A DNA stretch of 64,000 bases, taken from the sequence record NC_061421.1. The stretch is one strand, 5' to 3'. The position numbers were made by a program, and so were the translations under genes. Below the pieces are notes generated by a model that did not search any database, was not told the DNA's origin, and saw nothing but the letters and a program-made list of their open reading frames with translations. Below are positions 1 to 64,000 of the stretch, piece after piece (within the stretch, counting starts at the first letter, position 1; each line of letters begins with the position of its first letter).

Positions 1-16
1 TGATATATATCTTAAA

Positions 17-748
17 TTAGTTTGAAACGGCTCCGAGACACTCAAAGAGATAACCCGACATGAATTCTGCCGATGACGGATTGGTGTATTGACCGCCGAC
101 ATTATCCGAACGACGAATGGCAGAATAAATGTCAGCGAAGGCGGTAGCTTTTGCATCGTCAAATACGACCTTCAGAAGCCCTCTACGGGTCGCAGCATAA
201 AAGTCAGCCGCTTCTACTGCCTCAGCGACAAAATCGCTGACAAAGCTTTCTTGGTCGTTATATTGGTCAACTACCAGCGGATGTGCATTTTTCAACAGGA
301 CGTAAAACTCCCTGCCGATGGAACTCATTATTTCCGTGCGCTGATCGACTTGAGTTTGAAATGACTTATACAGTTCGTTACTGTACGAGGTCACCCAGTT
401 GGTACCGATCTGCCGAGCCTCTTCACGGAACTTGGTTTCTGGGCTGAGGTAATACCCGATCCCTTCGGTCAACGTCAAGTAGCTCAACGCATTGGGTTGA
501 TTAAAGTCAACGTTCAAGTGAAGAACGTTACCTTCTACTCTATAAGTCTGAACGTCAGGGTCGCTGACAATCGAAATGTCTTCCAGTTGGTATTTCTCAC
601 TGATTGCGTGCATTGCATAAACAAACACTTGACCAGGAGTAAAAATCCCTTCGATCGTTTCTTTCACAGTTTGTGCTAATGCGATATTGAATTGATTCGC
701 ATTTGAGTTAATGCCTTTCAGACCGTTTAACAGGCTGGATGCTTGCAT
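17..748 (-). CDS. Hypothetical protein (243 aa), possibly virion-associated
   Basis: Long ORF, SD-like AGAGGA upstream, follows the protease cluster, TATG at 785-788 upstream; no recognisable motif. Confidence 0.75.
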   Translation of the reverse strand: MQASSLLNGLKGINSNANQFNIALAQTVKETIEGIFTPGQVFVYAMHAISEKYQLEDISIVSDPDVQTYRVEGNVLHLNVDFNQPNALSYLTLTEGIGYYLSPETKFREEARQIGTNWVTSYSNELYKSFQTQVDQRTEIMSSIGREFYVLLKNAHPLVVDQYNDQESFVSDFVAEAVEAADFYAATRRGLLKVVFDDAKATAFADIYSAIRRSDNVGGQYTNPSSAEFMSGYLFECLGAVSN

Positions 749-843
749 CGTGGTATTCCTCTGCGGGCGGAGTGAGTATCTTTACATATTAGAAAACGCA
801 CTGTAAAGTTTAAAAGATTACGTACTGCTAGTTATAGAGCATA

Positions 844-868
844 GAGAGAGGGGTAAAACCCCTCTCTC
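844..868 (-). terminator. Perfect 10-bp hairpin, immediately followed by TATG on the minus strand
   Basis: GAGAGAGGGG-TAAAA-CCCCTCTCTC; CATA at 840-843 on +. Confidence 0.75.
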
Positions 869-874
869 CTTTGG

Positions 875-1036
875 TTAGTGTCGTTGCTTTTCGTCGGTGA
901 CTGTCGGGAGGTTTACTCCTTTATACTTGCATTCTTTAAAGACATTACGCAAGAATCGCTGACGTGTCTCTTCACGTTGTTTTTCAACGCGTTCATCGCC
1001 AGGGTATCTGGCAATATAGCATGGACGTTTAACCAT
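875..1036 (-). CDS. Small basic hypothetical protein, 53 aa (below the ORF-track cutoff)
   Basis: Manual translation MVKRPCYIARYPGDERVEKQREETRQRFLRNVFKECKYKGVNLPTVTDEKQRH; SD-like AAAGGTG just upstream; fills the gap between 1075 and the hairpin at 844-868. Confidence 0.6.
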   Translation of the reverse strand: MVKRPCYIARYPGDERVEKQREETRQRFLRNVFKECKYKGVNLPTVTDEKQRH

Positions 1037-1074
1037 AGTTTCACCTTTAGTTTTCGTGGGCTTTACCGGCCCGG

Positions 1075-1764
1075 TTAGACTGTGGGGTTACTTTTGTTCG
1101 CTATCCACTGACTTGTAAGTGTTTTGAGTGCATTGCCGTTGTCGACATACGTACTCAAATTACTGTTGTCAGTGTATACTACATTACGGTCCTCGCTATT
1201 GGTAGTAGCGGAGACAATGACTAAATTTCCCTTGACCAATGGATTGGCCGTCAAAATAGTACGAAGCGTGTAACCCACGATTTCGATAAGATCAGACAAC
1301 TGCTTGTAACGGTACTGTCCATCATTGGTCGTGTCCTCTTCGTAATCTTTACGGAAGGATTCGAATAAATAGTAACCTACCCATAACGGTGCCACCGCAT
1401 AGATACTCGGATTGAAAACGTTATCAATCCGTGGCAGGAGACTATACTGATACAGCGTCGTCACGCCATAACCCAGATTTGCCAGTGTGTTAAGAACATA
1501 GTTATCTGGGAGGGCGTTGATCTTGGCTTCAATACCCGAAGCGCTATTCGGGAGTGCAACCTTTAAATGCGCAATAAGTTTTGCACGAATATCGGTTTCA
1601 CGTAAATTGATTGGCCAAGATAAAAGTGGGACCTGTTTAAACGGTTTGTTGACACCTGCGAAATCCCCAACGACAGGGGTGACTACCCAAGGCGTTAAAA
1701 GATTGACCGATTGGACAATCGCAGGTAAAGTACTGTCATCGTAAATTCCAACGGATGTCGGCAT
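1075..1764 (-). CDS. Conserved hypothetical (probable virion) protein downstream of the prohead protease
   Basis: 229-aa ORF with SD GAGGGG; position next to the protease as in phiKZ/SPN3US-like phages (recalled synteny). Confidence 0.7.
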   Translation of the reverse strand: MPTSVGIYDDSTLPAIVQSVNLLTPWVVTPVVGDFAGVNKPFKQVPLLSWPINLRETDIRAKLIAHLKVALPNSASGIEAKINALPDNYVLNTLANLGYGVTTLYQYSLLPRIDNVFNPSIYAVAPLWVGYYLFESFRKDYEEDTTNDGQYRYKQLSDLIEIVGYTLRTILTANPLVKGNLVIVSATTNSEDRNVVYTDNSNLSTYVDNGNALKTLTSQWIANKSNPTV

Positions 1765-1840
1765 TACATTCCCCTCTTCGTAATAAATATAACTTATATT
1801 AAATCGGATTTAACCGTTACATAGAGTAACAAGATAAAAT

Positions 1841-1868
1841 AAAAAGAGGAGCAAATGCTCCTCTTTTT
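1841..1868 (-). terminator. Intrinsic terminator-like hairpin after the protease gene
   Basis: AAAAAGAGGAGC-AAAT-GCTCCTCTTTTT. Confidence 0.8.
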
Positions 1869-1869
1869 A

Positions 1870-2616
1870 TTACCATTTAGAGACAAGACCCGTTTTACCA
1901 GAAATAAACGGAGTACGATCCATCTGACGAATAGCATCAACCGTGGCTTTGAAACTCGACTCCACGGAGACCAAACTTTGGTCATTGGCCATACTGCGAA
2001 TAATCGCTGGTTGTACCGGGACAATCAGTGCCGACTCGCAAGACGGTGACATGTATTTGTTTGCGCAAGACAAACCGGGTTCGTTTACGAGATCCCAGGT
2101 AATAATGTTATCGACGTATTTACGAACCTTACCGCCAACCACTCTGTCGGTCGCCATACTGCGAATACTGAACGCCAGATTCTCGTCTGGGTTAGACATG
2201 ATTTTCTCAAAATCTTCACGTCTGGCTCCCGTAGAACAAATCTCACCCATGATGGCGCAAATGCGCTGACCGTTAGGCAGAACGAAATTCGGCACAACCC
2301 AAACCTTGCGGATATGAAATGCCCAGTTACGTTCATCAATGGTGTGGATACGTTGAATGAATTTACGATAGTCGGCGTAATCGTATTCTTTGGGGTGACC
2401 CCATTCGCCGCGTAAATACCCTTCTCTCACGCGTTTCTGGAAAAGACCATTCTCCGCTAATATACGCTCAACACGTTGCTGGTCATATACCGCACCAATA
2501 CTGTTGTCGAACTCTAACGCCCCTAAAATAACTTCAAGGTAGTTGTTGTCCAGACGTTTAATATTCCCTACTCGGTTTACACCTTTCAGTGCTGTTACCT
2601 CAAATGACATCCCCAT
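1870..2616 (-). CDS. Prohead (head maturation) serine protease, phiKZ gp175 / SPN3US gp245 type
   Basis: Catalytic-triad motifs LRGEWGHP (His), LAFSIRS (Ser), ITWDLVNEPG (Asp); located next to vRNAP genes. Confidence 0.92.
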   Translation of the reverse strand: MGMSFEVTALKGVNRVGNIKRLDNNYLEVILGALEFDNSIGAVYDQQRVERILAENGLFQKRVREGYLRGEWGHPKEYDYADYRKFIQRIHTIDERNWAFHIRKVWVVPNFVLPNGQRICAIMGEICSTGARREDFEKIMSNPDENLAFSIRSMATDRVVGGKVRKYVDNIITWDLVNEPGLSCANKYMSPSCESALIVPVQPAIIRSMANDQSLVSVESSFKATVDAIRQMDRTPFISGKTGLVSKW

Positions 2617-2619
2617 GGC

Positions 2620-3348
2620 TTACCACCGCACAATATTAGAATGATTCATGAACTCATACGATAGCAGACCCGCCTTACGTTCTTTGGCCTGATTGAATTC
2701 GCTTTCCGATAGCGGGAACATTTCAACCTGACTTTGATCGAAAGGTTCTTCTTTATACTTTTCCAGGGCAGGGATAATCATTCGATAAAACCCTCTTTTC
2801 AGATCGAAGAAGGGTGAGAATTTTACCGATGGGCTGTCAACCTGAATCAGTATTCGGGTTTCAATGGCTTTACTGTAGTCGTCTTTGATGACTCTGAGTT
2901 CATCGATGAAACACTTTCCGACAACACGGGAGGGGTATCGTTGATCTTCAGTGTCGACGTTGACAAGCCATCTTTCTTCTGACCACTCTGCCATAGGGCA
3001 GATGACTTTCGTCGGACGGAGCGAACCTTCAACGGACAACGCATAAATCGTATACCCTCCTAACCATTCGTCCTTGCCCGCGCAATGTGCTTTACTGTCC
3101 ATGAAATCCCGCAACGCCACGCCATAACCCCGTAAGCAATCAATGATTGTAATCCCGGTACAAACCCGTTTGACGGATTCATCTTCTCCGTTCATGGTTC
3201 GTTGGATCTCCCGAGGAATAAAAACCGGGATATTGGGATTAGGAGAGATATGGTAAAGTGTGCGGTGATGAGTATCGACTTCGAGCTCATTAACGGCGTG
3301 CTCTTGTTGTTTACTGATGAAACTTTGAAGTCTCTCGTATGGGCTCAT
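2620..3348 (-). CDS. Hypothetical protein with an ADP-ribosyltransferase-like N-terminal motif pattern
   Basis: LYHISPNPNIPVFIPR...ED...RVCTG...CL...EERWL; C-terminal LSYE followed by a short tail ending in W. Confidence 0.55.
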   Translation of the reverse strand: MSPYERLQSFISKQQEHAVNELEVDTHHRTLYHISPNPNIPVFIPREIQRTMNGEDESVKRVCTGITIIDCLRGYGVALRDFMDSKAHCAGKDEWLGGYTIYALSVEGSLRPTKVICPMAEWSEERWLVNVDTEDQRYPSRVVGKCFIDELRVIKDDYSKAIETRILIQVDSPSVKFSPFFDLKRGFYRMIIPALEKYKEEPFDQSQVEMFPLSESEFNQAKERKAGLLSYEFMNHSNIVRW

Positions 3349-3349
3349 G

Positions 3350-4075
3350 TTACGCCCTCAGTAAACGTTCGATCGGTTGGGTTACTTCGTTCGGGTTAAC
3401 AATAGCCGAATCCAGACCATCTCCGGTATAACTCCCCGAAATTTTCGCAGTGGTATCGGAAGACCCATCCACAACGTTACGTAAAGGTATCCAGGTGAAC
3501 GGCGTAGTACGCAGCTCACTGTAGCTGTGGATATGCTCACGTAAAGGAACTTTACGGTTACTTTCAATACGGGCTAACTGGGCGATGATCATTTCACCGA
3601 TAGTCGGTGTCGCAACCAACTTTGTTCCCGTATACTCTTCGGTTTCCGCAAAGAAGCTACCTAACGTAATGTAGTTGTAAAAGAACGGAATCCTTCCTCG
3701 TGCTAAGATCTCTTCGAACAGGTAATAAAGAAGACCGTTGTCTTTTACCAAATCGATGCTTTTAACCACCGTGCTACCGGGACGGAAATAAAAGTCATAA
3801 TAGCTTCGTCCAGCATATTCGAGTTGACGAATTTCCGTCGGTGTAATTTCCATCATACTCGGGGTGGTAGCAACCGCAAAATCACCCGCTTCGCTACAGA
3901 TAGCAAAGAAGCCGATGATCATAATGCGTTTGCCCATACTGATTAACTGCTTCGCGCGAAAGGACTCTTGGATCACAATCCGGCAGCCGGTCGTGGTGAC
4001 CAGACTGCCGTTTGGGAGTTCACGTAAAGTCGCTTGCAGCGCATCGGCATTGTGTTTCCACTGCGCGATATTCAC
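3350..4075 (-). CDS. Virion RNA polymerase beta'-like C-terminal subunit (SPN3US gp244-like)
   Basis: C-terminal LRNVVDGSSDTTAKISGSYTGDGLDSAIV resembles the beta'/RPB1 C-terminal region; lies between the protease and the other vRNAP genes. Confidence 0.7.
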   Translation of the reverse strand: MNIAQWKHNADALQATLRELPNGSLVTTTGCRIVIQESFRAKQLISMGKRIMIIGFFAICSEAGDFAVATTPSMMEITPTEIRQLEYAGRSYYDFYFRPGSTVVKSIDLVKDNGLLYYLFEEILARGRIPFFYNYITLGSFFAETEEYTGTKLVATPTIGEMIIAQLARIESNRKVPLREHIHSYSELRTTPFTWIPLRNVVDGSSDTTAKISGSYTGDGLDSAIVNPNEVTQPIERLLRA

Positions 4076-4086
4076 TGTTCGACTCC

Positions 4087-5619
4087 TTAGTACACGGTGG
4101 CGTCATCCTGTTCGATAATACCCACTTTCTCTGCCTGTTTAAAAGTCAGGACATCGAAGTTAGCCACAAGCCATTTTGCCAGATAACGGATGGCCGCAGT
4201 ATAGGCAGCAGTCGTGCCGTCCTGATCGGAATCCTGCATTTCACTTTCTACGATATCGATAATGTCTTCGGCATCGATGAACGTGAAGATGTGCTGGCAG
4301 ACTTTCTGTTTGACCAATTCGAACAGATTGGGATCGTTGTCGATGTTCCAATTCGCGTAGAACTTACCGGACTTCAGATCTTCCATCACTTTGTTCAGTG
4401 CCGCTTCTTTACTGAACCCGCTTGGCAGTTGATCTTCATTGAGATTGTTCAGCGCTTGCGCCAGTTCCGGTACGAAACAGTTCGAAAGACGTTTCAGGAA
4501 CGTGTCATGGGAATAACGTTGACGCTGAATCTCAAGCGCCTGCCAACGTTTCAGGTTTTGCTGGTCGTTGGCAATAAACTGACCCAGTAAACGTTGACCA
4601 CCGCGCGGGTCTAACACGCCACCGATCACGCTTTCTGGCGTCAGTCCCTGAGAAAGTCCCTGGCGATATACCGGACCGAATACCACAATTTCCGCGTCTT
4701 CTGCAGAGGTAGCTACTTGGCTTTTTCCGGTGAAACGAATGATCATCTGACCGCGGCGGTTACAACCACTTAGCCAGCCCAGACCATTTTTGATCAGATA
4801 GCCGTATTGCAGCTTCATCGCATTGATCGCCGCCTCGTACTCGGGTAAAGTCATACCCGTACCCGGGAGCGGGTCTTGTGACATACTGTCAACCAGGAAA
4901 TAGACCACGATGCCCAGATCGGTCAGAGAAGCATCACTGAATTTCCCTTCGCAACGTTGACCGTCTTTTTGTTGGACGAGTTCTGAAACGAAGCGAGTCA
5001 CTGGGCAGATTGGGGTAATCGCACAGTTGCGGAAGAGGACGTTGTAAATGGAGACAATCGTATCGGCGCCATATTTTGCGATCGCGTCGGCCAATGCGTC
5101 GTCCAGTTCACTCACGCCAGTTTTCATCCCGTCAATTAAATCTACGTCCGTTTTTTCCGGGGCGTTTTTAATACGGGTAAAAAGAGGTGCGTTGGGTTTG
5201 AACTGGGCAAACGTATCAACTACGTAAGGGTCGTAAATGATCGGTGCAGGATCGTATTGCGTAATAGTGAACTCTTTTGGTTCTACGCCTTTCATCCTGT
5301 CCAGAATTTTACCCGTTACATCAGTGATCAGTGGTACTACCGTGTTGCGGACATACCCGATCTGACGCAGCAATGCGCCGCCAACAACTTCAACCGCGCC
5401 AGCGACTGCACCTTCATGCGGTTCAACCATCCCGATGGTACGTTGGGAGTTATCAAACAACACCTGGTCATACGCTTCCAGTGAAGGTTTGTGACTCTGG
5501 AAGAACGGGAGCGATTCAGCAACCGGGCTGAATAACAGAGACCCGGTGCGCGGGAAAAGGAATAACCCTTCGTTACTGACTACCGTCTTCGCGAGGGCAA
5601 TAGACTTTTTGTTTAACAT
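4087..5619 (-). CDS. Internal head/ejection-type virion protein (SPN3US gp243-like by position)
   Basis: 510 aa; candidate protease site PSLE|A near the N-terminus; TGATG coupling to the upstream gene; synteny. Confidence 0.6.
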   Translation of the reverse strand: MLNKKSIALAKTVVSNEGLFLFPRTGSLLFSPVAESLPFFQSHKPSLEAYDQVLFDNSQRTIGMVEPHEGAVAGAVEVVGGALLRQIGYVRNTVVPLITDVTGKILDRMKGVEPKEFTITQYDPAPIIYDPYVVDTFAQFKPNAPLFTRIKNAPEKTDVDLIDGMKTGVSELDDALADAIAKYGADTIVSIYNVLFRNCAITPICPVTRFVSELVQQKDGQRCEGKFSDASLTDLGIVVYFLVDSMSQDPLPGTGMTLPEYEAAINAMKLQYGYLIKNGLGWLSGCNRRGQMIIRFTGKSQVATSAEDAEIVVFGPVYRQGLSQGLTPESVIGGVLDPRGGQRLLGQFIANDQQNLKRWQALEIQRQRYSHDTFLKRLSNCFVPELAQALNNLNEDQLPSGFSKEAALNKVMEDLKSGKFYANWNIDNDPNLFELVKQKVCQHIFTFIDAEDIIDIVESEMQDSDQDGTTAAYTAAIRYLAKWLVANFDVLTFKQAEKVGIIEQDDATVY

Positions 5620-5810
5620 CAGACAATCCCCTCTTGTACACGGCGGGCGGCGATAGCAGCGCCAATAGCGGCGGCCAGATCTTCTTCGATGTTCGCACCG
5701 TCTGGAATTCTGAGATCTTCGCTGCGCGCATTCAGCATGACGCGGCGGCCCACCTCAAGAATATTCGCAACGCTGGTTTGCGCAATTTCTTGCAAGCCTT
5801 CATTATTCAT
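5619..5810 (-). CDS. Small hypothetical (probable virion) protein, 63 aa
   Basis: SD-like AAGG upstream; its stop overlaps the start of the 510-aa gene. Confidence 0.65.
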   Translation of the reverse strand: MNNEGLQEIAQTSVANILEVGRRVMLNARSEDLRIPDGANIEEDLAAAIGAAIAARRVQEGIV

Positions 5811-5854
5811 CTTCTTAACCTTATTTTACAAAGCGCTTTGGAAAGTAACGGGTG

Positions 5855-5881
5855 ACGAGGGGAGTACGTTTCTCCCCTCGT
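5855..5881 (-). terminator. Hairpin downstream of vRNAP beta-N
   Basis: ACGAGGGGAG-7 nt-CTCCCCTCGT. Confidence 0.6.
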
Positions 5882-5890
5882 TGTACACAA

Positions 5891-8800
5891 CTATTCGCTA
5901 TCGTACGCTTTCAGCATTTCCTGCTGAATGTTTTCAATAAGAATGTTGCCCATCCCCAGAAGTAAAGCGGAGTTTACAATACGTGCGTTAATTGCACGGT
6001 AGGAAAATTGTAAATCAATATCCCACGGTTGACCGCCTGGTAAGACTGGTGTTGTCGTCCGACAGATTCCTTTATAGACACCACTCACTACGGACTTCTT
6101 CTGGTTACCAACAACTAACTTATCGCCATCGCCCATACCGCGCTGATGGGTAATGTAGATACGAATCGCCATCATATCAATCTCTAATGGCATCCCGTCA
6201 ATACGGCTTGGGGTAAAGACCTGACCCGTTAAGGCGGTTTCGGTCCCCAATAACTTAGCATTCTTTGCCCGAATGCTGTCATACTTGTCAGCGATCTTAC
6301 GCACCGAATCCGACATATCTTCTTTTTCACCGAAATAGAAGACCTCGATCTTTTCAACCTTACCAACGTGTTTTGCACGTGGTGCCGGGTTACCTAAACG
6401 TTTCAACGTTTCCATTGTCGATTCGTCAAAGTAGTCGAAGGTTGCGGAAACTTCGTCCTCTATAAAAGCCAGCGTGTCTTCATTATCGACGTGCTGTCCT
6501 TCACTGACCAAGTTACGGATGGCCTGATTGAAGTTCACCATCAGCACACGAGTGTGCGTTACCAAGGTAGTCATCTTTTGCGATAAGCGTTCCGAAATCA
6601 AACTGGCATCTTCGAACGTGTTATTGTTCTCGACCAGCGCAATGTTCGTTGTTACGCCATTCTTAAAAGCGACCTGAGTAGGTTCACGCCAATCTCGCGC
6701 AAAGAATCCAGGGTGGTAAGCTACGACATGGTCTTTATCTACCTTTGCCCCAACCTCAAGATCGCATACAACTTCATGCGGCTCAGTGTGGCCGGTGACG
6801 ATACCAAATTTACGCCCTAACTCAATCTGGTCTTCGCCAAGTTCAGGGTCGTCGTACTTGATCACAACATGCCCTTTGGTTTTTTCGGTGATTGTCCCCG
6901 GACCTTTCGCCACAGAAGAGAAAAGGTCATCGGTACGCTGCGCCATCATTAACTCGTACCCTGTCCGGATATAACCCAAATCGTCTCCGACGGAATAGCG
7001 TTTATGGCTGCTCTGTATACCGATAAAGTTTACGCGCTTAGGGTCGTCGTATGTTGAAAAAGGCGAGACCAGTGCACTTGTAGATAGTACGTTACTGAAC
7101 CCTTTCTCTTTGCTGAGATCAGTCTCAGTCCGTGCCGTCCCGCGCAGACTTGTCAGGTTAGGGTTAGCCGATAAGTAACAGTTAATCCCAACGTCGCCGT
7201 TATCCACCGAGGATTCAGAACGTATTCCGATGTCACTAGGATGGAAGGCACGTGTACGACGAGTCATGGATCGTTTTCCGCGACCACCCGTACCAGAGTA
7301 AGTCAAGTTCTCTTTCTCTTTAAGGTTCTGTATCGGGTTGGAATCCTCTACCAAGGAAACAGAAGGGTCTTTCTGAATCGCTGAAAGGATTTCAAACGGC
7401 GGGAAATCCAACTGCGCCCTTGAACTCAAATTACTCGAGCTTTGTCTTCTCACGGCCTCAGCGAACGTTCTGTAGACCGCACCCGCCATCCTTTCATAGC
7501 CTTTGAAGAGTGAGCCCTGTGAACTCAGGTCACTTGGGTATTCATCGGTTGCAAGATAGAAGGCGGCTTTTTTCAGTAGCGGAATAAACTCGGTCGGTTC
7601 ATTCATCGCCTCCAGGTTTTCTTCAGCGATAGGGTCAATGAACAGCGCTTTCAGGTTACTGAACTCGTACAGATATCTTCCTGATAGCTGCATGTCAGAC
7701 AGTAAAGCGTTATAGTTGTCTTGGTTGTCGAGTTCCGCGACCGAATAGTTTTTCAGTGCGTTTTTCCACAATTGGAGAGAGCTATAAATCAAAACATCCG
7801 GATGAGTAATACGAGGGATCCGCCAAATCTCATCGGCAAAAACGATTTCAAATGTATTTTGATCCGGTTGAACTCGAGCGCCCTTCGTTCTACGTTGGGG
7901 TTTAATCTCCATCTTATCAACGAACTGAGTGAAACCCTCAAGATACATTAAGACGATGGCCAACGGGAACTCTTGTCCTAATATTGAAATTGTGACAAGT
8001 TCATTAGGGCGGTTTACAGGGTCTGCACCAAAGAGTTTTGAGATATGACCCAATCTCTCTGGACCGACCTGAAGATAACCCTCTCTGTCCATGGTAACGG
8101 TAGACCTGCCTCGTTTACCTACCGGGATATTTCCTTGCCCATTCCAATCCGGAAAATTCTTCCCAATGTTCGGATAGTCAAAGAAAAAGTTCATTCCCGC
8201 TGCGTCAAACGAAATGACTTCCTTCGCTATTGCCGAATAGGTACGGGGAACGGGTTGTGAATCCGTGAATGAATTTCCGTAAACGATCTCGGCCATCAAT
8301 GGTGGATTAGAAAGCGCCGCAACGTTCATAGCGTCTTTTAACCATTCACCGTAATCGTGGCGACGTTTATCGCTACGGTCTACGAAGAGCTTTCCGTAGT
8401 AAGTTGAGAGCGCGACTGTGGATGGAGAAATTTTGCGGATCGGTTTATCGAAACGCAGTTTACGCATAAAGTATTTGATACCGCCAACTTTATACTTACC
8501 ATTTTTATCCACTACCGGAAGCTGGAAACGCACTGTCGAAGGTGCACCTTTTACCGGGGAGATCTTCACGGTGTAATCGTAAAGGTCATTCAGCGCATCG
8601 ACCTGACGTTCGACTTTGAAGTCAGTGATGGCGTATCCGGCCTTCTGGAATCCGAGCACCAGATTGATCACATCTTTCTGCATGACTTCTTCGACATACT
8701 TTCGATCGTAATCGATCAACGTACTCTTGAGCATACTTTTATCTTTGACGTGAGCAATATCAACCACTTCTTTCGGTTTAAAGTCCCAGACAATTTCCTT

Positions 8801-10369
8801 CGGAATTTGCCGATACTCATCTAACGATATTTCCTCGTTAAAAGGAGAAGGGATCGTCTTGTAACTTTCCGCCAATCTGAGATGGCGTTTATATTCACCT
8901 TGGGTTATTAAGCCTTTGGAAAGAAGCGTCTCAGCCTGGATCCGTATCCCAGAAATTAGCGGGTCTTCTACCTTATCTTCCAGAGGTGGCTCTATAACCG
9001 TCTCAGCGTCAACGTCAGGGGCTGAAACTAAACGCAAGGCCCTAGGGGCTTCAGTTGTCTCGATCTCTTCTGTCAGACTTTTAAATGCGTCTACGATCTG
9101 AGTACGGATTCCTGGTTGCCCCGCGTTAATTTTATCCCGAATTTCTTTTACCGTAACGGTTTTCTTCGGAATACCAGTCGGTGTTTCGTCTTCCGCGACA
9201 ACCGTCTCAATTACAACGTCGTCTTCAACCGTCTCGCTAACTTCCAGAATCTCGCTTTCACCCGTGTTCTCATCCGGGATGGTTTCTTCGATTGTGGCCT
9301 GTTCCTGAACACCCGTCAGTAATTTCAACGCCGTGAGATGCTGGAGCATTAACCGAGAGACCTGGGCGTATGCATCACCCTTCGGGTTTTCGTTGGATTT
9401 TGTCCAACGACTTAGACGCCCGAGGTTAAGTACTGTAAATTTCCCCATCCGTAAAAAGACAAAGTTGATCTTGTCGTAGTGGTCAGAGGGAATAATATTT
9501 AACAGGGATTCTTCCCGCTTCTCGGAAAGCCATTGCCAAAGATCTTGAATGAAAAGTGAGTCGTCATTCTGGAAATAACCCAAACGAATACGATTCATCT
9601 CTTCCAACGCTAACCCGGAATGCTCTATAAAGCTGGAGTCCGTTTCAAACCCTAACGCTGATTCGTCGAAAGATTCTCTCGCTACATCACCTGGGAACTC
9701 GGATGAAATCCCTGGGAAATGCAGATCGAAAACGTCGCTGTATGTTTGTACCAGTGATTTATTACGGTGTTGATTCTGATACGCGTTTAACAGCGGTACC
9801 CCGCCATCTTCTACGGAGATATTCAGCTGCATCTTAGTAGGCATCTCATCAGGCACATTGACGAGAATGAATTGATGGCGGTCAGAATGTTCTGCGTAGT
9901 ATTTCGCCTGAGTATAAAGCGTAGAGAGCAAATTCTGGAAACGCCAGAATCTCGCCATCGGCAACGGAAGATAACGCCATTGCATCGGGATCAACGAGTA
10001 GTTTGCAAGGATCGCAGTATTCCTGTCATCCAGAGCGCGATTGATATCAGTTACTCGACGAAAACCACGGCGCTTTTGTATCCAAGTCCGTTTAAGGTTG
10101 GAAACATTAAACGCACCTTTACGGCGAGGGGAACCAATAAAGCTGGTCATCTCCGTAATGTTGTCCGCATAAGGGCGGGTACGTTCCCGTTGGAACGCGA
10201 AGAATGTTTCATCTGGACCGAGGTCAATCGCGTTAGTCGGGAGGTAATGAAGAATACTATTTTTTGGTAACGCGAAGTTTTCAATGTTAAAAGCACGGGG
10301 GTTCGATAATGTCGTACGATTACGAATTCCGTACGACATGTAAAATTGTTGGTACTGAATGTTGCTCAT
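5891..10369 (-). CDS. Virion RNA polymerase beta-like N-terminal subunit (phiKZ gp178 / SPN3US gp241 type)
   Basis: 1492 aa; RNAP beta motifs (LTYSGTGGR, FHPSDIG...ESSVDNGDVG, DDPKRVNFIGIQ, RGMGDGDKLVVGNQKKSVV) plus a long N-terminal extension. Confidence 0.9.
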   Translation of the reverse strand: MSNIQYQQFYMSYGIRNRTTLSNPRAFNIENFALPKNSILHYLPTNAIDLGPDETFFAFQRERTRPYADNITEMTSFIGSPRRKGAFNVSNLKRTWIQKRRGFRRVTDINRALDDRNTAILANYSLIPMQWRYLPLPMARFWRFQNLLSTLYTQAKYYAEHSDRHQFILVNVPDEMPTKMQLNISVEDGGVPLLNAYQNQHRNKSLVQTYSDVFDLHFPGISSEFPGDVARESFDESALGFETDSSFIEHSGLALEEMNRIRLGYFQNDDSLFIQDLWQWLSEKREESLLNIIPSDHYDKINFVFLRMGKFTVLNLGRLSRWTKSNENPKGDAYAQVSRLMLQHLTALKLLTGVQEQATIEETIPDENTGESEILEVSETVEDDVVIETVVAEDETPTGIPKKTVTVKEIRDKINAGQPGIRTQIVDAFKSLTEEIETTEAPRALRLVSAPDVDAETVIEPPLEDKVEDPLISGIRIQAETLLSKGLITQGEYKRHLRLAESYKTIPSPFNEEISLDEYRQIPKEIVWDFKPKEVVDIAHVKDKSMLKSTLIDYDRKYVEEVMQKDVINLVLGFQKAGYAITDFKVERQVDALNDLYDYTVKISPVKGAPSTVRFQLPVVDKNGKYKVGGIKYFMRKLRFDKPIRKISPSTVALSTYYGKLFVDRSDKRRHDYGEWLKDAMNVAALSNPPLMAEIVYGNSFTDSQPVPRTYSAIAKEVISFDAAGMNFFFDYPNIGKNFPDWNGQGNIPVGKRGRSTVTMDREGYLQVGPERLGHISKLFGADPVNRPNELVTISILGQEFPLAIVLMYLEGFTQFVDKMEIKPQRRTKGARVQPDQNTFEIVFADEIWRIPRITHPDVLIYSSLQLWKNALKNYSVAELDNQDNYNALLSDMQLSGRYLYEFSNLKALFIDPIAEENLEAMNEPTEFIPLLKKAAFYLATDEYPSDLSSQGSLFKGYERMAGAVYRTFAEAVRRQSSSNLSSRAQLDFPPFEILSAIQKDPSVSLVEDSNPIQNLKEKENLTYSGTGGRGKRSMTRRTRAFHPSDIGIRSESSVDNGDVGINCYLSANPNLTSLRGTARTETDLSKEKGFSNVLSTSALVSPFSTYDDPKRVNFIGIQSSHKRYSVGDDLGYIRTGYELMMAQRTDDLFSSVAKGPGTITEKTKGHVVIKYDDPELGEDQIELGRKFGIVTGHTEPHEVVCDLEVGAKVDKDHVVAYHPGFFARDWREPTQVAFKNGVTTNIALVENNNTFEDASLISERLSQKMTTLVTHTRVLMVNFNQAIRNLVSEGQHVDNEDTLAFIEDEVSATFDYFDESTMETLKRLGNPAPRAKHVGKVEKIEVFYFGEKEDMSDSVRKIADKYDSIRAKNAKLLGTETALTGQVFTPSRIDGMPLEIDMMAIRIYITHQRGMGDGDKLVVGNQKKSVVSGVYKGICRTTTPVLPGGQPWDIDLQFSYRAINARIVNSALLLGMGNILIENIQQEMLKAYDSE

Positions 10370-10385
10370 TACAGTGAAACTCCTG

Positions 10386-12017
10386 TTATGCGTCGCCAGT
10401 GATATTACGTAAAACTAACTGTACGTTGTCAACGTCAGCGCTCTTAGAGAGTGTGCCACGTGAAGATAGATACCACTCTTTGCGACTCTTTAATCTATTA
10501 AATTCCGCCAGGGAATCAGAAGCGTAAATGGCTGTGAAGGTACAACGGTCACCGTCGAAGTCGGCCCCTAAGGGATTGAGGTAACTCACTCCTATCCCCA
10601 TCGAGTTAACGTATTCTACTGACTTAGTTTGGTCAGGGAATTCAAAGCAAATATAGTCTTCGCCCAATCTTCGCCAGTCGTGACCAAGTTCAGGTTTCAC
10701 GCTAGAAACAATGGTCGGTTTACAGTAAATATTTGCTATGAAGGTTGAACCTTGCCCTGTGACAGGGTAACGAGTTACAACACCCGCCAGTTTTCCCCAT
10801 TCCCGATATCCCGATAAGTAATAAAGGGAGGTCATGTTGATAGGGCTCACGAATCGCTTATCGAAACCCGCCGGGAGTTCATTAATGTCGGAGAAGAATC
10901 GGAAACCTTCCTCGCCCCAATAAAGAAGACCGAGATAAAAGCCATCTACCATGATCGGCTTACTGCGGAACGCAGGGGTTTTGTACCGGGTTATTTGTGC
11001 GTCAAGACCGTCACGGGTCGTCCAGCGTTCAATCGCCTCCGGTGAGGGTTGAACATATTCTGCTCGCAGCGTTTTTGGGTTAGTCAGTCGGATTTCATCT
11101 TCGCTATTACCAGAGAAGACTTCACCTAACCAGCCCGACCGTAAGAAGTAACGTGTTTTCGGCAACACCGCTTTGATCGTCTGGTAAAGACCTAACTGAA
11201 CATGGTTGACCCCAGGCGTATTCGTTTCACCGATTCGACCCCCGGTAATTTTCATCGGTGAAATGACGTTCGCCGTACCGTTGAGTATTTTACGAGAAGC
11301 CCATTTGGCTGCAGCGAAACCCTTTTTACCTTTAATCATGTTAAAGATACTTTCAAAGATTTCGTTGAACTGACGCTGGAGCTGTAAACGACTGTTGTTG
11401 ATTACGGGGTCTTCGGAAGGTTCTCTTCCCGTGTCAAGACTACTTGAAATAGAAATGATTGAGCGATAATATTTATTAATTTCATCTTCACTGGTTCTAC
11501 CGGTGGGCTCAACCATTAAATCCCGTAGCCCGGCTGGCATGACAAGTACTTTATCGACGAGGGCGTTTTCTTTGTTTTTGTTAATCAGTTTAACTCGGAG
11601 ATTACGAATTTCCGAATCCCCTTCCTCGATCTTCAGTTCAGGGAAGTGACGAACAAAGAAAGCGAAACCCGTATCGCCCTCCATTTCGTTGCTGGGTTCG
11701 AAATCAAAGGTTTCTGTGTTAAAGACCGCGTAACGTCTACCCTCTAAAATATCCAGGTATAAGCGTTTTAAAGAACCTAGGCGCTTATAAATGAGGGGGT
11801 GGAAAATTCGCGTGTTAAGATTAATGTAACTGAATCGACCGTCTCGTTCGGGAGAACCGAGGGGACCAAAAGTTTCAATAGAAAATAACCCATCCTTATG
11901 GAAGTTCCGCGTGCCCGTTTCAAATATTTCTGTTGTAACAGTCGGGCGCATACTCCGAATCAATTGCGGGGTTAGTTCCATGAGGAAGATATTGAAAGGA
12001 ATATCATTGGTACGCAT
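10386..12017 (-). CDS. Virion RNA polymerase beta'-like middle (catalytic) subunit (phiKZ gp180 type)
   Basis: Catalytic GADFDGD; GLFSIETFG, VLVMPAGLRD and KKGF...RKILNG motifs. Confidence 0.95.
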   Translation of the reverse strand: MRTNDIPFNIFLMELTPQLIRSMRPTVTTEIFETGTRNFHKDGLFSIETFGPLGSPERDGRFSYINLNTRIFHPLIYKRLGSLKRLYLDILEGRRYAVFNTETFDFEPSNEMEGDTGFAFFVRHFPELKIEEGDSEIRNLRVKLINKNKENALVDKVLVMPAGLRDLMVEPTGRTSEDEINKYYRSIISISSSLDTGREPSEDPVINNSRLQLQRQFNEIFESIFNMIKGKKGFAAAKWASRKILNGTANVISPMKITGGRIGETNTPGVNHVQLGLYQTIKAVLPKTRYFLRSGWLGEVFSGNSEDEIRLTNPKTLRAEYVQPSPEAIERWTTRDGLDAQITRYKTPAFRSKPIMVDGFYLGLLYWGEEGFRFFSDINELPAGFDKRFVSPINMTSLYYLSGYREWGKLAGVVTRYPVTGQGSTFIANIYCKPTIVSSVKPELGHDWRRLGEDYICFEFPDQTKSVEYVNSMGIGVSYLNPLGADFDGDRCTFTAIYASDSLAEFNRLKSRKEWYLSSRGTLSKSADVDNVQLVLRNITGDA

Positions 12018-12063
12018 TGTTTAAATCCTGTTAACAGATGATTAACCTTTTTAAGGGAACAAA

Positions 12064-15000
12064 ATGGCCAAAAGAGAAAAAATAGATCTTGATCGTTTTG
12101 ACGATTTTGATCTCGAAGATAACTGGGGTATGGACAGAGAACCTACTCCGGCGCGCGACGGTAGCGGGAAGCGCGAAGCGGTTAAAAAAGCAGGGAAGAC
12201 CGTATTACGGGAAATGGGGAAAACTACCTTCACCACGCAGATGGCGAAAACCATTCTGAAAGAGGCGATGCCGCGTTCCTTTACGACAACCCTGGATAAT
12301 ATCGACCGCGGTCTCATCGACACCCGTGCACTCTATGCTGAGGTCCGGCGTGATGCCTCCCCGATGGTCAGGGAGATGAAGGCATTAGGTAGAACGGTCA
12401 ACCGTTTAGTGCCTACACCATACCAAAAGAAAATTGACGCGTACCTCAGTCGTCAGAGTGCCACTGATAACTCTGGGAAACAACTCGCAGCACTGAATAT
12501 CGAAGATGCGGCGGTTCTACAATCCCTGGCACAAGTTTTCAACCAGGAAGAAAGTAAAACTAAACAAGAGAGTACGGACGAGCTCACTGAGAAATTAACG
12601 GATCAGAAATACAAAGTGAAGCTGGGTACCGCTATTGCGAGTATTCAGAATTTACTGGCGAAGCAAACTGCTTATCAATTTGGTGCACAACGTGCATTTC
12701 AAAAGAAAAGTATGGAGCTTCAAATAAGACAGCTGATGGTCTCACGGGCTCATTTGGATGTCGCTCAAAAATCCGCGATTGAAACGTCGAATCTGTTAAG
12801 AAGCATCGTGGAAAACTCTGCGTTACCGGACGTCGTTAAACAGCACCGTTCGGAAGAATTTATGCGCATGGGTCGCGAAAAGATCTTTGGACGTATTCAA
12901 TCTTCAATGTACGACTGGACGAGTAATTATCGTCAACAGTTTAAAGACCGAGTTAAACAAGTAGTTGGGGACAGAGTACAGAAGTTCCAGACGGGCATGG
13001 GGTTAGCGAATAGCACCCTCGAACAACTGGAAATGCAACGTGAACTTTTAGCCTCAATGGGCGTAACCCCAGAAGAGTTCTTAGCCGGTGCGGCCGGTAA
13101 CTGGGGCGCACTGCAAATCGGTAAACGCATCGGTCGTAGTATTAATCGCCGAGTGCCGGCCCTCCGTCGTTTGGACGGGACGTTTCAGGGTGCTAACTAC
13201 CTTTTTAATAATAAAGAACGTTTAGCAGCAGATTGGGGTAATTCAGGATACCGTTACGGAAAATGGTATAACCCGATTGAAAACTTCCTGAAAGACACAC
13301 TACGCAGTAGTTACAAAGATGGTGGTGTTGTTCGTGCAGGTGGGTTAGGGAACGGCGATAAAATCTCGTCTGTAGATGAGCGTAAACTCGGTTACATGGA
13401 GGAGATGTCAGGTTACCTGTCCCGAATCTTACATAGTATCGATGTCCTAAGAACCGGAGATAGTAAGGCGCCACGTACGGTTTTCAATCGTCAGAAAGGG
13501 ATCTTTACCACCTTCGATGAATCCGTCGCGAGTACCCGGGAAGCCCTATTAAAAGACACGGATATCAATGCCCAGCGAGAAAACGTTGAGCGGTTAATTA
13601 CCTCCATCGACGGCAATAACCGACTGTCGCCACAGGCACGAGGAAAAATCTCTGATCACTTAATGGCACGTGCCAGAACCTCAAAAGCCTTTAACCCCGG
13701 TCAGATTGCCAACGAAAAAATCAACGGTCTTTCCCGTGACGAGATGCGTTTATGGCAAGGGTTATTGGCGAAACGTTACGGTCTCAAGCTTAACGAAAAA
13801 AGCGAATGGACGCTCAACCCGTTCTCTTCTTCTAACGTTAACCTGAACATCGATGCAGGACAGTACAATTACGCTTCGAACCAGACACAAGGTATTTTTA
13901 ATCGAGCACATGGGCTGGCGCAAACCGGAAATCTGGAAGAGCTAATCTCTGAAGGAGCCGTTATCTTTAAAAACGGGAACTGGGAACTGAACCCGGAGTA
14001 TTACGCTAACCGGGTCGGTGGGAAACGAAGCGGGAGTAATAACCCGCCTTCAAACCCGGGAGATATGGGACCACCAAGACCGGGCGATCGTCCGCCGGTT
14101 CCGCCGACACCTGGTGGTAACCCGCCAGACCTGCGGCGTTTTGGACAAGACTGGACCAACCCCAATTCCGTTAACTTCAACCTCGGCGGATCTCAATTCG
14201 CGAGTGTCCTGACGGCACAAACTGATCGCATTCTGGAACGAATGGAAAAAAGCCAACTGTTCTGGGACGAACAGATGGCACGTATCGAAAGTCAATTGGC
14301 TGGGTTAGGGTCAGCAGGGACTGGCGGCGGCGATGGTTCTGGTCAACCTCCTGGCCCAGAACCCCGTCGTCGGTTCAGTCGTGGTTGGTTAGGACGAGGC
14401 TTACGTAGTGGGTTACGCGGTGCAGGTCGCGGTGTAAAAGGACTATGGGACTTAAGTGGTCTACCATTTAAAGCCGCCGGTGAAGCATTCCGCAGGATCC
14501 GTCGACCCGCCTTTAATGCGGCGATGACCATTGGTACGTTTGGACTTAACAAAGTCTTTGGTTACGGGATGCAAGCATTCGAGCGAGCCCAAGATGGGTA
14601 CATTACCACAGTTAACGGTCTGAAGAAGGTTTTAACAAAGGAAGGGTTGGAATCGGGTCAGTATGTTGATCAGGCCACCGGGAAAATTATCAAAAAACTC
14701 TCCGATGTCAGAGGAGCGGTTTGGGACGTTGTTAATAATACCCAAGTCATCTCCGATGATGAAGCAAGGGGCGGATTATTCAATGCTGCCGGTACCCGAG
14801 TTAAAACTGCATTTAGTAAGACAGTGGGCGCGATTGGTTCCCTGATCAACGGGCGGTTTACACCCTATAACCTCATGAAAGGTGCGTTGGGTCTCGGCGG
14901 GAAAGGGCTGGGTAGTTTATTAACCCGGTTACCTGACATCTACGTCAAAGGGGAAAGTAAACCACGTCTTTACGCAAGTAAATTAGCGAATGGGGAATAC

Positions 15001-18000
15001 TTCTCCATGCGGACGGGTAAACGAATTTCTAAGCTCTCCGACATCGATGGTGATGTGGGTACTTTAGATCCCCGCACGCGAACAATGACGCCTGTAATGA
15101 CCGCTGAAGACGCTGCCAAAGGTCTTGTTGATCGCAATGGGCAGGCTATCCGTACCGGCCTCGGAAGACTGGTAGGAATGTTAGGTAGCGGTTTAAGGGG
15201 TGCATTTAACTTTGCAGCGTCACCGTTTAAACTGTTAAACGCTATGGGTAGAACCGCTGCTAATATCGCAACCTCCGGTATCCGAACAGTAGGGAATATT
15301 TTCACCGGTGGGGCGTTTGGTGGGCGCAGTATGGGTACGGGTCCTAATACGTGGCTGAAACGCATCTACCGATTACTTGTTAATCAATTCACGGGTAAGA
15401 ATCCATTAGACGGTTTAGAAGAGACCGAGGATGGTTTAGGTGGAATCAAAAACCGTCTAACAGGCGGCTTCGAGCGATTGAAGAACCGTGCTGGTAGTTG
15501 GTGGAATCGTTTACAGAAGAAAAAACCGGATGAGGCAAAGCCGGAACACGCCGAAAGGGCAGCGAAGGAATCAGGCGGTTGGGGAAAACTGATCTGGGCG
15601 GCCATCACTGGTGTGGGAGCGATTGTTAGTAAAGTTGCTTCTGGTTTTGGAAGTTTCTGGAAATGGATAAAAGAATTACCACGTTGGATTGGTGCCAGTA
15701 AAGCCGTGGGGGCGGCAGGCGATTTAGCAGGAGATGCCTTAGACGGTGCGGGAAGAAGAGGAGGCGGATTGTTACGCCGCTCCGGTGGCGTCCTGAAAAA
15801 AGTGGGTAAAGGTGCGTTAGGAGTAGCCGGGTTCTTAGGGCGGGGATTATTCAGTGGGGCCGGAATGTTGGCTCGCGGTGCGGCCGTGGCAGCTGGTTCG
15901 TTACTTTCAGCGCCAGTGTTAATTGGGGCGGCTGTCGCGGTGGGGGTTGGGTATCTGATTTATAAAGGGTACCAAGCGTACAAAAACAAACTCACCTTGC
16001 TCCGTAAATACCGAGTAGCGCAATACGGCGTTAACCCCAAAGACGACGATAAAGCAGGTAAGGTTTTAGCACTGGAAGAAGCGGTACTGAAGTCCAGTCA
16101 AATCGACGGACAAGGGAAACTGAAAATCGGTTCATTACCTTTCCAAGATCTTGTCACGGCGTTCGGTATAGAGATCACCGACCAACGTGCTGTACAGCGT
16201 TGGGTACGTTGGTACCAAATGCGTTTTGCCCCGGTGTTCTCCCGTAACGTAGAGATTCTTCATCAAATGGATCCGAAAGCAAAAATCACTGACGCCGAAT
16301 TTCTGAAAGATTCTCAGCGCGGTGATTTTGCAAGGAGCACCTTTATCGCTTCCGGCGGTGCGCAATCTCCTTACCTGGTTTCCGACTCACCGTTCCCGGA
16401 AATCTCTTCGGTCACCGGCGACCGGTTCGTTGCGGGCTGGCGAGACCAGGTGATTGCGGAATACGCCAAGGCAGAGAAAGCGGCAGTAGCGAGTGGTGAG
16501 AAGAAAGTGCTGGCAGTAGGGGAAGCGAAGAAACCGCGCGGACTGGATGCGCTAAATCAAAAAGCACAACAGATGCAAGCGGCTAACGCAAACCGAAACA
16601 TTAACCCAAGCACCGACCTCTACTATTCTCCTGGCGATACCCGTAAAGGTATGACATCTCTAACGGGCGACAGTCGTAAAGATGAGCTGATCGAGATCGG
16701 GAACCGTATCGATGACCTTACTTCGATACGGATGAAACTGTACGGTCTGCCTGAGTTGGTGAAAGGTGACGTCAATACGTTGGTGGCGCTGGAAGCCGAG
16801 GCGATTAAGCAGGTTCGTTATGGGGATAAAGGCGTCGCCTATTGGACCGGAAATACCGAGCAATTCTTCGCTAACTGGAATGGGCAATTCGCGGTTAACG
16901 TGAATAACCCAGACGAGAAAACGGGGTGGTTGTTCTGGTTTAATAAACGTTTCCTTCCGGTCTTCCTGAACTTCTGCTCGGAAAGTAACTACCTGTCCCC
17001 GAACACGTCACCGCTTCAAGCATGGAAGAAATTGAATGCCAGCGATTTACTTAAAATCGCCAATTTCATGAACGGTGCGACAACCGAGGTCAACGGAAAC
17101 CGGGTGTCGGTCTGGACGATCAAAGCTTCTCCTTGGCCTAATCGGATTTCCAATCTCGACAGTAGCGTCATTCAGTCTAACCTGGACGCACTGCGTCTCG
17201 AGAGTAAGAAAGAAATTTACCAAGAGAAAGTAAAGACCGAGACCGAGATCAGTCAAATGACTTTTGCCGGAAAACCGCTACGTGCCACAGTTACCGGGAA
17301 TAAGATTGCCGATCTGATGACGGACGTTTCGGCGATTACGGCGGCAGGTAAAGGACGGGCGACTGGTAAAAACGGTGTAGGGATATATGGTCAGCGACTG
17401 GGCTCTATGGGAACCTCCTATGAGCGCGCGGAATCAGGCAGCAGCTTCACGGATACTAACTTGTTACATTCCGGGGAAGGAACAGGTGGTTCAATTAACG
17501 ACATCCCTGAACCGAAAGGGGACGGGTGGGAAAACGTTAAAGATTCGCTTATAGCGGTCGCGAAAATGGTGGGGGTTGACCCCGGCTCATTGGCGGCGAT
17601 GATTGCGCAAGAATCTGGGTTTGAGCTCAGAGCCAAGAACGGTGGTTCTACGGCAGCGGGTCTGGGTCAGTTCATTGATAGTACCTGGAAAGAGATGCTC
17701 CCGGTACTCGTGAAGAAATACGGCGTGAACCCTAATACGTCTCAGTACGACCCGAGAGCTTCCCTATTGGCAACAGCAGAGTACATGAAGAAAAACGCGG
17801 CGATTATCGGGGATATCGGAAGACCGTTAACGACCACCGATATTTACATGGCACATTTCTTAGGTCCAGGAGGGGCGAAGAACGTTTTAAGAGTGCCGAG
17901 TAATACGCCGATTGCCACCGCGATGGGTGATCAGTATGCGTCCGCGGCCAAAGCAAACAAAGAGATCTTTAACGGTGTGAGAACAACGGGTGATCTCGTT

Positions 18001-18669
18001 GCGAGCTTGGGTAGGTACCTTTCCAACAACGGCGGGCGGTACATTCAGGAAGCCAACGCAATGGCGAATAAGGCCGGACCTGCTGTGCCTAACAGTACAG
18101 ACTCTGGCGCAGTGACGAATGTCACGCCTTCTACTACTACCCCAACGTCAGACAATGGAACGGCTGAAACACCGGCAGTAGTAGCGAGCGCTAAAAGTGT
18201 GGCAAATAACCCTGCTAAGGGGGAGTTGCCTACAGGGAATACTACTAGCGCAGCCGTGGTTAACCGTGGGACTGATACTTTAACACCTGCGGTTACAAGG
18301 GCAACAGACAAGCGTGACGAAACTGCTATTGTCCAACAGTCTGTCCAACGCGACAAAGCAGCAGCGGCGAGTCGTGCGGCCGTGGCAGCGGCGCGTCAGC
18401 AAACTGCGCAGGCGACCAGCGAGACTAATGGTTGGGCAAATGTGTTGAACGATCAACTGACCGTCCAGAAATCGATGGACAGTACGTTGATTGAAATCAA
18501 AGAGCTGATTCAAAAAGGCGGTCTACTGGGCGGGAACGGGGGTAGTGACAATTCCCCGAAAGCCAGTCCAAATACAGACGAGTTAAAAGGGAAAAGTTTG
18601 AACGTCAACGGAAACGGTCCTCGTCCGTATGAACCGTTTGATACATCGCTCTCATCGCAGTATCGTTAA
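12064..18669 (+). CDS. Tail tape-measure / cell-puncturing protein with C-terminal lytic transglycosylase (phiKZ gp181 type)
   Basis: 2201 aa; SLT motifs AMIAQESGF, STAAGLGQFIDSTW, YMAHFLGPGGA; Gly/Ala-rich hydrophobic segment; adjacent to beta'-M. Confidence 0.88.
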   Translation: MAKREKIDLDRFDDFDLEDNWGMDREPTPARDGSGKREAVKKAGKTVLREMGKTTFTTQMAKTILKEAMPRSFTTTLDNIDRGLIDTRALYAEVRRDASPMVREMKALGRTVNRLVPTPYQKKIDAYLSRQSATDNSGKQLAALNIEDAAVLQSLAQVFNQEESKTKQESTDELTEKLTDQKYKVKLGTAIASIQNLLAKQTAYQFGAQRAFQKKSMELQIRQLMVSRAHLDVAQKSAIETSNLLRSIVENSALPDVVKQHRSEEFMRMGREKIFGRIQSSMYDWTSNYRQQFKDRVKQVVGDRVQKFQTGMGLANSTLEQLEMQRELLASMGVTPEEFLAGAAGNWGALQIGKRIGRSINRRVPALRRLDGTFQGANYLFNNKERLAADWGNSGYRYGKWYNPIENFLKDTLRSSYKDGGVVRAGGLGNGDKISSVDERKLGYMEEMSGYLSRILHSIDVLRTGDSKAPRTVFNRQKGIFTTFDESVASTREALLKDTDINAQRENVERLITSIDGNNRLSPQARGKISDHLMARARTSKAFNPGQIANEKINGLSRDEMRLWQGLLAKRYGLKLNEKSEWTLNPFSSSNVNLNIDAGQYNYASNQTQGIFNRAHGLAQTGNLEELISEGAVIFKNGNWELNPEYYANRVGGKRSGSNNPPSNPGDMGPPRPGDRPPVPPTPGGNPPDLRRFGQDWTNPNSVNFNLGGSQFASVLTAQTDRILERMEKSQLFWDEQMARIESQLAGLGSAGTGGGDGSGQPPGPEPRRRFSRGWLGRGLRSGLRGAGRGVKGLWDLSGLPFKAAGEAFRRIRRPAFNAAMTIGTFGLNKVFGYGMQAFERAQDGYITTVNGLKKVLTKEGLESGQYVDQATGKIIKKLSDVRGAVWDVVNNTQVISDDEARGGLFNAAGTRVKTAFSKTVGAIGSLINGRFTPYNLMKGALGLGGKGLGSLLTRLPDIYVKGESKPRLYASKLANGEYFSMRTGKRISKLSDIDGDVGTLDPRTRTMTPVMTAEDAAKGLVDRNGQAIRTGLGRLVGMLGSGLRGAFNFAASPFKLLNAMGRTAANIATSGIRTVGNIFTGGAFGGRSMGTGPNTWLKRIYRLLVNQFTGKNPLDGLEETEDGLGGIKNRLTGGFERLKNRAGSWWNRLQKKKPDEAKPEHAERAAKESGGWGKLIWAAITGVGAIVSKVASGFGSFWKWIKELPRWIGASKAVGAAGDLAGDALDGAGRRGGGLLRRSGGVLKKVGKGALGVAGFLGRGLFSGAGMLARGAAVAAGSLLSAPVLIGAAVAVGVGYLIYKGYQAYKNKLTLLRKYRVAQYGVNPKDDDKAGKVLALEEAVLKSSQIDGQGKLKIGSLPFQDLVTAFGIEITDQRAVQRWVRWYQMRFAPVFSRNVEILHQMDPKAKITDAEFLKDSQRGDFARSTFIASGGAQSPYLVSDSPFPEISSVTGDRFVAGWRDQVIAEYAKAEKAAVASGEKKVLAVGEAKKPRGLDALNQKAQQMQAANANRNINPSTDLYYSPGDTRKGMTSLTGDSRKDELIEIGNRIDDLTSIRMKLYGLPELVKGDVNTLVALEAEAIKQVRYGDKGVAYWTGNTEQFFANWNGQFAVNVNNPDEKTGWLFWFNKRFLPVFLNFCSESNYLSPNTSPLQAWKKLNASDLLKIANFMNGATTEVNGNRVSVWTIKASPWPNRISNLDSSVIQSNLDALRLESKKEIYQEKVKTETEISQMTFAGKPLRATVTGNKIADLMTDVSAITAAGKGRATGKNGVGIYGQRLGSMGTSYERAESGSSFTDTNLLHSGEGTGGSINDIPEPKGDGWENVKDSLIAVAKMVGVDPGSLAAMIAQESGFELRAKNGGSTAAGLGQFIDSTWKEMLPVLVKKYGVNPNTSQYDPRASLLATAEYMKKNAAIIGDIGRPLTTTDIYMAHFLGPGGAKNVLRVPSNTPIATAMGDQYASAAKANKEIFNGVRTTGDLVASLGRYLSNNGGRYIQEANAMANKAGPAVPNSTDSGAVTNVTPSTTTPTSDNGTAETPAVVASAKSVANNPAKGELPTGNTTSAAVVNRGTDTLTPAVTRATDKRDETAIVQQSVQRDKAAAASRAAVAAARQQTAQATSETNGWANVLNDQLTVQKSMDSTLIEIKELIQKGGLLGGNGGSDNSPKASPNTDELKGKSLNVNGNGPRPYEPFDTSLSSQYR

Positions 18670-18676
18670 TAGTGTT

Positions 18677-18697
18677 AAGGGAGGGTCATCCTCCCTT
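18677..18697 (+). terminator. Intrinsic terminator after the tape measure gene
   Basis: AAGGGAGG-GTCAT-CCTCCCTT followed by TTCTTTTTC. Confidence 0.7.
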
Positions 18698-18722
18698 TTC
18701 TTTTTCTAACTGGAGAACATAC

Positions 18723-20867
18723 ATGGCAACGCTTGACACAATTACAGATGACAGCTGGACCAGGCAGTCATTTTTATTACCCGCAGACGCCGTGGATGAC
18801 GATGACATTTATTACCGTAATCACTCGGCCGCGTATTTCAAATTTACCGATACGACGCTCGGTGGTAATTGGGCGTTAAATGCCCCTCCCCAACCTTGTT
18901 TATTTTCCGACCCGGTTCTAGACCGTTATGTGGAAATTGGTGAAGGTCAAGGGGCGTGGTATTCCGAAAATATCGATGATAACGCTGTCCTGCTCCATAT
19001 GCGTTTCGGTGTACCTAACTATAACAGTTTAACCAGTTTCTTTGGAAACTTCTACAGTTCTGATGACGCCCGATTAGTGCGTACAGGACGGGCGGCTGGA
19101 ATAGGGAACTTAATTGGCCGGGCGTTGGGTTGGGCCTTCTCTGTCAGACTAATCCCGTTTATCATGACCTTCACCGCTATCAAGTGGTTTACCGGGACAG
19201 TCAGTACTAAATTCTATTACCTTAAACCCACCATGGGCCTGTACTGGAAATACGTCAACGACTTTGCCAACAATATCGCATCCAATCTTGACCTGGCGGC
19301 GAAACCGACAGGTGACTCATGGGTTCGTCTTTCTGAGGCGGTGAACCTTAAAGGAACCACACCGATGTCAGAGTCGGGAGACCCTGGTACAGAATCCATC
19401 GAGTCTGCTGCCAAAACAGCTTTCGAAATCGGGGCCAGAGAGAAATCGGTTTATGACCAGATGGTCCCTGAGCTTTTCCGTTCCGAAGGACTTACTGGTA
19501 TTGATATTTACGCGACAGCCACAAGAGCACAGGCTTACGCTAATGCTTGGCATGAAGCCGTCAATGAAATTGCTGCCCAGAACCAAAGCAATGGTAACGG
19601 GGTAATGTCTAGTGTTTACGCCTGGATGACAGGCGGCGGGGCTACATCTTCATTAAATAAAGCTAAGAAGAAAACGTACGCCACCACGGAAGAGTTCCTC
19701 AATGCTTATTTGAAAGACCCGGATGGTCGTTTAAGTGAATCTCCTGCAAACGGATCAGCTGACACAAACAACGCAGAAGTTAATACCACCGCACAACCGA
19801 CTGCGACCACTACGGATACAAACGGCAACGCAATCTCTGCTGCGGGAGAAAACGGAACAGAAGAGACACAGATGGGGGTCATTGAACAGGCTTACGAGAG
19901 CGTGAAGGATTACTTCACCGATGAGGTCATTGGTCGTGCTTACGCAACCTTTAAGGCCGCTCAGCGAGACGGTAGTCAGTGGTTAACACTCCGTATCGAC
20001 GGAAGGGAAGCCGCCAGCGAATCTTTCTCTAACAGTACGCGAGAATCGGATATCCAATCTACGATTAACAGTACTTCTTCTCGTGCGGCGAGTATGCGAT
20101 TCAGCATGGCCCAAGGCAACTTTGTCGGTATCCCCGGAATGCAACAGATCATGGATACGGTCAAAGACATTGCTGGCGGAGTCATGGACTCTTTGCACAT
20201 CTCGGGTGTCGGGGCAATAGCAGGGAACGCGTTTGTTGATATTCCTAAACACTACGACAGTTCCTCTGCAACATTTAACCAAATGTCCGTTACCATTCCA
20301 CTACGGGCGTGGGCAGCCGATAACTTCAACCGTTTCCAGTGTGAAATTCTTCCCCTTATTACCATGCTCGTGGGTGCCTTACCAAGAGCAACGGGGACAG
20401 GTTCCTACACTGCACCCTTTATCGGTGAGTTCTACTGCCAAGGTCGTTGCTCTATTCCGTTGGGGATGATTACCGCGATCGACATTACTCGTGGGACATC
20501 CAATATGCCCTGGACAAGTAAAGGCGAGTACTTAGGAATCGATGTTCGTCTCACGATCAGCGACATGTCCTCTGTTGCAGCAATGAACCTGAACGAGGCA
20601 TTTGGGTTACGAAACTTTGATCCGACTACCTGGAACCGTTTACTGTTCCCTCAGGATTCTTCGTTTGAAATGTACACTAACGTTTTATCTAGTTTAGGGT
20701 TGCAGGATCAGATCTACATGCTTCCACGATTCAAGCGAAACTGGAACCGTGTAGTAACAAGTTTCGATAAGTTCTTCTCGTACTCTAACGTAGCGAATAC
20801 GATTTTCAGCGGCAACATGGGAGGATTAATTTTATCTGCCCTGAGTAAAACCGACCGCGGTCTATAA
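18723..20867 (+). CDS. Baseplate hub/tail-tube initiator protein (phiKZ gp182 type)
   Basis: Follows the tape measure gene; ATG at 18723 has a GGAG SD, while the ORF-track start at 18672 lies upstream of the terminator; C-terminal FVDIPKHYDSS...GMITAIDITRG hub-like domain. Confidence 0.7.
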   Translation: MATLDTITDDSWTRQSFLLPADAVDDDDIYYRNHSAAYFKFTDTTLGGNWALNAPPQPCLFSDPVLDRYVEIGEGQGAWYSENIDDNAVLLHMRFGVPNYNSLTSFFGNFYSSDDARLVRTGRAAGIGNLIGRALGWAFSVRLIPFIMTFTAIKWFTGTVSTKFYYLKPTMGLYWKYVNDFANNIASNLDLAAKPTGDSWVRLSEAVNLKGTTPMSESGDPGTESIESAAKTAFEIGAREKSVYDQMVPELFRSEGLTGIDIYATATRAQAYANAWHEAVNEIAAQNQSNGNGVMSSVYAWMTGGGATSSLNKAKKKTYATTEEFLNAYLKDPDGRLSESPANGSADTNNAEVNTTAQPTATTTDTNGNAISAAGENGTEETQMGVIEQAYESVKDYFTDEVIGRAYATFKAAQRDGSQWLTLRIDGREAASESFSNSTRESDIQSTINSTSSRAASMRFSMAQGNFVGIPGMQQIMDTVKDIAGGVMDSLHISGVGAIAGNAFVDIPKHYDSSSATFNQMSVTIPLRAWAADNFNRFQCEILPLITMLVGALPRATGTGSYTAPFIGEFYCQGRCSIPLGMITAIDITRGTSNMPWTSKGEYLGIDVRLTISDMSSVAAMNLNEAFGLRNFDPTTWNRLLFPQDSSFEMYTNVLSSLGLQDQIYMLPRFKRNWNRVVTSFDKFFSYSNVANTIFSGNMGGLILSALSKTDRGL

Positions 20868-20875
20868 ACAAAAAA

Positions 20876-20910
20876 AAAAGAGAGAGAGGGATTTACCCTC
20901 TCTCTCTTTT
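20876..20910. terminator. Bidirectional terminator at a convergent junction
   Basis: AAAAGAGAGAGAGGG-ATTTA-CCCTCTCTCTCTTTT. Confidence 0.8.
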
Positions 20911-21253
20911 ATACAGTTTCTGGGTGTTCTTTTTTAGCTCGGCGTTCCAGGATGACTGATACGCTATCGCCCCGGAATAATGAAGACTGAGTACTGCGGT
21001 AATTTAATCGGTACCGATCAACAATCTCGCGCAAAGATAAGAGTTCATCGTTGACCTGATAACGACGTTTCTTGAATCCAACCGGATTTAAGAAGAGTGA
21101 CCCGACATCTTTTAGTCCTGGGTTTTTAATCAATGCTCGTTTGATTCTCTGATATACCGTGATTCTTTTCATACCGGTTATTTCAACAATTTCCGGTACT
21201 GTCCGGTCGACCCCATTAAAACGGTATTTAGGTTGATTTTTTCCTGCTGGCAT
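20909..21253 (-). CDS. Small basic protein with two HTH-like repeats resembling the DNA-binding tails of HNH homing endonucleases
   Basis: YRFNGVDRTVPEIVEITGMKRITVYQRIKR and YQVNDELLSLREIVDRYRLNYRSTQSSL; no HNH catalytic motif. Confidence 0.55.
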   Translation of the reverse strand: MPAGKNQPKYRFNGVDRTVPEIVEITGMKRITVYQRIKRALIKNPGLKDVGSLFLNPVGFKKRRYQVNDELLSLREIVDRYRLNYRSTQSSLFRGDSVSVILERRAKKEHPETV

Positions 21254-21306
21254 AGGTTGTTCCTTTTTCTTTTGCGTCTACAAAAATAAAAAAGACTGTG
21301 GAAATA

Positions 21307-21334
21307 GAATAGAGAGCGCGTGCGCTCTCTATTC
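21307..21334 (-). terminator. Hairpin after the 355-aa gene
   Basis: GAATAGAGAGCGC-GT-GCGCTCTCTATTC. Confidence 0.7.
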
Positions 21335-21336
21335 CC

Positions 21337-22404
21337 TTATGCCAGTGCAATATACGAGTATTGTTGTTTTGCCAGGGTCAATATGTCGTTATCGCTATAG
21401 TGTTGGACAACGGCGATTTGATACGCGTACTCCGGTAAAGTGTTCAATACTGTTTTGGCATTACTGGAGATACTCCGGAAGACATCTAGTCGATGACCTG
21501 TCGGTGTGAATTGGGAACTATTCCACCGTGGGTCAATCATAGCTAAAACTGTTACCAGTTCAGTGGCATAGCTGCTGTAGCTATTAGCGTCCACAACTTT
21601 ACCGAACTTATAATTTTGCAAAACCTGTTGAACCGCATCAGGGGCTTTCTGAAGAATGTACGTCCCACCCAATGACTCAACCATCGTTTTGACAAGGGTG
21701 AGGTTCCCTGATGCCAGAACTGTCGGTAGGCTGTCCCCCATGGCTGCAGTGAGAGTTGGATTACTGGAATCACTACTGTAAACTGAAGAGACTACATTAG
21801 ACAGCCCCAAATATGCCGCCTGTTGCAATATAGAGGACTTTAACGCAGTGATCGATAGTTTGTCTTCTAAGTTCTGGAACGTGTACTCTGTGCTATTCAG
21901 GAGTGTTTTAACGCTATTGATCAAATTATTAGCGCCCAGTATATCACCTGCCGAATTTAACTGGTAAACAGCGCCATTGATATCGTTAAACGTACTGTCG
22001 ACCGTATTATTGATTTCTTGTAGGGTTGATGTCGCACCGTTGATGACCTCGTCGGAAATCCCTTTCACAGTGGAAATAGACTGACCGATCTCGTTACTTA
22101 ACTGGGAAGTAAACGCTGTAACATCTTGTTTGACCTGACTGGCTTGAGTTAAGAGGTCATTTAATGACCCTAGGTCGCTGATCTTGGTATTCAGGAGATA
22201 GTTTTTAGTATCTGACAATTTCCCTAGTAACGTGTTTTTCATGTTACTGAGAACATTGGCGGTGGTCTTCCCATAACCGTCCACTGCCACCATGGAATCT
22301 TTAACCCCAGTTGCTACCAACGAACTTTGGGTCTGTGCGGCGGCTTTTGCGGTGCTCGCTGAGTTACTCAACGTATCAACGAAGTTACTGACGTCTAACG
22401 CCAT
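21337..22404 (-). CDS. Hypothetical virion (tail-associated?) protein, Ser/Thr/Ala/Gln-rich helical N-terminus
   Basis: 355-aa ORF with SD AGGGG; conserved position near the tape measure/hub genes (recalled synteny). Confidence 0.65.
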   Translation of the reverse strand: MALDVSNFVDTLSNSASTAKAAAQTQSSLVATGVKDSMVAVDGYGKTTANVLSNMKNTLLGKLSDTKNYLLNTKISDLGSLNDLLTQASQVKQDVTAFTSQLSNEIGQSISTVKGISDEVINGATSTLQEINNTVDSTFNDINGAVYQLNSAGDILGANNLINSVKTLLNSTEYTFQNLEDKLSITALKSSILQQAAYLGLSNVVSSVYSSDSSNPTLTAAMGDSLPTVLASGNLTLVKTMVESLGGTYILQKAPDAVQQVLQNYKFGKVVDANSYSSYATELVTVLAMIDPRWNSSQFTPTGHRLDVFRSISSNAKTVLNTLPEYAYQIAVVQHYSDNDILTLAKQQYSYIALA

Positions 22405-22688
22405 AAATCCCCCTTAGAAAAAACAAACTGTATCCGCTCCCAGAATGTCTTTGGTTGACGTTGACGTAATTCTCTCAACCCGTGACTATAAAACTTACTG
22501 GCGGCGATGGCGATAAACTCGATCTTCTCTTCCTTAGAAAAGATTGTTGTGAAAATACGAGCATTCAATTGCTCTAGAAAATACACTGCGTCGTCCTCAG
22601 AGTGACTGTCTTCCTGGAAAAAGAGCTCAATATCCTCTTCGATGCTACGGAGTAGATTTTTTACAGCAGTTGAATTTAAATCCGACAT
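22395..22688 (-). CDS. Hypothetical protein, 97 aa
   Basis: GGAG SD; overlaps the next gene by 10 nt. Confidence 0.65.
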   Translation of the reverse strand: MSDLNSTAVKNLLRSIEEDIELFFQEDSHSEDDAVYFLEQLNARIFTTIFSKEEKIEFIAIAASKFYSHGLRELRQRQPKTFWERIQFVFSKGDLWR

Positions 22689-22726
22689 AGCGGGTACGCT
22701 CCAAAAAAAAATAGATTAAGGTGCAT

Positions 22727-22760
22727 AAAGAAGAACGGTGTCTTTACACCGTTCTTCTTT
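22727..22760 (-). terminator. 15-bp perfect hairpin, followed by TATG on the minus strand
   Basis: AAAGAAGAACGGTGT-CTTT-ACACCGTTCTTCTTT; CATA at 22724-22727. Confidence 0.8.
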
Positions 22761-22769
22761 TAGCTTTTA

Positions 22770-23525
22770 TTATTCCTCACCGTCATCAGAGACTACTAAG
22801 TACCGACCATCCATTCTGACTTCGTGCAAAGTAATCACATCGCCCGGGAACGTCAGTTCCAGTGTCAGATAGATTCTCAGCGGATCGATGACTTTGAGCG
22901 CTTTAGTAAACACCTTAATAGACATATCCGCATTCCGGATTCCACGGTTCAGATTGCTCCGTTCCGTACTTTGTCGGTTCCTTTCTACAAAACCATTCAA
23001 CGGGTCATTCACGTATCGGTTCACACGTTCTGACCAGTCTTCTTCGTCTTTAATCACCTGATGCTTAATGTCCTTGAAAAGACGATGAAGGACATTATAG
23101 CGGGTAGGATACTTTTCGTTATGGTAGTGCGTGTAAAGATCTTCTTCATCAACTTCATCGACGTGGGACGTTCGGGTACCATCACGGTGTTCGAGAAGAA
23201 GGATAAACTTCAAATTGATGGGGCGAATGACTCGCATCCCACGAATGAAGTTGTGTAACGTCATCTCTTGCTTTGCCAGCTCGCGGTTCAGATTGCTCCG
23301 TTCCGTTGATTTACCACGACTCGTCTGTACAACACCGTTTCGTGGATCTTTTACATACTGCGTTAATCTATTATTCCAGAAGATAGACGAGATGTTAAGG
23401 TCATTCCGAACTTCCCGGAACATCAAAGACAACAAGTTCATCGGACCGGTGTGCTCGTTTACGCGGTTGCGGCGTAATTCCTCTGCCAGGCGAAATCGGG
23501 CTGGGATTCCTCGGCGTTTGATCAT
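22770..23525 (-). CDS. Hypothetical protein built from two tandem ~100-aa homologous domains
   Basis: The pattern W..R...YV.DP.NG......STERSNLNR......M....F.......I.P occurs twice. Confidence 0.75.
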   Translation of the reverse strand: MIKRRGIPARFRLAEELRRNRVNEHTGPMNLLSLMFREVRNDLNISSIFWNNRLTQYVKDPRNGVVQTSRGKSTERSNLNRELAKQEMTLHNFIRGMRVIRPINLKFILLLEHRDGTRTSHVDEVDEEDLYTHYHNEKYPTRYNVLHRLFKDIKHQVIKDEEDWSERVNRYVNDPLNGFVERNRQSTERSNLNRGIRNADMSIKVFTKALKVIDPLRIYLTLELTFPGDVITLHEVRMDGRYLVVSDDGEE

Positions 23526-23537
23526 GGAGTAAACCTT

Positions 23538-24056
23538 TTAACGTTGACTGTAATAACGTAGGTGCGCCTCTGCTAAGGATAGCATATCGCAGTGCACACT
23601 GTATAATGAAAGCAGCATTCCTTGATATTGGCTTTTACTGACTTCTTTTTTGATTTGTTCCAGTAGCACGATGTTCTCGACCACCAGAGGAATGAAGTTA
23701 TCAATAAACGCATAATAATCAGCGCGACGCTTTTCCGAGTCAATCAACCATTCGTCCAAACTGTATTTCTCAATCGAACGTTTCAGGTTGTAGTTTTCCT
23801 CGACAGAACGACTCTCTGCTAGATCGTCGTTTATCTTCACGATCACGTCTTGAAGCTCTTTCAGTGTACGGTATAACTCTACGTATTGTTCACGGAAAAC
23901 AACGTCATTTTCATGGCGGTCTCGTAGTTCTGAGACGGCGAGGTACAATTTCTGTATGTTTTCTGTTGTGACTGCATATTTTTCTCCTTTGTTGATGAGG
24001 TGTAACGCAGCGCGAATAACTTTATCGCCTGTGGGTCGCTTAAAGAAGGCAAACAC
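23538..24056 (-). CDS. Hypothetical early protein, 172 aa
   Basis: GTG start with GGAGG SD; downstream of the early-promoter motif at 24144-24159. Confidence 0.7.
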   Translation of the reverse strand: MFAFFKRPTGDKVIRAALHLINKGEKYAVTTENIQKLYLAVSELRDRHENDVVFREQYVELYRTLKELQDVIVKINDDLAESRSVEENYNLKRSIEKYSLDEWLIDSEKRRADYYAFIDNFIPLVVENIVLLEQIKKEVSKSQYQGMLLSLYSVHCDMLSLAEAHLRYYSQR

Positions 24057-24143
24057 ATTCCCTCCTGTTATTGATTATGATTAAACGTTTTAGCGCTTAC
24101 ATAGAAGTAGTTAACGCATCTTTTTAAACAGATTAGGGCGTTC

Positions 24144-24159
24144 TCAATAGAGTGATATA
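24144..24159 (-). promoter_or_regulatory. Putative early (vRNAP) promoter TATATCAC-TC-TATTGA
   Basis: One of three copies of a 16-nt motif; core matches the phiKZ early consensus TATATTAC with one mismatch. Confidence 0.65.
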
Positions 24160-24184
24160 GTCCTAAAAAATAATGGAGAATCCT

Positions 24185-24706
24185 ATGGCTGCTTACGAAC
24201 AGGTCGACGAGTTCGAACCCATTCCCGAAGAAAAAGAAGGGGAAGTTTTAAGTTCCCGTCCTGCTGACGGAATGCCGGACACCCCAGACGAACGGTTAGA
24301 CTTCACCCAGAATATTCGAGCGATGATTATCAATGAGGTAATTAAGGGCGGAAATATTCCTGTTGGCGATAAAGACCAGATGAGTGTGCTAAAAGACGCT
24401 CTCGATGGTATTGATCGCCAAGAACTGGGCAAGAAGAAAATTAGCGCGAAACGAGAAGAGACCGCTGCAAACATCAATAACGTGGCCAAGATGCTGGAGA
24501 AGTTCAGTATGGAGGTTAGCCGAGCAACTAATGGCGCGCCGATGGAAAAAATGTTGGCAGATAAACCTAAGCGCGATCCGAGTGTATTTAACCGCGATGT
24601 CCGCGACCAGTTCCCGGATATTCACGCGTCTGAGCTCGAACTAACTCGCCGCGAAGAGAACAGCGAGGAGTTCTTCGAGCGCATGAAAGAAGAAGACAAC
24701 GAATGA
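24185..24706 (+). CDS. Hypothetical acidic protein
   Basis: ORF 24173..24706; a GGAG SD precedes the second ATG at 24185. Confidence 0.7.
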   Translation: MAAYEQVDEFEPIPEEKEGEVLSSRPADGMPDTPDERLDFTQNIRAMIINEVIKGGNIPVGDKDQMSVLKDALDGIDRQELGKKKISAKREETAANINNVAKMLEKFSMEVSRATNGAPMEKMLADKPKRDPSVFNRDVRDQFPDIHASELELTRREENSEEFFERMKEEDNE

Positions 24707-24708
24707 TA

Positions 24709-24744
24709 ACAAACAGAGGGAAGCGTTTGCTTCCCTCTGTTTGT
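24709..24744. terminator. 16-bp hairpin at a convergent junction (dispersed repeat family)
   Basis: ACAAACAGAGGGAAGC-GTTT-GCTTCCCTCTGTTTGT. Confidence 0.8.
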
Positions 24745-24745
24745 G

Positions 24746-25447
24746 TTAAAACGGGACATTAAAGTATTCAATGCTGATAAACCGGATCGTCCAGGAAGGG
24801 GAAACGTATTGCTCGGATAATTGATGAACATCATCAAGGAGATCCTTAAAATACGCAAAGTCTTCTGTTTTGGGTTTATCCTGGAAGAGTGCAGGGCCAA
24901 TTAATTCTGTGTTTAACAGGTTCACTGCATCCTGAGTGTCGATGTGTTTTTCTAACCATGGGATAATGTCGTAGTGAATAAAATGCGTATATTCACTGGC
25001 GACCTTTTGCGGTGTGAGTTGTTTATCGCTTTGCCGTATCCAATCAATTTTAACCTGCGGGTGTAAAAATACTCGCATGGCTTTAGCAAAGGATGTTCTC
25101 ACTTTCGGTGAGAGTCGATAAGGGTACTCATTCAACGTGATCGCAACGTTAAGTTCAGTTGGCGAAATGCGTGGTCCTTGTTCGGTACCCTCTATGATCT
25201 CCTTGATCACCCCGATGAGCTTACTCCGTTTAGCTTTCATCAAGATCTCACTATCGCGCCCTTGGTAGCGTTTTCTCCACTCCTCTTCCGTGATTCCTAA
25301 CCCTTCCCAGATCACCCAATCTCCTCTTCGCCGACCATAACCTTTTACGATCAGTTCTACTGCTTTTTTAAAATCGATACTCAAAGCAGTGGACATCCGA
25401 GTGTCTAAGATATCATCTAAACGAACATGTACATGGATGGGTTTCAT
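24746..25447 (-). CDS. Conserved hypothetical protein, 233 aa
   Basis: ATGA coupling with the upstream gene; N-terminal VRLDDILDTR is only weakly HAD-like. Confidence 0.7.
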   Translation of the reverse strand: MKPIHVHVRLDDILDTRMSTALSIDFKKAVELIVKGYGRRRGDWVIWEGLGITEEEWRKRYQGRDSEILMKAKRSKLIGVIKEIIEGTEQGPRISPTELNVAITLNEYPYRLSPKVRTSFAKAMRVFLHPQVKIDWIRQSDKQLTPQKVASEYTHFIHYDIIPWLEKHIDTQDAVNLLNTELIGPALFQDKPKTEDFAYFKDLLDDVHQLSEQYVSPSWTIRFISIEYFNVPF

Positions 25448-25920
25448 TGAACAATGTTCTCATCGCTAAAGCTCGGGAAAATGAATCCCAAGGCCATGAG
25501 TGGGAGCACCCACAAATTCGCCTCATAGAGCAACACCAGTTCGTTGTATTTCACCTTCCACATTTGAGCGTCCTCGGGCAACGCCGTCAGACCACTGGCT
25601 TCGTTTGCTACCGGACGGTTAGCGTTGGCGTTAGCAAAACATTCTGCGATTAGCGAGACTTCTTTACGGGTGAATAAAGACAACGCAGTAAATCGTAAGC
25701 CGAAAACGTAATTAACAAGGATGTCTCGACTATGGACTTCGTTCTGCACACTAAACAACTGCTCTTTCGTGACAAGGAGAGGCTGTGCGGTCACCGAATA
25801 GTACTGCGAAACGAATGCGTTAAATGTGTTAATATCCGTTTCGTCTTTTAAGGTGGTTTTAAAGGCGCTAGTATATTGGTGAGCTTGCCCGGAAAGAAGT
25901 TCAATTTCATCTTTGAGCAT
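25444..25920 (-). CDS. Hypothetical protein
   Basis: ATG at 25920 lies just after the beta-C stop at 25925; the ORF-track start 25974 would overlap beta-C. Confidence 0.65.
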   Translation of the reverse strand: MLKDEIELLSGQAHQYTSAFKTTLKDETDINTFNAFVSQYYSVTAQPLLVTKEQLFSVQNEVHSRDILVNYVFGLRFTALSLFTRKEVSLIAECFANANANRPVANEASGLTALPEDAQMWKVKYNELVLLYEANLWVLPLMALGFIFPSFSDENIVQ

Positions 25921-25924
25921 AAGG

Positions 25925-26596
25925 TTATTTATCCAGCGTTGTATCAAGGTGAGCCGTGCGGAGTAAGGTTGCAAAGTTCTTAGTGGCAGTGACGCCCGTT
26001 CCCCACTCTTTAGCGTTTTGGACGGTCCCTTCTCCAGTTAAGGAGATATCTGATTCCAACTTCTGGTTGGCCGCCTCATCTCCGCCACGCACGGAAATCA
26101 GTTCAATAATCCCGACGTCCATCTTCAACGATTCAAGGTTACTTAGTTCCGGGAACGAAATACGTGAACCCTTCGAAGGCCCGGTAACCTGTCCCGTCAG
26201 ATCGTCAACATGGGTGTTGTCATCGGGGATACTCTGTTTGTCTTCGATCATCTGTTGGAGTCGAATTACCCCTTCGCGGATCACCATATACCGCACAGGC
26301 GTAGTGAAAATTTTCTTCGTTTCGGGATCTTCCATTTCTAGATGATGCCAGAACTGTACACCCCAGCGCTCAGCGACTGCTTTAAGGTGAGCGTTATCGT
26401 AAACTGGAGAGGTAAGGTTAGGTAACGTGGCCGATATCATCGGGCGACCTTCCCGAATCCCTTCCATGATTTTATCGAACTCGGTATCGGATAACGACTC
26501 TAAGTCTTTAGCTAACTGCGTGGCGTTTCCGGATCCGGGAAAGAGTTCTTCCATCAACCTTACGCCAATTGCGGTGGCTGCGGCGCGGTTTTTCAT
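25925..26596 (-). CDS. Virion RNA polymerase beta-like C-terminal subunit (phiKZ gp149 / SPN3US gp218 type)
   Basis: RLQQMIEDKQS...DDLTGQVTGPSKGSRISFPE...ELISVRGGD (beta switch-3/region I-like); strong SD AAGGAGGG before the ATG at 26596. Confidence 0.85.
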   Translation of the reverse strand: MKNRAAATAIGVRLMEELFPGSGNATQLAKDLESLSDTEFDKIMEGIREGRPMISATLPNLTSPVYDNAHLKAVAERWGVQFWHHLEMEDPETKKIFTTPVRYMVIREGVIRLQQMIEDKQSIPDDNTHVDDLTGQVTGPSKGSRISFPELSNLESLKMDVGIIELISVRGGDEAANQKLESDISLTGEGTVQNAKEWGTGVTATKNFATLLRTAHLDTTLDK

Positions 26597-26972
26597 TTTT
26601 CCCTCCTTTAGGGATAGTAACACTGCGATAAGAGACGTGGTATTCAGCAATGCGGCGAACCACATCACCGGTCCCTTTTGATTCTCCATCCCAGAACGTA
26701 ACACAATGGGTGGCTGCTGCCATCATTTCAGCATTACGGATGAAGCCGGCGCTTTTCCCTTTATTATCCCAATCCGCTGGAAAGGTCAGACAAGGTATAC
26801 CTCGACGGAGCGCATAAAGAAATGCTAAATAGTTGCACCCTGCGTCACCGCCTTCCAAAATAACAACCTCGTCGCGAGGGAAACGTGCAATCAGTTTATC
26901 CATATGCCGAGCAAAGAGAAAGTAATTACGGTAATGGCGGCAGCCGGAAACCATGACCTTAAACCTGGCCAT
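26508..26972 (-). CDS. YspA/cpYpsA-related SLOG-family protein (DUF2493-like)
   Basis: VMVSGCRHY, EGGDAGC, FPADW...AGFIRNAEM, FWDGESKGT motifs. Confidence 0.8.
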   Translation of the reverse strand: MARFKVMVSGCRHYRNYFLFARHMDKLIARFPRDEVVILEGGDAGCNYLAFLYALRRGIPCLTFPADWDNKGKSAGFIRNAEMMAAATHCVTFWDGESKGTGDVVRRIAEYHVSYRSVTIPKGGKNEKPRRSHRNWRKVDGRTLSRIRKRHAVS

Positions 26973-27259
26973 TATTTACCCCAACGAAAAATAATGTCCG
27001 GTAGTACGTTCTCGCCAAAATCGGACAACCACGCATCAATGCCGTTTTCGGTAGATACGCGGATAGCATTGCGCGACGCTTTAGGGGAAATAGCTTTCAG
27101 CTCCTTTTCCCAGAATTCGTTAATTTCCTGCATCTCAACCCGATTACTGGAGCGTACTCGCTCTTCGTGCTCAAACTTGTTAGTAAACAAATTCGCCACG
27201 CCGTGCGAGTACTGCGACAGTAACATGGTCATGTGGAAACGTGCTTCTTGTCGTACCAT
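26972..27259 (-). CDS. Hypothetical protein, 95 aa
   Basis: GAGG SD; TAATG coupling to the SLOG gene. Confidence 0.65.
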   Translation of the reverse strand: MVRQEARFHMTMLLSQYSHGVANLFTNKFEHEERVRSSNRVEMQEINEFWEKELKAISPKASRNAIRVSTENGIDAWLSDFGENVLPDIIFRWGK

Positions 27260-27277
27260 GTTACACCTCTACACTGT

Positions 27278-28693
27278 TTACTGTTTCCAGTAAGGTTTAT
27301 ATTTCCCGGTGGCCATTCGAATTAAGTCGTAGCTGCTCAGGAAATGTTTCTCTTCTTTGATCTCTTTAAACTGCCAGTGACCACGAGTTTCACCCAACAG
27401 TTCGTCCCAGTCATAACCCTGTTCTTTGATTTTCTCAAAGATCTCTGGCGGGGTCATTGCGTGACCTTCCAACTTCCACATGAAGTTACGAATTTGACAA
27501 AGTCCAGAGGTCAGCTCCAACGCGCGGCGAAGTTTATAATCTTCATCGATTTTGTCACGGACCGCGTTACGAGTAAATGAAACTTCTGGGTAAATAGAGA
27601 GACTGAGGTTGGTGTTGTTGCTTCCCATCCCGTAATATTTGTTGGTTTCGCGCAGATAATGCAATTGGGTCAGGTGGACCAATAACCCCTCTGCCTGGGA
27701 GAAGATCAGCTCAAAAGGCGCGCCAGATTGACCGTACTTCCCACGCAGGTTCATACAGCGAACACGAACGAGGTCTTTGTCTTCTTTGGTGCCCATTTCC
27801 CCACGCCCGTATAATGGCAGGCGGGCGCCGTCGGTTAATGGTGAACGTCCGTGGACAAACCACATGTTGTTCGGAATGAAAGTGAACTTTTCAGTGGCGT
27901 TCTTGATGGTTTTACCCGATTGGAGATCGGCCATGATTTTGTGCGGCGGTGCATTGGGATCCATGTTCGCTTTTGCACCAATGTGTGCTGTCAACATGGA
28001 GTAAAAAGAATGACGTCCATTCAGACCCGGCATCTGCATCATGATCTGGGTTTTATATCGCCCGTCGTTCATGAAGATCATGTTGTTGTCTTTCGAACCG
28101 ATTTCGTTATCGCCAAATTTCTCTTCGATGGCATCGAATGACATCATTGACCAGGAATCAATCTCCTCCATTGTTGGCGGGTACATCTTGATCAGCTGAC
28201 CGTTATGATTCGGGAACGGGGTGGTAAGTTGCGGGAGTTTTGTCTTCTTATCGATCTTCATCTCGCCGTATTTCTTTCGCACATCCCAGTAATCGTTCCC
28301 CGACATCTTTAGCATATTAGTGAAGAGGAATTTTTCATTCTCTTCTAACCCGTGCGCGGAGATGTTGGGCATACGAGTAGCGCGATACCCTAGACCTTCG
28401 ATATCTTTAGAGCCTTCAGTTTCGTAATAGAAACTGTTAGCTGCATCGTAATAGAGTTCCTGGGACTGTAGCATGAAGAAATCAGCCAGGGTTGATTTAA
28501 ACTGGTTGTTTTCACCGACGACGGCGTTGATATTAGCAACCCCGCCATTCAAATACATTTCACCTGCTTCGCCCTGAACGTAACGTCCTGAGAAATGATC
28601 AAACAAACAATTTGTATTTAACTTCGGAGTAGAAGCGTCGGCTTTTTTATCGTCGCTCATAACACCAGCCGGGCTCAATGAAAATCCACTCAT
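27278..28693 (-). CDS. uvsX: UvsX/RecA-like recombinase (phiKZ gp152 type)
   Basis: Variant Walker A VVGENNQFKST, YYETEGS, EEIDSWS (Walker B), LRGKYGQSG. Confidence 0.85.
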   Translation of the reverse strand: MSGFSLSPAGVMSDDKKADASTPKLNTNCLFDHFSGRYVQGEAGEMYLNGGVANINAVVGENNQFKSTLADFFMLQSQELYYDAANSFYYETEGSKDIEGLGYRATRMPNISAHGLEENEKFLFTNMLKMSGNDYWDVRKKYGEMKIDKKTKLPQLTTPFPNHNGQLIKMYPPTMEEIDSWSMMSFDAIEEKFGDNEIGSKDNNMIFMNDGRYKTQIMMQMPGLNGRHSFYSMLTAHIGAKANMDPNAPPHKIMADLQSGKTIKNATEKFTFIPNNMWFVHGRSPLTDGARLPLYGRGEMGTKEDKDLVRVRCMNLRGKYGQSGAPFELIFSQAEGLLVHLTQLHYLRETNKYYGMGSNNTNLSLSIYPEVSFTRNAVRDKIDEDYKLRRALELTSGLCQIRNFMWKLEGHAMTPPEIFEKIKEQGYDWDELLGETRGHWQFKEIKEEKHFLSSYDLIRMATGKYKPYWKQ

Positions 28694-28801
28694 CGTTGAT
28701 CCTTGTTTCTGAATTAGGAATTGTCTTCATTACAATTAGGAGAGGTATTTAATTTTATGTTAAACCCTTCTACATTACACTGAGTACATAAGGTACAGAT
28801 T

Positions 28802-29674
28802 ATGCCATTATCACTTGATTACCTGGCCGCCGAAAAAGACGCAATCATTGCGATGACAAAGGAGACGCCGGTTTATTCTCAACCCAGTAATGAAGCGTTA
28901 GCTATCCAAAGAGCGGCAATGGCTGTCGTTGATAGATTTTCTGCTTTCTTAGGGAAAGTCTCTGCGCGCTTTAACAGCCCAATCGATGAACTGAAAGATT
29001 TTAAAACTTCGCCGGTAAAACAGAGTCGTGAATATGACCTTTTAGAAAAGGCACTTAGCGATACGCCTTATACGGAACTGATGGCGCTGCGCGTCCAAGT
29101 TATCCCCGGTCTTTCCACTACCTGGCTTGAACTCCTCGACGCATGGAAAACCCCAGTTAAGTTCTCCGTTGATTTTTTTGACGATTACCTGAATCCGTTC
29201 GAGAAATTCCTGTCAGTTGCTATCACCAGCCCAGAAAAATTCACTACTGTAGGTTCCGTTAACCGAATCGGTCAGTTGGATATCGATTCGTACATCGACG
29301 CACTGACTACCGGACTGAAGGGAAACAGCAAGACTAACTTGCGCGCTTACAGCGAATGTGCCGAGCGTAACCGCGATACTCTCGTTGCGTATAGCAAAAC
29401 GCAAGAGATGGCGCTGGCTTTACACAAAGGTAATCTCGACCTTGTAAAAGGTTCGGTAGATCGGTGTGCAGATCTGTTAGCGACGCTGTCCAAACAAATC
29501 AAGGACAGTAACCTCCCTTACCGTCTGAATGCCAAAACTATCAATGATCTCACTGAAGCTGTTTTCCAGATGGCGAAAATGGCGGAACTGTACGCTGCGA
29601 CATTCACTTATGTCGAGTCGCAGAAAGTGGCGATGGAAGAAACGGCGAAAAAGCTGATCGAAACAACGAAATAA
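28802..29674 (+). CDS. Conserved hypothetical virion (head) protein, 290 aa
   Basis: Divergent from uvsX as in recalled phiKZ-like synteny; candidate SNE|A processing site near the N-terminus. Confidence 0.6.
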   Translation: MPLSLDYLAAEKDAIIAMTKETPVYSQPSNEALAIQRAAMAVVDRFSAFLGKVSARFNSPIDELKDFKTSPVKQSREYDLLEKALSDTPYTELMALRVQVIPGLSTTWLELLDAWKTPVKFSVDFFDDYLNPFEKFLSVAITSPEKFTTVGSVNRIGQLDIDSYIDALTTGLKGNSKTNLRAYSECAERNRDTLVAYSKTQEMALALHKGNLDLVKGSVDRCADLLATLSKQIKDSNLPYRLNAKTINDLTEAVFQMAKMAELYAATFTYVESQKVAMEETAKKLIETTK

Positions 29675-29680
29675 ACCATA

Positions 29681-29714
29681 AGAGAATGAGAGAGGTTTCC
29701 CTCTCTCATTCTCT
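29681..29714. terminator. 15-bp hairpin at a convergent junction, followed by TATG on the minus strand
   Basis: AGAGAATGAGAGAGG-TTTC-CCTCTCTCATTCTCT; CATA at 29677-29680. Confidence 0.8.
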
Positions 29715-29716
29715 CT

Positions 29717-30094
29717 TTATGGTGCAACCGATAACGTGTGTAAATTGACAATCTGTTTTAACTCTTGACGCAGTATGAAACTGCTGTCTTCCACACCGTC
29801 CTTTAGCCAGTGCGGAATCATCTCTTCAAAGTAATTGGCAACCTTTTCGCTGGGCAATTTACGAATGATCTCGCACTGCTCATCGTTCCACAAGATTTCA
29901 GGGAGAATAGTACCTAACAATAATCCCCGAGAATCCTGCGCCAAATTAAGTCGCCGATTCATTGTGCACGCCAATCTCTGACATCCTCCAGATCGCCCGG
30001 AAAGCAACGTGTAGAATGACCCTAAGATCAGCAAACGTCTGCCCTTAGGCGTGAAGAGTTTTGGCCCTAAGGCCGCTAAGAGTAGTTTGATCAT
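29717..30094 (-). CDS. Hypothetical protein, 125 aa
   Basis: ATGA overlap with the RNase H stop. Confidence 0.7.
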   Translation of the reverse strand: MIKLLLAALGPKLFTPKGRRLLILGSFYTLLSGRSGGCQRLACTMNRRLNLAQDSRGLLLGTILPEILWNDEQCEIIRKLPSEKVANYFEEMIPHWLKDGVEDSSFILRQELKQIVNLHTLSVAP

Positions 30095-31710
30095 AGTTTA
30101 CCCGTGATCTCAAAGAGGTTTGAGTTAAGTGATGCGGTAAACAACGTGTCCCCTTCTACTTCCAATAATGTAGCATATCGGAAGGCACGTGTCCCATCAG
30201 GCCAGGTGATAACACGCAATCTGAGATCTTCTGATGCCAGTGCGTTGATGGTGTTTCGAAGCGGGATATCCTGCCCCAACTTTAATTTTACTTTAACATT
30301 GCCTTCAGTGCCGTTAGCCAGTTTATAGTTGACCGGAACAGTGATGGCTTTATTAGGCGGATCCATTGCCTCGGTAGGTTTAGTGACCGGTTTCTTTTTC
30401 CCTTCCTGGGTAGTCTGTACACAGTGTTCGGTGATATCGGTGATGACCGAATTTCCTTTACCTGTAAACGCATACCCTAGAATCGTCAATAGGTTTTCAA
30501 AGCGGGTCAGTAAACGGAAACCGAGAAACGTCGGGCGCAGTTCTTCGATTAACGGTACTTTATCCGGCGAGCGAATAGTACTTTTTTCTGCGTCATCCCA
30601 TAACACCGACTGTTTATCCTGTATTAAGCTGACATAGCGATCTGCGTTGAGAATATTTTCCAAATGCCCCAACGTCATGATTTGCGTGCCATCATAATAC
30701 CGCCGTTTAAGGAAATCCCCCAACAGCTCTAATACCGGTTCTTTCTCTTTAGCGAACAAGATAGCAACTTTTGCTGTGGCGGTGGCTTTACCGATCATGT
30801 CCACTTCGGTGTCGTTCCCGTGGTTACCAAAGAAATAAACATGACGAGGATCGTAATCAACGGTATAATGGGTTCGGTCGGTTAACGCATACCACCACCG
30901 CTGCTCGAGTAAACGATTACTCGTTTTACTGTTTTGCGTATACCCTTTCCGGTCAGAGACCAGATAGACTGTTTTCCCGGGTTCATCTCGTTCAAGGATC
31001 ATTCCACGGTTGGCGTTGTAATCCGCCCGTTCATTCCCGGTAAATCCGGAGTGACCCGGGATATAACCAAACAACATCCGAGATTGTCCTTCGGCGACCA
31101 GTTCATCGAAGAGCGTGGTAATCAAAACCCAAAGGTCTTTATTCTGTACCGGCTTACGTTCGGTCGTCAACCAACCATTACGTTCCCAGTTTCGCCGATT
31201 GATCAGCAAACCTTCCAGTACGTATTTGGAATCAGCGAGGATACTGACTTCTTTTGGCTGGTATTTCTTGACAATCTCCAGACTGTTCAACATCCCCATC
31301 AGTTCGGTAAAGTTATTACTGGTCTTATACTGACCGCCGTAAGCGTCGATGAAATGCGTCGGGTTTACGGGTTTAACATTTTTGTTGTCGTCAGCATGAG
31401 TAATCCAAAAATCCCGGTCAACCTGACCAGAGAAGGAAGGATCTTTACCCGGGGGCAGCTCTACGTCCTTACAACGATGCTGGCGGCCATCGACGTAACC
31501 GATGTTTGTGAAAGCACCTTTTGCTTTCTTAATTTTTGCTTCTTTCGAATCCGAGACCGGGAACATATAACCATGAATTCCCCAACCTGAAAGTAGCGTT
31601 TGTGTGTTACTTCCGCCATCGCAGTAAAGCACCAGACTAAAAGTGCCTTTCTCAGGGAATTCCCCTTCCCATGATTGTTCAATCGTCATTTCTCGAATGT
31701 CCTGTATCAA
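30091..31710 (-). CDS. rnh: Ribonuclease HI with a long C-terminal extension (phiKZ gp155 type)
   Basis: LYCDGGS, TSNNFTELMG, ILADSKYV, W......PVQNKDLW, IPGHSGFTGNERAD; true start may be the ATG at 31689. Confidence 0.9.
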   Translation of the reverse strand: MIQDIREMTIEQSWEGEFPEKGTFSLVLYCDGGSNTQTLLSGWGIHGYMFPVSDSKEAKIKKAKGAFTNIGYVDGRQHRCKDVELPPGKDPSFSGQVDRDFWITHADDNKNVKPVNPTHFIDAYGGQYKTSNNFTELMGMLNSLEIVKKYQPKEVSILADSKYVLEGLLINRRNWERNGWLTTERKPVQNKDLWVLITTLFDELVAEGQSRMLFGYIPGHSGFTGNERADYNANRGMILERDEPGKTVYLVSDRKGYTQNSKTSNRLLEQRWWYALTDRTHYTVDYDPRHVYFFGNHGNDTEVDMIGKATATAKVAILFAKEKEPVLELLGDFLKRRYYDGTQIMTLGHLENILNADRYVSLIQDKQSVLWDDAEKSTIRSPDKVPLIEELRPTFLGFRLLTRFENLLTILGYAFTGKGNSVITDITEHCVQTTQEGKKKPVTKPTEAMDPPNKAITVPVNYKLANGTEGNVKVKLKLGQDIPLRNTINALASEDLRLRVITWPDGTRAFRYATLLEVEGDTLFTASLNSNLFEITGKL

Positions 31711-31745
31711 AGTGAGTTCAGAAGAATAAACCCGCGCGTAAGAAA

Positions 31746-32174
31746 TCAGGGGTGCTTCCGCTGAAATTCCTCAATGATGTGATGAGTTTGGGCATCGCAA
31801 GCGGTCGGATGTTCAGTACAAACCCGTTGGAGCTCGGCGAGCTCCAACCGTGCATCGTTCTCCCAAGCAAACTTATCCATCGTGAGCTTATGGACATCGG
31901 TTTCGTAACGATCTCGACTGATCCCTACAGTACTAGGTTCTGCCTTTTTATCGGCCAGTTCCTTTAAGGTGATCTTGTGTATCCGGTAGAGTTCACGGTA
32001 CTTCACAATACCTACTGTTGTAGTCAAACCAAGAGTAAAAATCAAAATCGTTATTATCGTACGGTAAAAATACCGCTTTCTTTTGGTCGGCGGTTCTCGT
32101 GTATTATCCAGCCGGTATTGTTCCCGGATGAAATAATACAAGTACGGTAAAAAACGCAAGAAAAAGTAATTCAC
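31746..32174 (-). CDS. Single-pass membrane protein with a helical C-terminal part
   Basis: GTG start with GGAGG SD; TM segment IITILIFTLGLTTTVGIV after a basic patch. Confidence 0.7.
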   Translation of the reverse strand: MNYFFLRFLPYLYYFIREQYRLDNTREPPTKRKRYFYRTIITILIFTLGLTTTVGIVKYRELYRIHKITLKELADKKAEPSTVGISRDRYETDVHKLTMDKFAWENDARLELAELQRVCTEHPTACDAQTHHIIEEFQRKHP

Positions 32175-32232
32175 GGCGGTACCTCCGCTAGCAGGTTCTT
32201 TCCTGTTTAATAATAGTTATGGAGTAGAAACA

Positions 32233-33534
32233 ATGTTGAATGCGTATAGTTTTGTTACAATAAAAAACTTTATCAATAATGCGATTGGACAGACAGCAAA
32301 AGTAGGTGAGCTCACCACCTACGGTGAGACCTACAGTACGGACGTAGGAACTTATTCTGTACCTGACTATACAGACGTTATCTTGAAAACGCTCTCTGTG
32401 ACTCGCGACGGTACCAAAACAGATTTAGGGCTGACCTATTACACCCAAATCCTGGAAATCTCCCAGTGGCTTTATCAGCGCAGTATCAACGGTTTGATCA
32501 CCGCCGATAGTGCTGCTTTATTACAGGCGTTAAACGCCCAGTTCAGTGACTTTGCTACCGTGAGTGAAGTTGGTAGTATTGTTAACAATGGCTCATATAA
32601 TTTTCCTTCCAGCCTCCATTTGTCCTTTAGTAACGCTGGCGAGGCAAATGACCTGTATGTATGGTACGCGATCGATAACTTTTTGGTGGAATACCCGCTC
32701 TACGAGCTGAGTGTTGTGATGCCGTTTGATGACATCGATATTCTGGTGGGCGATGCCGACACGGCTGTCAGTACAATTAACGCTATTACCCCGGTTAGCA
32801 ATACTGCCAGGATCACTGCGGCCATTGCCCAGAATCCACAAACAGATATCTGGACAGGTTATTTTACCTGGGTGGCGAAAGACAACGACGAAATCACAAA
32901 ACAAATCCCGATTAACGTCGTCATCTACGGATCCGCAGGGAAAAACCTCGATTACATCAAAGACGCTATTCGAGACCATATTCTGGGGAACAGTGCTTCG
33001 GGTACAGACGTTTGGGAAATCGTCCTTCCTGACCTGTTCACGCCAACAGAATATTACGTGGTTCCGGTATGGGATCGGATCTCACTGCCTAATCAGCTGG
33101 ACAGTACGGCACTCTATTCTCCGGTCTTACCGTATAAAGACTTCCTGACTTACACCGATAAGTACATGGCGGATTATGAACAGAGCCACGTCATCAATGC
33201 CGGTGAGATCGTCTTCAGTGTTTATCAGAACCTACAGTTACTGGTGTGTGGTCATGTACGAAACTATAATGTCTCGTATATCTTCTCTGACCTTTGGCCT
33301 CGTTACGCGGCAATTCCTACGACCAGTTCTGAATTTGGTAAAATTCCCGAAGCGACCCGCAACTTTATTATTTCACTGATTGCCCTGCTGAAAACAGCGG
33401 AAACGGCGACCGGGACGTCAATTCTTCCTACCGGCTACACCCGAGCTAATCGTAACGGTACGTATTACATCACCATGACGGTTGACACGGTACAATACCT
33501 TGTTCCTATCAAATCGGGTTTCAGTAAGGACTAA
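32233..33534 (+). CDS. Conserved virion structural protein, 433 aa
   Basis: GGAG SD; divergent from the RNase H operon, paired with the downstream 200-aa gene as in recalled phiKZ-like synteny. Confidence 0.65.
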   Translation: MLNAYSFVTIKNFINNAIGQTAKVGELTTYGETYSTDVGTYSVPDYTDVILKTLSVTRDGTKTDLGLTYYTQILEISQWLYQRSINGLITADSAALLQALNAQFSDFATVSEVGSIVNNGSYNFPSSLHLSFSNAGEANDLYVWYAIDNFLVEYPLYELSVVMPFDDIDILVGDADTAVSTINAITPVSNTARITAAIAQNPQTDIWTGYFTWVAKDNDEITKQIPINVVIYGSAGKNLDYIKDAIRDHILGNSASGTDVWEIVLPDLFTPTEYYVVPVWDRISLPNQLDSTALYSPVLPYKDFLTYTDKYMADYEQSHVINAGEIVFSVYQNLQLLVCGHVRNYNVSYIFSDLWPRYAAIPTTSSEFGKIPEATRNFIISLIALLKTAETATGTSILPTGYTRANRNGTYYITMTVDTVQYLVPIKSGFSKD

Positions 33535-33536
33535 AG

Positions 33537-34139
33537 ATGGCCAGAACACGTAATACTCCGGCACTCGGGTTAAAAGGTAGATGGTCGCTTACCCAACCGT
33601 GGAGCGCCAATCAAACCTTAATTTATCAATGCACCGCAATTCGTTTCTTCACTGAGATGGTGGCGGAAGGGATTGATATTTTTACGGTCTACTACGAACC
33701 AAAAGGTTTGAGTCAATCGGATTACAACGCGGACTTGGCGGCCGGTGCCGCGATGTGCGTTCTCTATTCGTCGTCGGGTAGCGTTATTACAGTCCCTGAT
33801 ACGTACATCGAGAGTTTCCCAGGAATTGGAATGTCCAACTGGGGACAGGTGATCCTTTCGGCTTCTTTGGGCCCGATGCGTTTAGACCTCGACCTGACAT
33901 TCTTAAAAGAGCAAACCGGGAATCTGATTTCCAACACGATCGGGGTGGTTCCAGAGATCTACATTGATCAGCTCTCCACGGTAGAAGCGATCAGCAACAC
34001 TGATGCAGACGCAATCGAGGCAGCAAGATTGTCCGCGATCACAAACCGGACAAGTACGTATGCGGAAAATCTGGCGCTCAAAAAAGAGAATGCTAATCTT
34101 CGCTTGCAAATCCAAGCGCTGATTGCTGCGCGATCGTAA
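33537..34139 (+). CDS. Conserved virion structural protein, 200 aa
   Basis: Starts 2 nt after the previous stop; C-terminal coiled coil. Confidence 0.65.
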   Translation: MARTRNTPALGLKGRWSLTQPWSANQTLIYQCTAIRFFTEMVAEGIDIFTVYYEPKGLSQSDYNADLAAGAAMCVLYSSSGSVITVPDTYIESFPGIGMSNWGQVILSASLGPMRLDLDLTFLKEQTGNLISNTIGVVPEIYIDQLSTVEAISNTDADAIEAARLSAITNRTSTYAENLALKKENANLRLQIQALIAARS

Positions 34140-34162
34140 AAAAAAAAGAAAGACAACAAGTA

Positions 34163-34194
34163 CTCCCCTTCTCCGCTAAAGCGGAGAAGGGGAG
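34163..34194. terminator. 14-bp hairpin at a convergent junction
   Basis: CTCCCCTTCTCCGC-TAAA-GCGGAGAAGGGGAG. Confidence 0.8.
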
Positions 34195-34213
34195 CGTGTG
34201 TCTTTATCGCCGA

Positions 34214-34465
34214 TTATTCAGCAGCAGCGGGTTCTTTATCTTCCGCATACAGCGCAGTGAGGACTTCGGCTGCCGGGTAAAACTCTTCTTCGGTCCAGCC
34301 GTCATCACCGGCTTTGGCAGCGAGAACATTTTTCCCTTCGTCCAGGGAGGATTTGATCCAGCACAGAGAATCGACGGCCATATCGATCACGGTTTCGGCC
34401 GATACGTTGTCGGTAGTCAGAGAATTGATTTTTTCAGCGGTAGTTTCGTTCAGCGTTACTTTCAT
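34214..34465 (-). CDS. Small acidic hypothetical protein, 83 aa
   Basis: AGGA SD; host-like codon usage; last gene of the small-gene cluster. Confidence 0.75.
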   Translation of the reverse strand: MKVTLNETTAEKINSLTTDNVSAETVIDMAVDSLCWIKSSLDEGKNVLAAKAGDDGWTEEEFYPAAEVLTALYAEDKEPAAAE

Positions 34466-34572
34466 GGTAGTTTCCTGTTTAATAAGTTAACGTGTTAATA
34501 GTCACATGTGTTTCACGGTTTGTTCAAAAGATAACCGAGTGGTTTAAAACTTGAAATTGACGGATTGGATAA

Positions 34573-34818
34573 TTAGCAGAAGGGTTTTAGCCCGGAGAAA
34601 CTATTTACCTGCATTTTAAGGGCGGCGATTTCTTTTTCCAATTCCATCTCCGCATGAGTAGTTTGCACTTTCCTTCTAACCATCACGTAATCATTGTCCT
34701 TGATCACGAGACTGGCGCGAGTGACTGTGATAATATCCTCTGGTTTCCGGTTCTCCCGTAAAAGTTGCAGTTCTTTCTTTAGCGCTTGACGCTTCTTGAT
34801 GATTTCTAAGTAGTCCAT
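34573..34818 (-). CDS. Small basic coiled-coil hypothetical protein, 81 aa
   Basis: Starts 1 nt after the previous stop. Confidence 0.7.
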   Translation of the reverse strand: MDYLEIIKKRQALKKELQLLRENRKPEDIITVTRASLVIKDNDYVMVRRKVQTTHAEMELEKEIAALKMQVNSFSGLKPFC

Positions 34819-34819
34819 T

Positions 34820-35143
34820 TTACCCCCGAGTATTGGTTTCTTCCAACCCGCTCAAAACGGTCTCCAGATCATCCAGGAACAACGTTTCATTTCCGATATA
34901 GATCGGGAAGCTGGGTTCTACTTCGACCTTCTCAACGAGTTTGGCGAGCTCTGGCATGATCATCGGCGTATAGCCGAGAAACTTCACTACCTTTTTCGCG
35001 GCGAGGGTCTGAACGGTTTGTTCGTAGCTCCTTACTTCAGCACGAACAGCCTGAATATAAGGTTTGTTTTCTGCGCTCAGCTCGTCACGAAGGGCCGAAA
35101 GTGCAGTGACAATTTTCCCGGCCTCAGAATCACTAAAACGCAT
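34820..35143 (-). CDS. Hypothetical early protein
   Basis: ATG at 35143 with AAAGGGA SD, overlapping the upstream stop. Confidence 0.7.
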   Translation of the reverse strand: MRFSDSEAGKIVTALSALRDELSAENKPYIQAVRAEVRSYEQTVQTLAAKKVVKFLGYTPMIMPELAKLVEKVEVEPSFPIYIGNETLFLDDLETVLSGLEETNTRG

Positions 35144-35774
35144 AGCATTTCCCTTTGGTAATTTGATTGAAGTTTCCAATGACGCGGCCCGGAACAAACA
35201 TAGCGTCCTTTGCGGTTTCCCGGAGAACGATACTGAAGATGGTCATCAGCTCGTACATCTGCGCCAGCGTCACGGAGTTCGGGACGGTGAAGATCAGGTT
35301 TACTGTTTCGGCAGGTAAGTCATTTTCTGCCAGCATTTGACGAAACTGATCTTCGAACTCGCTGACGTCCTTTTTATTTTTTACAAAATAGTAAACGTTT
35401 TGCGAGAAGACCTGCGCCTGACGAATTTCAATACGCACCTCCGTCAGTGCCGGCAGACTTTTAATTTCTTCCTGACAAAAGGTTTCGTACGGCGAGTTAA
35501 AATTCTGCACCGGGAAAAACTGGTCGTCTGTGTTTGCGACGTTGTCTTCGAAACATTGGCCGATACGATCAACCATTGCCTTAAAGGGTTCAGTGCGCAT
35601 CACATCCAGTAAACGTCCTCCCGAAAAACCGGAGTAGTTATTGTCAACCAGATCGTCATCGTCCAGCGCCGCTGTGCGAATAAACACAGTCTGGTGCTGA
35701 ATACCGATTTCACCGGTTCGTGTCGCTTTACCGTAGCTGGTAAGACGGTCTGCCATTTTAGTAATATTTTGCAT
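35133..35774 (-). CDS. Hypothetical early protein, 213 aa
   Basis: AGGAG SD; about 30 nt downstream of the early-promoter motif. Confidence 0.75.
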   Translation of the reverse strand: MQNITKMADRLTSYGKATRTGEIGIQHQTVFIRTAALDDDDLVDNNYSGFSGGRLLDVMRTEPFKAMVDRIGQCFEDNVANTDDQFFPVQNFNSPYETFCQEEIKSLPALTEVRIEIRQAQVFSQNVYYFVKNKKDVSEFEDQFRQMLAENDLPAETVNLIFTVPNSVTLAQMYELMTIFSIVLRETAKDAMFVPGRVIGNFNQITKGKCYAF

Positions 35775-35802
35775 TTATGACTCCTGTGTCAGTGGTCTTT
35801 GT

Positions 35803-35818
35803 TCAATAAGGTGATATA
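35803..35818 (-). promoter_or_regulatory. Putative early (vRNAP) promoter TATATCAC-CT-TATTGA
   Basis: Second copy of the 16-nt motif, directly after the sbcC terminator. Confidence 0.7.
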
Positions 35819-35828
35819 TGCACAAAAG

Positions 35829-35851
35829 AGACTGGAAACGACTTCCAGTCT
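35829..35851 (-). terminator. Terminator after sbcC
   Basis: AGACTGGAA-ACGAC-TTCCAGTCT with a following T-run on the minus strand. Confidence 0.65.
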
Positions 35852-35866
35852 TTCTTCGTTATTAGA

Positions 35867-38338
35867 CTACGAAAATAAAGCCACGTTGTTCACCCCGTCC
35901 TTCGCCTGACGAAAATCAAAATCAATGATGTCCGAAAAAGGAAGAGCACCGTGGGAAACTGCGTGGTGGGAAATTAAAAACACCTGTGAAAATCTTTCAT
36001 TCTCAACCCCTCGGGTAATGAATTGCATTAAACGAGCTTTGTGTTCCGGGGAAAGCGGGCGGTCAACTTCATCCAGACAAAGCGGGACGTTGTTCAGGTT
36101 CAGGTATAACATCGCTGTTATCTGAAAGGCGAAATCAATGATTTTCATTTGTCCGTCTGAGCCGGTACGCATATCGGGAACAACATAATCGTCCGAGTCA
36201 TGTAATCGTAAAGGGAAGTCGTAGGAGAGGTCGGTATCGTTCGGTTTCCCAATCAGTAATTCCATAGGGTGTGTCCAGATCTCGGCAATTACCTCATTTA
36301 ACTGCGAGATAAAGAGTTTAATAAAACCGTTCATCTGTTCGGCTACTACCCCAGACTTCGGCGAAAGCGTGGAAACCAATAACCGGTAACTCTCCACTTT
36401 CTTTTTTTGTTTCTCTAGCTGCTTTCGAAGGTCATCGATTTGGTCTATCAATGTTTTAGCGTCGTTCAGGGTTTTGGTCAGTGTTCCAATATGCCCTTGT
36501 AAGTCCTGTATCAACAGCAGACGCGTTTGATTAAAGAGGTGGTCAATACCGTCCACTGTATCCGAAACCAGTCTCTCGTAGTTCTGTGTGGCATTATCCA
36601 CAGCTTCGGCATATTGGTCAGCGTACTTCAATCCTTGTTCCCAACTTCGCTGTTCTTCTCGAGCACGAGCCAGTTCATGATAAATCCCTTCCATCCCTTC
36701 TTTTACTTTATCATACCGGCTTCTTACCCCTTCAATCCCCGCTACAACATTTTCTTGTAACCGAGAAAGTACTAATTGCGCATCCTGCATTTTCTGTTTG
36801 GCCCGGTAAACCTCCAGACGTTTCTCCAGATCCTCTTTGAGTAGTAACATGACCTGCACTGCTCGTAACGGTTCGTCTTTCATGGCAACACGACGATCGA
36901 GTTCTAAGAATAACGACTGGGCGGCAGGGGCTTGGTTACGGAGTCCCACTAAATTGCGGAATTGATTCAGCCAGGTTTCGATATTGTCGATTGCTAAGCG
37001 ATTGTCCTCGATAGCCTTTTCACCCTGACGCAAACTTTCACCGACGTCGGTCAGTAATTTCATGAGACGGGGTCGGGCATCGGACGAAACTCCGGGGATG
37101 AAATGAAATTTACATTGCGGGCAATGAACTTCTTTCCCCTGTTCGAGATGATGGAGTTGTTCACGGTATTGCGCTTGTTTCGCGGACAAAGCGTTATAAT
37201 GGTCTTGAAAGCGTTGGCGGTTCTTAAGCAACTCTTCGTAATTTTGTCGGGTGAATTTCCCTTCTGGATCAGGGGTCATCTCCGTCAGTGTTCGAGACCA
37301 CTCCGGGAAGATCATGCTCAGTTGTTCCAGGGCCATTTCTAACGCATTATCATCGATCTCCAGTTCAGGGGCGTAATATTGCTCCTGTGAAGCTACGTGA
37401 AATTGTCGTTCCCAATAGTTGACTTCATTACGTAAACGACTGAGGTTCTCTTCGCTGGCATCGGCATTTCTTTTCAGTATTAATTCTAATTCGTCATATT
37501 CTTCCTGTAACGCTTTCTTACGCGTTTCCATGCCAAAGATATACTCTTTTAGCTTACTGATGCGTTCGATCCATACAGCGCGATCTGTGGCGTTTAAAGG
37601 GGCATCTGGCATAAGCTTGAGCGCAGACTTTATTTGTTCCGGGATTTGTTGCCACTGATATTGTAAGGCAACTGAATCTTGTGCGGTATTTTTTGTTTCC
37701 CGATAATCCTTCAGTACCTCAGTGACAATAGACTGATATTCGACCAGTCGTTCTTTCAACACGCGGTATTCTTCTTCTGAGATACGCTGGGCTTCTTTTT
37801 CTGCTAACGCTTCTTCTAATGCATTGACTGCGCCGGTAGCGTGCGATAACTTCTTCCGGGCTTTATGAAAAAGATTATTAGCAAACGACATATCCGAATC
37901 GGCTAATGCCGTCAATACCTCTTGTCGTTTTGCACTCCCTGCTGCTGAAAATGAAAACTGCCCCGACTGAATAAGTGCAGAGAATTTATCGCCGTTAAGG
38001 TACTTTTGGACAAGATCCCTTTGAACACTTGCGGTCCCGCCGTCATTAAGGTTTTCTCCGTTTAACCAAAATTCGTGTTTAGCATCGGAGCCCACAAGGG
38101 TTTTAGTTTCAATAATCCCGTGATCGGTCTCCAGTACCAAGCGAGATAAGCCGTTTTTTTCGAAGGCGTTACTTGCAGAAGGAAAGGCGGTGATTTCGTC
38201 CAGCAGTGCAGATTTACCGAATCCGTTTGGTCCTACGATAATCTGATAAGGACTTTTTGGCTTGTAGAGAATTCTTTCGATTAAGCCAGAACGCAGGCGC
38301 TTGTTATGAGAAATCTCGGCCTCAATTACTTTGATCAT
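35867..38338 (-). CDS. sbcC: SbcC/Rad50-like SMC ATPase (phiKZ gp165 type)
   Basis: Walker A GPNGFGKS, coiled coils, zinc hook CPQC, signature GSDGQ, Walker B LCLDEVD, H-loop LISHH. Confidence 0.93.
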   Translation of the reverse strand: MIKVIEAEISHNKRLRSGLIERILYKPKSPYQIIVGPNGFGKSALLDEITAFPSASNAFEKNGLSRLVLETDHGIIETKTLVGSDAKHEFWLNGENLNDGGTASVQRDLVQKYLNGDKFSALIQSGQFSFSAAGSAKRQEVLTALADSDMSFANNLFHKARKKLSHATGAVNALEEALAEKEAQRISEEEYRVLKERLVEYQSIVTEVLKDYRETKNTAQDSVALQYQWQQIPEQIKSALKLMPDAPLNATDRAVWIERISKLKEYIFGMETRKKALQEEYDELELILKRNADASEENLSRLRNEVNYWERQFHVASQEQYYAPELEIDDNALEMALEQLSMIFPEWSRTLTEMTPDPEGKFTRQNYEELLKNRQRFQDHYNALSAKQAQYREQLHHLEQGKEVHCPQCKFHFIPGVSSDARPRLMKLLTDVGESLRQGEKAIEDNRLAIDNIETWLNQFRNLVGLRNQAPAAQSLFLELDRRVAMKDEPLRAVQVMLLLKEDLEKRLEVYRAKQKMQDAQLVLSRLQENVVAGIEGVRSRYDKVKEGMEGIYHELARAREEQRSWEQGLKYADQYAEAVDNATQNYERLVSDTVDGIDHLFNQTRLLLIQDLQGHIGTLTKTLNDAKTLIDQIDDLRKQLEKQKKKVESYRLLVSTLSPKSGVVAEQMNGFIKLFISQLNEVIAEIWTHPMELLIGKPNDTDLSYDFPLRLHDSDDYVVPDMRTGSDGQMKIIDFAFQITAMLYLNLNNVPLCLDEVDRPLSPEHKARLMQFITRGVENERFSQVFLISHHAVSHGALPFSDIIDFDFRQAKDGVNNVALFS

Positions 38339-38416
38339 TTTTATCCCTTGTTTCGCCGGAATTATTTGTCTATTGGAATAGGCCGGAAAGTGAAAAAATA
38401 AAAGGAGAACACTTTT

Positions 38417-39406
38417 GTGAATACCGATGACATTGTTGAACGGACGTACGGAATTGTTGCTGAAAACAAAGTTTTAGGTCAAAATAATATTTTGGTATGG
38501 CCACACCAAAAGACACCGTGGATGCAGGGTGACGTACAAAGCCAAATGCAAAAGGTGACGGTGAAAACCGTTGACGGCAACGGAAAGAAGGTGGAAGGCA
38601 CGGCGGTGACGAGTACTGCTGTTGAGGCACGATGGCGCCCGACTGACAGCAACTGGAACACAGCGCCTGACGTTCAGCGTGGTGAGGTCGTTGAGCTTAT
38701 TCGTTACGCGGACATGAATACCTACTTCTGGCGCGAACGAGGAGACGGTTCTGTAGCCCGGCGATTAGAAACTAAACGTCTTTTAGTTTCTGCTAATCAA
38801 ACTGCCGGCGAACCTAACCCTGATACCCATTACATGATCGAAATCTCAGGTCATACCGGTGCTATCAATATCTCAACGTCCAAAGCTAACGGTGAAGTAA
38901 GTAGTTATCACATCACGTTGAATGGGAAAGGTGGCGCAATTAGCCTTGGTGATTCCGACGGGCAAGAAATATTTCTTGAGACGTCAACGAAAACCATTCG
39001 CGCCAGAAACTCCTCAGGTACATTAGTAGAAATAAATGATAAAGACTTAGGACTCTACTGCTTGGAGAATTTAGTAGCAGCAGGAAAAGAAAACATTATC
39101 ATGCAAGCTAAAAACGTTACGGTGCAGGCCGGTGAAACCCTCAGAATGGATGCGGGGAAAACTATGAGCTTGAGCGCGGGTGAGCGCCACGATACTACTG
39201 CGCCCATCATTGCGTTGAACGGTGCCATTCAACTTAACGGACCAATTTCGCAGGTATCCACTGACACCAACTATGACGCGACGTTACAAGGGACATTACG
39301 CGTAGTAACGGATGTTATTGGTGGTAATGTGAGTCTGGTTAATCACCCTCACAGCGGTGTGCAAAAAGGTAATGACAATACCGGTAAACCTGTTGTCACT
39401 GGGTAA
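38417..39406 (+). CDS. Baseplate central spike (gpV/gp5-like; phiKZ gp164 type)
   Basis: OB-fold-like N-terminus, beta-helix-like repeats, apex HxH motif SLVNHPHSGV; GTG start with AAAGGAG SD. Confidence 0.85.
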   Translation: MNTDDIVERTYGIVAENKVLGQNNILVWPHQKTPWMQGDVQSQMQKVTVKTVDGNGKKVEGTAVTSTAVEARWRPTDSNWNTAPDVQRGEVVELIRYADMNTYFWRERGDGSVARRLETKRLLVSANQTAGEPNPDTHYMIEISGHTGAINISTSKANGEVSSYHITLNGKGGAISLGDSDGQEIFLETSTKTIRARNSSGTLVEINDKDLGLYCLENLVAAGKENIIMQAKNVTVQAGETLRMDAGKTMSLSAGERHDTTAPIIALNGAIQLNGPISQVSTDTNYDATLQGTLRVVTDVIGGNVSLVNHPHSGVQKGNDNTGKPVVTG

Positions 39407-39408
39407 CA

Positions 39409-39444
39409 AAACAAACAGGGAGGCAAACGCCTCCCTGTTTGTTT
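39409..39444. terminator. 16-bp hairpin at a convergent junction (same family as 24709)
   Basis: AAACAAACAGGGAGGC-AAAC-GCCTCCCTGTTTGTTT. Confidence 0.8.
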
Positions 39445-39449
39445 ATTCT

Positions 39450-39980
39450 TTACTCGTAAATGACATCAACTAAAGTGATGGCCTTTAACCCTTTTCCGTC
39501 ACCGGAGTCGGAACCGCCACCGTAAGCCCAGACGGTGATTCGCTCCCCGGCCGCAAAATTGCACGCTAATACAGGAGAACGTTTTACACCGTTTCCTGAA
39601 GGTGCTTCCCACGGCCAGTCACTTGGCTGAGTTTGACCAACACCATATTTACCGCCAGAACCGTGCCAACCACCCTGATACCCCTGAAGTGTAACCTCAA
39701 TGACCACACCCACTACTCGCTTAACCGTGGGTAGATCCCAGTAAGTCATTAAGCGGGTGTTTCCCCAAAGGGTACCGCCAATTGACCCGCTACGACCACC
39801 AACGTGTTGGCTGTTCCAGTTAACTTGCGGTAGATCGATCTTGTCCCATAAGGGCCGCCACTGACCAGACAGACAGACCCAAGCGTTATCGATTCGACGC
39901 CAGCTACCGCCCATCTTAAGCCAAGGTAGATCAAGACTACGCCACCCACCGCCAATATCCACCGAAGGCATACTTCGCAT
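39450..39980 (-). CDS. Probable tail-fibre tip/receptor-binding protein
   Basis: Trp-rich GGGWR..L.W.KMGGSWRRI..AW...SGQWRP N-terminus followed by a Gly-rich beta domain; GGAGG SD; directly after a fibre gene. Confidence 0.6.
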   Translation of the reverse strand: MRSMPSVDIGGGWRSLDLPWLKMGGSWRRIDNAWVCLSGQWRPLWDKIDLPQVNWNSQHVGGRSGSIGGTLWGNTRLMTYWDLPTVKRVVGVVIEVTLQGYQGGWHGSGGKYGVGQTQPSDWPWEAPSGNGVKRSPVLACNFAAGERITVWAYGGGSDSGDGKGLKAITLVDVIYE

Positions 39981-39995
39981 GACTACATACCTCCC

Positions 39996-41351
39996 TTATA
40001 GATATTTCCACCAGATATGCCCGTCGCGATAACCGCTAGTGCTCCCAGGCGGGTTACTACCGGAGAAAGTTCGGTAGCCGTCTGTGTAACGTCGAATACT
40101 GTACGGCGTAGCAAAGACGCTCCCGGCGTTACCGTCATAGTTTTCCTGATCAGTAGCTTCTCGCCAGTTCGGGACACTACCTAATCCGACCTGCGCTTTC
40201 GTAACTTGGTGTGGGTTAGACTTATTATTCGCGTGCGAGGCAATATTCGGATCGGGCTGGTTCGTGGTATGTACGCGACCCATCGAGGTGTTGTCAACCT
40301 GCGCTAAAATTTGCGTGCCGTCCCACCCAATACGGATCGTGTTGGTTAACATATTGGTACCGCCACCACGAATTACCTGCGCATTATTCGTCACGTTCCC
40401 TAAACCGACTTGAGCAGCGGTGGTGTTATGCGGGTTAGAGGTGTTTTGCACGTGACTTGTGATCACCGGGGTAACATTGGTGCTCACGTATTTGTTAATT
40501 TGTTGCATTCCCCTTAATGGGGTCATGACAACGTTAAGGGCAGTTCCGTCTTCCGCTTCTGTCTGGGTTGCCGGGCGATAGTTTTCAACTGCCCCTAAAC
40601 CGACTTGCGCTTTCGTAACTTGGTGTGGGTTAGAAACGTCCTCGGTATGCGTTGTCAGATTATTCTGCACCGCATTAACACTATTGATCACGCCATCAAT
40701 ACGATTGTCTAAACGTTCGATCTCTGCGTACAAATCGGTATCGGTCTGACGCAGCGAATCTAGCGTTTCATCGAGGTATGCCTTGATACGATCGATGTAA
40801 TTGTAAAGGACATCGTGGGAAGAAACGTCGCCGGTATAAGCCGCCTGTACCAGTTCTTCTAACGCTAACACAACGTACTCAAGTCCGTAGAGGTCGGTTG
40901 CAGAGTGTAAGTGTTTCGACGGGTTAAACTCAACGGGCTTCCCTAGAATGGCGTCCCAGGTCACGGCGCGGTTGTCTTGTTGCAGATCCGAAATAAGCTG
41001 CACTAAAACATCACGGGCTGTGGTGTAGGGGCCACCGACGCATTGATACGTTAAATAAACATCGGTGACATTGGCGCTGAGTATCTGAACAATGGTGCAA
41101 ATAGGTTTACCAATTTCAAGTTCCGCTTCCTGATAAGGATAGAGGATTTTGTAATCGGTATTCAGCGTTAGCTCTGCGCCGGTCGCTTGATCAACCACTA
41201 CCATACTTTTAGTAAAGAAAGCGCCGGCATAGGGCGCAATCGCACGATAGACTTCACGGCCTACTGAACGAGCTTCGTTAACAATTTTATTACTGGTCGC
41301 TGTCCCTGTGCGGTCCAGGGGATATTTTAATGCCGCAGTACTGACTGTCAT
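39996..41351 (-). CDS. Tail fibre protein (phiKZ gp145/146-like)
   Basis: Three H....NPH..T.AQVGL repeats; C-terminal GSNPP...DGHIWWKY motif. Confidence 0.8.
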   Translation of the reverse strand: MTVSTAALKYPLDRTGTATSNKIVNEARSVGREVYRAIAPYAGAFFTKSMVVVDQATGAELTLNTDYKILYPYQEAELEIGKPICTIVQILSANVTDVYLTYQCVGGPYTTARDVLVQLISDLQQDNRAVTWDAILGKPVEFNPSKHLHSATDLYGLEYVVLALEELVQAAYTGDVSSHDVLYNYIDRIKAYLDETLDSLRQTDTDLYAEIERLDNRIDGVINSVNAVQNNLTTHTEDVSNPHQVTKAQVGLGAVENYRPATQTEAEDGTALNVVMTPLRGMQQINKYVSTNVTPVITSHVQNTSNPHNTTAAQVGLGNVTNNAQVIRGGGTNMLTNTIRIGWDGTQILAQVDNTSMGRVHTTNQPDPNIASHANNKSNPHQVTKAQVGLGSVPNWREATDQENYDGNAGSVFATPYSIRRYTDGYRTFSGSNPPGSTSGYRDGHIWWKYL

Positions 41352-41364
41352 TTTAGGACCTCAC

Positions 41365-43596
41365 TTATACTGCAGTCGGTGGATTGATAACGGCGAACCC
41401 TGAACTTGAGACAGGAACAAAACTCTCCCCACTACCCAAGTTACAGATCAGACGCCCAACTCTAAGTTCGGCTGGCAGACCACTTAAATCTACCACGGTG
41501 TCTACCGCCCAAGCCGACGCACTGTACTTGTAGCTTTGATGACTTATGACGTCAACAATACTGTATGTCAACCCACCGAAACTCGTTGGTGTAAACACCA
41601 ACGCATCCTTACCATTGACAATGAAGCCTGCCATACTCGCGAAGGTCGTTGGGGTAAAGGTCACGCTACTCACGTTGACCGTGACGGTCGTTGATGCAAC
41701 GGTCACTGACATTGTGGTCCCGGAAAGGGTGCAAGTAACCTGAACAGAGGCCCCTGTTAGAGCGGCCAAAGCAACGTCGCTACCCGTTGTCCAGACACCC
41801 GCAATATAAGTACCTAAATACACGGCACCGTTCTTAAAAAAGATCCCCGCGTAATTTTCATTACCGTTGCTGTCTTGGTAATAACCGAAGATAAAGCCCG
41901 GGATAGATGTACCGGTGGCTACGTCGACATAAGCGCGTTGCGAGTAGCTTGCTGGAGCTGGCGTGATTAACGCACTTACTTGACTGGCGCTATGCAGTGG
42001 GGAGGTCACGGTACGGAGGGTTGAGCTCCATTCTTTATTAACACCCGTCGAGGACCTGGTACTACTGGCCACCAACCCGCCTGCTGGAAAACCGGAAATC
42101 AGTTTGGCGATATATGAGGGTTGGCAGGAGTAGTTGCGAACCAACACATTGCTCGTCAGCGCAGTAGTGACCCCCGCCGGGTCGACATAAGTCTGAGTTG
42201 CTGTTCCGGCCTGGTTTTCTGCGGTCGTTGCAAATCCTGCATTAACTACATTCCCAAGACCCACATCCACTGCGGTTAGGTTGGTACCTTGTTCAATTGC
42301 CTGATCGACGTACATTTTCGCCGAATTGGTCCACCAGTAGGCGATGCCTGCCGGAGTAGTGAACAGATTCGTTGCGGTACCCAGCAAGGTTTGATCGTTG
42401 GTGGCGGTACCGTAGTTACTCACGTTTCCAAGACCGACTTGCGTAGCAGTGACCTGGTGCGGGTTGTTGTAATCCAGTAAGTGCGCAGCTAAAGGTTGGT
42501 CTGTCGAGTTCGTCAACATCAAGTTGGCTAAGTACGGCGTTAAGAGCGTCGTTTTACTGACGCCTGCCAGGGCCTCTTCTTCTGTCGCCGTTGCATAGTT
42601 AGGGACATTCCCTAAACCGACCTGCGTCTTTGTGACACCGTGAGGGTTATTGGTATTAGCGGTATGGAATTCCATAATACCCGGCACTAACGCGTTGGCT
42701 AAAATACGCCCGCCAGACGGAGTCAGTAAGAGGTTATCTGCCACCCCTGCCGAAGATTCAAGTGAGTTTGCTGTGCGGTAGTTAGGAACTAAATCTAACC
42801 CGACTTGCGCTTTAGTAACGCCGTGAGGGTTAGACTGGTCGTCTTCGTGTTCTTGCAGCATCGGCTGGAAAATAGCCTGGAACTGCTGCGAGGTACGAAG
42901 AGACGTCATGTAATAGGTATTGTCTGTCCCGCCTTCTGCTTGTTCTTTCGAAGCCGGTACTAAGTTACCGAGATCATCGATCCCTAAATCGGCCAGCGTA
43001 ATATGGTGCGGGTTGTTGTGGTCGGCAATGTGCTCCAGCAGGGATTGCATTGCTTTATTGAATCCGGCAGTTTGCGAATCGGACAGCGAATAGATGGCCG
43101 AGATAACTTCGCTGAAACCTGTCATGTCATCTGCGTCATGACGATGCGCGATCGGCGGGAATTCGGTCGGTAAATTGACTACAGCACCCCACTGCAATGA
43201 ACGAGGATCTTGAGCCTTATTTGCCATTAACTGGAGAATACTGTTCTCATCCAGACAGAATTCACCGCCTAATGTGTGGTAGTCAATTTCAATATTTGCG
43301 CTGAGTGATTTGTCATTAAAGACAATAGCGCCATAAACAGGTAATTGACTCCCGCTGACAATAATTTGGTCAAAACGAAAACCGAAGAAATAATCCACAT
43401 CGGGTCGTAAAGTTACCCCAGTGGTCGTGTTGCGGCAGACAAAACCGCGGCGAAAGAACGGGGCGTAACGCGGGACAATAAAGTTAAAGTCCGTTCCGTT
43501 AGCCGCCGTTATCGTATGAGCCTCACTTGAGATCTGATTACTGCTATTCTCTTGGTAAGGATCGAAGTCATATGGGAATACAATTTCGTCGCTCAT
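41365..43596 (-). CDS. Long tail fibre protein
   Basis: Four NPH repeats, shared N-terminal baseplate-attachment-like domain, beta-rich C-terminus; ATG at 43596 with GAGGA SD. Confidence 0.8.
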   Translation of the reverse strand: MSDEIVFPYDFDPYQENSSNQISSEAHTITAANGTDFNFIVPRYAPFFRRGFVCRNTTTGVTLRPDVDYFFGFRFDQIIVSGSQLPVYGAIVFNDKSLSANIEIDYHTLGGEFCLDENSILQLMANKAQDPRSLQWGAVVNLPTEFPPIAHRHDADDMTGFSEVISAIYSLSDSQTAGFNKAMQSLLEHIADHNNPHHITLADLGIDDLGNLVPASKEQAEGGTDNTYYMTSLRTSQQFQAIFQPMLQEHEDDQSNPHGVTKAQVGLDLVPNYRTANSLESSAGVADNLLLTPSGGRILANALVPGIMEFHTANTNNPHGVTKTQVGLGNVPNYATATEEEALAGVSKTTLLTPYLANLMLTNSTDQPLAAHLLDYNNPHQVTATQVGLGNVSNYGTATNDQTLLGTATNLFTTPAGIAYWWTNSAKMYVDQAIEQGTNLTAVDVGLGNVVNAGFATTAENQAGTATQTYVDPAGVTTALTSNVLVRNYSCQPSYIAKLISGFPAGGLVASSTRSSTGVNKEWSSTLRTVTSPLHSASQVSALITPAPASYSQRAYVDVATGTSIPGFIFGYYQDSNGNENYAGIFFKNGAVYLGTYIAGVWTTGSDVALAALTGASVQVTCTLSGTTMSVTVASTTVTVNVSSVTFTPTTFASMAGFIVNGKDALVFTPTSFGGLTYSIVDVISHQSYKYSASAWAVDTVVDLSGLPAELRVGRLICNLGSGESFVPVSSSGFAVINPPTAV

Positions 43597-43661
43597 GATT
43601 ATCCTCAATGTACCATCGGCCGATGGATCAACATACCAATACTCATCAAAAAGGACCAGAC

Positions 43662-44906
43662 ATGTATCAGCTTATACAGGCACAGACGCGTACAAAAGGA
43701 AGTTTTAATGATTGGGTAAGAACCGACATTGGCGAACAACGGCTTTTATCTATTTTTACTCTGTACAGCAATGTTCTCGTTTACCTTTACGACGTGACCA
43801 ATGAGAAGAATGGGTGGTTAGATCTTTATTCTCTTCCGGTGTCCGTACGCGACTCCGTAGCCACACTCAACCAGTATCTTTCTCTGGCCAGTGGTCTGAC
43901 CCTCGTTGAGGATGACCCGCGCGGTGAACGCGGTGAACGCTACGTACGTTTCCTCAACGCGATGGCCTATAAGTTCACCTTCCGAGGGACCAATGCCAAC
44001 TTCAGTACCGATGAAACATTACTTCCCGACCAACGCGTAGACCTTCTCTTACAACGAGATGGAATCACCGATTACACCACAATCGTCAATAAGACATTAT
44101 GGACAGTGAACGGGTTATGTTTTCGGGCATGGCCTATCGATGGCCTCGGTATCACTCTGAACCACGCTGGGAAGTTTGCGTCTAAATTTAATGATCTTCG
44201 CGTCGGGATTTTGGATTTCAGTACAATCGGCGCAGTGAGCACTTACCCTATTACGGAAAGTATGATTCAGGGCGGGGGGACACAACTCCCGTTATCGCGA
44301 GGGTTCTTTTTGCGGTCCCCCGAAGCACTGACCGGAAAGTCAGTAGGATTAGTCATTGCGGGTAAGTTGTATTTATTGGACAAAGAGGTATCTATCACTG
44401 GAGAAACTCGCATCCAGGTCCATATGCAAAACATCAACCTGATTAATCATTTCTTTGAAACGCACAATTATCTGGACTATTCGGATATTCCATTATCCGA
44501 AGACATTAATGAACCAGAACAGGTCGTCGCCAATCAGTTTTTAACGGACGCGGTTATCAAGGCGTTTCTGACCTCCGTTTACTCGTACCTGATTATTATT
44601 GACAGCGCGAATCTCGAAAAAGAACACCTGTCGTTAAAACGGACAAAAATTGACGGGACGTACCTTTCTCCGGGTTCAGTACTCCCTGACCTCCCTGTAC
44701 AAATAGGGAACGGTTATTTAGCTGAATACACGCTTTGGGAGCAGGACGGCTTCTATGCGCTACGATTACCCCATTCCACCATCAACAACTGGTTTTACGA
44801 AACCATTCCCATGAACGAACGACAGTTAGTCCAAAATCAACGCTACGGCTATCACCCGGTTACTCCGTCTGAGGCTCGGTTTCTACTCATTAAAAAGGTT
44901 GCTTAA
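43662..44906 (+). CDS. Conserved virion structural protein
   Basis: ATG at 43662 with AAGGA SD (the ORF-track start 43608 is probably too long); divergent from the fibre genes. Confidence 0.65.
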   Translation: MYQLIQAQTRTKGSFNDWVRTDIGEQRLLSIFTLYSNVLVYLYDVTNEKNGWLDLYSLPVSVRDSVATLNQYLSLASGLTLVEDDPRGERGERYVRFLNAMAYKFTFRGTNANFSTDETLLPDQRVDLLLQRDGITDYTTIVNKTLWTVNGLCFRAWPIDGLGITLNHAGKFASKFNDLRVGILDFSTIGAVSTYPITESMIQGGGTQLPLSRGFFLRSPEALTGKSVGLVIAGKLYLLDKEVSITGETRIQVHMQNINLINHFFETHNYLDYSDIPLSEDINEPEQVVANQFLTDAVIKAFLTSVYSYLIIIDSANLEKEHLSLKRTKIDGTYLSPGSVLPDLPVQIGNGYLAEYTLWEQDGFYALRLPHSTINNWFYETIPMNERQLVQNQRYGYHPVTPSEARFLLIKKVA

Positions 44907-44908
44907 CC

Positions 44909-45508
44909 ATGTGGACAACGCTTGCCGGTAATAGGTACTTTCGCTGCTTAATCGTGATCCTTTTGATTATGTTACTCGTCTTCGGTATCTATCAGGCCGG
45001 GAAGTACGTACAAAAGAAAATTAACGATACCGTTGCACAAGTCACCAACCAGATTACAAAGAATGTTCAAGAGAGCCTTCAAAAATCTCTCAATGAACAA
45101 ATGGGCGGTTTGCAGAATCAAATCGACAACAATTTCAGTTCTATAAACGGTAAATTCGATGAACAGCAACAAAGTATTAATGACACTAAGCTTAAGCTTA
45201 ATAATATTGGCGATGTCTGGTTGCGCGTCGAAAGAGTACGTACCGACGCAGAACACGTCAGTAACGCTAAAGGTACCGGAAGTAAAAGTACCGGAAGTTC
45301 GGGAGGAAGTGATGGAACCTATTACGCCAAACTTCCAGATTCGAATGTGCAATTTCTTAAAGGGGAAGCCTTTAGAGCAGATCAATGCGCCGTGCGACTC
45401 GGGGCAGCCCAACAAGTAATTGTGCAGTACAAAGGAGCGTTCGAGAAGTATCAAAGTCTGGTCGCCACTTATTTGGCGGCAGCACAAATCGGCGAACAAA
45501 CGAAATAG
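44909..45508 (+). CDS. Rz: Inner-membrane spanin (Rz-like)
   Basis: N-terminal TM LIVILLIMLLVFGIY, coiled coil, Gly/Ser linker, C-terminal EAFRADQCAVRLGAAQ; hosts an embedded lipoprotein ORF. Confidence 0.78.
   Translation: MWTTLAGNRYFRCLIVILLIMLLVFGIYQAGKYVQKKINDTVAQVTNQITKNVQESLQKSLNEQMGGLQNQIDNNFSSINGKFDEQQQSINDTKLKLNNIGDVWLRVERVRTDAEHVSNAKGTGSKSTGSSGGSDGTYYAKLPDSNVQFLKGEAFRADQCAVRLGAAQQVIVQYKGAFEKYQSLVATYLAAAQIGEQTK
45159..45419 (+). CDS. Rz1: Outer-membrane lipoprotein spanin (Rz1-like), fully embedded in the +1 frame of Rz
   Basis: Signal peptide II MNSNKVLMTLSLSLIILAMSG|C; Pro-rich mature part with two further Cys. Confidence 0.75.
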   Translation: MNSNKVLMTLSLSLIILAMSGCASKEYVPTQNTSVTLKVPEVKVPEVREEVMEPITPNFQIRMCNFLKGKPLEQINAPCDSGQPNK

Positions 45509-45514
45509 CAAACA

Positions 45515-45544
45515 CAGACAGAGAGGCGTTTGCCTCTCTGTCTG
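45515..45544. terminator. 13-bp hairpin at a convergent junction (same family as 24709/39409)
   Basis: CAGACAGAGAGGC-GTTT-GCCTCTCTGTCTG. Confidence 0.8.
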
Positions 45545-45552
45545 CTTTGTTT

Positions 45553-46170
45553 TCATCGACGGTTTCGCAATGCGTTGACTACATCAGCGATTACACTACT
45601 GTTAATTTTGTCACCGACCACCGCAGACAGGATATCGCGGCGTTCCCGGTTGATGATCCCCATGTAATACCAGGTTACCATCATGGTGGGAAGGATAATA
45701 ATCCCCGCAAGAGTGGCGGAAGGGAGTTCCTTTTTGTCGATACAGACTACCGCTACAACAGATGTGAATACCAGGATAGTAAACGCCAACACCATGGCAA
45801 ACATGGCGCCTATCAGTCGACGTGAACGTATCTCGTATTTATCCGGTTTTGCAATTTCATTAATGACTTCGGGATGAATAACCGGGGTAGGTTGCGGAGG
45901 CGTATCGACCTCTGGTTCGGCAACATCTGGTTCAGGGTGCTCTATTTCCGAAGCATCAACCGGGGCGATTTCCAATTGCAGCCAAATTGCTTTGTTATTG
46001 TCATCCGGGTGCGCAGCGATATAATCGCGTAGATCCTTTACCGTTGAGCCGGCAGGGGGAATAGCCGGTGCAAAGAGGTGTGCCCGCATTGACAACGAAT
46101 TACCTTCACCGTCAACATAATCACTTAACTGAGTTTCATCCGGTAGTACAAGAAGTTCGCTTAATAACAT
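45553..46170 (-). CDS. Two-TM membrane protein, holin candidate
   Basis: Acidic/Pro-rich soluble N-terminus, two C-terminal hydrophobic helices, basic end; adjacent to the spanins. Confidence 0.5.
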   Translation of the reverse strand: MLLSELLVLPDETQLSDYVDGEGNSLSMRAHLFAPAIPPAGSTVKDLRDYIAAHPDDNNKAIWLQLEIAPVDASEIEHPEPDVAEPEVDTPPQPTPVIHPEVINEIAKPDKYEIRSRRLIGAMFAMVLAFTILVFTSVVAVVCIDKKELPSATLAGIIILPTMMVTWYYMGIINRERRDILSAVVGDKINSSVIADVVNALRNRR

Positions 46171-46787
46171 CAGTACACCTCGTCGTAACTCGCCATCAAT
46201 TGAAGGAAGACCTCGTTTAAAGGGGCTTTTGCATTAATCGTAAATACACGAGCATTTGCTTCTGGGGCGATTTGACTAATGGCCGACAAGTAACGTCTAC
46301 GATAAAAATCAAATTGGTCGATCAGTTCTTCTTCGATAGTGTCTTTCTTTCGATTACCAAGACGCTTGACGTGAGTGTCGTAATCAATGTCGAGATAAAA
46401 GATTGTTGGTTTATGGTCAAAGATCCCGAGACCTTCGTGGAGATTAAACAACCAATCCCAATCTTCGTCGGGGCTGTATGCGAAAGTAGAAAGCCACGAA
46501 CGATCAAGAATAACTGTGTGTCCACCTTCTAATGCGAAATTGACTTTGGCGTCAAACAATTCTTTCCGGGCCGCCACAAAGAGCAATGCTCGAGCAGCGG
46601 GTGAGGCGGGTCGTTTATTGGATGTGACAATTTCACGAATGGCCTCTGCGGGTACTGTGCTACCCGGTTCACGGAAAACAACAACAGATTCTCCACGTTC
46701 TTTTAATGCTTGTTGTAATAAAGCCACTGCTTCTGTTTTGCCGGCGCCATCTAAACCTTCTACAATCAGTAATTTTGTTCTCGACAT
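46170..46787 (-). CDS. tmk: Thymidylate (dTMP) kinase
   Basis: IVEGLDGAGKT P-loop, FREPG, LDRSWLSTFAY. Confidence 0.93.
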   Translation of the reverse strand: MSRTKLLIVEGLDGAGKTEAVALLQQALKERGESVVVFREPGSTVPAEAIREIVTSNKRPASPAARALLFVAARKELFDAKVNFALEGGHTVILDRSWLSTFAYSPDEDWDWLFNLHEGLGIFDHKPTIFYLDIDYDTHVKRLGNRKKDTIEEELIDQFDFYRRRYLSAISQIAPEANARVFTINAKAPLNEVFLQLMASYDEVY

Positions 46788-46799
46788 GTTTAATCTCTT

Positions 46800-47390
46800 T
46801 TAAATAATACCTTGGAGTTCCAGTTGCCATTTTAAGCACAACCAGAATCCAATGGCGATAGAGTCGATACTGTGTTCGTCAAGGTCATCTATAACGACGT
46901 CGTCATCGACCAATAATTTCTTTTCTTTAATCAGAAGTTTAATAGCCTTTCTGACCGATTCCTTGTCCCCACCTCTTCCAGGTGCGCCGACTGCCTTTTT
47001 CGCGGTCGGAGGATCAATGAGGAACAAAGGAAGAGTATTTTTGTATGCCCATACCGCTTCCCTGGCCATCACGATTCCTTCGACCAACGACTGAAACGCA
47101 GAAACAAACTTCAGTTTCATGTATGCTGATTCACACGATACTAATTGGGGCGCAAAATAATTTAACCGCTCGATAAGAAATTCCCTACACTTCGAATGAC
47201 GCGCCCCGCGATCACCTAAGACGAGTTCCATACTGGTTTCAGTTAATACACGGTTCGCATGAAAAGTTTCTGCGTGCCGGAGAATGAATTTTTTCTTTTC
47301 GAAATCATAATCGATAACGGAAATCCCAAAGCAATGGCTACCAGGATCAATACCCACAATACGGAAACACTCGTCGTTCATGATCTTCAC
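46800..47390 (-). CDS. ruvC: RuvC-like Holliday junction resolvase
   Basis: IVGIDPGS, VSCES, PPTAKKAVG...DKESV, EHSIDSIAIG. Confidence 0.9.
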   Translation of the reverse strand: MKIMNDECFRIVGIDPGSHCFGISVIDYDFEKKKFILRHAETFHANRVLTETSMELVLGDRGARHSKCREFLIERLNYFAPQLVSCESAYMKLKFVSAFQSLVEGIVMAREAVWAYKNTLPLFLIDPPTAKKAVGAPGRGGDKESVRKAIKLLIKEKKLLVDDDVVIDDLDEHSIDSIAIGFWLCLKWQLELQGII

Positions 47391-47429
47391 CTGTCCCTAC
47401 CTCATTATAAATGTTGATTCCATAAAATA

Positions 47430-47457
47430 AGAAAGAGGGTCCGAGGACCCTCTTTCT
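47430..47457 (-). terminator. 13-bp hairpin followed after 5 nt by TATG
   Basis: AGAAAGAGGGTCC-GA-GGACCCTCTTTCT; CATA at 47421-47424. Confidence 0.8.
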
Positions 47458-47466
47458 ACCTGGTGA

Positions 47467-48612
47467 TTATTCAACGCTTTCAATATCGTAACGCAGTTGT
47501 GCCTGACCTACAATGAAGGACGTCGTTGACGGAGTGAGCGTCACAGTTTCGGTCCAACCGTAAACGGAACGAACGCGATTGATAGCGGTCACCCTCGCGT
47601 TGGTGAATGCAGTAGTCAACCGCGCTTTATTCGCTTCGGTATTCATTGTACTCCAGTTTGCGGCAATTTTACCTACGATAGCCTGTACCAAACTGCTGTC
47701 GGTGATTTCCGTGCCGATACGATAAAGCTGGATTGCATTCTGGTAATCGGAGAAATCTAGCGGGCGAGTTAATAACAGTGCAGAATAACGGTTGGTTCCG
47801 ATACCAGTCGGATAATCCATTCCCACCATTGCACCTACCTGCAGACTGTTCAGCGATATCGTCGGCGGGTATTCTAACCCCTCCAGTACGGAAACAAAAT
47901 TGTCCAGTGCGACAGCGGATGGGTATTTCAGACCATCGAGTGTAGTCACGGTGATCAGATTATTAAGATCCTGACTTCCCGGGTATTCCAGTCCATCCAG
48001 ATCGGTTTCCAGAATCACACTGTCCAGATCAAAAATAGACGGGTAATAAAGTCCGTCCATCGCCGTCTGGCGAACACTCCACGTAATTCCCGCAAAGCTA
48101 TTCGGTTCAAACGCTTCGAGGTTGTCAGTGATTATCGAAGCGAGGGAGGTTTTGGTGTTTCTCAGGTAGAAGTTTACTGATCCTACCCAACTCCAACTCG
48201 TTTCGGCAATGGGCCAGCTGATGAAGATCTCGCTATCTCCGGCATCGGTGTTAAGGTCAAGTAACCCTGGAGCAAAATCGCTGTCTTCAAACGGCGGGAG
48301 GCCATAAGTCGCACAGAGAGATTCGAGGATTTTTCGGTTGGTTAACCCTGACCCTGCTTGTACGTGCAGCTCGATGCCTTTGAATAACGTTTGGAAATTA
48401 CGTTTAAAAACCCCGATGTCATCCCGAACGCCAAAGTAACGCCCCGATAGGTCTTTAACAATAAACCGCTGACGAGATTCGAAAGAATCAAATTCCCCAC
48501 GCTGGACATCAAGGTTTTCAGCTGTGAAATCTGACCCATAATCAGCATTGGCCTTATTGATTAACCCGACAATCTCAGCTTCTATAGTAGGATAACCAAA
48601 AATAGTGCTCAT
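47467..48612 (-). CDS. Baseplate/tail-fibre-associated protein (phiKZ gp131-family-like) with L[DE]G[LM]xYP repeats
   Basis: LINKAN...FT start of a gp131-like domain; five DGLxYP-type repeats. Confidence 0.65.
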   Translation of the reverse strand: MSTIFGYPTIEAEIVGLINKANADYGSDFTAENLDVQRGEFDSFESRQRFIVKDLSGRYFGVRDDIGVFKRNFQTLFKGIELHVQAGSGLTNRKILESLCATYGLPPFEDSDFAPGLLDLNTDAGDSEIFISWPIAETSWSWVGSVNFYLRNTKTSLASIITDNLEAFEPNSFAGITWSVRQTAMDGLYYPSIFDLDSVILETDLDGLEYPGSQDLNNLITVTTLDGLKYPSAVALDNFVSVLEGLEYPPTISLNSLQVGAMVGMDYPTGIGTNRYSALLLTRPLDFSDYQNAIQLYRIGTEITDSSLVQAIVGKIAANWSTMNTEANKARLTTAFTNARVTAINRVRSVYGWTETVTLTPSTTSFIVGQAQLRYDIESVE

Positions 48613-48626
48613 TCAGTCATCCTCTT

Positions 48627-49544
48627 TTAAGCCAGCGATTTAATGGTCGCCGTGATTCCTGAAGTTGTGGAGGCGGTTGTCACGCTGTTACTTGTCAGCA
48701 TAGGTTCGTTAGCCCCCATTTCGAGAGTAATCACAAAACCTTGGTTATCGAAGGACAACTGCCGATAAGTGGAGAGCCAGGTAAGTACCTGAGCGTAAAT
48801 CGCCTCGACCATGTTAATCTGTGCACCACCCGGACCTGTGGCTTGTACGCTGCGCTGAATAGCGGAAACCAACCCGATTTCAGAGATGATCGCCCGCTTC
48901 TGGGATCCGTAGAGAATACTGGCGACGTTGTTCAATTCAGCAACGTCGTTCTCGTCAAACGGAACATCGACTTCCATACTGGCAGTGAGATATTCCGAGT
49001 TAGTGGTGGTCGCTTGTGCCGAAGTCAACGTCGGGCGTGTCGGGAAAAGGTTCGATGAGTTTGGTACGAATTCTGTGGTCGTAGACTCACCGTCAATCAC
49101 GACGGTATGACGCAACGTTGGTTTAGCGGCTGACAAGTCGATCTTCTTCAGGTAGTAAGAAAAATAGTTTACGCCGTTTAAATTCTCTAACTTACGCAGA
49201 GCGTAGTTAGCTCGTTCGGATGCGGAAAGGTCGTTGGTTTCTAAACGCATGACAAACGGGATCATGTTAAACGGACCGAAATCAGCAGCGGTGTGCTGAG
49301 CTGGTTCGATAATGATTTCGTTATCAGCAGCGGGGACGTTATAATGCCCTTTATCGCCAATACAGTAATACCCGAAGGCGGGGCGATCAGTAGTCGCGAT
49401 CTGTGCATCTGCGTTAATGCTCAGTCTTTCATTCAGCGTAGTGTACGCAAGCTTCGTGATTGAAAGTCCAGGTAAGAGGTGGGTTTGCAGTAAACCGCTA
49501 AGCGCCGTCCGCGCGATAAGGTTAGTGTTTGTGCTGGCACTCAT
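48627..49544 (-). CDS. Conserved baseplate/tail structural protein, 305 aa
   Basis: Within the baseplate cluster; FGYYCIGDKGH and PFVMRLETNDL segments recalled from phiKZ-like virion proteins. Confidence 0.6.
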   Translation of the reverse strand: MSASTNTNLIARTALSGLLQTHLLPGLSITKLAYTTLNERLSINADAQIATTDRPAFGYYCIGDKGHYNVPAADNEIIIEPAQHTAADFGPFNMIPFVMRLETNDLSASERANYALRKLENLNGVNYFSYYLKKIDLSAAKPTLRHTVVIDGESTTTEFVPNSSNLFPTRPTLTSAQATTTNSEYLTASMEVDVPFDENDVAELNNVASILYGSQKRAIISEIGLVSAIQRSVQATGPGGAQINMVEAIYAQVLTWLSTYRQLSFDNQGFVITLEMGANEPMLTSNSVTTASTTSGITATIKSLA

Positions 49545-49609
49545 TTTTAAGTCCTATGCAATAAACGAGAAAAGGGTCACGCCGAAACAGGACGGCGAAT
49601 GTCATAAAA

Positions 49610-49641
49610 AGCGAAGGAGAGCAGAAACGCTCTCCTTCGCT
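49610..49641 (-). terminator. 13-bp hairpin followed after 3 nt by TATG
   Basis: AGCGAAGGAGAGC-AGAAAC-GCTCTCCTTCGCT; CATA at 49603-49606. Confidence 0.8.
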
Positions 49642-49653
49642 ATATTTTATCGA

Positions 49654-50196
49654 TTAAGAACCGGCAGAGAATCCGTCCTGAGTATTAGGAATTTCGGCGG
49701 TGTTCAATCTTGTTTCGGAAGACGTAATCACAAGAGTGATATTACCAAACAACGTCAAGTGATCAGCAACGATGGTAACGCCAACCGATACGGTTTCATC
49801 AACATTCGTCACCGGGTCAGCAACTGTAATGTCGGACGCAACCATCGATGAAGAAAAATTGGCCACGAGATAAGCCAGTGCAGAGGCAGCGGCATGTGAA
49901 GCGTCCCAGTTACTGAGGTCGTCAGTAATAGCTTTCTCGATGTTATAGCTCGCAATGTCTTTACGAACGTAATAAACGGTTTTCGCTTCCCCATAAACCA
50001 GGGTTGAGGTCGAAACTGGCGTGAGTAGAACGCTAGTATTGGCGCCATCATCTCTTCCCGATACTGCGGTAATCGCAGTAGCAGTGAGATCGTCGTCAGT
50101 AAATACCGCTCCATCCGGAAGCGCGGTTGTTGACTTGGTTAACAGGTCATAGAACGCGGCTTTGGGAGTTTTGGTTAAATCAAGAGCGACTGCCAT
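49654..50196 (-). CDS. Short gp131-family-like virion protein, 180 aa
   Basis: FYDLL...NT.V.L....Y.R domain shared with the neighbouring gene; host-like codon usage. Confidence 0.6.
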   Translation of the reverse strand: MAVALDLTKTPKAAFYDLLTKSTTALPDGAVFTDDDLTATAITAVSGRDDGANTSVLLTPVSTSTLVYGEAKTVYYVRKDIASYNIEKAITDDLSNWDASHAAASALAYLVANFSSSMVASDITVADPVTNVDETVSVGVTIVADHLTLFGNITLVITSSETRLNTAEIPNTQDGFSAGS

Positions 50197-50229
50197 AATA
50201 TCGTTTTCCTTTTCTGTTTACTACGTATC

Positions 50230-51072
50230 TTAACTCAAATTGTAGTGTAAGATTAAATGCCCTGCGACATTCGTACATAAGGTGGTGTCCAGATGGATCA
50301 CAACGCAGCGCTCGTAATTGGTATTAACGTAAACCGGGGCGGATGACGTGAGGCCGTTATACCAGACAGTTGCGCCGGCCATATTCCATTCAGCCGGAGT
50401 AGGCGTGTTGACCCACTGATCTGGAGATTTACGGTTTAGAATAGTGAGTAGTTCACCCTCGATCAAATCCCCATAACCGAATCGCTGCATGTTATCGGCA
50501 TCGTAGGTATAGTCCTGAGCGTAGAGATAAAGCGGCCCCTGAATTTTTACTGACTGATTAGTTGGGTAAGCTAACCCAGCAAGATCGGTGTTACGAATGA
50601 CGGTATCGATGGCCTTTTTCGGGTCGCCGATGTTGACTTCTAAAATCCCAGTAAAAGCAGGGCAGGTTGGCCTGACTCGTAACTGAGTCACAGTGGGGAC
50701 AGTACTGAGGTTCAGGACTTCGTCATAGATGTCTTCTGCGGCTAACTGGAAACCGAAGTTCAAGTTAATCTCCGCTAGAAGATCTGATTTTTTAAACTTG
50801 TTACTGGCGGAAACGTACACTTGGACATCACTGAAAATCTGGGCAAGGTTCGGACGGTTCCAGGTTAATGTCACTTCCCCTTCACGTCCCATCCCGGGAA
50901 TAGCCATCAATTTACCGACAGTATTACGGGCAGTATCGCCATTCGTATTTTCGGTAAAATTGGTTAAGCGTACTTGGTCTTGTGTAAAGTCACTGTCCGG
51001 GTTCGCCTCTTTGATCAAGTCGAAAACCAGCTCATCCGTCGGCTTATTGTAATACCCATTCGCTGCAGCCAT
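50230..51072 (-). CDS. gp131-family-like baseplate/fibre-attachment protein, 280 aa
   Basis: LVFDLIKEANP...RNT...G.G..G.V.L.WNR.NL motif; LAGLAYP. Confidence 0.65.
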   Translation of the reverse strand: MAAANGYYNKPTDELVFDLIKEANPDSDFTQDQVRLTNFTENTNGDTARNTVGKLMAIPGMGREGEVTLTWNRPNLAQIFSDVQVYVSASNKFKKSDLLAEINLNFGFQLAAEDIYDEVLNLSTVPTVTQLRVRPTCPAFTGILEVNIGDPKKAIDTVIRNTDLAGLAYPTNQSVKIQGPLYLYAQDYTYDADNMQRFGYGDLIEGELLTILNRKSPDQWVNTPTPAEWNMAGATVWYNGLTSSAPVYVNTNYERCVVIHLDTTLCTNVAGHLILHYNLS

Positions 51073-51112
51073 TATAGACTCCGTTAAAATAAAATTCGAT
51101 TATGTCATAACA

Positions 51113-51136
51113 AAAAAGGCGGTCTCCCGCCTTTTT
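51113..51136 (-). terminator. Hairpin with GAGA loop and T-tract, followed by TATG
   Basis: Minus strand AAAAAGGCGG-GAGA-CCGCCTTTTT-TGT-TATG. Confidence 0.8.
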
Positions 51137-51151
51137 CATTTATTGTACGTA

Positions 51152-53596
51152 TTACTCGAAAGTGAGAAGCGTATCAGTGGGGAAGTACTCATTTAACCGT
51201 AAAGGTTCGGCGAACCCCAACAGGGTATCTGGCATGACTTGCCAGAGCTGTACTCTCGGAATGTCTTTAACCCACAGACCGTCTAAGACAGTATTGGACA
51301 GCGACAATGCAGGATCAGGTTGGACCTTGTTGACCCACAGACCATTAAGGTTCCGAACGAGGACTTCCGTCTGGAGTAAGTCATCCACTTGCGGTGGGTA
51401 GACCCAGAGACCCGGGAGCGCTAACGTCGTGATTATGTCTTCTATCGGTCGGTATGTAACATGATATAGCCACAATCCGTTAAGCGCTGTATTACTGACA
51501 TCCAGCTCAATGTCTTTGGTCAAAGAGCCTTTGAAACGAACTTCAGCAATCGGGATACGATGAATCGTTTTGATTGCAGTGTCGCAAAGGAACCCAATTC
51601 CCCAATCCAGTTTGTAGTAGTAATTGGCGTAGATCTGTTTCAGGTCAAGGTTAATCGATCTGAACGGAGGAACGTCCGTCGAGGACTTCGCCCTTTGTTT
51701 CTGGTTGATCACTTCCACTCGTGACGGAAGTTGAACTTTACCATAACCTTTACTCTCAACATTACCATACCGGACCGCTAGATTATCCAAAACAATACCG
51801 GGAGCAGCAATCGTTTTATGAACGTACTGGACGCCATAAGACGAAAGCTGAGTCATGATCCCGATCATCGCTGTGTGGATATCTGATATACTGATCGTTG
51901 AGCGCAAGTCAGACCCGGTTGCTACGGTAAAAATACTCAGCGCAAACTCGGACCATTCTGTCGGGGTGGTCATGCTCAACTTCCAGTTCTTCTCTTTAAA
52001 CCACTCTGTGTAAGTGGTAGGCGTGTCAATCAGTACGCACAATTCATCGCAATAAAACTTACGACACAGAACTTCCCACTCCCCGCGTTGATAGAAATCT
52101 TCCATCGAAGTATACATCATACGGTGTGCAGAGATGTTCCCTTGAATAGCCACTGCGGTCGAATAAAAGGCTTCGGTAGAGATAATACTGTTGACCAAGG
52201 TAGTTTCCGTCATGGCGACCTGAATCCCTAACTCAGTCACGTATTTTTTCTGCGTGGCGCGACGTAACTCCGAAAATGTTGGGGTCGGGATTCGTTGCGC
52301 AAAGAAAGCAGTGAGGTTGGGGATATCTGTCAACGTCACTTCAAATTGTTGCATGACGCTGTACACCCAAAGAATCAACGCTTCTTTAACTGACATTGAC
52401 ATCGCTTCCTGACTAACAGGATCAGTCAGAATGATGTTCGCCGTGTACTTCCCGTGTGAAGCTAAATAGATCCACTCGGTCAGTAATGTGTCGGTCAACT
52501 TCCGTGGCATCGCATCGGACTGATCAACCATTACCGATTCAAGTACTTTTGTCGGCAGGACGTTAGTGATTGCATTCTTCACCATGTCAGGAACGACGGT
52601 CTGTTGTGTTTCCAGATAATCAGCGTTATCCTTTGCCGAGTTCACCTCGTTAGCTAACGCGTCTTCAATGGTGATGTACTGGATACCACTAACAGATTCT
52701 GCCAGGGTGTTCTGTGGGACTTTGGCAATAGTACCGGCAGAATAAATGTTCTCGCTTACTGAGGTTACGTCTTGCTGAATTTCGTAAGCCGTCAACGGAA
52801 TTCTGCGGTCAGTAAGGATATTGGCAATCAGGTCGACAAATGTGTCGGTTTTACCAGCGTGAGCCTCAATGTACTCTATGTTACGGTAGAGGTAAAGACT
52901 CTGTTTAAGACTGGCATAATCTTTAAACTGATTCAGTCTTTCGTGCGAACCCAAATAACACCATAAATGATAACTGTGAACTTGAGGTGTGCGCACATAC
53001 CGGTTACGGATATTGATGATCTCGCCGGGTAGGTGTGTGAATAATAGTCCAAAGAAAGTGGCCGGGTACTGAACCTGTACTCTGGCTGGTAAAGGCATAT
53101 ACCAACGTTGGACAAAGTTGTTGATCCAAACCTGGAGATCAGCGATTAAATAGACCTCTTGACTTTCGACTTCGTCTGAATCGTAATACAAGATTTCCCA
53201 GTCATCTGCTGCCAGAATCTTATCCATAGATACAGGGTTCAATATCCCGCGAATCAATGTTTCTTGATTCGGGTAGCGCGATAGCAAGTTCTGGTAATAG
53301 CTACTACCAAAACTATACGCCTTTCGAGTGGCGCGGTGTAACAACAGGTTATCATATGTGAAGTCGATCGTCTCCAGTGTATCTAACGATACGACGGTCA
53401 TAGGGGTATCGCTGGCGTGGTATAACCCCGCCAGATTCATATAGTACGCCCATGTCGACGGAGAGTCTGGATCTACAGTATAACCTATTTGGCTCAGGTA
53501 ATTATTACGCATCGCTGCCGCAGCAGGAAACTTTAAGGTCAATGTTTGTGCTAAATTAATGACACTGTCTAAATACAATTTCTGCGTGGTATCCAC
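51152..53596 (-). CDS. Baseplate wedge-like protein (divergent from the portal, SPN3US gp82-like by position)
   Basis: 814 aa; GTG start with GAGGAG SD; W.YYMNLAG.YH..D motif; C-terminal LxGLW repeats. Confidence 0.7.
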   Translation of the reverse strand: MDTTQKLYLDSVINLAQTLTLKFPAAAAMRNNYLSQIGYTVDPDSPSTWAYYMNLAGLYHASDTPMTVVSLDTLETIDFTYDNLLLHRATRKAYSFGSSYYQNLLSRYPNQETLIRGILNPVSMDKILAADDWEILYYDSDEVESQEVYLIADLQVWINNFVQRWYMPLPARVQVQYPATFFGLLFTHLPGEIINIRNRYVRTPQVHSYHLWCYLGSHERLNQFKDYASLKQSLYLYRNIEYIEAHAGKTDTFVDLIANILTDRRIPLTAYEIQQDVTSVSENIYSAGTIAKVPQNTLAESVSGIQYITIEDALANEVNSAKDNADYLETQQTVVPDMVKNAITNVLPTKVLESVMVDQSDAMPRKLTDTLLTEWIYLASHGKYTANIILTDPVSQEAMSMSVKEALILWVYSVMQQFEVTLTDIPNLTAFFAQRIPTPTFSELRRATQKKYVTELGIQVAMTETTLVNSIISTEAFYSTAVAIQGNISAHRMMYTSMEDFYQRGEWEVLCRKFYCDELCVLIDTPTTYTEWFKEKNWKLSMTTPTEWSEFALSIFTVATGSDLRSTISISDIHTAMIGIMTQLSSYGVQYVHKTIAAPGIVLDNLAVRYGNVESKGYGKVQLPSRVEVINQKQRAKSSTDVPPFRSINLDLKQIYANYYYKLDWGIGFLCDTAIKTIHRIPIAEVRFKGSLTKDIELDVSNTALNGLWLYHVTYRPIEDIITTLALPGLWVYPPQVDDLLQTEVLVRNLNGLWVNKVQPDPALSLSNTVLDGLWVKDIPRVQLWQVMPDTLLGFAEPLRLNEYFPTDTLLTFE

Positions 53597-53660
53597 CGAG
53601 CAGTCTCCTCAACAGAACAATCGATTCCCCTTTTCAGAGTGAGAGAAGGATTCTGAATTT

Positions 53661-56450
53661 ATGAACAATTACGAAAAGAAAACGTTGAGTCCTAACGGAC
53701 TGAAAGTCTCTAGTCGACCGCAGACGTGGCTTCAACGTACACCTTCCGCCACCGCTATTATGTCAAAGCTGGTACCGGATGCTGTTCATCGGACAAACAC
53801 ACCCGGTAACGGAGTAGATGTTCCCGATCCGACTATATTTGACCGGCTCGTGAGTCGGCGCGCCAGAAAAAACTTGGATGCAGAAACCATCATTTCTTTA
53901 GCGCCTGATATCAAGCTAATTAAACAAATGATCGTTTCAACGACACTTTCTCCTGTTGACATGACCCAAGGGGAGTTGGGGTTTAAAACCGAAGCATCAG
54001 AAATCCCACCTAGCGTCCTCAATCAAGTTACAGAAGTGATACGGGATCACTTTGAGTCTTACTACCCTTTACGCGATAAACTCCCTGAAATCATCGGTGA
54101 GGCGTTATTTGAGACGGGTGCGTGGGTAGGCGTCATCATCCCGGAAGCGGTCATCGACGACATCGTTAACTTGCGAGAAGTCGGTAGTTATCTCGCCACT
54201 GAGAATTTTAACGAAAAACTGAAAACGCATTTTGTTGACGGAACATTACGATCAGTTGGTATCCTCGGTGACCCGGGTATCACTGATCAAGAAATAAGAG
54301 ACGCCAAGAATTCCAAAAAACCGCTGCGCACTACGGCTTCGAGTCCGTCTTTAGAAAGTATGTTCGCTATGCCCCAAACCCGCGATGATCTGGTAAAAAT
54401 AAATGACAGCGCCACGATCACTGATAACTTAGGTATCATGGGGCTAGGTCATATTCGTAACCAGATCAATGAAGAACGGTTGAAAAACAAATACCGTTAT
54501 GGGCGCTCTGGGGCGGGGCTGGAATCTTACGGGGCCAGAAAAGGTCATAACAACGTCTCGACGGTAGCGCGGTCACTTTACCATACCCGCAGTGGTCAGG
54601 CGGCTATCTCACCGGTGAAAGTCATCCCATCGGCGGCAGAAGCAAGTCGAAGTAGCATTGGTCATCCGCTTGTGGTGAAATGCCCGTCGGAATCCGTCAT
54701 CCCATGTTATCCGAAAGGGGACGAACGTAATCATATCGGCTATGTTATCGTACTGGACGAGTTAGGTAATCCGTTAAATCTGACTGATGAATTGAACCGC
54801 GCTGCCACGAGTGGGCAGATCGGGATCATGGGCGCACAACAGCAGTTGGACATGACGTCCAGTTTGATTCAACAGACCCGTATCGCTCAGAACGGTATCT
54901 GCATGGATACTGACCAGTTAGCCGCTGAGCAACGTATTCGCGTCTATAATCAGGTACTGGAAGAGAACATTCTGAACCGCATTAAGAACGGGTTGATTGG
55001 ACGTAACGTTAAGATGGCATGGAACGAAGACATTATGCGCATCATGATGTTCCGTCAGTTTGCCAACCAGAGAACAAATCTGGTCTTTGTACCTGCGGAA
55101 CAAGTTGCCTACTTTGCCTACGACTACGACAGTAACGGGATGGGTAAGTCATTACTGGATGACATCAAACAGGTTTCGGCTTTGCGGGCGATGACGACGT
55201 TCGCCAACTTTATGGCAGGTGTGAAGAACGCCGTAGGTCGAACCAAGGTCACCATGAATATTGACCCCCGTATGCCCGACCCAGAAAAAGCGTACGCTAT
55301 CTTAGTGGATGAATACCAGCGTATGCAATCCACGGTAACCCCGACTGATGTCAGCTCTTCGGCAGAAATGTTTCGTGTACTGCGGATGATGGGGACAACG
55401 ATCGAAGTGCAAGGTAACCCTCGAATTCCGAACACAACGGTCGAAATCAACGAATACCAATCGCAAAAACAAATCATCGATGAGGCGTTTACTGATGACC
55501 TACGTCGGCAGCAGTATATGGGTCTCTTTGTTACCCCAGCGATGGTGGATATGACGGACGAAGCGGATTTTGCTATTACGCGCTGGACGTCGAATCAACT
55601 CTACGCTAAACGTATCATGATGATTCAGGACGATACCTGTAAACACGGGAAAAAATTCGTTCGGTCTTACGTTAATTCTGATGGTATCTTAATTGGTCGT
55701 ATTCAGAAAATCTTCGAGGAGAATAATGATAAACTCCCAGAAGAATTCCAGCTGGATAAAGAAGCAACGATCCCTGAAGAGTTAAAATACCTTGACGCTA
55801 TCGATGCGTATTTCGATGCGTTCTACCTTGAGCTGCCACGACCGGAAAACAACCGGATCGAGAAACAGAAAGAAGAATTCGATAAAGTCAAAGACATGAT
55901 CGACGACATTGTCGACTGCTACATCTCTTCTGAACTTCTGGGAGCATTTGCGCCGGAAGACCAAGGTAAAATCGAAATGCTCAGGGCGCATATGACTGCA
56001 TACCTGAAACGCGATTGGTTACAAAGTCAAGGTTTCGACATGGGCTTCATTAAGATGCTCACGCCGGTAACCGAAGAAGACCCGTCTCTCGACATGATCA
56101 AAGTCTTCTCAACGGACATCACCAATTTACTCCATAACTTTGGTGACTTTAGTTCCGCGTTGGTAGCTACACGAAAAGCGTTACTGGAACGAATGGAAGT
56201 AGAGAACCCTAAACAACATGAAATCCTAACGGCGAACAACGATGCCGGTGGTGGTGATTGGGGTGGTGGGGGTAGTAACAATAATGACTGGAACGAAGGC
56301 GGCGACGCTTTCGGCGGAGGTGACGACTTCGGTTCATTCGAAGACACCGAGAGCGACCCTTTCTCTACTGAAGGTCTAGAGGAGAATTCTGAAGAGAATG
56401 TCGAGGAAGAAAATCCTTTCTCGACACCGGAAGAAGAACCTCCTATGTAA
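53661..56450 (+). CDS. Portal protein (phiKZ gp129 / SPN3US gp81 type)
   Basis: 929 aa; PSESVIP...HIGYVIVLDELGNP, YFAYDY...GMGKSLL motifs; acidic C-tail; position relative to the capsid gene. Confidence 0.8.
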   Translation: MNNYEKKTLSPNGLKVSSRPQTWLQRTPSATAIMSKLVPDAVHRTNTPGNGVDVPDPTIFDRLVSRRARKNLDAETIISLAPDIKLIKQMIVSTTLSPVDMTQGELGFKTEASEIPPSVLNQVTEVIRDHFESYYPLRDKLPEIIGEALFETGAWVGVIIPEAVIDDIVNLREVGSYLATENFNEKLKTHFVDGTLRSVGILGDPGITDQEIRDAKNSKKPLRTTASSPSLESMFAMPQTRDDLVKINDSATITDNLGIMGLGHIRNQINEERLKNKYRYGRSGAGLESYGARKGHNNVSTVARSLYHTRSGQAAISPVKVIPSAAEASRSSIGHPLVVKCPSESVIPCYPKGDERNHIGYVIVLDELGNPLNLTDELNRAATSGQIGIMGAQQQLDMTSSLIQQTRIAQNGICMDTDQLAAEQRIRVYNQVLEENILNRIKNGLIGRNVKMAWNEDIMRIMMFRQFANQRTNLVFVPAEQVAYFAYDYDSNGMGKSLLDDIKQVSALRAMTTFANFMAGVKNAVGRTKVTMNIDPRMPDPEKAYAILVDEYQRMQSTVTPTDVSSSAEMFRVLRMMGTTIEVQGNPRIPNTTVEINEYQSQKQIIDEAFTDDLRRQQYMGLFVTPAMVDMTDEADFAITRWTSNQLYAKRIMMIQDDTCKHGKKFVRSYVNSDGILIGRIQKIFEENNDKLPEEFQLDKEATIPEELKYLDAIDAYFDAFYLELPRPENNRIEKQKEEFDKVKDMIDDIVDCYISSELLGAFAPEDQGKIEMLRAHMTAYLKRDWLQSQGFDMGFIKMLTPVTEEDPSLDMIKVFSTDITNLLHNFGDFSSALVATRKALLERMEVENPKQHEILTANNDAGGGDWGGGGSNNNDWNEGGDAFGGGDDFGSFEDTESDPFSTEGLEENSEENVEEENPFSTPEEEPPM

Positions 56451-56458
56451 AACAAAAA

Positions 56459-56513
56459 AAAGGATCTTTCGATCCTTTCTCCCCTACAGAGAGCCAATGC
56501 TCTCTGTAGGGGA
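56459..56513. terminator. Two tandem hairpins at the portal convergent junction
   Basis: AAAGGATC-TTTC-GATCCTTT and TCCCCTACAGAGAGC-CAAT-GCTCTCTGTAGGGGA. Confidence 0.8.
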
Positions 56514-56521
56514 TTTATTAT

Positions 56522-58726
56522 TTAGTCGTGGGTACGTAAGACGAGAACAAAGCTGTCAGACTTCTGATCCTGGTAATCTTTCCGAACTTCAAACCAGCTG
56601 TTATCTGCAAACCAGATATAGTTAAAGCACGCGATGTCGCTGTTAGCATTGAAGGTCAACGCCTTTAATGCGCTATGAAGTTTAGGAGAGGAGAAAGAGG
56701 AAACTAACAGCGGTTCGTTAGGTTTCTCTTCGCCGGTGATCGACAGTTTCAGGTCATTCACTAACACGGGTGCAATAACCATGTTAATGCGTTTAACGAC
56801 ATAGATCGTTCTGGCGTCAGTGCTTTCGCTTACACCTGCACCAACAATCCCGGAACCGACTTTGAACATCTGGAAATTGCTGATGTGGAATGCAAATGCT
56901 GCGGCAAGTTTCGCCGCGAACTCCGCCCCACGTTTTTCCGTGACATCGTCATACAGGGTTGCCAGATCTTCAAACGCTTCGATACGTAAACGGCATCCCA
57001 TTTCCAAACGGAAGATGCTGTTAACCAAATCAACGATATGACGTTTCGCTGCGACGACCAGTGCTGCCGGAACACGCTCGATAACCCGATTGAAGTTGTC
57101 GTGAATATCTTGCAGGTATTTCAGCTCTACGCCGTCTTTGAAATTGAGACCGGTCATGTCAAGATGACGCAGAACATAGTTTGCTTCTTCTGCAGTCGCA
57201 CAAGTCATGATTGGTTCATACAGCTCTGCGCCCGTTTGGAACGTATTGAAGTTGGTGTGGAGATGTCCGCTTTGATCGTTAGTTGCTTCCTCGCAACGTG
57301 ACATTTCTTGCAGACGGATATGACCCATCCCGAAACCTTTTACGATCTCATCTGAACGCAGGATTTGATCAAAGGTGATTGACCCGGCGTCAGGGGCATC
57401 AGGGATAACTTTTTGCAGTTCTTCTGGTTGTCCCTCGTTCTCTTCGCGAATACTTTTAACAACGGCTTCGTACTCTTCGCGGTTCTCGTCGCGGAGTTTA
57501 CGGTTTGCCGTGACGTTGAAACGCGGAGCGCCAAGCGCGTCGCGTATTTCACTGTTTTTCGGGTGGAAGCGGTAATTCGCTTCTTTTGCCCCGACAATGT
57601 TTAACTGGTGAATTTTACGATCCACTTCTGCTACCTCTTCTGGGTTAAGGGGCTCGTAACGGACGAAACGATAACCGTCTTTCGTGATGTCCCATACCGG
57701 GCGAACGGAATCAGCTTCCCACACGATTGTATCATTACGAAGTTGTTCGTTCGGATGCAGCGGAATAGAAAGTACAACTTCGAGGTCCGTCAGATCAATA
57801 CGCCCAGACTTTACATCTTCCGCAGTAATCGGGCCGGTGGCCAGGAGATTACCTTTACTGGAACGTTTTTCGACGACAGGGGCTTTGGTTGAGGTCGTCT
57901 GACGCGAACGAATATTCTCCGGTTCAACGCGCTCGTACGCCGGACGGTTAGCTCTCCGCGGATCAGGGGTGCTAAAAGCCTCACCCATCTTTTCCTCGAA
58001 GGCGTCGTCAATCTGCTGGCGATTTTCTTGCGCCTGCTGTTCCATCGCTTCCCGACGCTGCGCTGCTGCAACATATGCGTTTTGACCCCGGCGATTTTTG
58101 CGACTGGCGTTGATATCCGGTGCCTGCGTGTGACGGTCTGAGCCATACCCATTAGCACGCGGACGAGTCGGGATCGGAGACTCATAACGCCCGCGGCGTT
58201 CTTCATTGTACCCCCGACGATCATCATAACGCCCTCGCGTATCGCGATCTTCGTAACGCCCACGGTGTTCCGGTCCACGGCCAAATCCGCCACGACCGCG
58301 ATCATCTCTGCTGTACCCCCGACGATCATCATCGTAACGACGACGATCAAGTTCTTCCGCGCGACGTTCTAATGCGCGACGAAGTTGGTTGGCGTTATCG
58401 GCCAGATAAAGAATTTCGTCTTCGGTGCGGCGGTCAGGAATCTCCGCACGACGGTCTTCTTTGATCAAAGCACCGGCAAAATACGCGGCCAGTTCGATGG
58501 CGCCTTCCCAGAGGTCACGTGGTTCTTTTCTTGCTTCGATCAACATGTCCATTGAGTCGAAGACAAAATTGATCAAATTTTCTCGGGTCGTACGAATTTC
58601 CCGACAAACATCATCGAGATAACCAAAAATCATGTCGTTACGCCCAAGTTCACTGATACGCTCGTCTAAGAAGCGGGCCAGATTACGTTCCGTGAACTCC
58701 ATATCATCTCTGCGACGATTGAACAT
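56522..58726 (-). CDS. Conserved hypothetical protein (734 aa) with an Arg/Asp/Gly/Tyr low-complexity region
   Basis: Third gene of the nvRNAP beta-N operon; RRYDDDRRGYSRDDRGRGGFGRG... segment. Confidence 0.75.
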   Translation of the reverse strand: MFNRRRDDMEFTERNLARFLDERISELGRNDMIFGYLDDVCREIRTTRENLINFVFDSMDMLIEARKEPRDLWEGAIELAAYFAGALIKEDRRAEIPDRRTEDEILYLADNANQLRRALERRAEELDRRRYDDDRRGYSRDDRGRGGFGRGPEHRGRYEDRDTRGRYDDRRGYNEERRGRYESPIPTRPRANGYGSDRHTQAPDINASRKNRRGQNAYVAAAQRREAMEQQAQENRQQIDDAFEEKMGEAFSTPDPRRANRPAYERVEPENIRSRQTTSTKAPVVEKRSSKGNLLATGPITAEDVKSGRIDLTDLEVVLSIPLHPNEQLRNDTIVWEADSVRPVWDITKDGYRFVRYEPLNPEEVAEVDRKIHQLNIVGAKEANYRFHPKNSEIRDALGAPRFNVTANRKLRDENREEYEAVVKSIREENEGQPEELQKVIPDAPDAGSITFDQILRSDEIVKGFGMGHIRLQEMSRCEEATNDQSGHLHTNFNTFQTGAELYEPIMTCATAEEANYVLRHLDMTGLNFKDGVELKYLQDIHDNFNRVIERVPAALVVAAKRHIVDLVNSIFRLEMGCRLRIEAFEDLATLYDDVTEKRGAEFAAKLAAAFAFHISNFQMFKVGSGIVGAGVSESTDARTIYVVKRINMVIAPVLVNDLKLSITGEEKPNEPLLVSSFSSPKLHSALKALTFNANSDIACFNYIWFADNSWFEVRKDYQDQKSDSFVLVLRTHD

Positions 58727-58756
58727 GTGATTTTACTCCTGTGAGATTATGAAAAA

Positions 58757-60367
58757 TTAATTACTGATTTCGTCTTGTACTTGGTCAAGGAGCTCAATGT
58801 TTTTCGGGTTGCGGATAAACTTCCCGGATTCGTCGGTGTGGGCGTAAACGTTTAGCCGTCCACGACCGTCGGGAATACCTTTGGCGAAATTACACACTGA
58901 GCCACACTCCATGATACTGGCGTGGAGGTGATATGCTGCTTCATTAGGTTTGAAGCTTTTTGTCTTCCCTTTACCAATAACTGCGTTGACTTGACGAATA
59001 GCGATACATGTATGCTTGAAGATCATGTTGTCGCCGGGGTATTGTACCGAGTTCAATTCGCCGTGACCTCGCTGAATGCCTAAGAAAGCATTCGTTGTCA
59101 GGAAACTTGAAAGTTTCCAAGTCAGACGTTTAAGTCGGAGAGTTTTCTGTTCTTTTTCCAGTTGCCATGTAAAGTTGAAAATACTCTCTGTAATGCCCGA
59201 TAAAGCATAGCGCTTCACTAAGAGATACTTACCCCACATGTTACCGGAGTTATCGTCTTTAAGACGATCCTGAATCGTTTCCAGGATATGGATAAACAAC
59301 TCGTACAAGTCGTTTGCCATAATCCCTTCCTGACGAAGGTTTTTCTTTGTTTCTCCGTCGACGTAACTGTCGAGCGACTTGAGATGAAGATCCACTTTGT
59401 TTAGCAGTTTCCCTTCGTTCTCATTTCCTTGGTGTAAAATGAACCCCATGATAATACGCCATGTATCAGGCATGTCGATATATTGCAAACTGAAACGGTT
59501 AGGATAACGGTCAACCACGTAGAAGAAATGCGTGGCCAGCAGTTTAACCCCAATGTTCTCTGTTGCTTCACGAGGAATGATCAACGCAAGGTTAGTCGGT
59601 TTCCAGTCGGAGATCGCTCGGCGGCGCTCTGGCGGCGGAAGACCTTGTGTAGTGTAAACCACATAGTCTTCTATTGGGTATTGCTCACGGAGGTTTGCGT
59701 GGTTCTCCTCTATCGCGACGTCAATCCCATAGAACCGTTTGAACGTCTCGGTCACTCCATATTTACAGAAGAGATAATGACCAAGGGTAGAATGGAACTG
59801 TTTACTTTTCCCTTCATTCCCTGTTTTTCCCTGATAGATGTTACCGTAAACAACGAAGGATGGGATAGATTCCCCGTCCTGTAGTAACGTATAGATACTC
59901 CGTTTTAACGTGAACTTGGCACGGAAAAGAATCGTGAAAAGATCGTTTCCGGCAACCGAGAACACCAGGTCGGCAAGAATAGGGTGAATCGTTGCACGAC
60001 TACCGCCGAGCCAGATAGTTCCTGCTTCTCGAACAAACGGGATGTTGATATTACGCTGGAGAATGTGCGTGCCCTGAAAACGTAACTTCATCTCGGACAT
60101 CACCGCATCGGTTTGTGCTATGTCGACTTCCCCTCTTCGTTCGGCTTTCTCATTTCCCTTGATAATCGCCTGTGCCTCTTCGTAAGGCGTTAACCGGCGC
60201 ATTCCTAAATACTCTACGTCGGGCGGGTAATCTTGCGCTGCACATTGCGCAATACGGTCGACATACGCCTCTGCGTCTTCCATGTCCTTTACAGCAAACC
60301 CGCCGGCGATATCCGGGTTAAACTTCGGTAAAGGATCTACGATATCATCGAACAGTACGTTATCCAC
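58757..60367 (-). CDS. Non-virion RNA polymerase beta-like N-terminal subunit (phiKZ gp123 type)
   Basis: P.FNPDIAGGF start, NIPFV, HYLFCKYGVTETF, LHASIMECGS...GRGRLNVY; second gene downstream of the capsid gene. Confidence 0.85.
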   Translation of the reverse strand: MDNVLFDDIVDPLPKFNPDIAGGFAVKDMEDAEAYVDRIAQCAAQDYPPDVEYLGMRRLTPYEEAQAIIKGNEKAERRGEVDIAQTDAVMSEMKLRFQGTHILQRNINIPFVREAGTIWLGGSRATIHPILADLVFSVAGNDLFTILFRAKFTLKRSIYTLLQDGESIPSFVVYGNIYQGKTGNEGKSKQFHSTLGHYLFCKYGVTETFKRFYGIDVAIEENHANLREQYPIEDYVVYTTQGLPPPERRRAISDWKPTNLALIIPREATENIGVKLLATHFFYVVDRYPNRFSLQYIDMPDTWRIIMGFILHQGNENEGKLLNKVDLHLKSLDSYVDGETKKNLRQEGIMANDLYELFIHILETIQDRLKDDNSGNMWGKYLLVKRYALSGITESIFNFTWQLEKEQKTLRLKRLTWKLSSFLTTNAFLGIQRGHGELNSVQYPGDNMIFKHTCIAIRQVNAVIGKGKTKSFKPNEAAYHLHASIMECGSVCNFAKGIPDGRGRLNVYAHTDESGKFIRNPKNIELLDQVQDEISN

Positions 60368-60388
60368 ACATATTCCCCTTATGCTCGT

Positions 60389-61384
60389 TTATAAAACAAC
60401 CGCTGCGCCCCACGCCGCTTTTTTCGCCAAAAAGGACAATAACCATTTTCCTGCTCTCAGCATTGTTGGGAGAATCGACTTAATAAACTCTCCGCCTGCT
60501 TTAATCCATGCAGAGGCGAGTTTCGCTTTCTTCTCTTTGTCTTCTTCCTTTTCAGGTTTCGCTTGTTTCAGCGCCATCTGAATCTCTTCGAGTTCCTTTA
60601 ACACAGATTCTCTAGAGGTGTGGAATTTGATTCCCAGTGGATTATTACCAGAAAGCGCATCTTCGAAACTGAAGAAACTCTTTGAGGCCAATAACCGATT
60701 CCCTCCCTTTATTCTACCATAGCTTTGCGCGGTAACGCCGTCAGGTTCGATTGACGCCCGTGAGACATTTACTTTCATCACTTGTCCGCCTAAAGCATAA
60801 TAGAGTCCTTCTACATAACGCTCTTTATCGACGGCATTCACCACAATACCTGACACCTTACTGATTTTGCAACCGGTATCGTCTTCGACAATATCGTGAA
60901 TACTTTCTTCACGATCAAGAAACGACGCTCGTGTGATCTTCATCCCTAAACCCGGGATGTTAACCTCCGAACCCAAATCGTTAAAGTCGTTTTCATCAAT
61001 CACGAAAACCATTCGATAACGATAATGGTTTCGCGAACGACGCTTCTCTTCTTCGAAATGTACCATGCAATGACCTTTCACGGCGTCATAAAGGCCAAAG
61101 CTCGCTTCAGCATAATTATTCTGAGGGTCGTCAATATTGACCGTGTCTGTGCAATAAATGACCGTCAGATGAATAATTAAACAATCGCGTAACTTCGCTG
61201 CGCCGTGGGAAAATAACTCATTGTCAGTCCCATCTGATTTTTGCACCGCCAAACCAAAACGATAATTGTTGGTCATCTCCACGGTAACGCAGAGATCACA
61301 ATTACCGGTTCGATAATCGTTTGCAGAAATCAGTGTCTCTAGGGGCATCTGTTCTTTTCTTGGATTCTCACGCTTATAAACCAT
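60389..61384 (-). CDS. Conserved hypothetical early protein with a C-terminal amphipathic helix
   Basis: First gene after the early promoter; C-terminus KLASAWIKAGGEFIKSILPTMLRAGKWLLSFLAKKAAWGAAVVL. Confidence 0.75.
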   Translation of the reverse strand: MVYKRENPRKEQMPLETLISANDYRTGNCDLCVTVEMTNNYRFGLAVQKSDGTDNELFSHGAAKLRDCLIIHLTVIYCTDTVNIDDPQNNYAEASFGLYDAVKGHCMVHFEEEKRRSRNHYRYRMVFVIDENDFNDLGSEVNIPGLGMKITRASFLDREESIHDIVEDDTGCKISKVSGIVVNAVDKERYVEGLYYALGGQVMKVNVSRASIEPDGVTAQSYGRIKGGNRLLASKSFFSFEDALSGNNPLGIKFHTSRESVLKELEEIQMALKQAKPEKEEDKEKKAKLASAWIKAGGEFIKSILPTMLRAGKWLLSFLAKKAAWGAAVVL

Positions 61385-61432
61385 CCTACACCTTATTTGT
61401 TAATTGGGAACGGAATACTTCTTACCGTACGT

Positions 61433-61476
61433 TTGACCTTTCTCAAGGGTCAATTTGGATCTTTCTCAAGGATCCA
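61433..61476 (-). promoter_or_regulatory. Tandem bulged GAGA-tetraloop hairpins in the 5' leader
   Basis: Minus strand TGGAT-CCTTGAGAAAG-ATCCA-AA-TTGAC-CCTTGAGAAAG-GTCAA. Confidence 0.65.
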
Positions 61477-61487
61477 TTAATACTCTC

Positions 61488-61503
61488 TCAATAAGGTAAT
61501 ATA
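61488..61503 (-). promoter_or_regulatory. Putative early (vRNAP) promoter TATATTAC-CT-TATTGA
   Basis: Exact phiKZ early core TATATTAC; upstream of an nvRNAP subunit operon. Confidence 0.75.
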
Positions 61504-61536
61504 GGTTTCAAGAAAATTCGATATGGCAAACATAGA

Positions 61537-61565
61537 CCCAGTCCCTCGCAATGCGAGGGACTGGG
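61537..61565 (-). terminator. GC-rich hairpin after the capsid gene, with no poly-U and followed by TC-TATG
   Basis: CCCAGTCCCTCGC-AAT-GCGAGGGACTGGG; CATA at 61531-61534. Confidence 0.75.
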
Positions 61566-61598
61566 CTAAGGCTTATTTAACTAAGCAATGACGCTAAC

Positions 61599-63887
61599 TT
61601 AAGACGCCGGGGTAACCTGGGTCTCGTTAACATCCAGCGCGGTGCGCTGCGCGATCGCTTCTTCCAGGTTGATCACGTTGATGACCAGCATGATCGGCAG
61701 GAAGTTGAAGTAACGGTAACGCGGGGTCAGGCGGATTTCACGGCCGATACGTTGGTTACGGATCATGTTGAAATCAACCAGGTACTCAGGGATGAAGCCC
61801 AGAACACCGTGCTGCAGCGGATGCGGCTCAGACTCGTTCGGCAGGATGAAGGTCATGACGATTTTGTCTTTCATACGCAGATCGGAGATACGCGCGATGG
61901 TGTAATCGTAACCGATACCCACGGTGCGGTCATCGCCATTGATCTGGATGTACTGCGGCAGACGCATGTCAGTACCGATCGCTACGTGCGGCTTCGGAGA
62001 ACGGCCAGAGAAGGCAGCTTCCAGAGCAGCGGTGTAACCGGTCAGCTGATCAGCGGTGTAAACCATTTCGTTGATTTTGGAAACGATCAGGCCCTGGATA
62101 TCGGTCTGCTTAGCAGCCGAGGTCAGGTTGTTCAGATCGTTCAGCACGTCAATGGTCGCTTCGTTGTAGTACGGACGAACGTAGTACTGGCCAACGCCTT
62201 CCAGACCGAGGTTAGATTCGATCGGATGCGGTACACCAACGCCCAGGTAGGACTTCAGGGTGTCGGCGCGGTTCAGCAGGGTGGTCACAGCGTTGTTACG
62301 CATCTGCTGAATACGGTACGCAGTGGTCAGTGCTTCCAGGCGCGGATAGGTTTTGTCGTCTTCAACCATGGCCGGTTTAACGATGACCAGCGGCGGCAGA
62401 GTCGGGATCATGAAGCCCTGTTTCTGTACGTCGGAGTCGATCAGCAGGCCCATTTCCAGCTGGTTGATGTTGGTCAGACGCGCTTCCAGGCTATAACCTA
62501 CGCCGGTTACGGTCAGGCCGCTCAGTGCCGCAGAAACGCGAGAATCGGTCAGGGCGATTTCTTTGCCTTCTTTATCGAAGACACGCGCCAGACGCAGGGC
62601 ACGCAGAGAGGTGTCGCCGTTACCGTTTTCGACGTTCATTTCGCCGTCAACTTTCACGTCCAGTTCGATGCGGTAGCCCAGATCAAACAGATCTTTCAGC
62701 AGTGCAGATTCCGCGCCAGCCACGGTGGTGCTTTCTTCGCCCAGGCCCAGGGAGGTGTGGAACTTCAGCTGCATCAGACGGAAGTTGTATTCACGGGTCG
62801 CCGTGTACGCAGCGTACTGGTCGCGGTTTACGTCCAGTGCGAACAGTTCAGTGGTACCGCCTTTGGTGACCGAGATCAGAAGCTGTTTCAGCGCAATACG
62901 GCTGTCCAGGGAGTCGGTAAAGGTCATGGAACCTTTTTTCAGACGGGACGGAGTTTGCGCCAGCATCAGCAGGTTGAAGCCTTCGCCGTTTTCGCTGAAT
63001 TTCAGGAAGTTGGTGTCGAAGGTATCTTTACCTTGTTTCACGGTCTGCGCAGGCAGGACGGACGGATCGATGAACTGTTCGTCGTTTTCGCCGGACTGGA
63101 TAACCGGGATCAGCTCGGTGCTGTTGGTTTCCAGAGTGGTGTAATCCAGCAGACCTTGCAGGATGTTACGTTTGGAGATCTCTTGTTTCTCGCCGCTCAG
63201 ACCTTCGCCGGTCCAGCCTTCCCATACCAGGTTACGACGGATAGAGAGCTGGAAGCCAGCCTGGTCCGGGGTAACGATATAGGTGCGATAGAACAGTTCA
63301 GCGAACTCGTGCTGTTTTGCCACGATCATGTTGATCGCGTAGGAATGTTCGCGCCATTTTTCGGTTTCTTTCTCATCGAAAGATTCCAGAGACGGCAGAG
63401 ATTTTGCCGGCAGAGTCGCGATGGAACCGTTAGCGCCTGCGGAAACGAATTCGTTCACGCGAACGTCGCTTTCGAAAGACGGAACGGCGTAACCGTCACG
63501 GTAATACGCACGCGGGCTGTTGTGGGACATCGCCAGAATAGCGGCAGCTTCCACTGCAACTTCTTTCTGGTGCTGGCGCAGGTCATCACCGCCGTCAACG
63601 AAACCTTCGCCTTCGCCATCAACCGCGTCGGTAGCTTCGGTGATCGCAGAGATCTGCTCAACCGCGTCGTTCAGGGAATCCTTCACTGCTTCCAGGGTGT
63701 TTTCAATGTCATCAGCCTGAACGCCCAGCGCGTCGTAGCTTTCCAGAGCTACGGACATGACACCGGCAGCCTGACCCTGTGGCAGCATTGTGTGGTTCTT
63801 TTCAACGGACTGGCGAACGCTGTCGACCAGTGATTTAATTGCGCCAGCAGCGCCGGCGTTAAGAAGACCTTTTTTAGGACGTGCCAT
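61599..63887 (-). CDS. Major capsid protein precursor (phiKZ gp120 / SPN3US gp75 type)
   Basis: 762 aa; acidic propeptide ending ...PSLE|SFDEK; FAELFYRTYIVTPDQAG and PRYRYFNFLPIM segments; very strong high-expression codon bias; AAGGA SD. Confidence 0.9.
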   Translation of the reverse strand: MARPKKGLLNAGAAGAIKSLVDSVRQSVEKNHTMLPQGQAAGVMSVALESYDALGVQADDIENTLEAVKDSLNDAVEQISAITEATDAVDGEGEGFVDGGDDLRQHQKEVAVEAAAILAMSHNSPRAYYRDGYAVPSFESDVRVNEFVSAGANGSIATLPAKSLPSLESFDEKETEKWREHSYAINMIVAKQHEFAELFYRTYIVTPDQAGFQLSIRRNLVWEGWTGEGLSGEKQEISKRNILQGLLDYTTLETNSTELIPVIQSGENDEQFIDPSVLPAQTVKQGKDTFDTNFLKFSENGEGFNLLMLAQTPSRLKKGSMTFTDSLDSRIALKQLLISVTKGGTTELFALDVNRDQYAAYTATREYNFRLMQLKFHTSLGLGEESTTVAGAESALLKDLFDLGYRIELDVKVDGEMNVENGNGDTSLRALRLARVFDKEGKEIALTDSRVSAALSGLTVTGVGYSLEARLTNINQLEMGLLIDSDVQKQGFMIPTLPPLVIVKPAMVEDDKTYPRLEALTTAYRIQQMRNNAVTTLLNRADTLKSYLGVGVPHPIESNLGLEGVGQYYVRPYYNEATIDVLNDLNNLTSAAKQTDIQGLIVSKINEMVYTADQLTGYTAALEAAFSGRSPKPHVAIGTDMRLPQYIQINGDDRTVGIGYDYTIARISDLRMKDKIVMTFILPNESEPHPLQHGVLGFIPEYLVDFNMIRNQRIGREIRLTPRYRYFNFLPIMLVINVINLEEAIAQRTALDVNETQVTPAS

Positions 63888-63951
63888 TTTATTACGTTCC
63901 TTTAATAACGTTATTTTAGAAACTCTCTCGACAGCGCTGTCAAGAAATTGT

Positions 63952-63955
63952 CATA
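63952..63955 (-). promoter_or_regulatory. Candidate late promoter TATG upstream of the capsid gene
   Basis: CATA on + about 65 nt upstream of the capsid ATG; matches the phiKZ late consensus; a 4-mer alone is weak evidence. Confidence 0.35.
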
Positions 63956-64000
63956 TGATTCTACAGGTTAAGGCTGAGTTTGTTTCATATTATACTACTA

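Follow-up and report, generated by a model that had tools for sequence, protein, structure and literature searches.

In the final 64 kb of the Klebsiella jumbo phage vB_KpM_FBKp24 (FBKp24), a phiKZ-like phage that encodes multisubunit RNA polymerases of its own, long intergenic hairpins are repeatedly followed on the minus strand by TATG. This raises the question of whether the tetranucleotide ends transcripts, starts them, or does both, and whether the hairpin has any part in initiation. The pairs found in this 64-kb stretch (the window) are terminators of a type previously described for phiKZ-like jumbo phages, with a late-gene promoter directly downstream in some of them; a new promoter class with the hairpin as a component is not supported. 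A TATG beside a stem probably has two origins, the terminator tail and the late promoter, which form two overlapping layers. We document the positions, enrichment, context dependence and conservation of the pairs and their overlap with phiKZ transcript ends, and infer the actual termination and initiation events in FBKp24.

Our scan of the window (dG ≤ -13 kcal/mol) detected 16 strong intergenic hairpins, plus a weaker one at 35829–35851, which is compatible with the figure of about 18 given by a sequence-only reading of this DNA. The coordinates of its eight hairpins and eight minus-strand TATGs proved exact, the first T of the TATG at hairpin 22727 being also the final stem base. Seven of the 16 strong hairpins carry a minus-strand TATG starting -1 to +5 nt past the stem. 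When the 30-nt flanks were shuffled with dinucleotides preserved, 0.63 such hairpins were obtained on average and never more than 5, with seven reached in 0 of 5000 shuffles; the adjacency is non-random, as had been supposed. The expectation used for that supposition, one occurrence per 200–250 nt, was too high: TATG occurs once per ~485 nt genome-wide and once per ~280 nt in intergenic DNA. Across the FBKp24 genome, 31 of the 119 flanks in terminator orientation have a TATG starting -2 to +9 nt past the stem, whereas shuffling yields 7.5 ± 2.4 (0/1000). The enrichment extends to related phages: for position after stems, TATG ranks first among all 256 4-mers and TTAT second in FBKp24, in Klebsiella phage KpLz-2_45 and in phiKZ (z for TATG 9.6, 10.8 and 12.8, respectively), and both words are enriched after hairpins in E. 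coli phage Goslar (TATG in 10/28 flanks).

The hairpins are located 1–34 nt past stop codons, and KpLz-2_45 retains 57 of the 61 mapped hairpins at equal stability (-20.6 vs -20.7 kcal/mol) with a median sequence identity of just 74%. Because of this placement and this conservation, we regard their behavior as that of terminators. Several have no TATG: the minus-strand hairpin past the RNAP beta-like gene 328 (5855–5881), the bidirectional terminator with T-tract tails between convergent genes 331 and 332 (20876–20910), the double hairpin between convergent genes 368 and 369 (56459–56513), and the bidirectional terminator of genes 348/349 (34163–34194), which in KpLz-2_45 has TATG on both sides. 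Further bidirectional terminators separate genes 354/355 (39409–39444), genes 359/360 (45515–45544) and genes 337/338 (24709–24744); the minus-strand tail of the last opens with TATC, and TATG is found there in KpLz-2_45. On the minus strand, the tail of the hairpin past gene 333 (21307–21334) opens with TATT, and the weaker hairpin past gene 353 (35829–35851) is followed by TGTG in FBKp24, TATG in KpLz-2_45, and then by the word TATATCAC at 35811–35818.

In the published phiKZ terminator motif, a stem-loop precedes TTAT and then G or T (PMC10914365). The FBKp24 terminators are of this kind: the stem is GC-rich and 8–14 bp long, the loop is small, and the tail is short, poor in U and mostly opens with (T)TAT, continuing with G or T. 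The hairpin would end the upstream transcript with no role as a promoter. A tail-type TATG lies 0–2 nt past the stem, usually with a pyrimidine next, and in phiKZ exactly at published 3' ends. TATG after hairpins is as frequent at convergent gene ends as in other places (10/46 convergent ends in FBKp24, 14/46 in KpLz-2_45 and 33/50 in phiKZ). At phiKZ termination sites with hairpin and TATG, the published 3' end lies -1 to +3 nt from the G in 21 of 25 cases, the register of hairpin-adjacent TATGs is fixed at 0–2 nt, and only one of 83 such TATGs is a mapped start site. One proposal of the sequence-only reading, a phage-polymerase-specific hairpin and UAUG terminator, is thus upheld as the base layer by the equal frequency at convergent ends and the 3' ends of phiKZ. 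This layer has already been published, as the TTAT-tailed stem-loop motif of phiKZ (PMC10914365).

Three window sites are of the tail type, and their hairpins have the weak U-tails that had been noticed before. Past gene 321, TATG 840–843 abuts the minus-strand stem 844–868 (dG -19.7), with C next; the stem carries compensatory substitutions in KpLz-2_45 and the TATG is retained. Past the major capsid gene 372, TATG 61531–61534 lies 2 nt past the minus-strand stem 61537–61565, with T next and gene 371 starting 147 nt beyond its G. Here too the stem changes are compensatory and the TATG is conserved, and the layout matches that of the phiKZ capsid gene terminator, whose published 3' end is 2 nt past the G. 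The bidirectional terminator between convergent genes 343 (plus) and 344 (minus), at 29681–29714, has TATG on both strands (minus 29677–29680, plus 29718–29721), both kept in KpLz-2_45; they are tail-type because neither strand has a co-oriented downstream gene. At five sites the TATG precedes a start codon by roughly the 30–90 nt reported (92, 36, 31–40, 59 and 34 nt from the G); the convergent arrangement at 29681 had been overlooked.

Could all hairpin-adjacent TATGs, including those extended to TATGAC, be termination signals, with late genes reached by read-through or other promoters? The fixed phiKZ register, the 3' ends sitting on TATG, the near absence of mapped starts there and the equal frequency at convergent ends all favor this reading, but we consider it unlikely given the dependence of TATGAC on gene context. 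With late gene blocks delimited by hand from the deposited annotation, TATG is present in 14/27 late-block tandem junctions, compared with 7/46 tandem junctions outside these blocks (p = 0.0013) and 5/24 late convergent ends (p = 0.04). For TATGAC the corresponding counts are 10/27, 1/46 and 0/24. The spacing from stem to TATG is variable, and for TATGAC it is loose, 0–9 nt. Between the two Klebsiella phages TATG is kept far better at tandem sites (8/12) than at convergent ones (2/12), and across 134 aligned upstream regions no 4-mer is better conserved than TATG (72% vs 40% background, rank 1 of 213), with TATGA conserved in 25 of 28 cases. A conserved TATGAC with no hairpin also precedes the capsid, tail-sheath and other late genes. 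In phiKZ, A follows the G in 17/46 mapped late starts and in 6/55 hairpin-adjacent TATGs.

The directional TATGAC looks like an nvRNAP late promoter set directly behind a terminator. Such a promoter-type TATG would be a TATGAC-type word between co-oriented late genes, 0–9 nt past the stem and 26–60 nt ahead of the next start codon, with the start site most likely at the G. Promoters of this class require no sequence-specific element upstream, which is why one can adjoin a terminator. Two window sites, both late-promoter candidates on the minus strand, are of the promoter type. TATGAC 49601–49606 begins 3 nt past the annotated terminator of gene 365 (49610–49641, dG -24.6) and 59 nt ahead of virion structural gene 364, and it is identical in KpLz-2_45 together with the subsequent 5' UTR. 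TATGAC 51104–51109, also conserved in KpLz-2_45, begins 3 nt past the hairpin behind virion structural gene 367 (51113–51136) and 34 nt ahead of structural gene 366.

Two further minus-strand sites are undecided between the types, the split by the base after the G being statistical and not firm for single sites. At the annotated terminator past gene 335 (22727–22760), TATG 22724–22727 overlaps the final stem base, has C next and lies 36 nt ahead of gene 334; comparison with KpLz-2_45 reveals compensatory stem changes and conservation of the TATG and the bases beyond it. The hairpin past gene 363 (47430–47457) has a TTAT-rich tail, with TATG 47421–47424 located 5 nt past the stem and replaced by TATA in KpLz-2_45. 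Past gene 323 lies a minus-strand terminator hairpin with a U-rich tail (1838–1871), and TATG 1820–1823 is a separate word 14–17 nt farther downstream, 56 nt ahead of gene 322, with a TATG kept at the equivalent place in KpLz-2_45 despite differing flanks.

The idea of terminate-and-restart cassettes therefore stands for the TATGAC subset (49601–49606, 51104–51109 and the 10/27 late tandem junctions genome-wide), which is directional, limited to co-oriented late gene junctions and conserved in KpLz-2_45. Some observations weigh against the promoter layer. Outside the window, two TATGAC words follow convergent terminators (record positions 34939 and 155984), and a promoter there would produce antisense transcripts. 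Only 2 of 66 mapped phiKZ late starts adjoin hairpins; the restart layer may therefore be weaker, or specific to the Klebsiella lineage. On the supporting side, the window encodes the likely reader of the motif: gene 370 (58757–60367, minus strand) is homologous to phiKZ gp123, the beta-like nvRNAP subunit to which TATG binds as non-template strand. Its product matches PDB 7ogp chain E (E = 2.4e-61; overall identity 29%). Among the 14 published residues of the TATG pocket, six are identical in a MAFFT alignment, a seventh is identical by HMMER, and three further ones are conservative replacements; identity at only 6–7 of 14 positions counts against the promoter layer.

Alternatively, the hairpin with UAUG might mark an endonuclease cut, the ends being processed rather than terminated or initiated. 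Exonuclease trimming to a stable stem would likewise leave 3' ends at a fixed place. We find this highly improbable: the phiKZ sites are intrinsic terminators according to their authors, some terminated in a 201phi2-1 reporter, and processing leaves both the context dependence of TATGAC and the conserved hairpin-less TATGs unexplained.

Scarcely credible is a hairpin-assisted promoter class, in which the inverted repeat, by extrusion or in some other way, would assist DNA opening at a TATG promoter of low information content. The strongly non-random adjacency would fit it, but the hairpins stand directly past stop codons, convergent ends included, TATG is missing from ~70% of equally strong hairpins, and spacing varies over 0–9 nt. 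Conserved TATGs 20–70 nt ahead of start codons more often are without a hairpin (25) than with one (12), at similar conservation rates. Examples are the minus-strand TATG 785–788, 37 nt ahead of gene 320, kept in KpLz-2_45 and a better promoter candidate for that gene than TATG 840–843; plus-strand TATG 28756–28759, 43 nt upstream of gene 343; and minus-strand TATG 43632–43635, 36 nt upstream of tail-fibre gene 357. The late-promoter candidate TATGAC 63950–63955 (minus strand), 65 nt upstream of the major capsid gene, has no upstream hairpin in either Klebsiella phage, FBKp24 or KpLz-2_45, and the stretch similar to KpLz-2_45 opens a few bases ahead of it and runs through the 5' UTR. Of the 66 late starts mapped in phiKZ, 57 lack a hairpin within 60 nt. 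The phiKZ reference promoter P119L is likewise hairpin-less, and it is active on linear fragments (-53 to +51). Late promoters do without a hairpin, and the cruciform-assisted reading is therefore not supported. Finally, the virtually negligible possibility that chance or composition places TATG in T-rich tails, where TAT is more often followed by T than by G, is refuted by the shuffles (0/5000 in the window, 0/1000 genome-wide), the first rank of TATG in three genomes and the 21 cases of G after TAT against ~8 expected from local base composition.

The closest known systems to the two-layer arrangement are N4, phiKZ and its relatives, and sigma factors. The N4 virion RNA polymerase is a single-subunit enzyme that uses a DNA hairpin close upstream of the start site, the hairpins being small, with fixed sequence and spacing. 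A hairpin near a phage-polymerase start is common to both cases. Unlike in N4, the FBKp24 stems are 8–14 bp long, varied in sequence, at variable distance and at gene ends, and the polymerases are multisubunit.

Others are phiKZ and 201phi2-1, in which ONT-cappable-seq revealed a conserved intrinsic terminator motif of a stem-loop followed by a TTAT region (PMC10914365, PMC11512511). FBKp24 shares with them the GC-rich stem-loop directly past the stop codon, the short tail opening with (T)TAT and continuing with G or T, and the frequent two-sided arrangement at convergent genes. The FBKp24 stems exceed the near-uniform phiKZ stem in length and vary more in sequence, and the two-sided palindromic form is weaker (antisense-flank TATG in 8/75 vs 28/80 in phiKZ). 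The TATGAC variant associated with late tandem junctions, prominent in the Klebsiella phages, is rare in phiKZ (2/55).

The phiKZ nvRNAP late promoter is TATG, with the start at G (PMC4666361, PMC12809450). FBKp24 resembles it in having coding-strand TATG 20–70 nt ahead of late and structural genes, in TATG being the most conserved upstream 4-mer with no need of a conserved upstream element, and in encoding a gp123 homologue in the window. It differs in the preference of the Klebsiella lineage for an extended TATGA(C), at sites known in FBKp24 from sequence alone, and in keeping just about half of the phiKZ pocket residues. A sigma factor offers a further parallel: during elongation its promoter-recognition pocket reads its motif a second time, in the non-template strand, and halts the polymerase. 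In jumbo phages the reader would instead be a beta-like subunit, and with this still hypothetical halting by re-reading goes the idea that TATG may mark the end as well as the start of transcription for the nvRNAP.

The window is 100% identical to the final 64 kb of the record of Klebsiella phage vB_KpM_FBKp24 (MW394391.1; 307,210 bp), with each window position equal to the record position minus 243,210. The FBKp24 annotation contains split multisubunit RNA polymerase genes (several β- and β′-like), together with genes for tubulin and a shell-protein-like product, which places the phage among the phiKZ-like, nucleus-forming jumbo phages. For statistical power, the whole FBKp24 record was analyzed together with the full-length records of three other phages: phiKZ (AF399011.1), the Klebsiella relative KpLz-2_45 (NC_061418.1), which shares about 75% DNA identity with FBKp24, and Escherichia phage Goslar (MK327938.1); for the counts, successive segments of each record were concatenated without alteration. 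Gene calling relied on a codon-usage model, which matched the deposited gene set of the window except for three start codons and was used instead of greedy longest-ORF calling, by which small genes were mis-called. Seed extension was used to locate hairpins and RNAfold to score them; enrichment was assessed against dinucleotide-preserving shuffles of the same flanks and by ranking all 256 4-mers. The late blocks of FBKp24 were drawn from the deposited annotation, whose "promoter" features, being the output of a generic predictor, were left out as evidence. Mapped transcript ends of phiKZ were taken from the published tables in the bioRxiv supplement, covering termination sites T001–T076 of 133, with an end resolution of ~2 nt for the long reads as stated by their authors.

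The sequence-only reading had pointed to seven intergenic hairpins with a minus-strand TATG 0–5 nt away and to an eighth with a 17-nt gap. All eight hairpins and all eight TATG sites are present at the window positions claimed for them, and their pairing is non-random: at 7 of the 16 strong intergenic hairpins of the window, the minus strand has TATG −1 to +5 nt past the stem, against 0.63 expected (0 of 5000 shuffles). Across the FBKp24 genome, TATG is found −2 to +9 nt after the stem in 31 of 119 terminator-oriented flanks (shuffle mean 7.5; 0 of 1000 shuffles reach 31). Tandem junctions, in which the downstream gene is co-oriented, account for 21 of 73 (shuffle mean 5.1) and convergent gene ends for 10 of 46 (shuffle mean 2.5), while the flank on the non-transcribed side carries the word in 8 of 75 cases (shuffle mean 3.4). 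Among all 4-mers, TATG ranks first and TTAT second by positional enrichment after stems in FBKp24, KpLz-2_45 and phiKZ, with z values for TATG of 9.6, 10.8 and 12.8, respectively. TTAT occurs in 55 of the 119 terminator-oriented FBKp24 flanks, and among 70 tandem cases TAT is followed by T or G in 55. In Goslar, strong intergenic hairpins are scarce (32), and 10 of 28 terminator-oriented flanks have TATG. The enrichment seen in the window thus recurs genome-wide in FBKp24 and in all three comparison phages, and the adjacency of hairpin and TATG is a property of the phage family rather than a peculiarity of this stretch. Inside the genes of the whole FBKp24 genome, few 4-mers are as depleted as TATG and its complement, with observed/expected ratios of 0.55 in antisense (rank 1) and 0.66 in sense orientation (rank 4); the deficit is consistent with signal avoidance, yet was given no weight because codon usage and stop codons confound it.

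By their sequence features, the FBKp24 hairpins are likely terminators. The 16 in the window have predicted ΔG values of −14.5 to −29.8 and lie 1–34 nt 3′ of stop codons; seven of them stand between convergent genes, and ARNold-derived terminator features are annotated in the record on six of the eight hairpins cited by the sequence-only reading. KpLz-2_45 keeps 57 of 61 mappable FBKp24 hairpins at a median sequence identity of 74% and equal ΔG, and side-by-side reading of the stems reveals compensatory changes. The conserved terminator motif of phiKZ, defined by ONT-cappable-seq, consists of a stem-loop and a TTAT region followed by G or T (PMC10914365), and the same kind of motif was reported for phage 201phi2-1 (PMC11512511). 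The FBKp24 hairpins share the features of such phiKZ-type intrinsic terminators: a GC-rich stem-loop after a stop codon, a (T)TAT tail followed by G or T, compensatory conservation, and phiKZ-like split multisubunit RNA polymerases encoded by the phage. A double terminator, made of two stable back-to-back hairpins, occupies 56459–56513 between the convergent genes 368 and 369; both persist in KpLz-2_45, though their sequences differ there. An Rfam scan of the 64-kb window gave no family match.

Much of the adjacency is best read as TATG forming part of the terminator tail, a layer that is already known for phiKZ. In that phage, TATG follows the stem in 33 of 50 convergent, 22 of 78 tandem and 28 of 80 opposite-side flanks, the last because the terminator module is two-sided. 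The register between stem and TATG is fixed there (0–2 nt in 50 of 55 cases), and only 1 of 83 hairpin-adjacent TATGs matches a mapped start site within 3 nt in the published start tables. At 21 of 25 hairpin-plus-TATG termination sites among T001–T076 of the 133, the published 3′ end falls −1 to +3 nt from the G. In FBKp24, the TATG rate after hairpins outside late tandem junctions is flat at 15–23% in every context, against about 6% expected. The phiKZ 3′ ends and this context-independent rate agree with a hairpin-plus-UAUG terminator, the third of the alternatives offered by the sequence-only reading. Tail TATGs at convergent ends turn over fast, with 2 shared between the Klebsiella phages, 3 found only in FBKp24 and 7 only in KpLz-2_45.

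Several sites in the window are read as tails of this type. The TATGs at 29677–29680 (minus strand) and 29718–29721 (plus strand) form both tails of one bidirectional terminator, and no promoter role is expected of them. The TATG at 61531–61534 (minus strand) lies 3′ of the capsid gene in a layout that mirrors the capsid-gene terminator of phiKZ, where the 3′ end was mapped 2 nt past the G. The TATG at 840–843 (minus strand) is also tail-type; a second, conserved TATG at 785–788 (minus strand) is the likelier promoter of gene 320. The long 5′UTR of gene 371 contains two small hairpins, at 61438–61447 and 61461–61470 (minus strand), which carry the same ten-base loop word, and the first of them is kept in KpLz-2_45.

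Another short word, TATATCAC, often lies 10–25 nt past terminator hairpins in early and middle gene regions and is conserved in KpLz-2_45. The FBKp24 genome holds 27 copies, 22 of them in the 8% of the sequence that is intergenic and 18 within 120 nt 5′ of a co-oriented start. Copies in the window stand at 24152–24159 and 35811–35818 (both minus strand), with a coding copy at 21940–21947 (plus strand) and a related word at 61496–61503 (minus strand). It looks like the core of an early promoter, used by the virion polymerase.

A second layer appears at late junctions, where TATG is extended to TATGAC. Tandem junctions in the structural-gene blocks of FBKp24 carry TATG after the hairpin in 14 of 27 cases and TATGAC in 10 of 27, as compared with 7 of 46 (p = 0.0013) and 1 of 46 at tandem junctions outside late blocks, and 5 of 24 (p = 0.04) and 0 of 24 at late convergent ends. 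The median distance from TATGAC to the co-oriented start is 30 nt. Five of the seven close-paired sites have TATG on the coding strand shortly 5′ of a late or structural gene, as do 1820, 63952 and others. The conserved TATGACs at 49601–49606 and 51104–51109 (both minus strand), 5′ of structural genes 364 and 366, respectively, are promoter-type candidates. A further late-promoter candidate, at 63950–63955 (minus strand), has no hairpin and lies 65 nt before the major capsid gene; similarity to KpLz-2_45 starts just before this TATGAC and extends through the 5′UTR. Hairpin-less TATGAC is also found 5′ of the tail-sheath gene and other FBKp24 genes. Two further minus-strand sites may be of either type: the TATG at 22724–22727 is conserved and at promoter distance, but its next base is C, and that at 47421–47424 is not conserved. 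The TATG at 1820–1823 (minus strand) is a separate downstream one, kept in KpLz-2_45. Right after the capsid-gene TATGAC, the 5′UTR at 63890–63945 (minus strand) contains two adjacent predicted hairpins and is identical in KpLz-2_45, whereas the DNA 5′ of the TATGAC has diverged.

Conservation also singles out TATG. Across 134 aligned upstream regions, no other 4-mer is as well conserved (51 of 71, against a background of 40%; rank 1 of 213), ribosome-binding words included, and TATGA persists in 25 of 28 cases. Hairpin-adjacent TATGs at tandem junctions are kept between FBKp24 and KpLz-2_45 in 8 of 12 mapped cases. In phiKZ, TATG stands −5 to +2 nt from the reported start site at 46 of 66 late starts, and the base after the G is A in 17 of these 46 as compared with 6 of 55 hairpin-adjacent TATGs, a difference that fits a split between promoter-like TATG+A and tail-like TATG+pyrimidine. 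Conservation 5′ and 3′ of conserved TATGs revealed no asymmetric start-site signature (0.72 versus 0.74), a comparison that is uninformative because it is conditioned on conserved regions. Outside the window, TATGAC follows two convergent terminators (record positions 34939 and 155984) and is oriented towards the 3′ terminus of the convergent gene, where antisense RNA would result if these are active promoters. Three plus-strand genes, likewise outside the window and divergently placed, have in common the eleven-base word GCATTTCGATT, which starts 17–28 nt 5′ of their TATG (record positions 96698, 118357 and 139790) and may serve them as an upstream element or be bound by a regulator.

We envision that the stem is transcribed, the RNA hairpin forms, and the transcript would be released a few nucleotides later inside the (U)UAUG tail, with fresh initiation at the G of TATGAC at late junctions. 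As promoters of this kind are recognized at the very position of the start, nothing bars an abutting terminator, in intergenic spaces of only 80–110 nt. The occurrence of the same four bases at transcript ends and starts may reflect no more than the U-richness of the tails, or it may hint at the way in which these unusual polymerases terminate. It is conceivable, though we consider it improbable, that for the non-virion polymerase of nucleus-forming jumbo phages TATG is a signal for ending transcription as well as for starting it. The promoter pocket would then catch the non-template TATG during elongation, just after the hairpin has formed, and the resulting pause would substitute for the absent U-tract; where late genes adjoin, an enzyme that had stalled or been released could begin anew at that G, so that termination and restart would be coupled. 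The register of 0–2 nt past the stem and the 3′ ends on TATG in phiKZ are compatible with such a dual role, and the tail word is common to Pseudomonas, Escherichia and Klebsiella phages; we found no discussion of the coincidence of tail and promoter words in the published phiKZ-type work cited here.

The proposal that the hairpin, for instance as a cruciform, assists promoter opening is not supported, because conserved TATGs 20–70 nt before start codons more often lack a hairpin than have one (25 versus 12) and are conserved alike (81% versus 75%), hairpins are absent within 60 nt of 57 of the 66 mapped phiKZ late starts and occur within 15 nt of just 2 of the 66, the phiKZ reference late promoter P119L, active on linear fragments, has none, and the spacing from stem to TATGAC in FBKp24 varies from 0 to 9 nt. 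The promoter candidate of the capsid gene has no hairpin either; the hairpin is neither required nor held at a fixed distance. The polymerase genes in the deposited FBKp24 annotation are all of the multisubunit type, unlike the N4-like single-subunit virion enzyme.

Late-promoter specificity is an acknowledged question for phiKZ-like phages: the four-base word is insufficient, and reviews describe late promoters as not predictable from sequence. Since many hairpin-adjacent TATGs are terminator tails, they must be excluded from promoter searches. Among the Klebsiella phages, promoter-like TATGs can be told apart by the extended TATGA(C), gene context and conservation; the determinant still being sought is not a hairpin upstream. 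With the assignments presented here, likely terminators and late promoters of FBKp24 are mapped for the first time on the basis of evidence.

In phiKZ, TATG is read by the β-like subunit gp123, and a pocket in the β-lobe binds the promoter TATG in the non-template strand (PMC12809450). Gene 370 of the window encodes a gp123 homolog (E = 2.4e-61) in which 6–7 of the 14 published contact residues are identical and three more are conservatively replaced, at an overall identity of 29%. In Goslar, the TATG-bearing tails mostly read TTATGC, followed by a pyrimidine and G, and strongly resemble the tail of phiKZ.

Follow-up and report, generated by a model that had tools for sequence, protein, structure and literature searches.

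The stretch of DNA analyzed here (the window) is the last 64 kb of the genome of Klebsiella phage vB_KpM_FBKp24 (MW394391.1, genus Maaswegvirus); a window position equals the MW394391.1 record position minus 243,210. The 401 bases surrounding the hairpins match this record at 100% identity. For genome-wide searches, the whole FBKp24 genome of 307,210 bp was put together from the record. Its genes include a nuclear-shell protein homologue, a tubulin-like protein, and split RNA polymerase subunits, which marks FBKp24 as a phiKZ-like nucleus-forming jumbo phage. We describe a pair of small hairpins at 61433-61476, in the leader of an early operon, around which all genes are on the minus strand. 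Upstream of the leader lies the major head protein gene (61599-63887, minus strand), and downstream lie 3 minus-strand genes: those of a 331-aa protein (60389..61384), a 536-aa protein (58757..60367), and a 734-aa protein (56522..58726). The operon is syntenic with phiKZ gp122-gp123-gp124. The order of the capsid gene and the 3 operon genes is the same in PhiEaH1 and phiKZ; in PCH45, the 3 operon genes are present but the capsid gene is not upstream.

The 536-aa product of the middle gene belongs to phrog_2943, is the homologue of phiKZ gp123, and matches 7OGP_E in the PDB with E = 2.4e-61; gp123 is a beta-like subunit of the phiKZ non-virion RNA polymerase (PMC8287921). The first-pass annotation had named this product nvRNAP beta-N: its assignment to the non-virion polymerase holds, and the subunit is corrected to the gp123-homologous, beta-like one. 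The 331-aa protein, a positional homologue of phiKZ gp122, falls into phrog_7727, a family of unknown function. It has no Pfam, PDB, or fold match, and none of 9 homologues has a Pfam match. Its AlphaFold model (mean pLDDT 66.5, pTM 0.41) found no match in a fold search of the PDB, where the best E was 0.058 with TM below 0.2. The model, of moderate quality, has a beta-rich core and a C-terminal helix of approximately 70 residues with a hydrophobic tail at its end. A Rep-like identity for this protein was considered and discarded: the atlas score, 0.76, does not rise above chance, and neither Pfam nor fold searches support it.

The 734-aa protein is a positional homologue of phiKZ gp124 and has no family, Pfam, or PDB match. 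Its residues approximately 100-200 form an RG/RD-rich low-complexity region; the region is also rich in Y and carries repeats like RGRYDDR. Such a region is also found in the PhiEaH1 and PCH45 proteins, and in phiKZ gp124 a Q/N/P-rich region replaces it. The protein bears a weak atlas similarity (score approximately 0.5) to Alba and nucleocapsid-type proteins. Family, PDB, and fold searches detected no RNA-binding domain in any of the 3 operon products.

Two terminators frame the operon. The intrinsic terminator of the major head protein gene (61526..61566, minus strand) was found by terminator scan and is also annotated as a terminator in MW394391.1; it consists of a 14-bp stem (61566-61536) and a CTATGTTTG tail, and it is kept with compensatory changes in Siatvirus and in a second Maaswegvirus lineage (lineage B, below). 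The CTATGTTTG tail is like the conserved TTAT-type tail of phiKZ terminators and includes TATG, the core of the phiKZ late promoter; a transcript started late at this tail would cover the hairpins too. The operon-end terminator (56454..56483, minus strand) has a GGATC/GATCC-based stem, a GAAA loop, and a T8 run. On the coding strand from 61384 to 56522, there is no terminator-like site inside the operon; the sole one is this terminator 3' of the last gene (56483-56454). As a side observation, the operon-end terminator and the first of the twin hairpins are both built on a GGATC/GATCC stem, and the 5' side of the terminator carries GAGAAAGGATC. Only 4 hairpins in the FBKp24 genome have such a stem. 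The likeness is not found in Siatvirus KpSz_1, so we take it as coincidence.

Between the capsid terminator and the hairpins lies an early (virion RNA polymerase) promoter (61486..61525, minus strand), with a TCGA element near -30, a T-rich element near -20, the block TATATTAC at 61503-61496, and then CCTTATTG; TTTCTTGAAACC and ATATCGAA stand upstream of the block. Exact copies of TATATTAC are rare, with 4 in the FBKp24 genome. Relaxing the block reveals a sharp family, TTCGA-N5-TTTnAnGnC-TATATCAC-yyTAwTG, and the promoter before the hairpins is the TATATTAC variant of this genome-wide TATATCAC family. A position weight matrix (PWM) built from 20 FBKp24 sites finds 28 sites in the genome, all on the minus strand, as are nearly all genes; the promoter before the twin hairpins scores 39.8 bits against this matrix. 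Four sites are in the window (first base of TATAT at 7, 24159, 35818, and 61503, minus strand), and 24 more are elsewhere in MW394391.1. Siatvirus KpSz_1 has the same promoter family, with 27 sites all on one strand, and the 2 phages share 22 orthologous pairs of early promoters. The promoter before the hairpins is invariant in 7 distinct relatives.

An early-promoter consensus has been published for phiKZ, 201phi2-1, OBP, EL, and N1M2 (PMC7058600, Table 2), and the FBKp24 motif fits this Chimalliviridae consensus. In phiKZ and 201phi2-1, the AT-rich block is an extended -10 element centered near -10, and early transcripts begin approximately 7 nt after it (PMC11512511, PMC8244752, PMC7598289). 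Judged by its motif, the promoter before the twin hairpins is a genuine Chimalliviridae early promoter, and the published offset would place the transcription start at G 61489, +/-2. The hairpins lie downstream of this promoter and should therefore be present in the RNA leader. They had been described as starting about 10 nt after an early promoter; the promoter proves to belong to a genuine 28-site family, and the distance is amended, as its last conserved base lies approximately 12 nt 5' of the first hairpin. The GenBank record annotates a promoter at 61498-61529, which is a PhagePromoter prediction that we did not count as evidence; the 28-member family is not among the annotated promoters of the record, which are predictions of the same kind. 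Public RNA-labelled runs with the leader sequence amount to wastewater contigs without direction; these hold a Centimanus-like variant in which the hairpins are unchanged.

Two further observations concern the promoter family. The start region CCTTATTGAGAG (61485-61496) resembles the hairpin apex CCTTGAGAAAG (61461-61471 and 61438-61448), with the same ends and a 3-nt difference in length. In addition, a sub-family of weaker promoters, TATATTGC/TATATAGC, occurs at record positions 96659, 118318, and 139761, as well as 121331 and 243217, of which only 243217 is in the window. Its members have a near-identical leader in common, consisting of GAAATAGGAAAG, a loop, CTTTCY, and then AACTAAAC, which looks like a repeated leader cassette.

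The operon leader is approximately 105 nt long: the AUG at 61384 is at approximately +106 from the likely start. On the minus strand, 61433-61476 reads as 2 hairpin units of 21 nt (61476-61456 and 61453-61433), 2 nt apart, with an identical 11-nt apex, CCTTGAGAAAG. Hairpin 1 (61456..61476, approximately +14 to +34) has a 6-bp basal stem, a bulged C, 2 U-A pairs, and a GAGA loop. Hairpin 2 (61433..61453, approximately +37 to +57) has the same apex, set on a 6-bp basal stem of its own sequence. Between the 2 basal stems, pair 2 differs (G-C in unit 1, U-A in unit 2), as does pair 5 (U-A and C-G), and both differences are compensated. There follows a 23-nt segment (61410..61432, minus strand) with a weak third hairpin in the minimum free energy structure; it corresponds to a gap in the Siatvirus alignment and has variable positions including 61428. 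The distal leader (61385..61409, minus strand) is A/U-rich and contains the Shine-Dalgarno sequence AAGGTG (61394-61389) before the AUG.

The sequence of 61433-61476 reads as the first-pass annotation had described it: 2 units, 2 nt apart, 1 apex, and 2 compensated pairs. The fold drawn there is also the predicted one. A 50-nt stretch folds as the 2 hairpins at -13.0 kcal/mol (z = -2.94), and 0 of 200 shuffles are as stable, while the single hairpins are modest at -5.9 and -5.6 kcal/mol. When the units are compared with each other, 2 pairs are changed on both sides and 95.8% of cells are paired, against 20-62% in slid controls. In a simulation of 4 random substitutions in 1 unit, all 8 pairs are kept at p = 0.006 when only Watson-Crick pairs count, and at p = 0.028 when G-U is allowed; all 4 substitutions fall outside the apex at p = 0.035. 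Folded as DNA, either strand forms the twin hairpins equally significantly (z approximately -4).

The hairpins had also been said to lack a U-tract and so not to be terminators, and this is confirmed: the tails after them are AAAUUG and AACGUA, and the terminator scan reports neither as an intrinsic terminator, an element defined by a G+C-rich stem and a U-run or TTAT-type tail. Rfam 15 covariance models give only sub-threshold chance matches, mostly on the capsid terminator. A search for the apex finds the 11-mer CCTTGAGAAAG at these 2 sites only, both within the window and in the whole 307,210-bp genome, and no further copy in a hairpin context rises above chance genome-wide. The motif is likewise unique in the KpSz_1 genome, and it is thus not a regulon-wide operator. 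A Dam/SeqA role, suggested by 2 GATC sites in hairpin 1, was set aside: GATC is not depleted in the genome (observed/expected 0.90), and hairpin 2 has no GATC. The twin hairpins are a real, modestly stable leader pair with clear evidence of selection on pairing.

Relatives extend this picture. The comparison set comprises 7 distinct versions of the leader; in a cross-genus MAFFT alignment, non-equivalent arms are aligned together. Within Maaswegvirus, the spacer and position 61428 account for all differences between FBKp24 and Centimanus, 5 Logan contigs, and the wastewater contigs. Lineage B was reached via a 95%-identical gp122-like protein (P0001) and is represented by L067, L071, and L074 (Logan contigs SRR30397397, SRR21633404, and SRR19631087); it is an unsequenced lineage present in public read sets. 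A near-complete copy of 306,749 bp is filed under Klebsiella pneumoniae (WP_107333849.1). In lineage B, the first U of the upper stem of hairpin 1, within the apex, is changed to C and 1 basal U-A pair is gained; hairpin 2 shows an uncompensated loss of its 2 outer basal pairs. L074 has G-C in place of an A-U pair of hairpin 2, with both sides changed. The selection on pairing that had been proposed from the units themselves is supported both within the genome and by 1 more compensated pair in L074. The apex of hairpin 2 is invariant in 5 Maaswegvirus variants.

Siatvirus keeps the promoter and has hairpin 1 identical at 21/21 positions apart from the outermost base, with variable flanks. At the place of hairpin 2, it has a different hairpin, GGAAC-GAAA-GTTCC, with 12/23 positions in common with hairpin 2 of FBKp24. 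Moabitevirus has the same promoter type followed by 2 unrelated hairpins at the same place; between Moabite and Totoro, a G.U pair in the first of these is replaced by U-A through a double change, and the G.U pairs in the Moabitevirus leader are possible only in the sense RNA. The PhiEaH1 leader has 2 hairpins without the FBKp24 apex motif, and PCH45 and phiKZ have short leaders without hairpins. Further searches added little: a protein-guided scan of IMG/VR returned FBKp24 itself only, a profile scan of JGI metagenomes found nothing, the promoter-plus-apex pattern gave 41 loci in IMG/VR of which only FBKp24 and 1 Siatvirus are real, and the promoter 19-mer had 2 matches in JGI metagenomes, both by chance.

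The conservation is mixed. All 5 Maaswegvirus variants and Siatvirus fold as 2 hairpins (-11.6 to -13.7 kcal/mol). Within Maaswegvirus, 8 of 46 columns vary in the hairpin region and 5 of 75 in the remainder of the promoter and leader, 3 pairs are broken without compensation, and the pair-count score is matched by 104 of 500 shuffles. We conclude from the compared leaders that 2 hairpins after this promoter are a conserved architecture and that the twin with 1 apex is a Maaswegvirus peculiarity that is not strictly kept. The first-pass annotation had proposed a comparison across relatives, and it upholds the 2-hairpin arrangement while confining the twin apex to a single genus. Hairpin 2 stands where Siatvirus has a GNRA hairpin and still has flanking bases in common with it, which suggests that hairpin 2 may have arisen by partial copying or conversion from hairpin 1.

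The twin is also not alone in its genome. Folding of the 75 nt that follow each of the 28 early promoters gave a 5'-proximal hairpin in approximately 12 cases (roughly half), each with its own sequence. Over their first 45 nt, the 28 early leaders as a set are far more structured than dinucleotide shuffles (z = -6.8). Examples are at record positions 58405, 64497, 77947, 99150, 159505, and 243217, and in the window at approximately 24145 and 35800. Between orthologous leaders of FBKp24 and KpSz_1, pairing is kept through compensatory changes at 4 record positions: C-G to U-A at 64497, A-U to G-C at 77947, G-C to A-U at 99150, and several changes at 243217. The hairpin at 99150 is conserved as well as hairpin 1, so the cross-genus conservation of hairpin 1 is not exceptional; the G.U pairs of the 99150 hairpin are mismatches on the other strand. 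Across the 28 leaders, there is no asymmetry between sense and antisense RNA stability. Most other leader hairpins begin at +1 to +7, compared with approximately +14 for hairpin 1. These leaders take away the special status that had been given to the twin, as many early leaders have a 5'-proximal hairpin of their own that is conserved between genera. We found no description of an early-leader hairpin class of this kind in the jumbo-phage literature examined. In its simplest reading, the class serves a general purpose in early mRNAs.

We tentatively favor, at a little short of an even chance, the reading that the twin hairpins are a cis-acting RNA structure of this general leader class that shapes mRNA fate. 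The virion RNA polymerase would make an early mRNA from the TATATTAC-type promoter, encoding the gp122-, gp123-, and gp124-like proteins and carrying 2 small stem-loops at approximately +14 to +57 of its 5' leader of approximately 105 nt. Selection would hold the pairing of leader hairpins while their sequence drifts. The hairpins would then confer resistance to 5'-end-dependent decay and/or provide a folding context for translation, rather than act as an on/off switch. That RNA and not DNA is what acts, and that mRNA fate is what it affects, are our inferences.

Several results point to this structural role: the 2 compensated pairs between the units and the additional one in L074; the fold (z = -2.94) behind a genuine promoter family with a published start offset; the 2 Moabitevirus hairpins at the same place, with their G.U to U-A change and sense-only G.U pairs; and the joint z of -6.8 for the 28 leaders, together with the compensatory KpSz_1 orthologues and the uniqueness of the apex. 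Other results sit poorly with it. Hairpin 1 begins approximately 13 nt from the likely 5' end, further than classic 5' stabilizers tolerate, and each hairpin is weak, at approximately -6 kcal/mol. A purely structural role leaves the identical 11-nt apex unexplained, and in the Maaswegvirus leader, the hairpin region shows no greater conservation than the remainder. Finally, DNA folds are equally significant, and the sense RNA is not more stable than the antisense RNA.

A specific RNA operator, a candidate that we regard as possible but not probable, would explain the shared apex: an RNA-binding protein of the phage or the host, perhaps as a dimer, would read this apex twice and regulate only this operon, at the level of stability or translation and perhaps autogenously via 1 of its 3 products. 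The identical apex sits on 2 different stems, all 4 unit differences avoid it (p = 0.035), Siatvirus has variable flanks around an unchanged hairpin 1, and the hairpin-2 apex is invariant in 5 variants. The motif is unique in the genome, as expected of an operon-specific site, and the 734-aa product has an RG/RD-rich region of a kind frequent in RNA-binding proteins, besides its weak Alba/nucleocapsid-type similarity. The strictly sequence-specific twin site that had been envisaged is nonetheless not supported by the relatives: Siatvirus has a single copy, lineage B has U to C inside the hairpin-1 apex, and Moabitevirus deviates as well. Moabitevirus, PhiEaH1, PCH45, and phiKZ keep the operon without the motif, and all but phiKZ keep the Arg-rich region; the suggested link to the Arg-rich product is not supported, as the region persists in PhiEaH1 and PCH45, whose leaders lack the motif. 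No RNA-binding domain was detected in any operon product, and other leader hairpins, such as that at 99150, are equally conserved. The hairpins end approximately 40 nt 5' of the Shine-Dalgarno sequence, which makes direct occlusion of the ribosome site unlikely. We consider it improbable that the twin is a 2-site operator read by a phage protein such as the RG/RD-rich gp124-like product. In the broader form of this reading, early transcripts of the virion polymerase would have hairpins near the 5' end as a functional hallmark. Processive antitermination of the nut/put type, acting on the transcribing polymerase, was the other half of the original proposal, and GNRA-type twin hairpins directly after an early promoter are indeed placed like lambda boxB and HK022 put. 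We disfavor it to the point of near dismissal: the coding strand has no terminator-like site between 61384 and 56522 for such an element to overcome, the leader has no boxA-like sequence, in this phage family the virion polymerase, and not the host enzyme, transcribes the early genes, and relatives that have the same operon do not conserve the element. Overall, the operator/antitermination interpretation is partly supported: its specific account of an operator and of antitermination is not established, and parts of it are contradicted; a protein-binding operator at the twin hairpins is a possible candidate.

The fact that both DNA strands fold as twin hairpins (z approximately -4) admits a DNA-level element, in which palindromes just past the start would be repressor sites or hairpins extruded from the melted or non-template strand and would influence how the virion RNA polymerase initiates, escapes the promoter, or pauses. 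The positions +14 to +57 are where escape and pausing are decided, and the initially transcribed bases CCTTATTGAGAG resemble the apex CCTTGAGAAAG. We rate this, too, as improbable. A double-stranded palindromic operator would conserve its half-sites instead of swapping both halves together, the G.U pairs of related leader hairpins can form in sense RNA only, and a 23-bp spacing puts the 2 sites on different faces of the helix. The analysis found no DNA-binding protein candidate, the Rep-like lead for the 331-aa protein being at chance level. A twin design without selected function is somewhat more doubtful: a local 23-nt duplication or conversion of hairpin 1 onto its neighbor would make the likeness of the apices a matter of recency. 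This fits the restriction of the twin to 1 genus, the 12/23 positions that hairpin 2 still has in common with the Siatvirus hairpin, the free decay of hairpin-2 basal pairs in lineage B, and the rank of the hairpin region as the most variable part of the leader. It fits poorly with 4 stem differences arranged as 2 perfect compensations, which is unlikely without selection on pairing (p approximately 0.006), with another compensated pair in L074, and with the presence of a hairpin at this place in 3 genera. Very unlikely, in our estimate, is a role for a leader mini-ORF of 3 codons (AUG GAU CCU UGA, 61477-61466, minus strand), which begins in the 5' arm of hairpin 1 and would couple ribosome loading to leader unfolding. 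Its AUG is at +13 with a purine-rich run 5 nt upstream, and AUGGA stands at the matching place in PhiEaH1. At the equivalent AUG, a 9-codon ORF is present in Moabite and Totoro (L012:1338-1367 and the equivalent in L011) with GGAG 4-5 nt upstream, and the 4 substitutions between them are all at third codon positions; stem compensation explains the same substitutions too. The AUG is replaced by AAG in Siatvirus and by UUG in lineage B, and the peptides, of 3-9 codons, are unrelated.

Next to nothing is known of how nucleus-forming jumbo phages control their early genes once these are transcribed. The operon behind this leader encodes a subunit of the polymerase to which middle and late transcription passes. 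If the hairpins set the level of the operon mRNA, they would help to time the switch between the 2 phage polymerases; if the 2-site operator were true, a nucleus-forming jumbo phage would have an operon for a non-virion RNA polymerase subunit that is controlled autogenously after transcription. For now, the twin looks like an ordinary leader structure, apart from 1 unusual feature: its duplicated apex. The hairpins look like 1 case of a widespread leader-hairpin habit in this phage group, and not a demonstrated gene switch. The 28-member promoter family and the leader hairpins kept across genera may be more useful than the twin itself, as they constitute a concrete, testable set of cis-elements for early mRNA fate in chimalliviruses.

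Known RNA elements help to place the structure. Its short hairpins with GNRA-type loops, placed in an early phage leader, recall the nut sites of lambda and P22. The nut site combines boxA and boxB and is bound by N, whose Arg-rich peptide reads the hairpin. Lambda boxB has a 5-bp G-C stem and a GNRA-like pentaloop, whereas the FBKp24 units have a 6-bp stem, a bulged C, 2 U-A pairs, and a GAGA tetraloop. The coding-strand leader has no match to boxA within 3 mismatches, and the count across the window is that expected by chance. Unlike at nut, there is no boxA, there are no downstream terminators, and a phage multisubunit polymerase transcribes. HK022 put, which acts in cis, likewise consists of 2 adjacent stem-loops immediately 3' of an early promoter. 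Its stems are larger, and it acts on the beta' subunit of the host RNA polymerase so that terminators are read through; both nut and put act on the host enzyme. The twin hairpins differ in having no terminators downstream and in following a promoter of the phage polymerase type.

The operators of MS2, PP7, and T4 gp43 are also bulged hairpins, with a sequence-specific loop that is bound by a phage protein. They overlap the ribosome-binding site of the regulated gene, whereas hairpin 2 ends at 61433 and the Shine-Dalgarno sequence is at 61394-61389; in addition, the bulge of the MS2 and PP7 coat-protein operators is a purine, and that of FBKp24 is a C. The twin hairpins do not qualify as nut, put, coat-protein operators, or intrinsic terminators by the features that define these elements.

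Closer parallels are found among structures of the mRNA 5' end. The FBKp24 hairpins share with ompA-type stabilizers their small size, their predicted position near the 5' end, the conservation of pairing with gene-specific sequence, and the lack of a terminator tail. Classic 5'-terminal stabilizers (ompA-type 5' UTR hairpins) extend the half-life of the mRNA and need almost no unpaired 5' tail; the first FBKp24 hairpin is approximately 13 nt from the likely 5' end, and it comes in 2 copies with 1 apex. In phiKZ and 201phi2-1, structured 5'-UTR elements and 5'-UTR-derived short RNAs have been described (PMC10914365 / bioRxiv 10.1101/2023.10.13.562163; PMC11512511). Like the FBKp24 leaders, these are conserved structured leaders, found by position and conserved among relatives; they are bounded by premature terminators (a hairpin with a TTAT-type tail), whereas the FBKp24 hairpins have no such tail. 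By analogy, the twin hairpins probably work most like the 5'-UTR stem-loops of bacterial and phage mRNAs.
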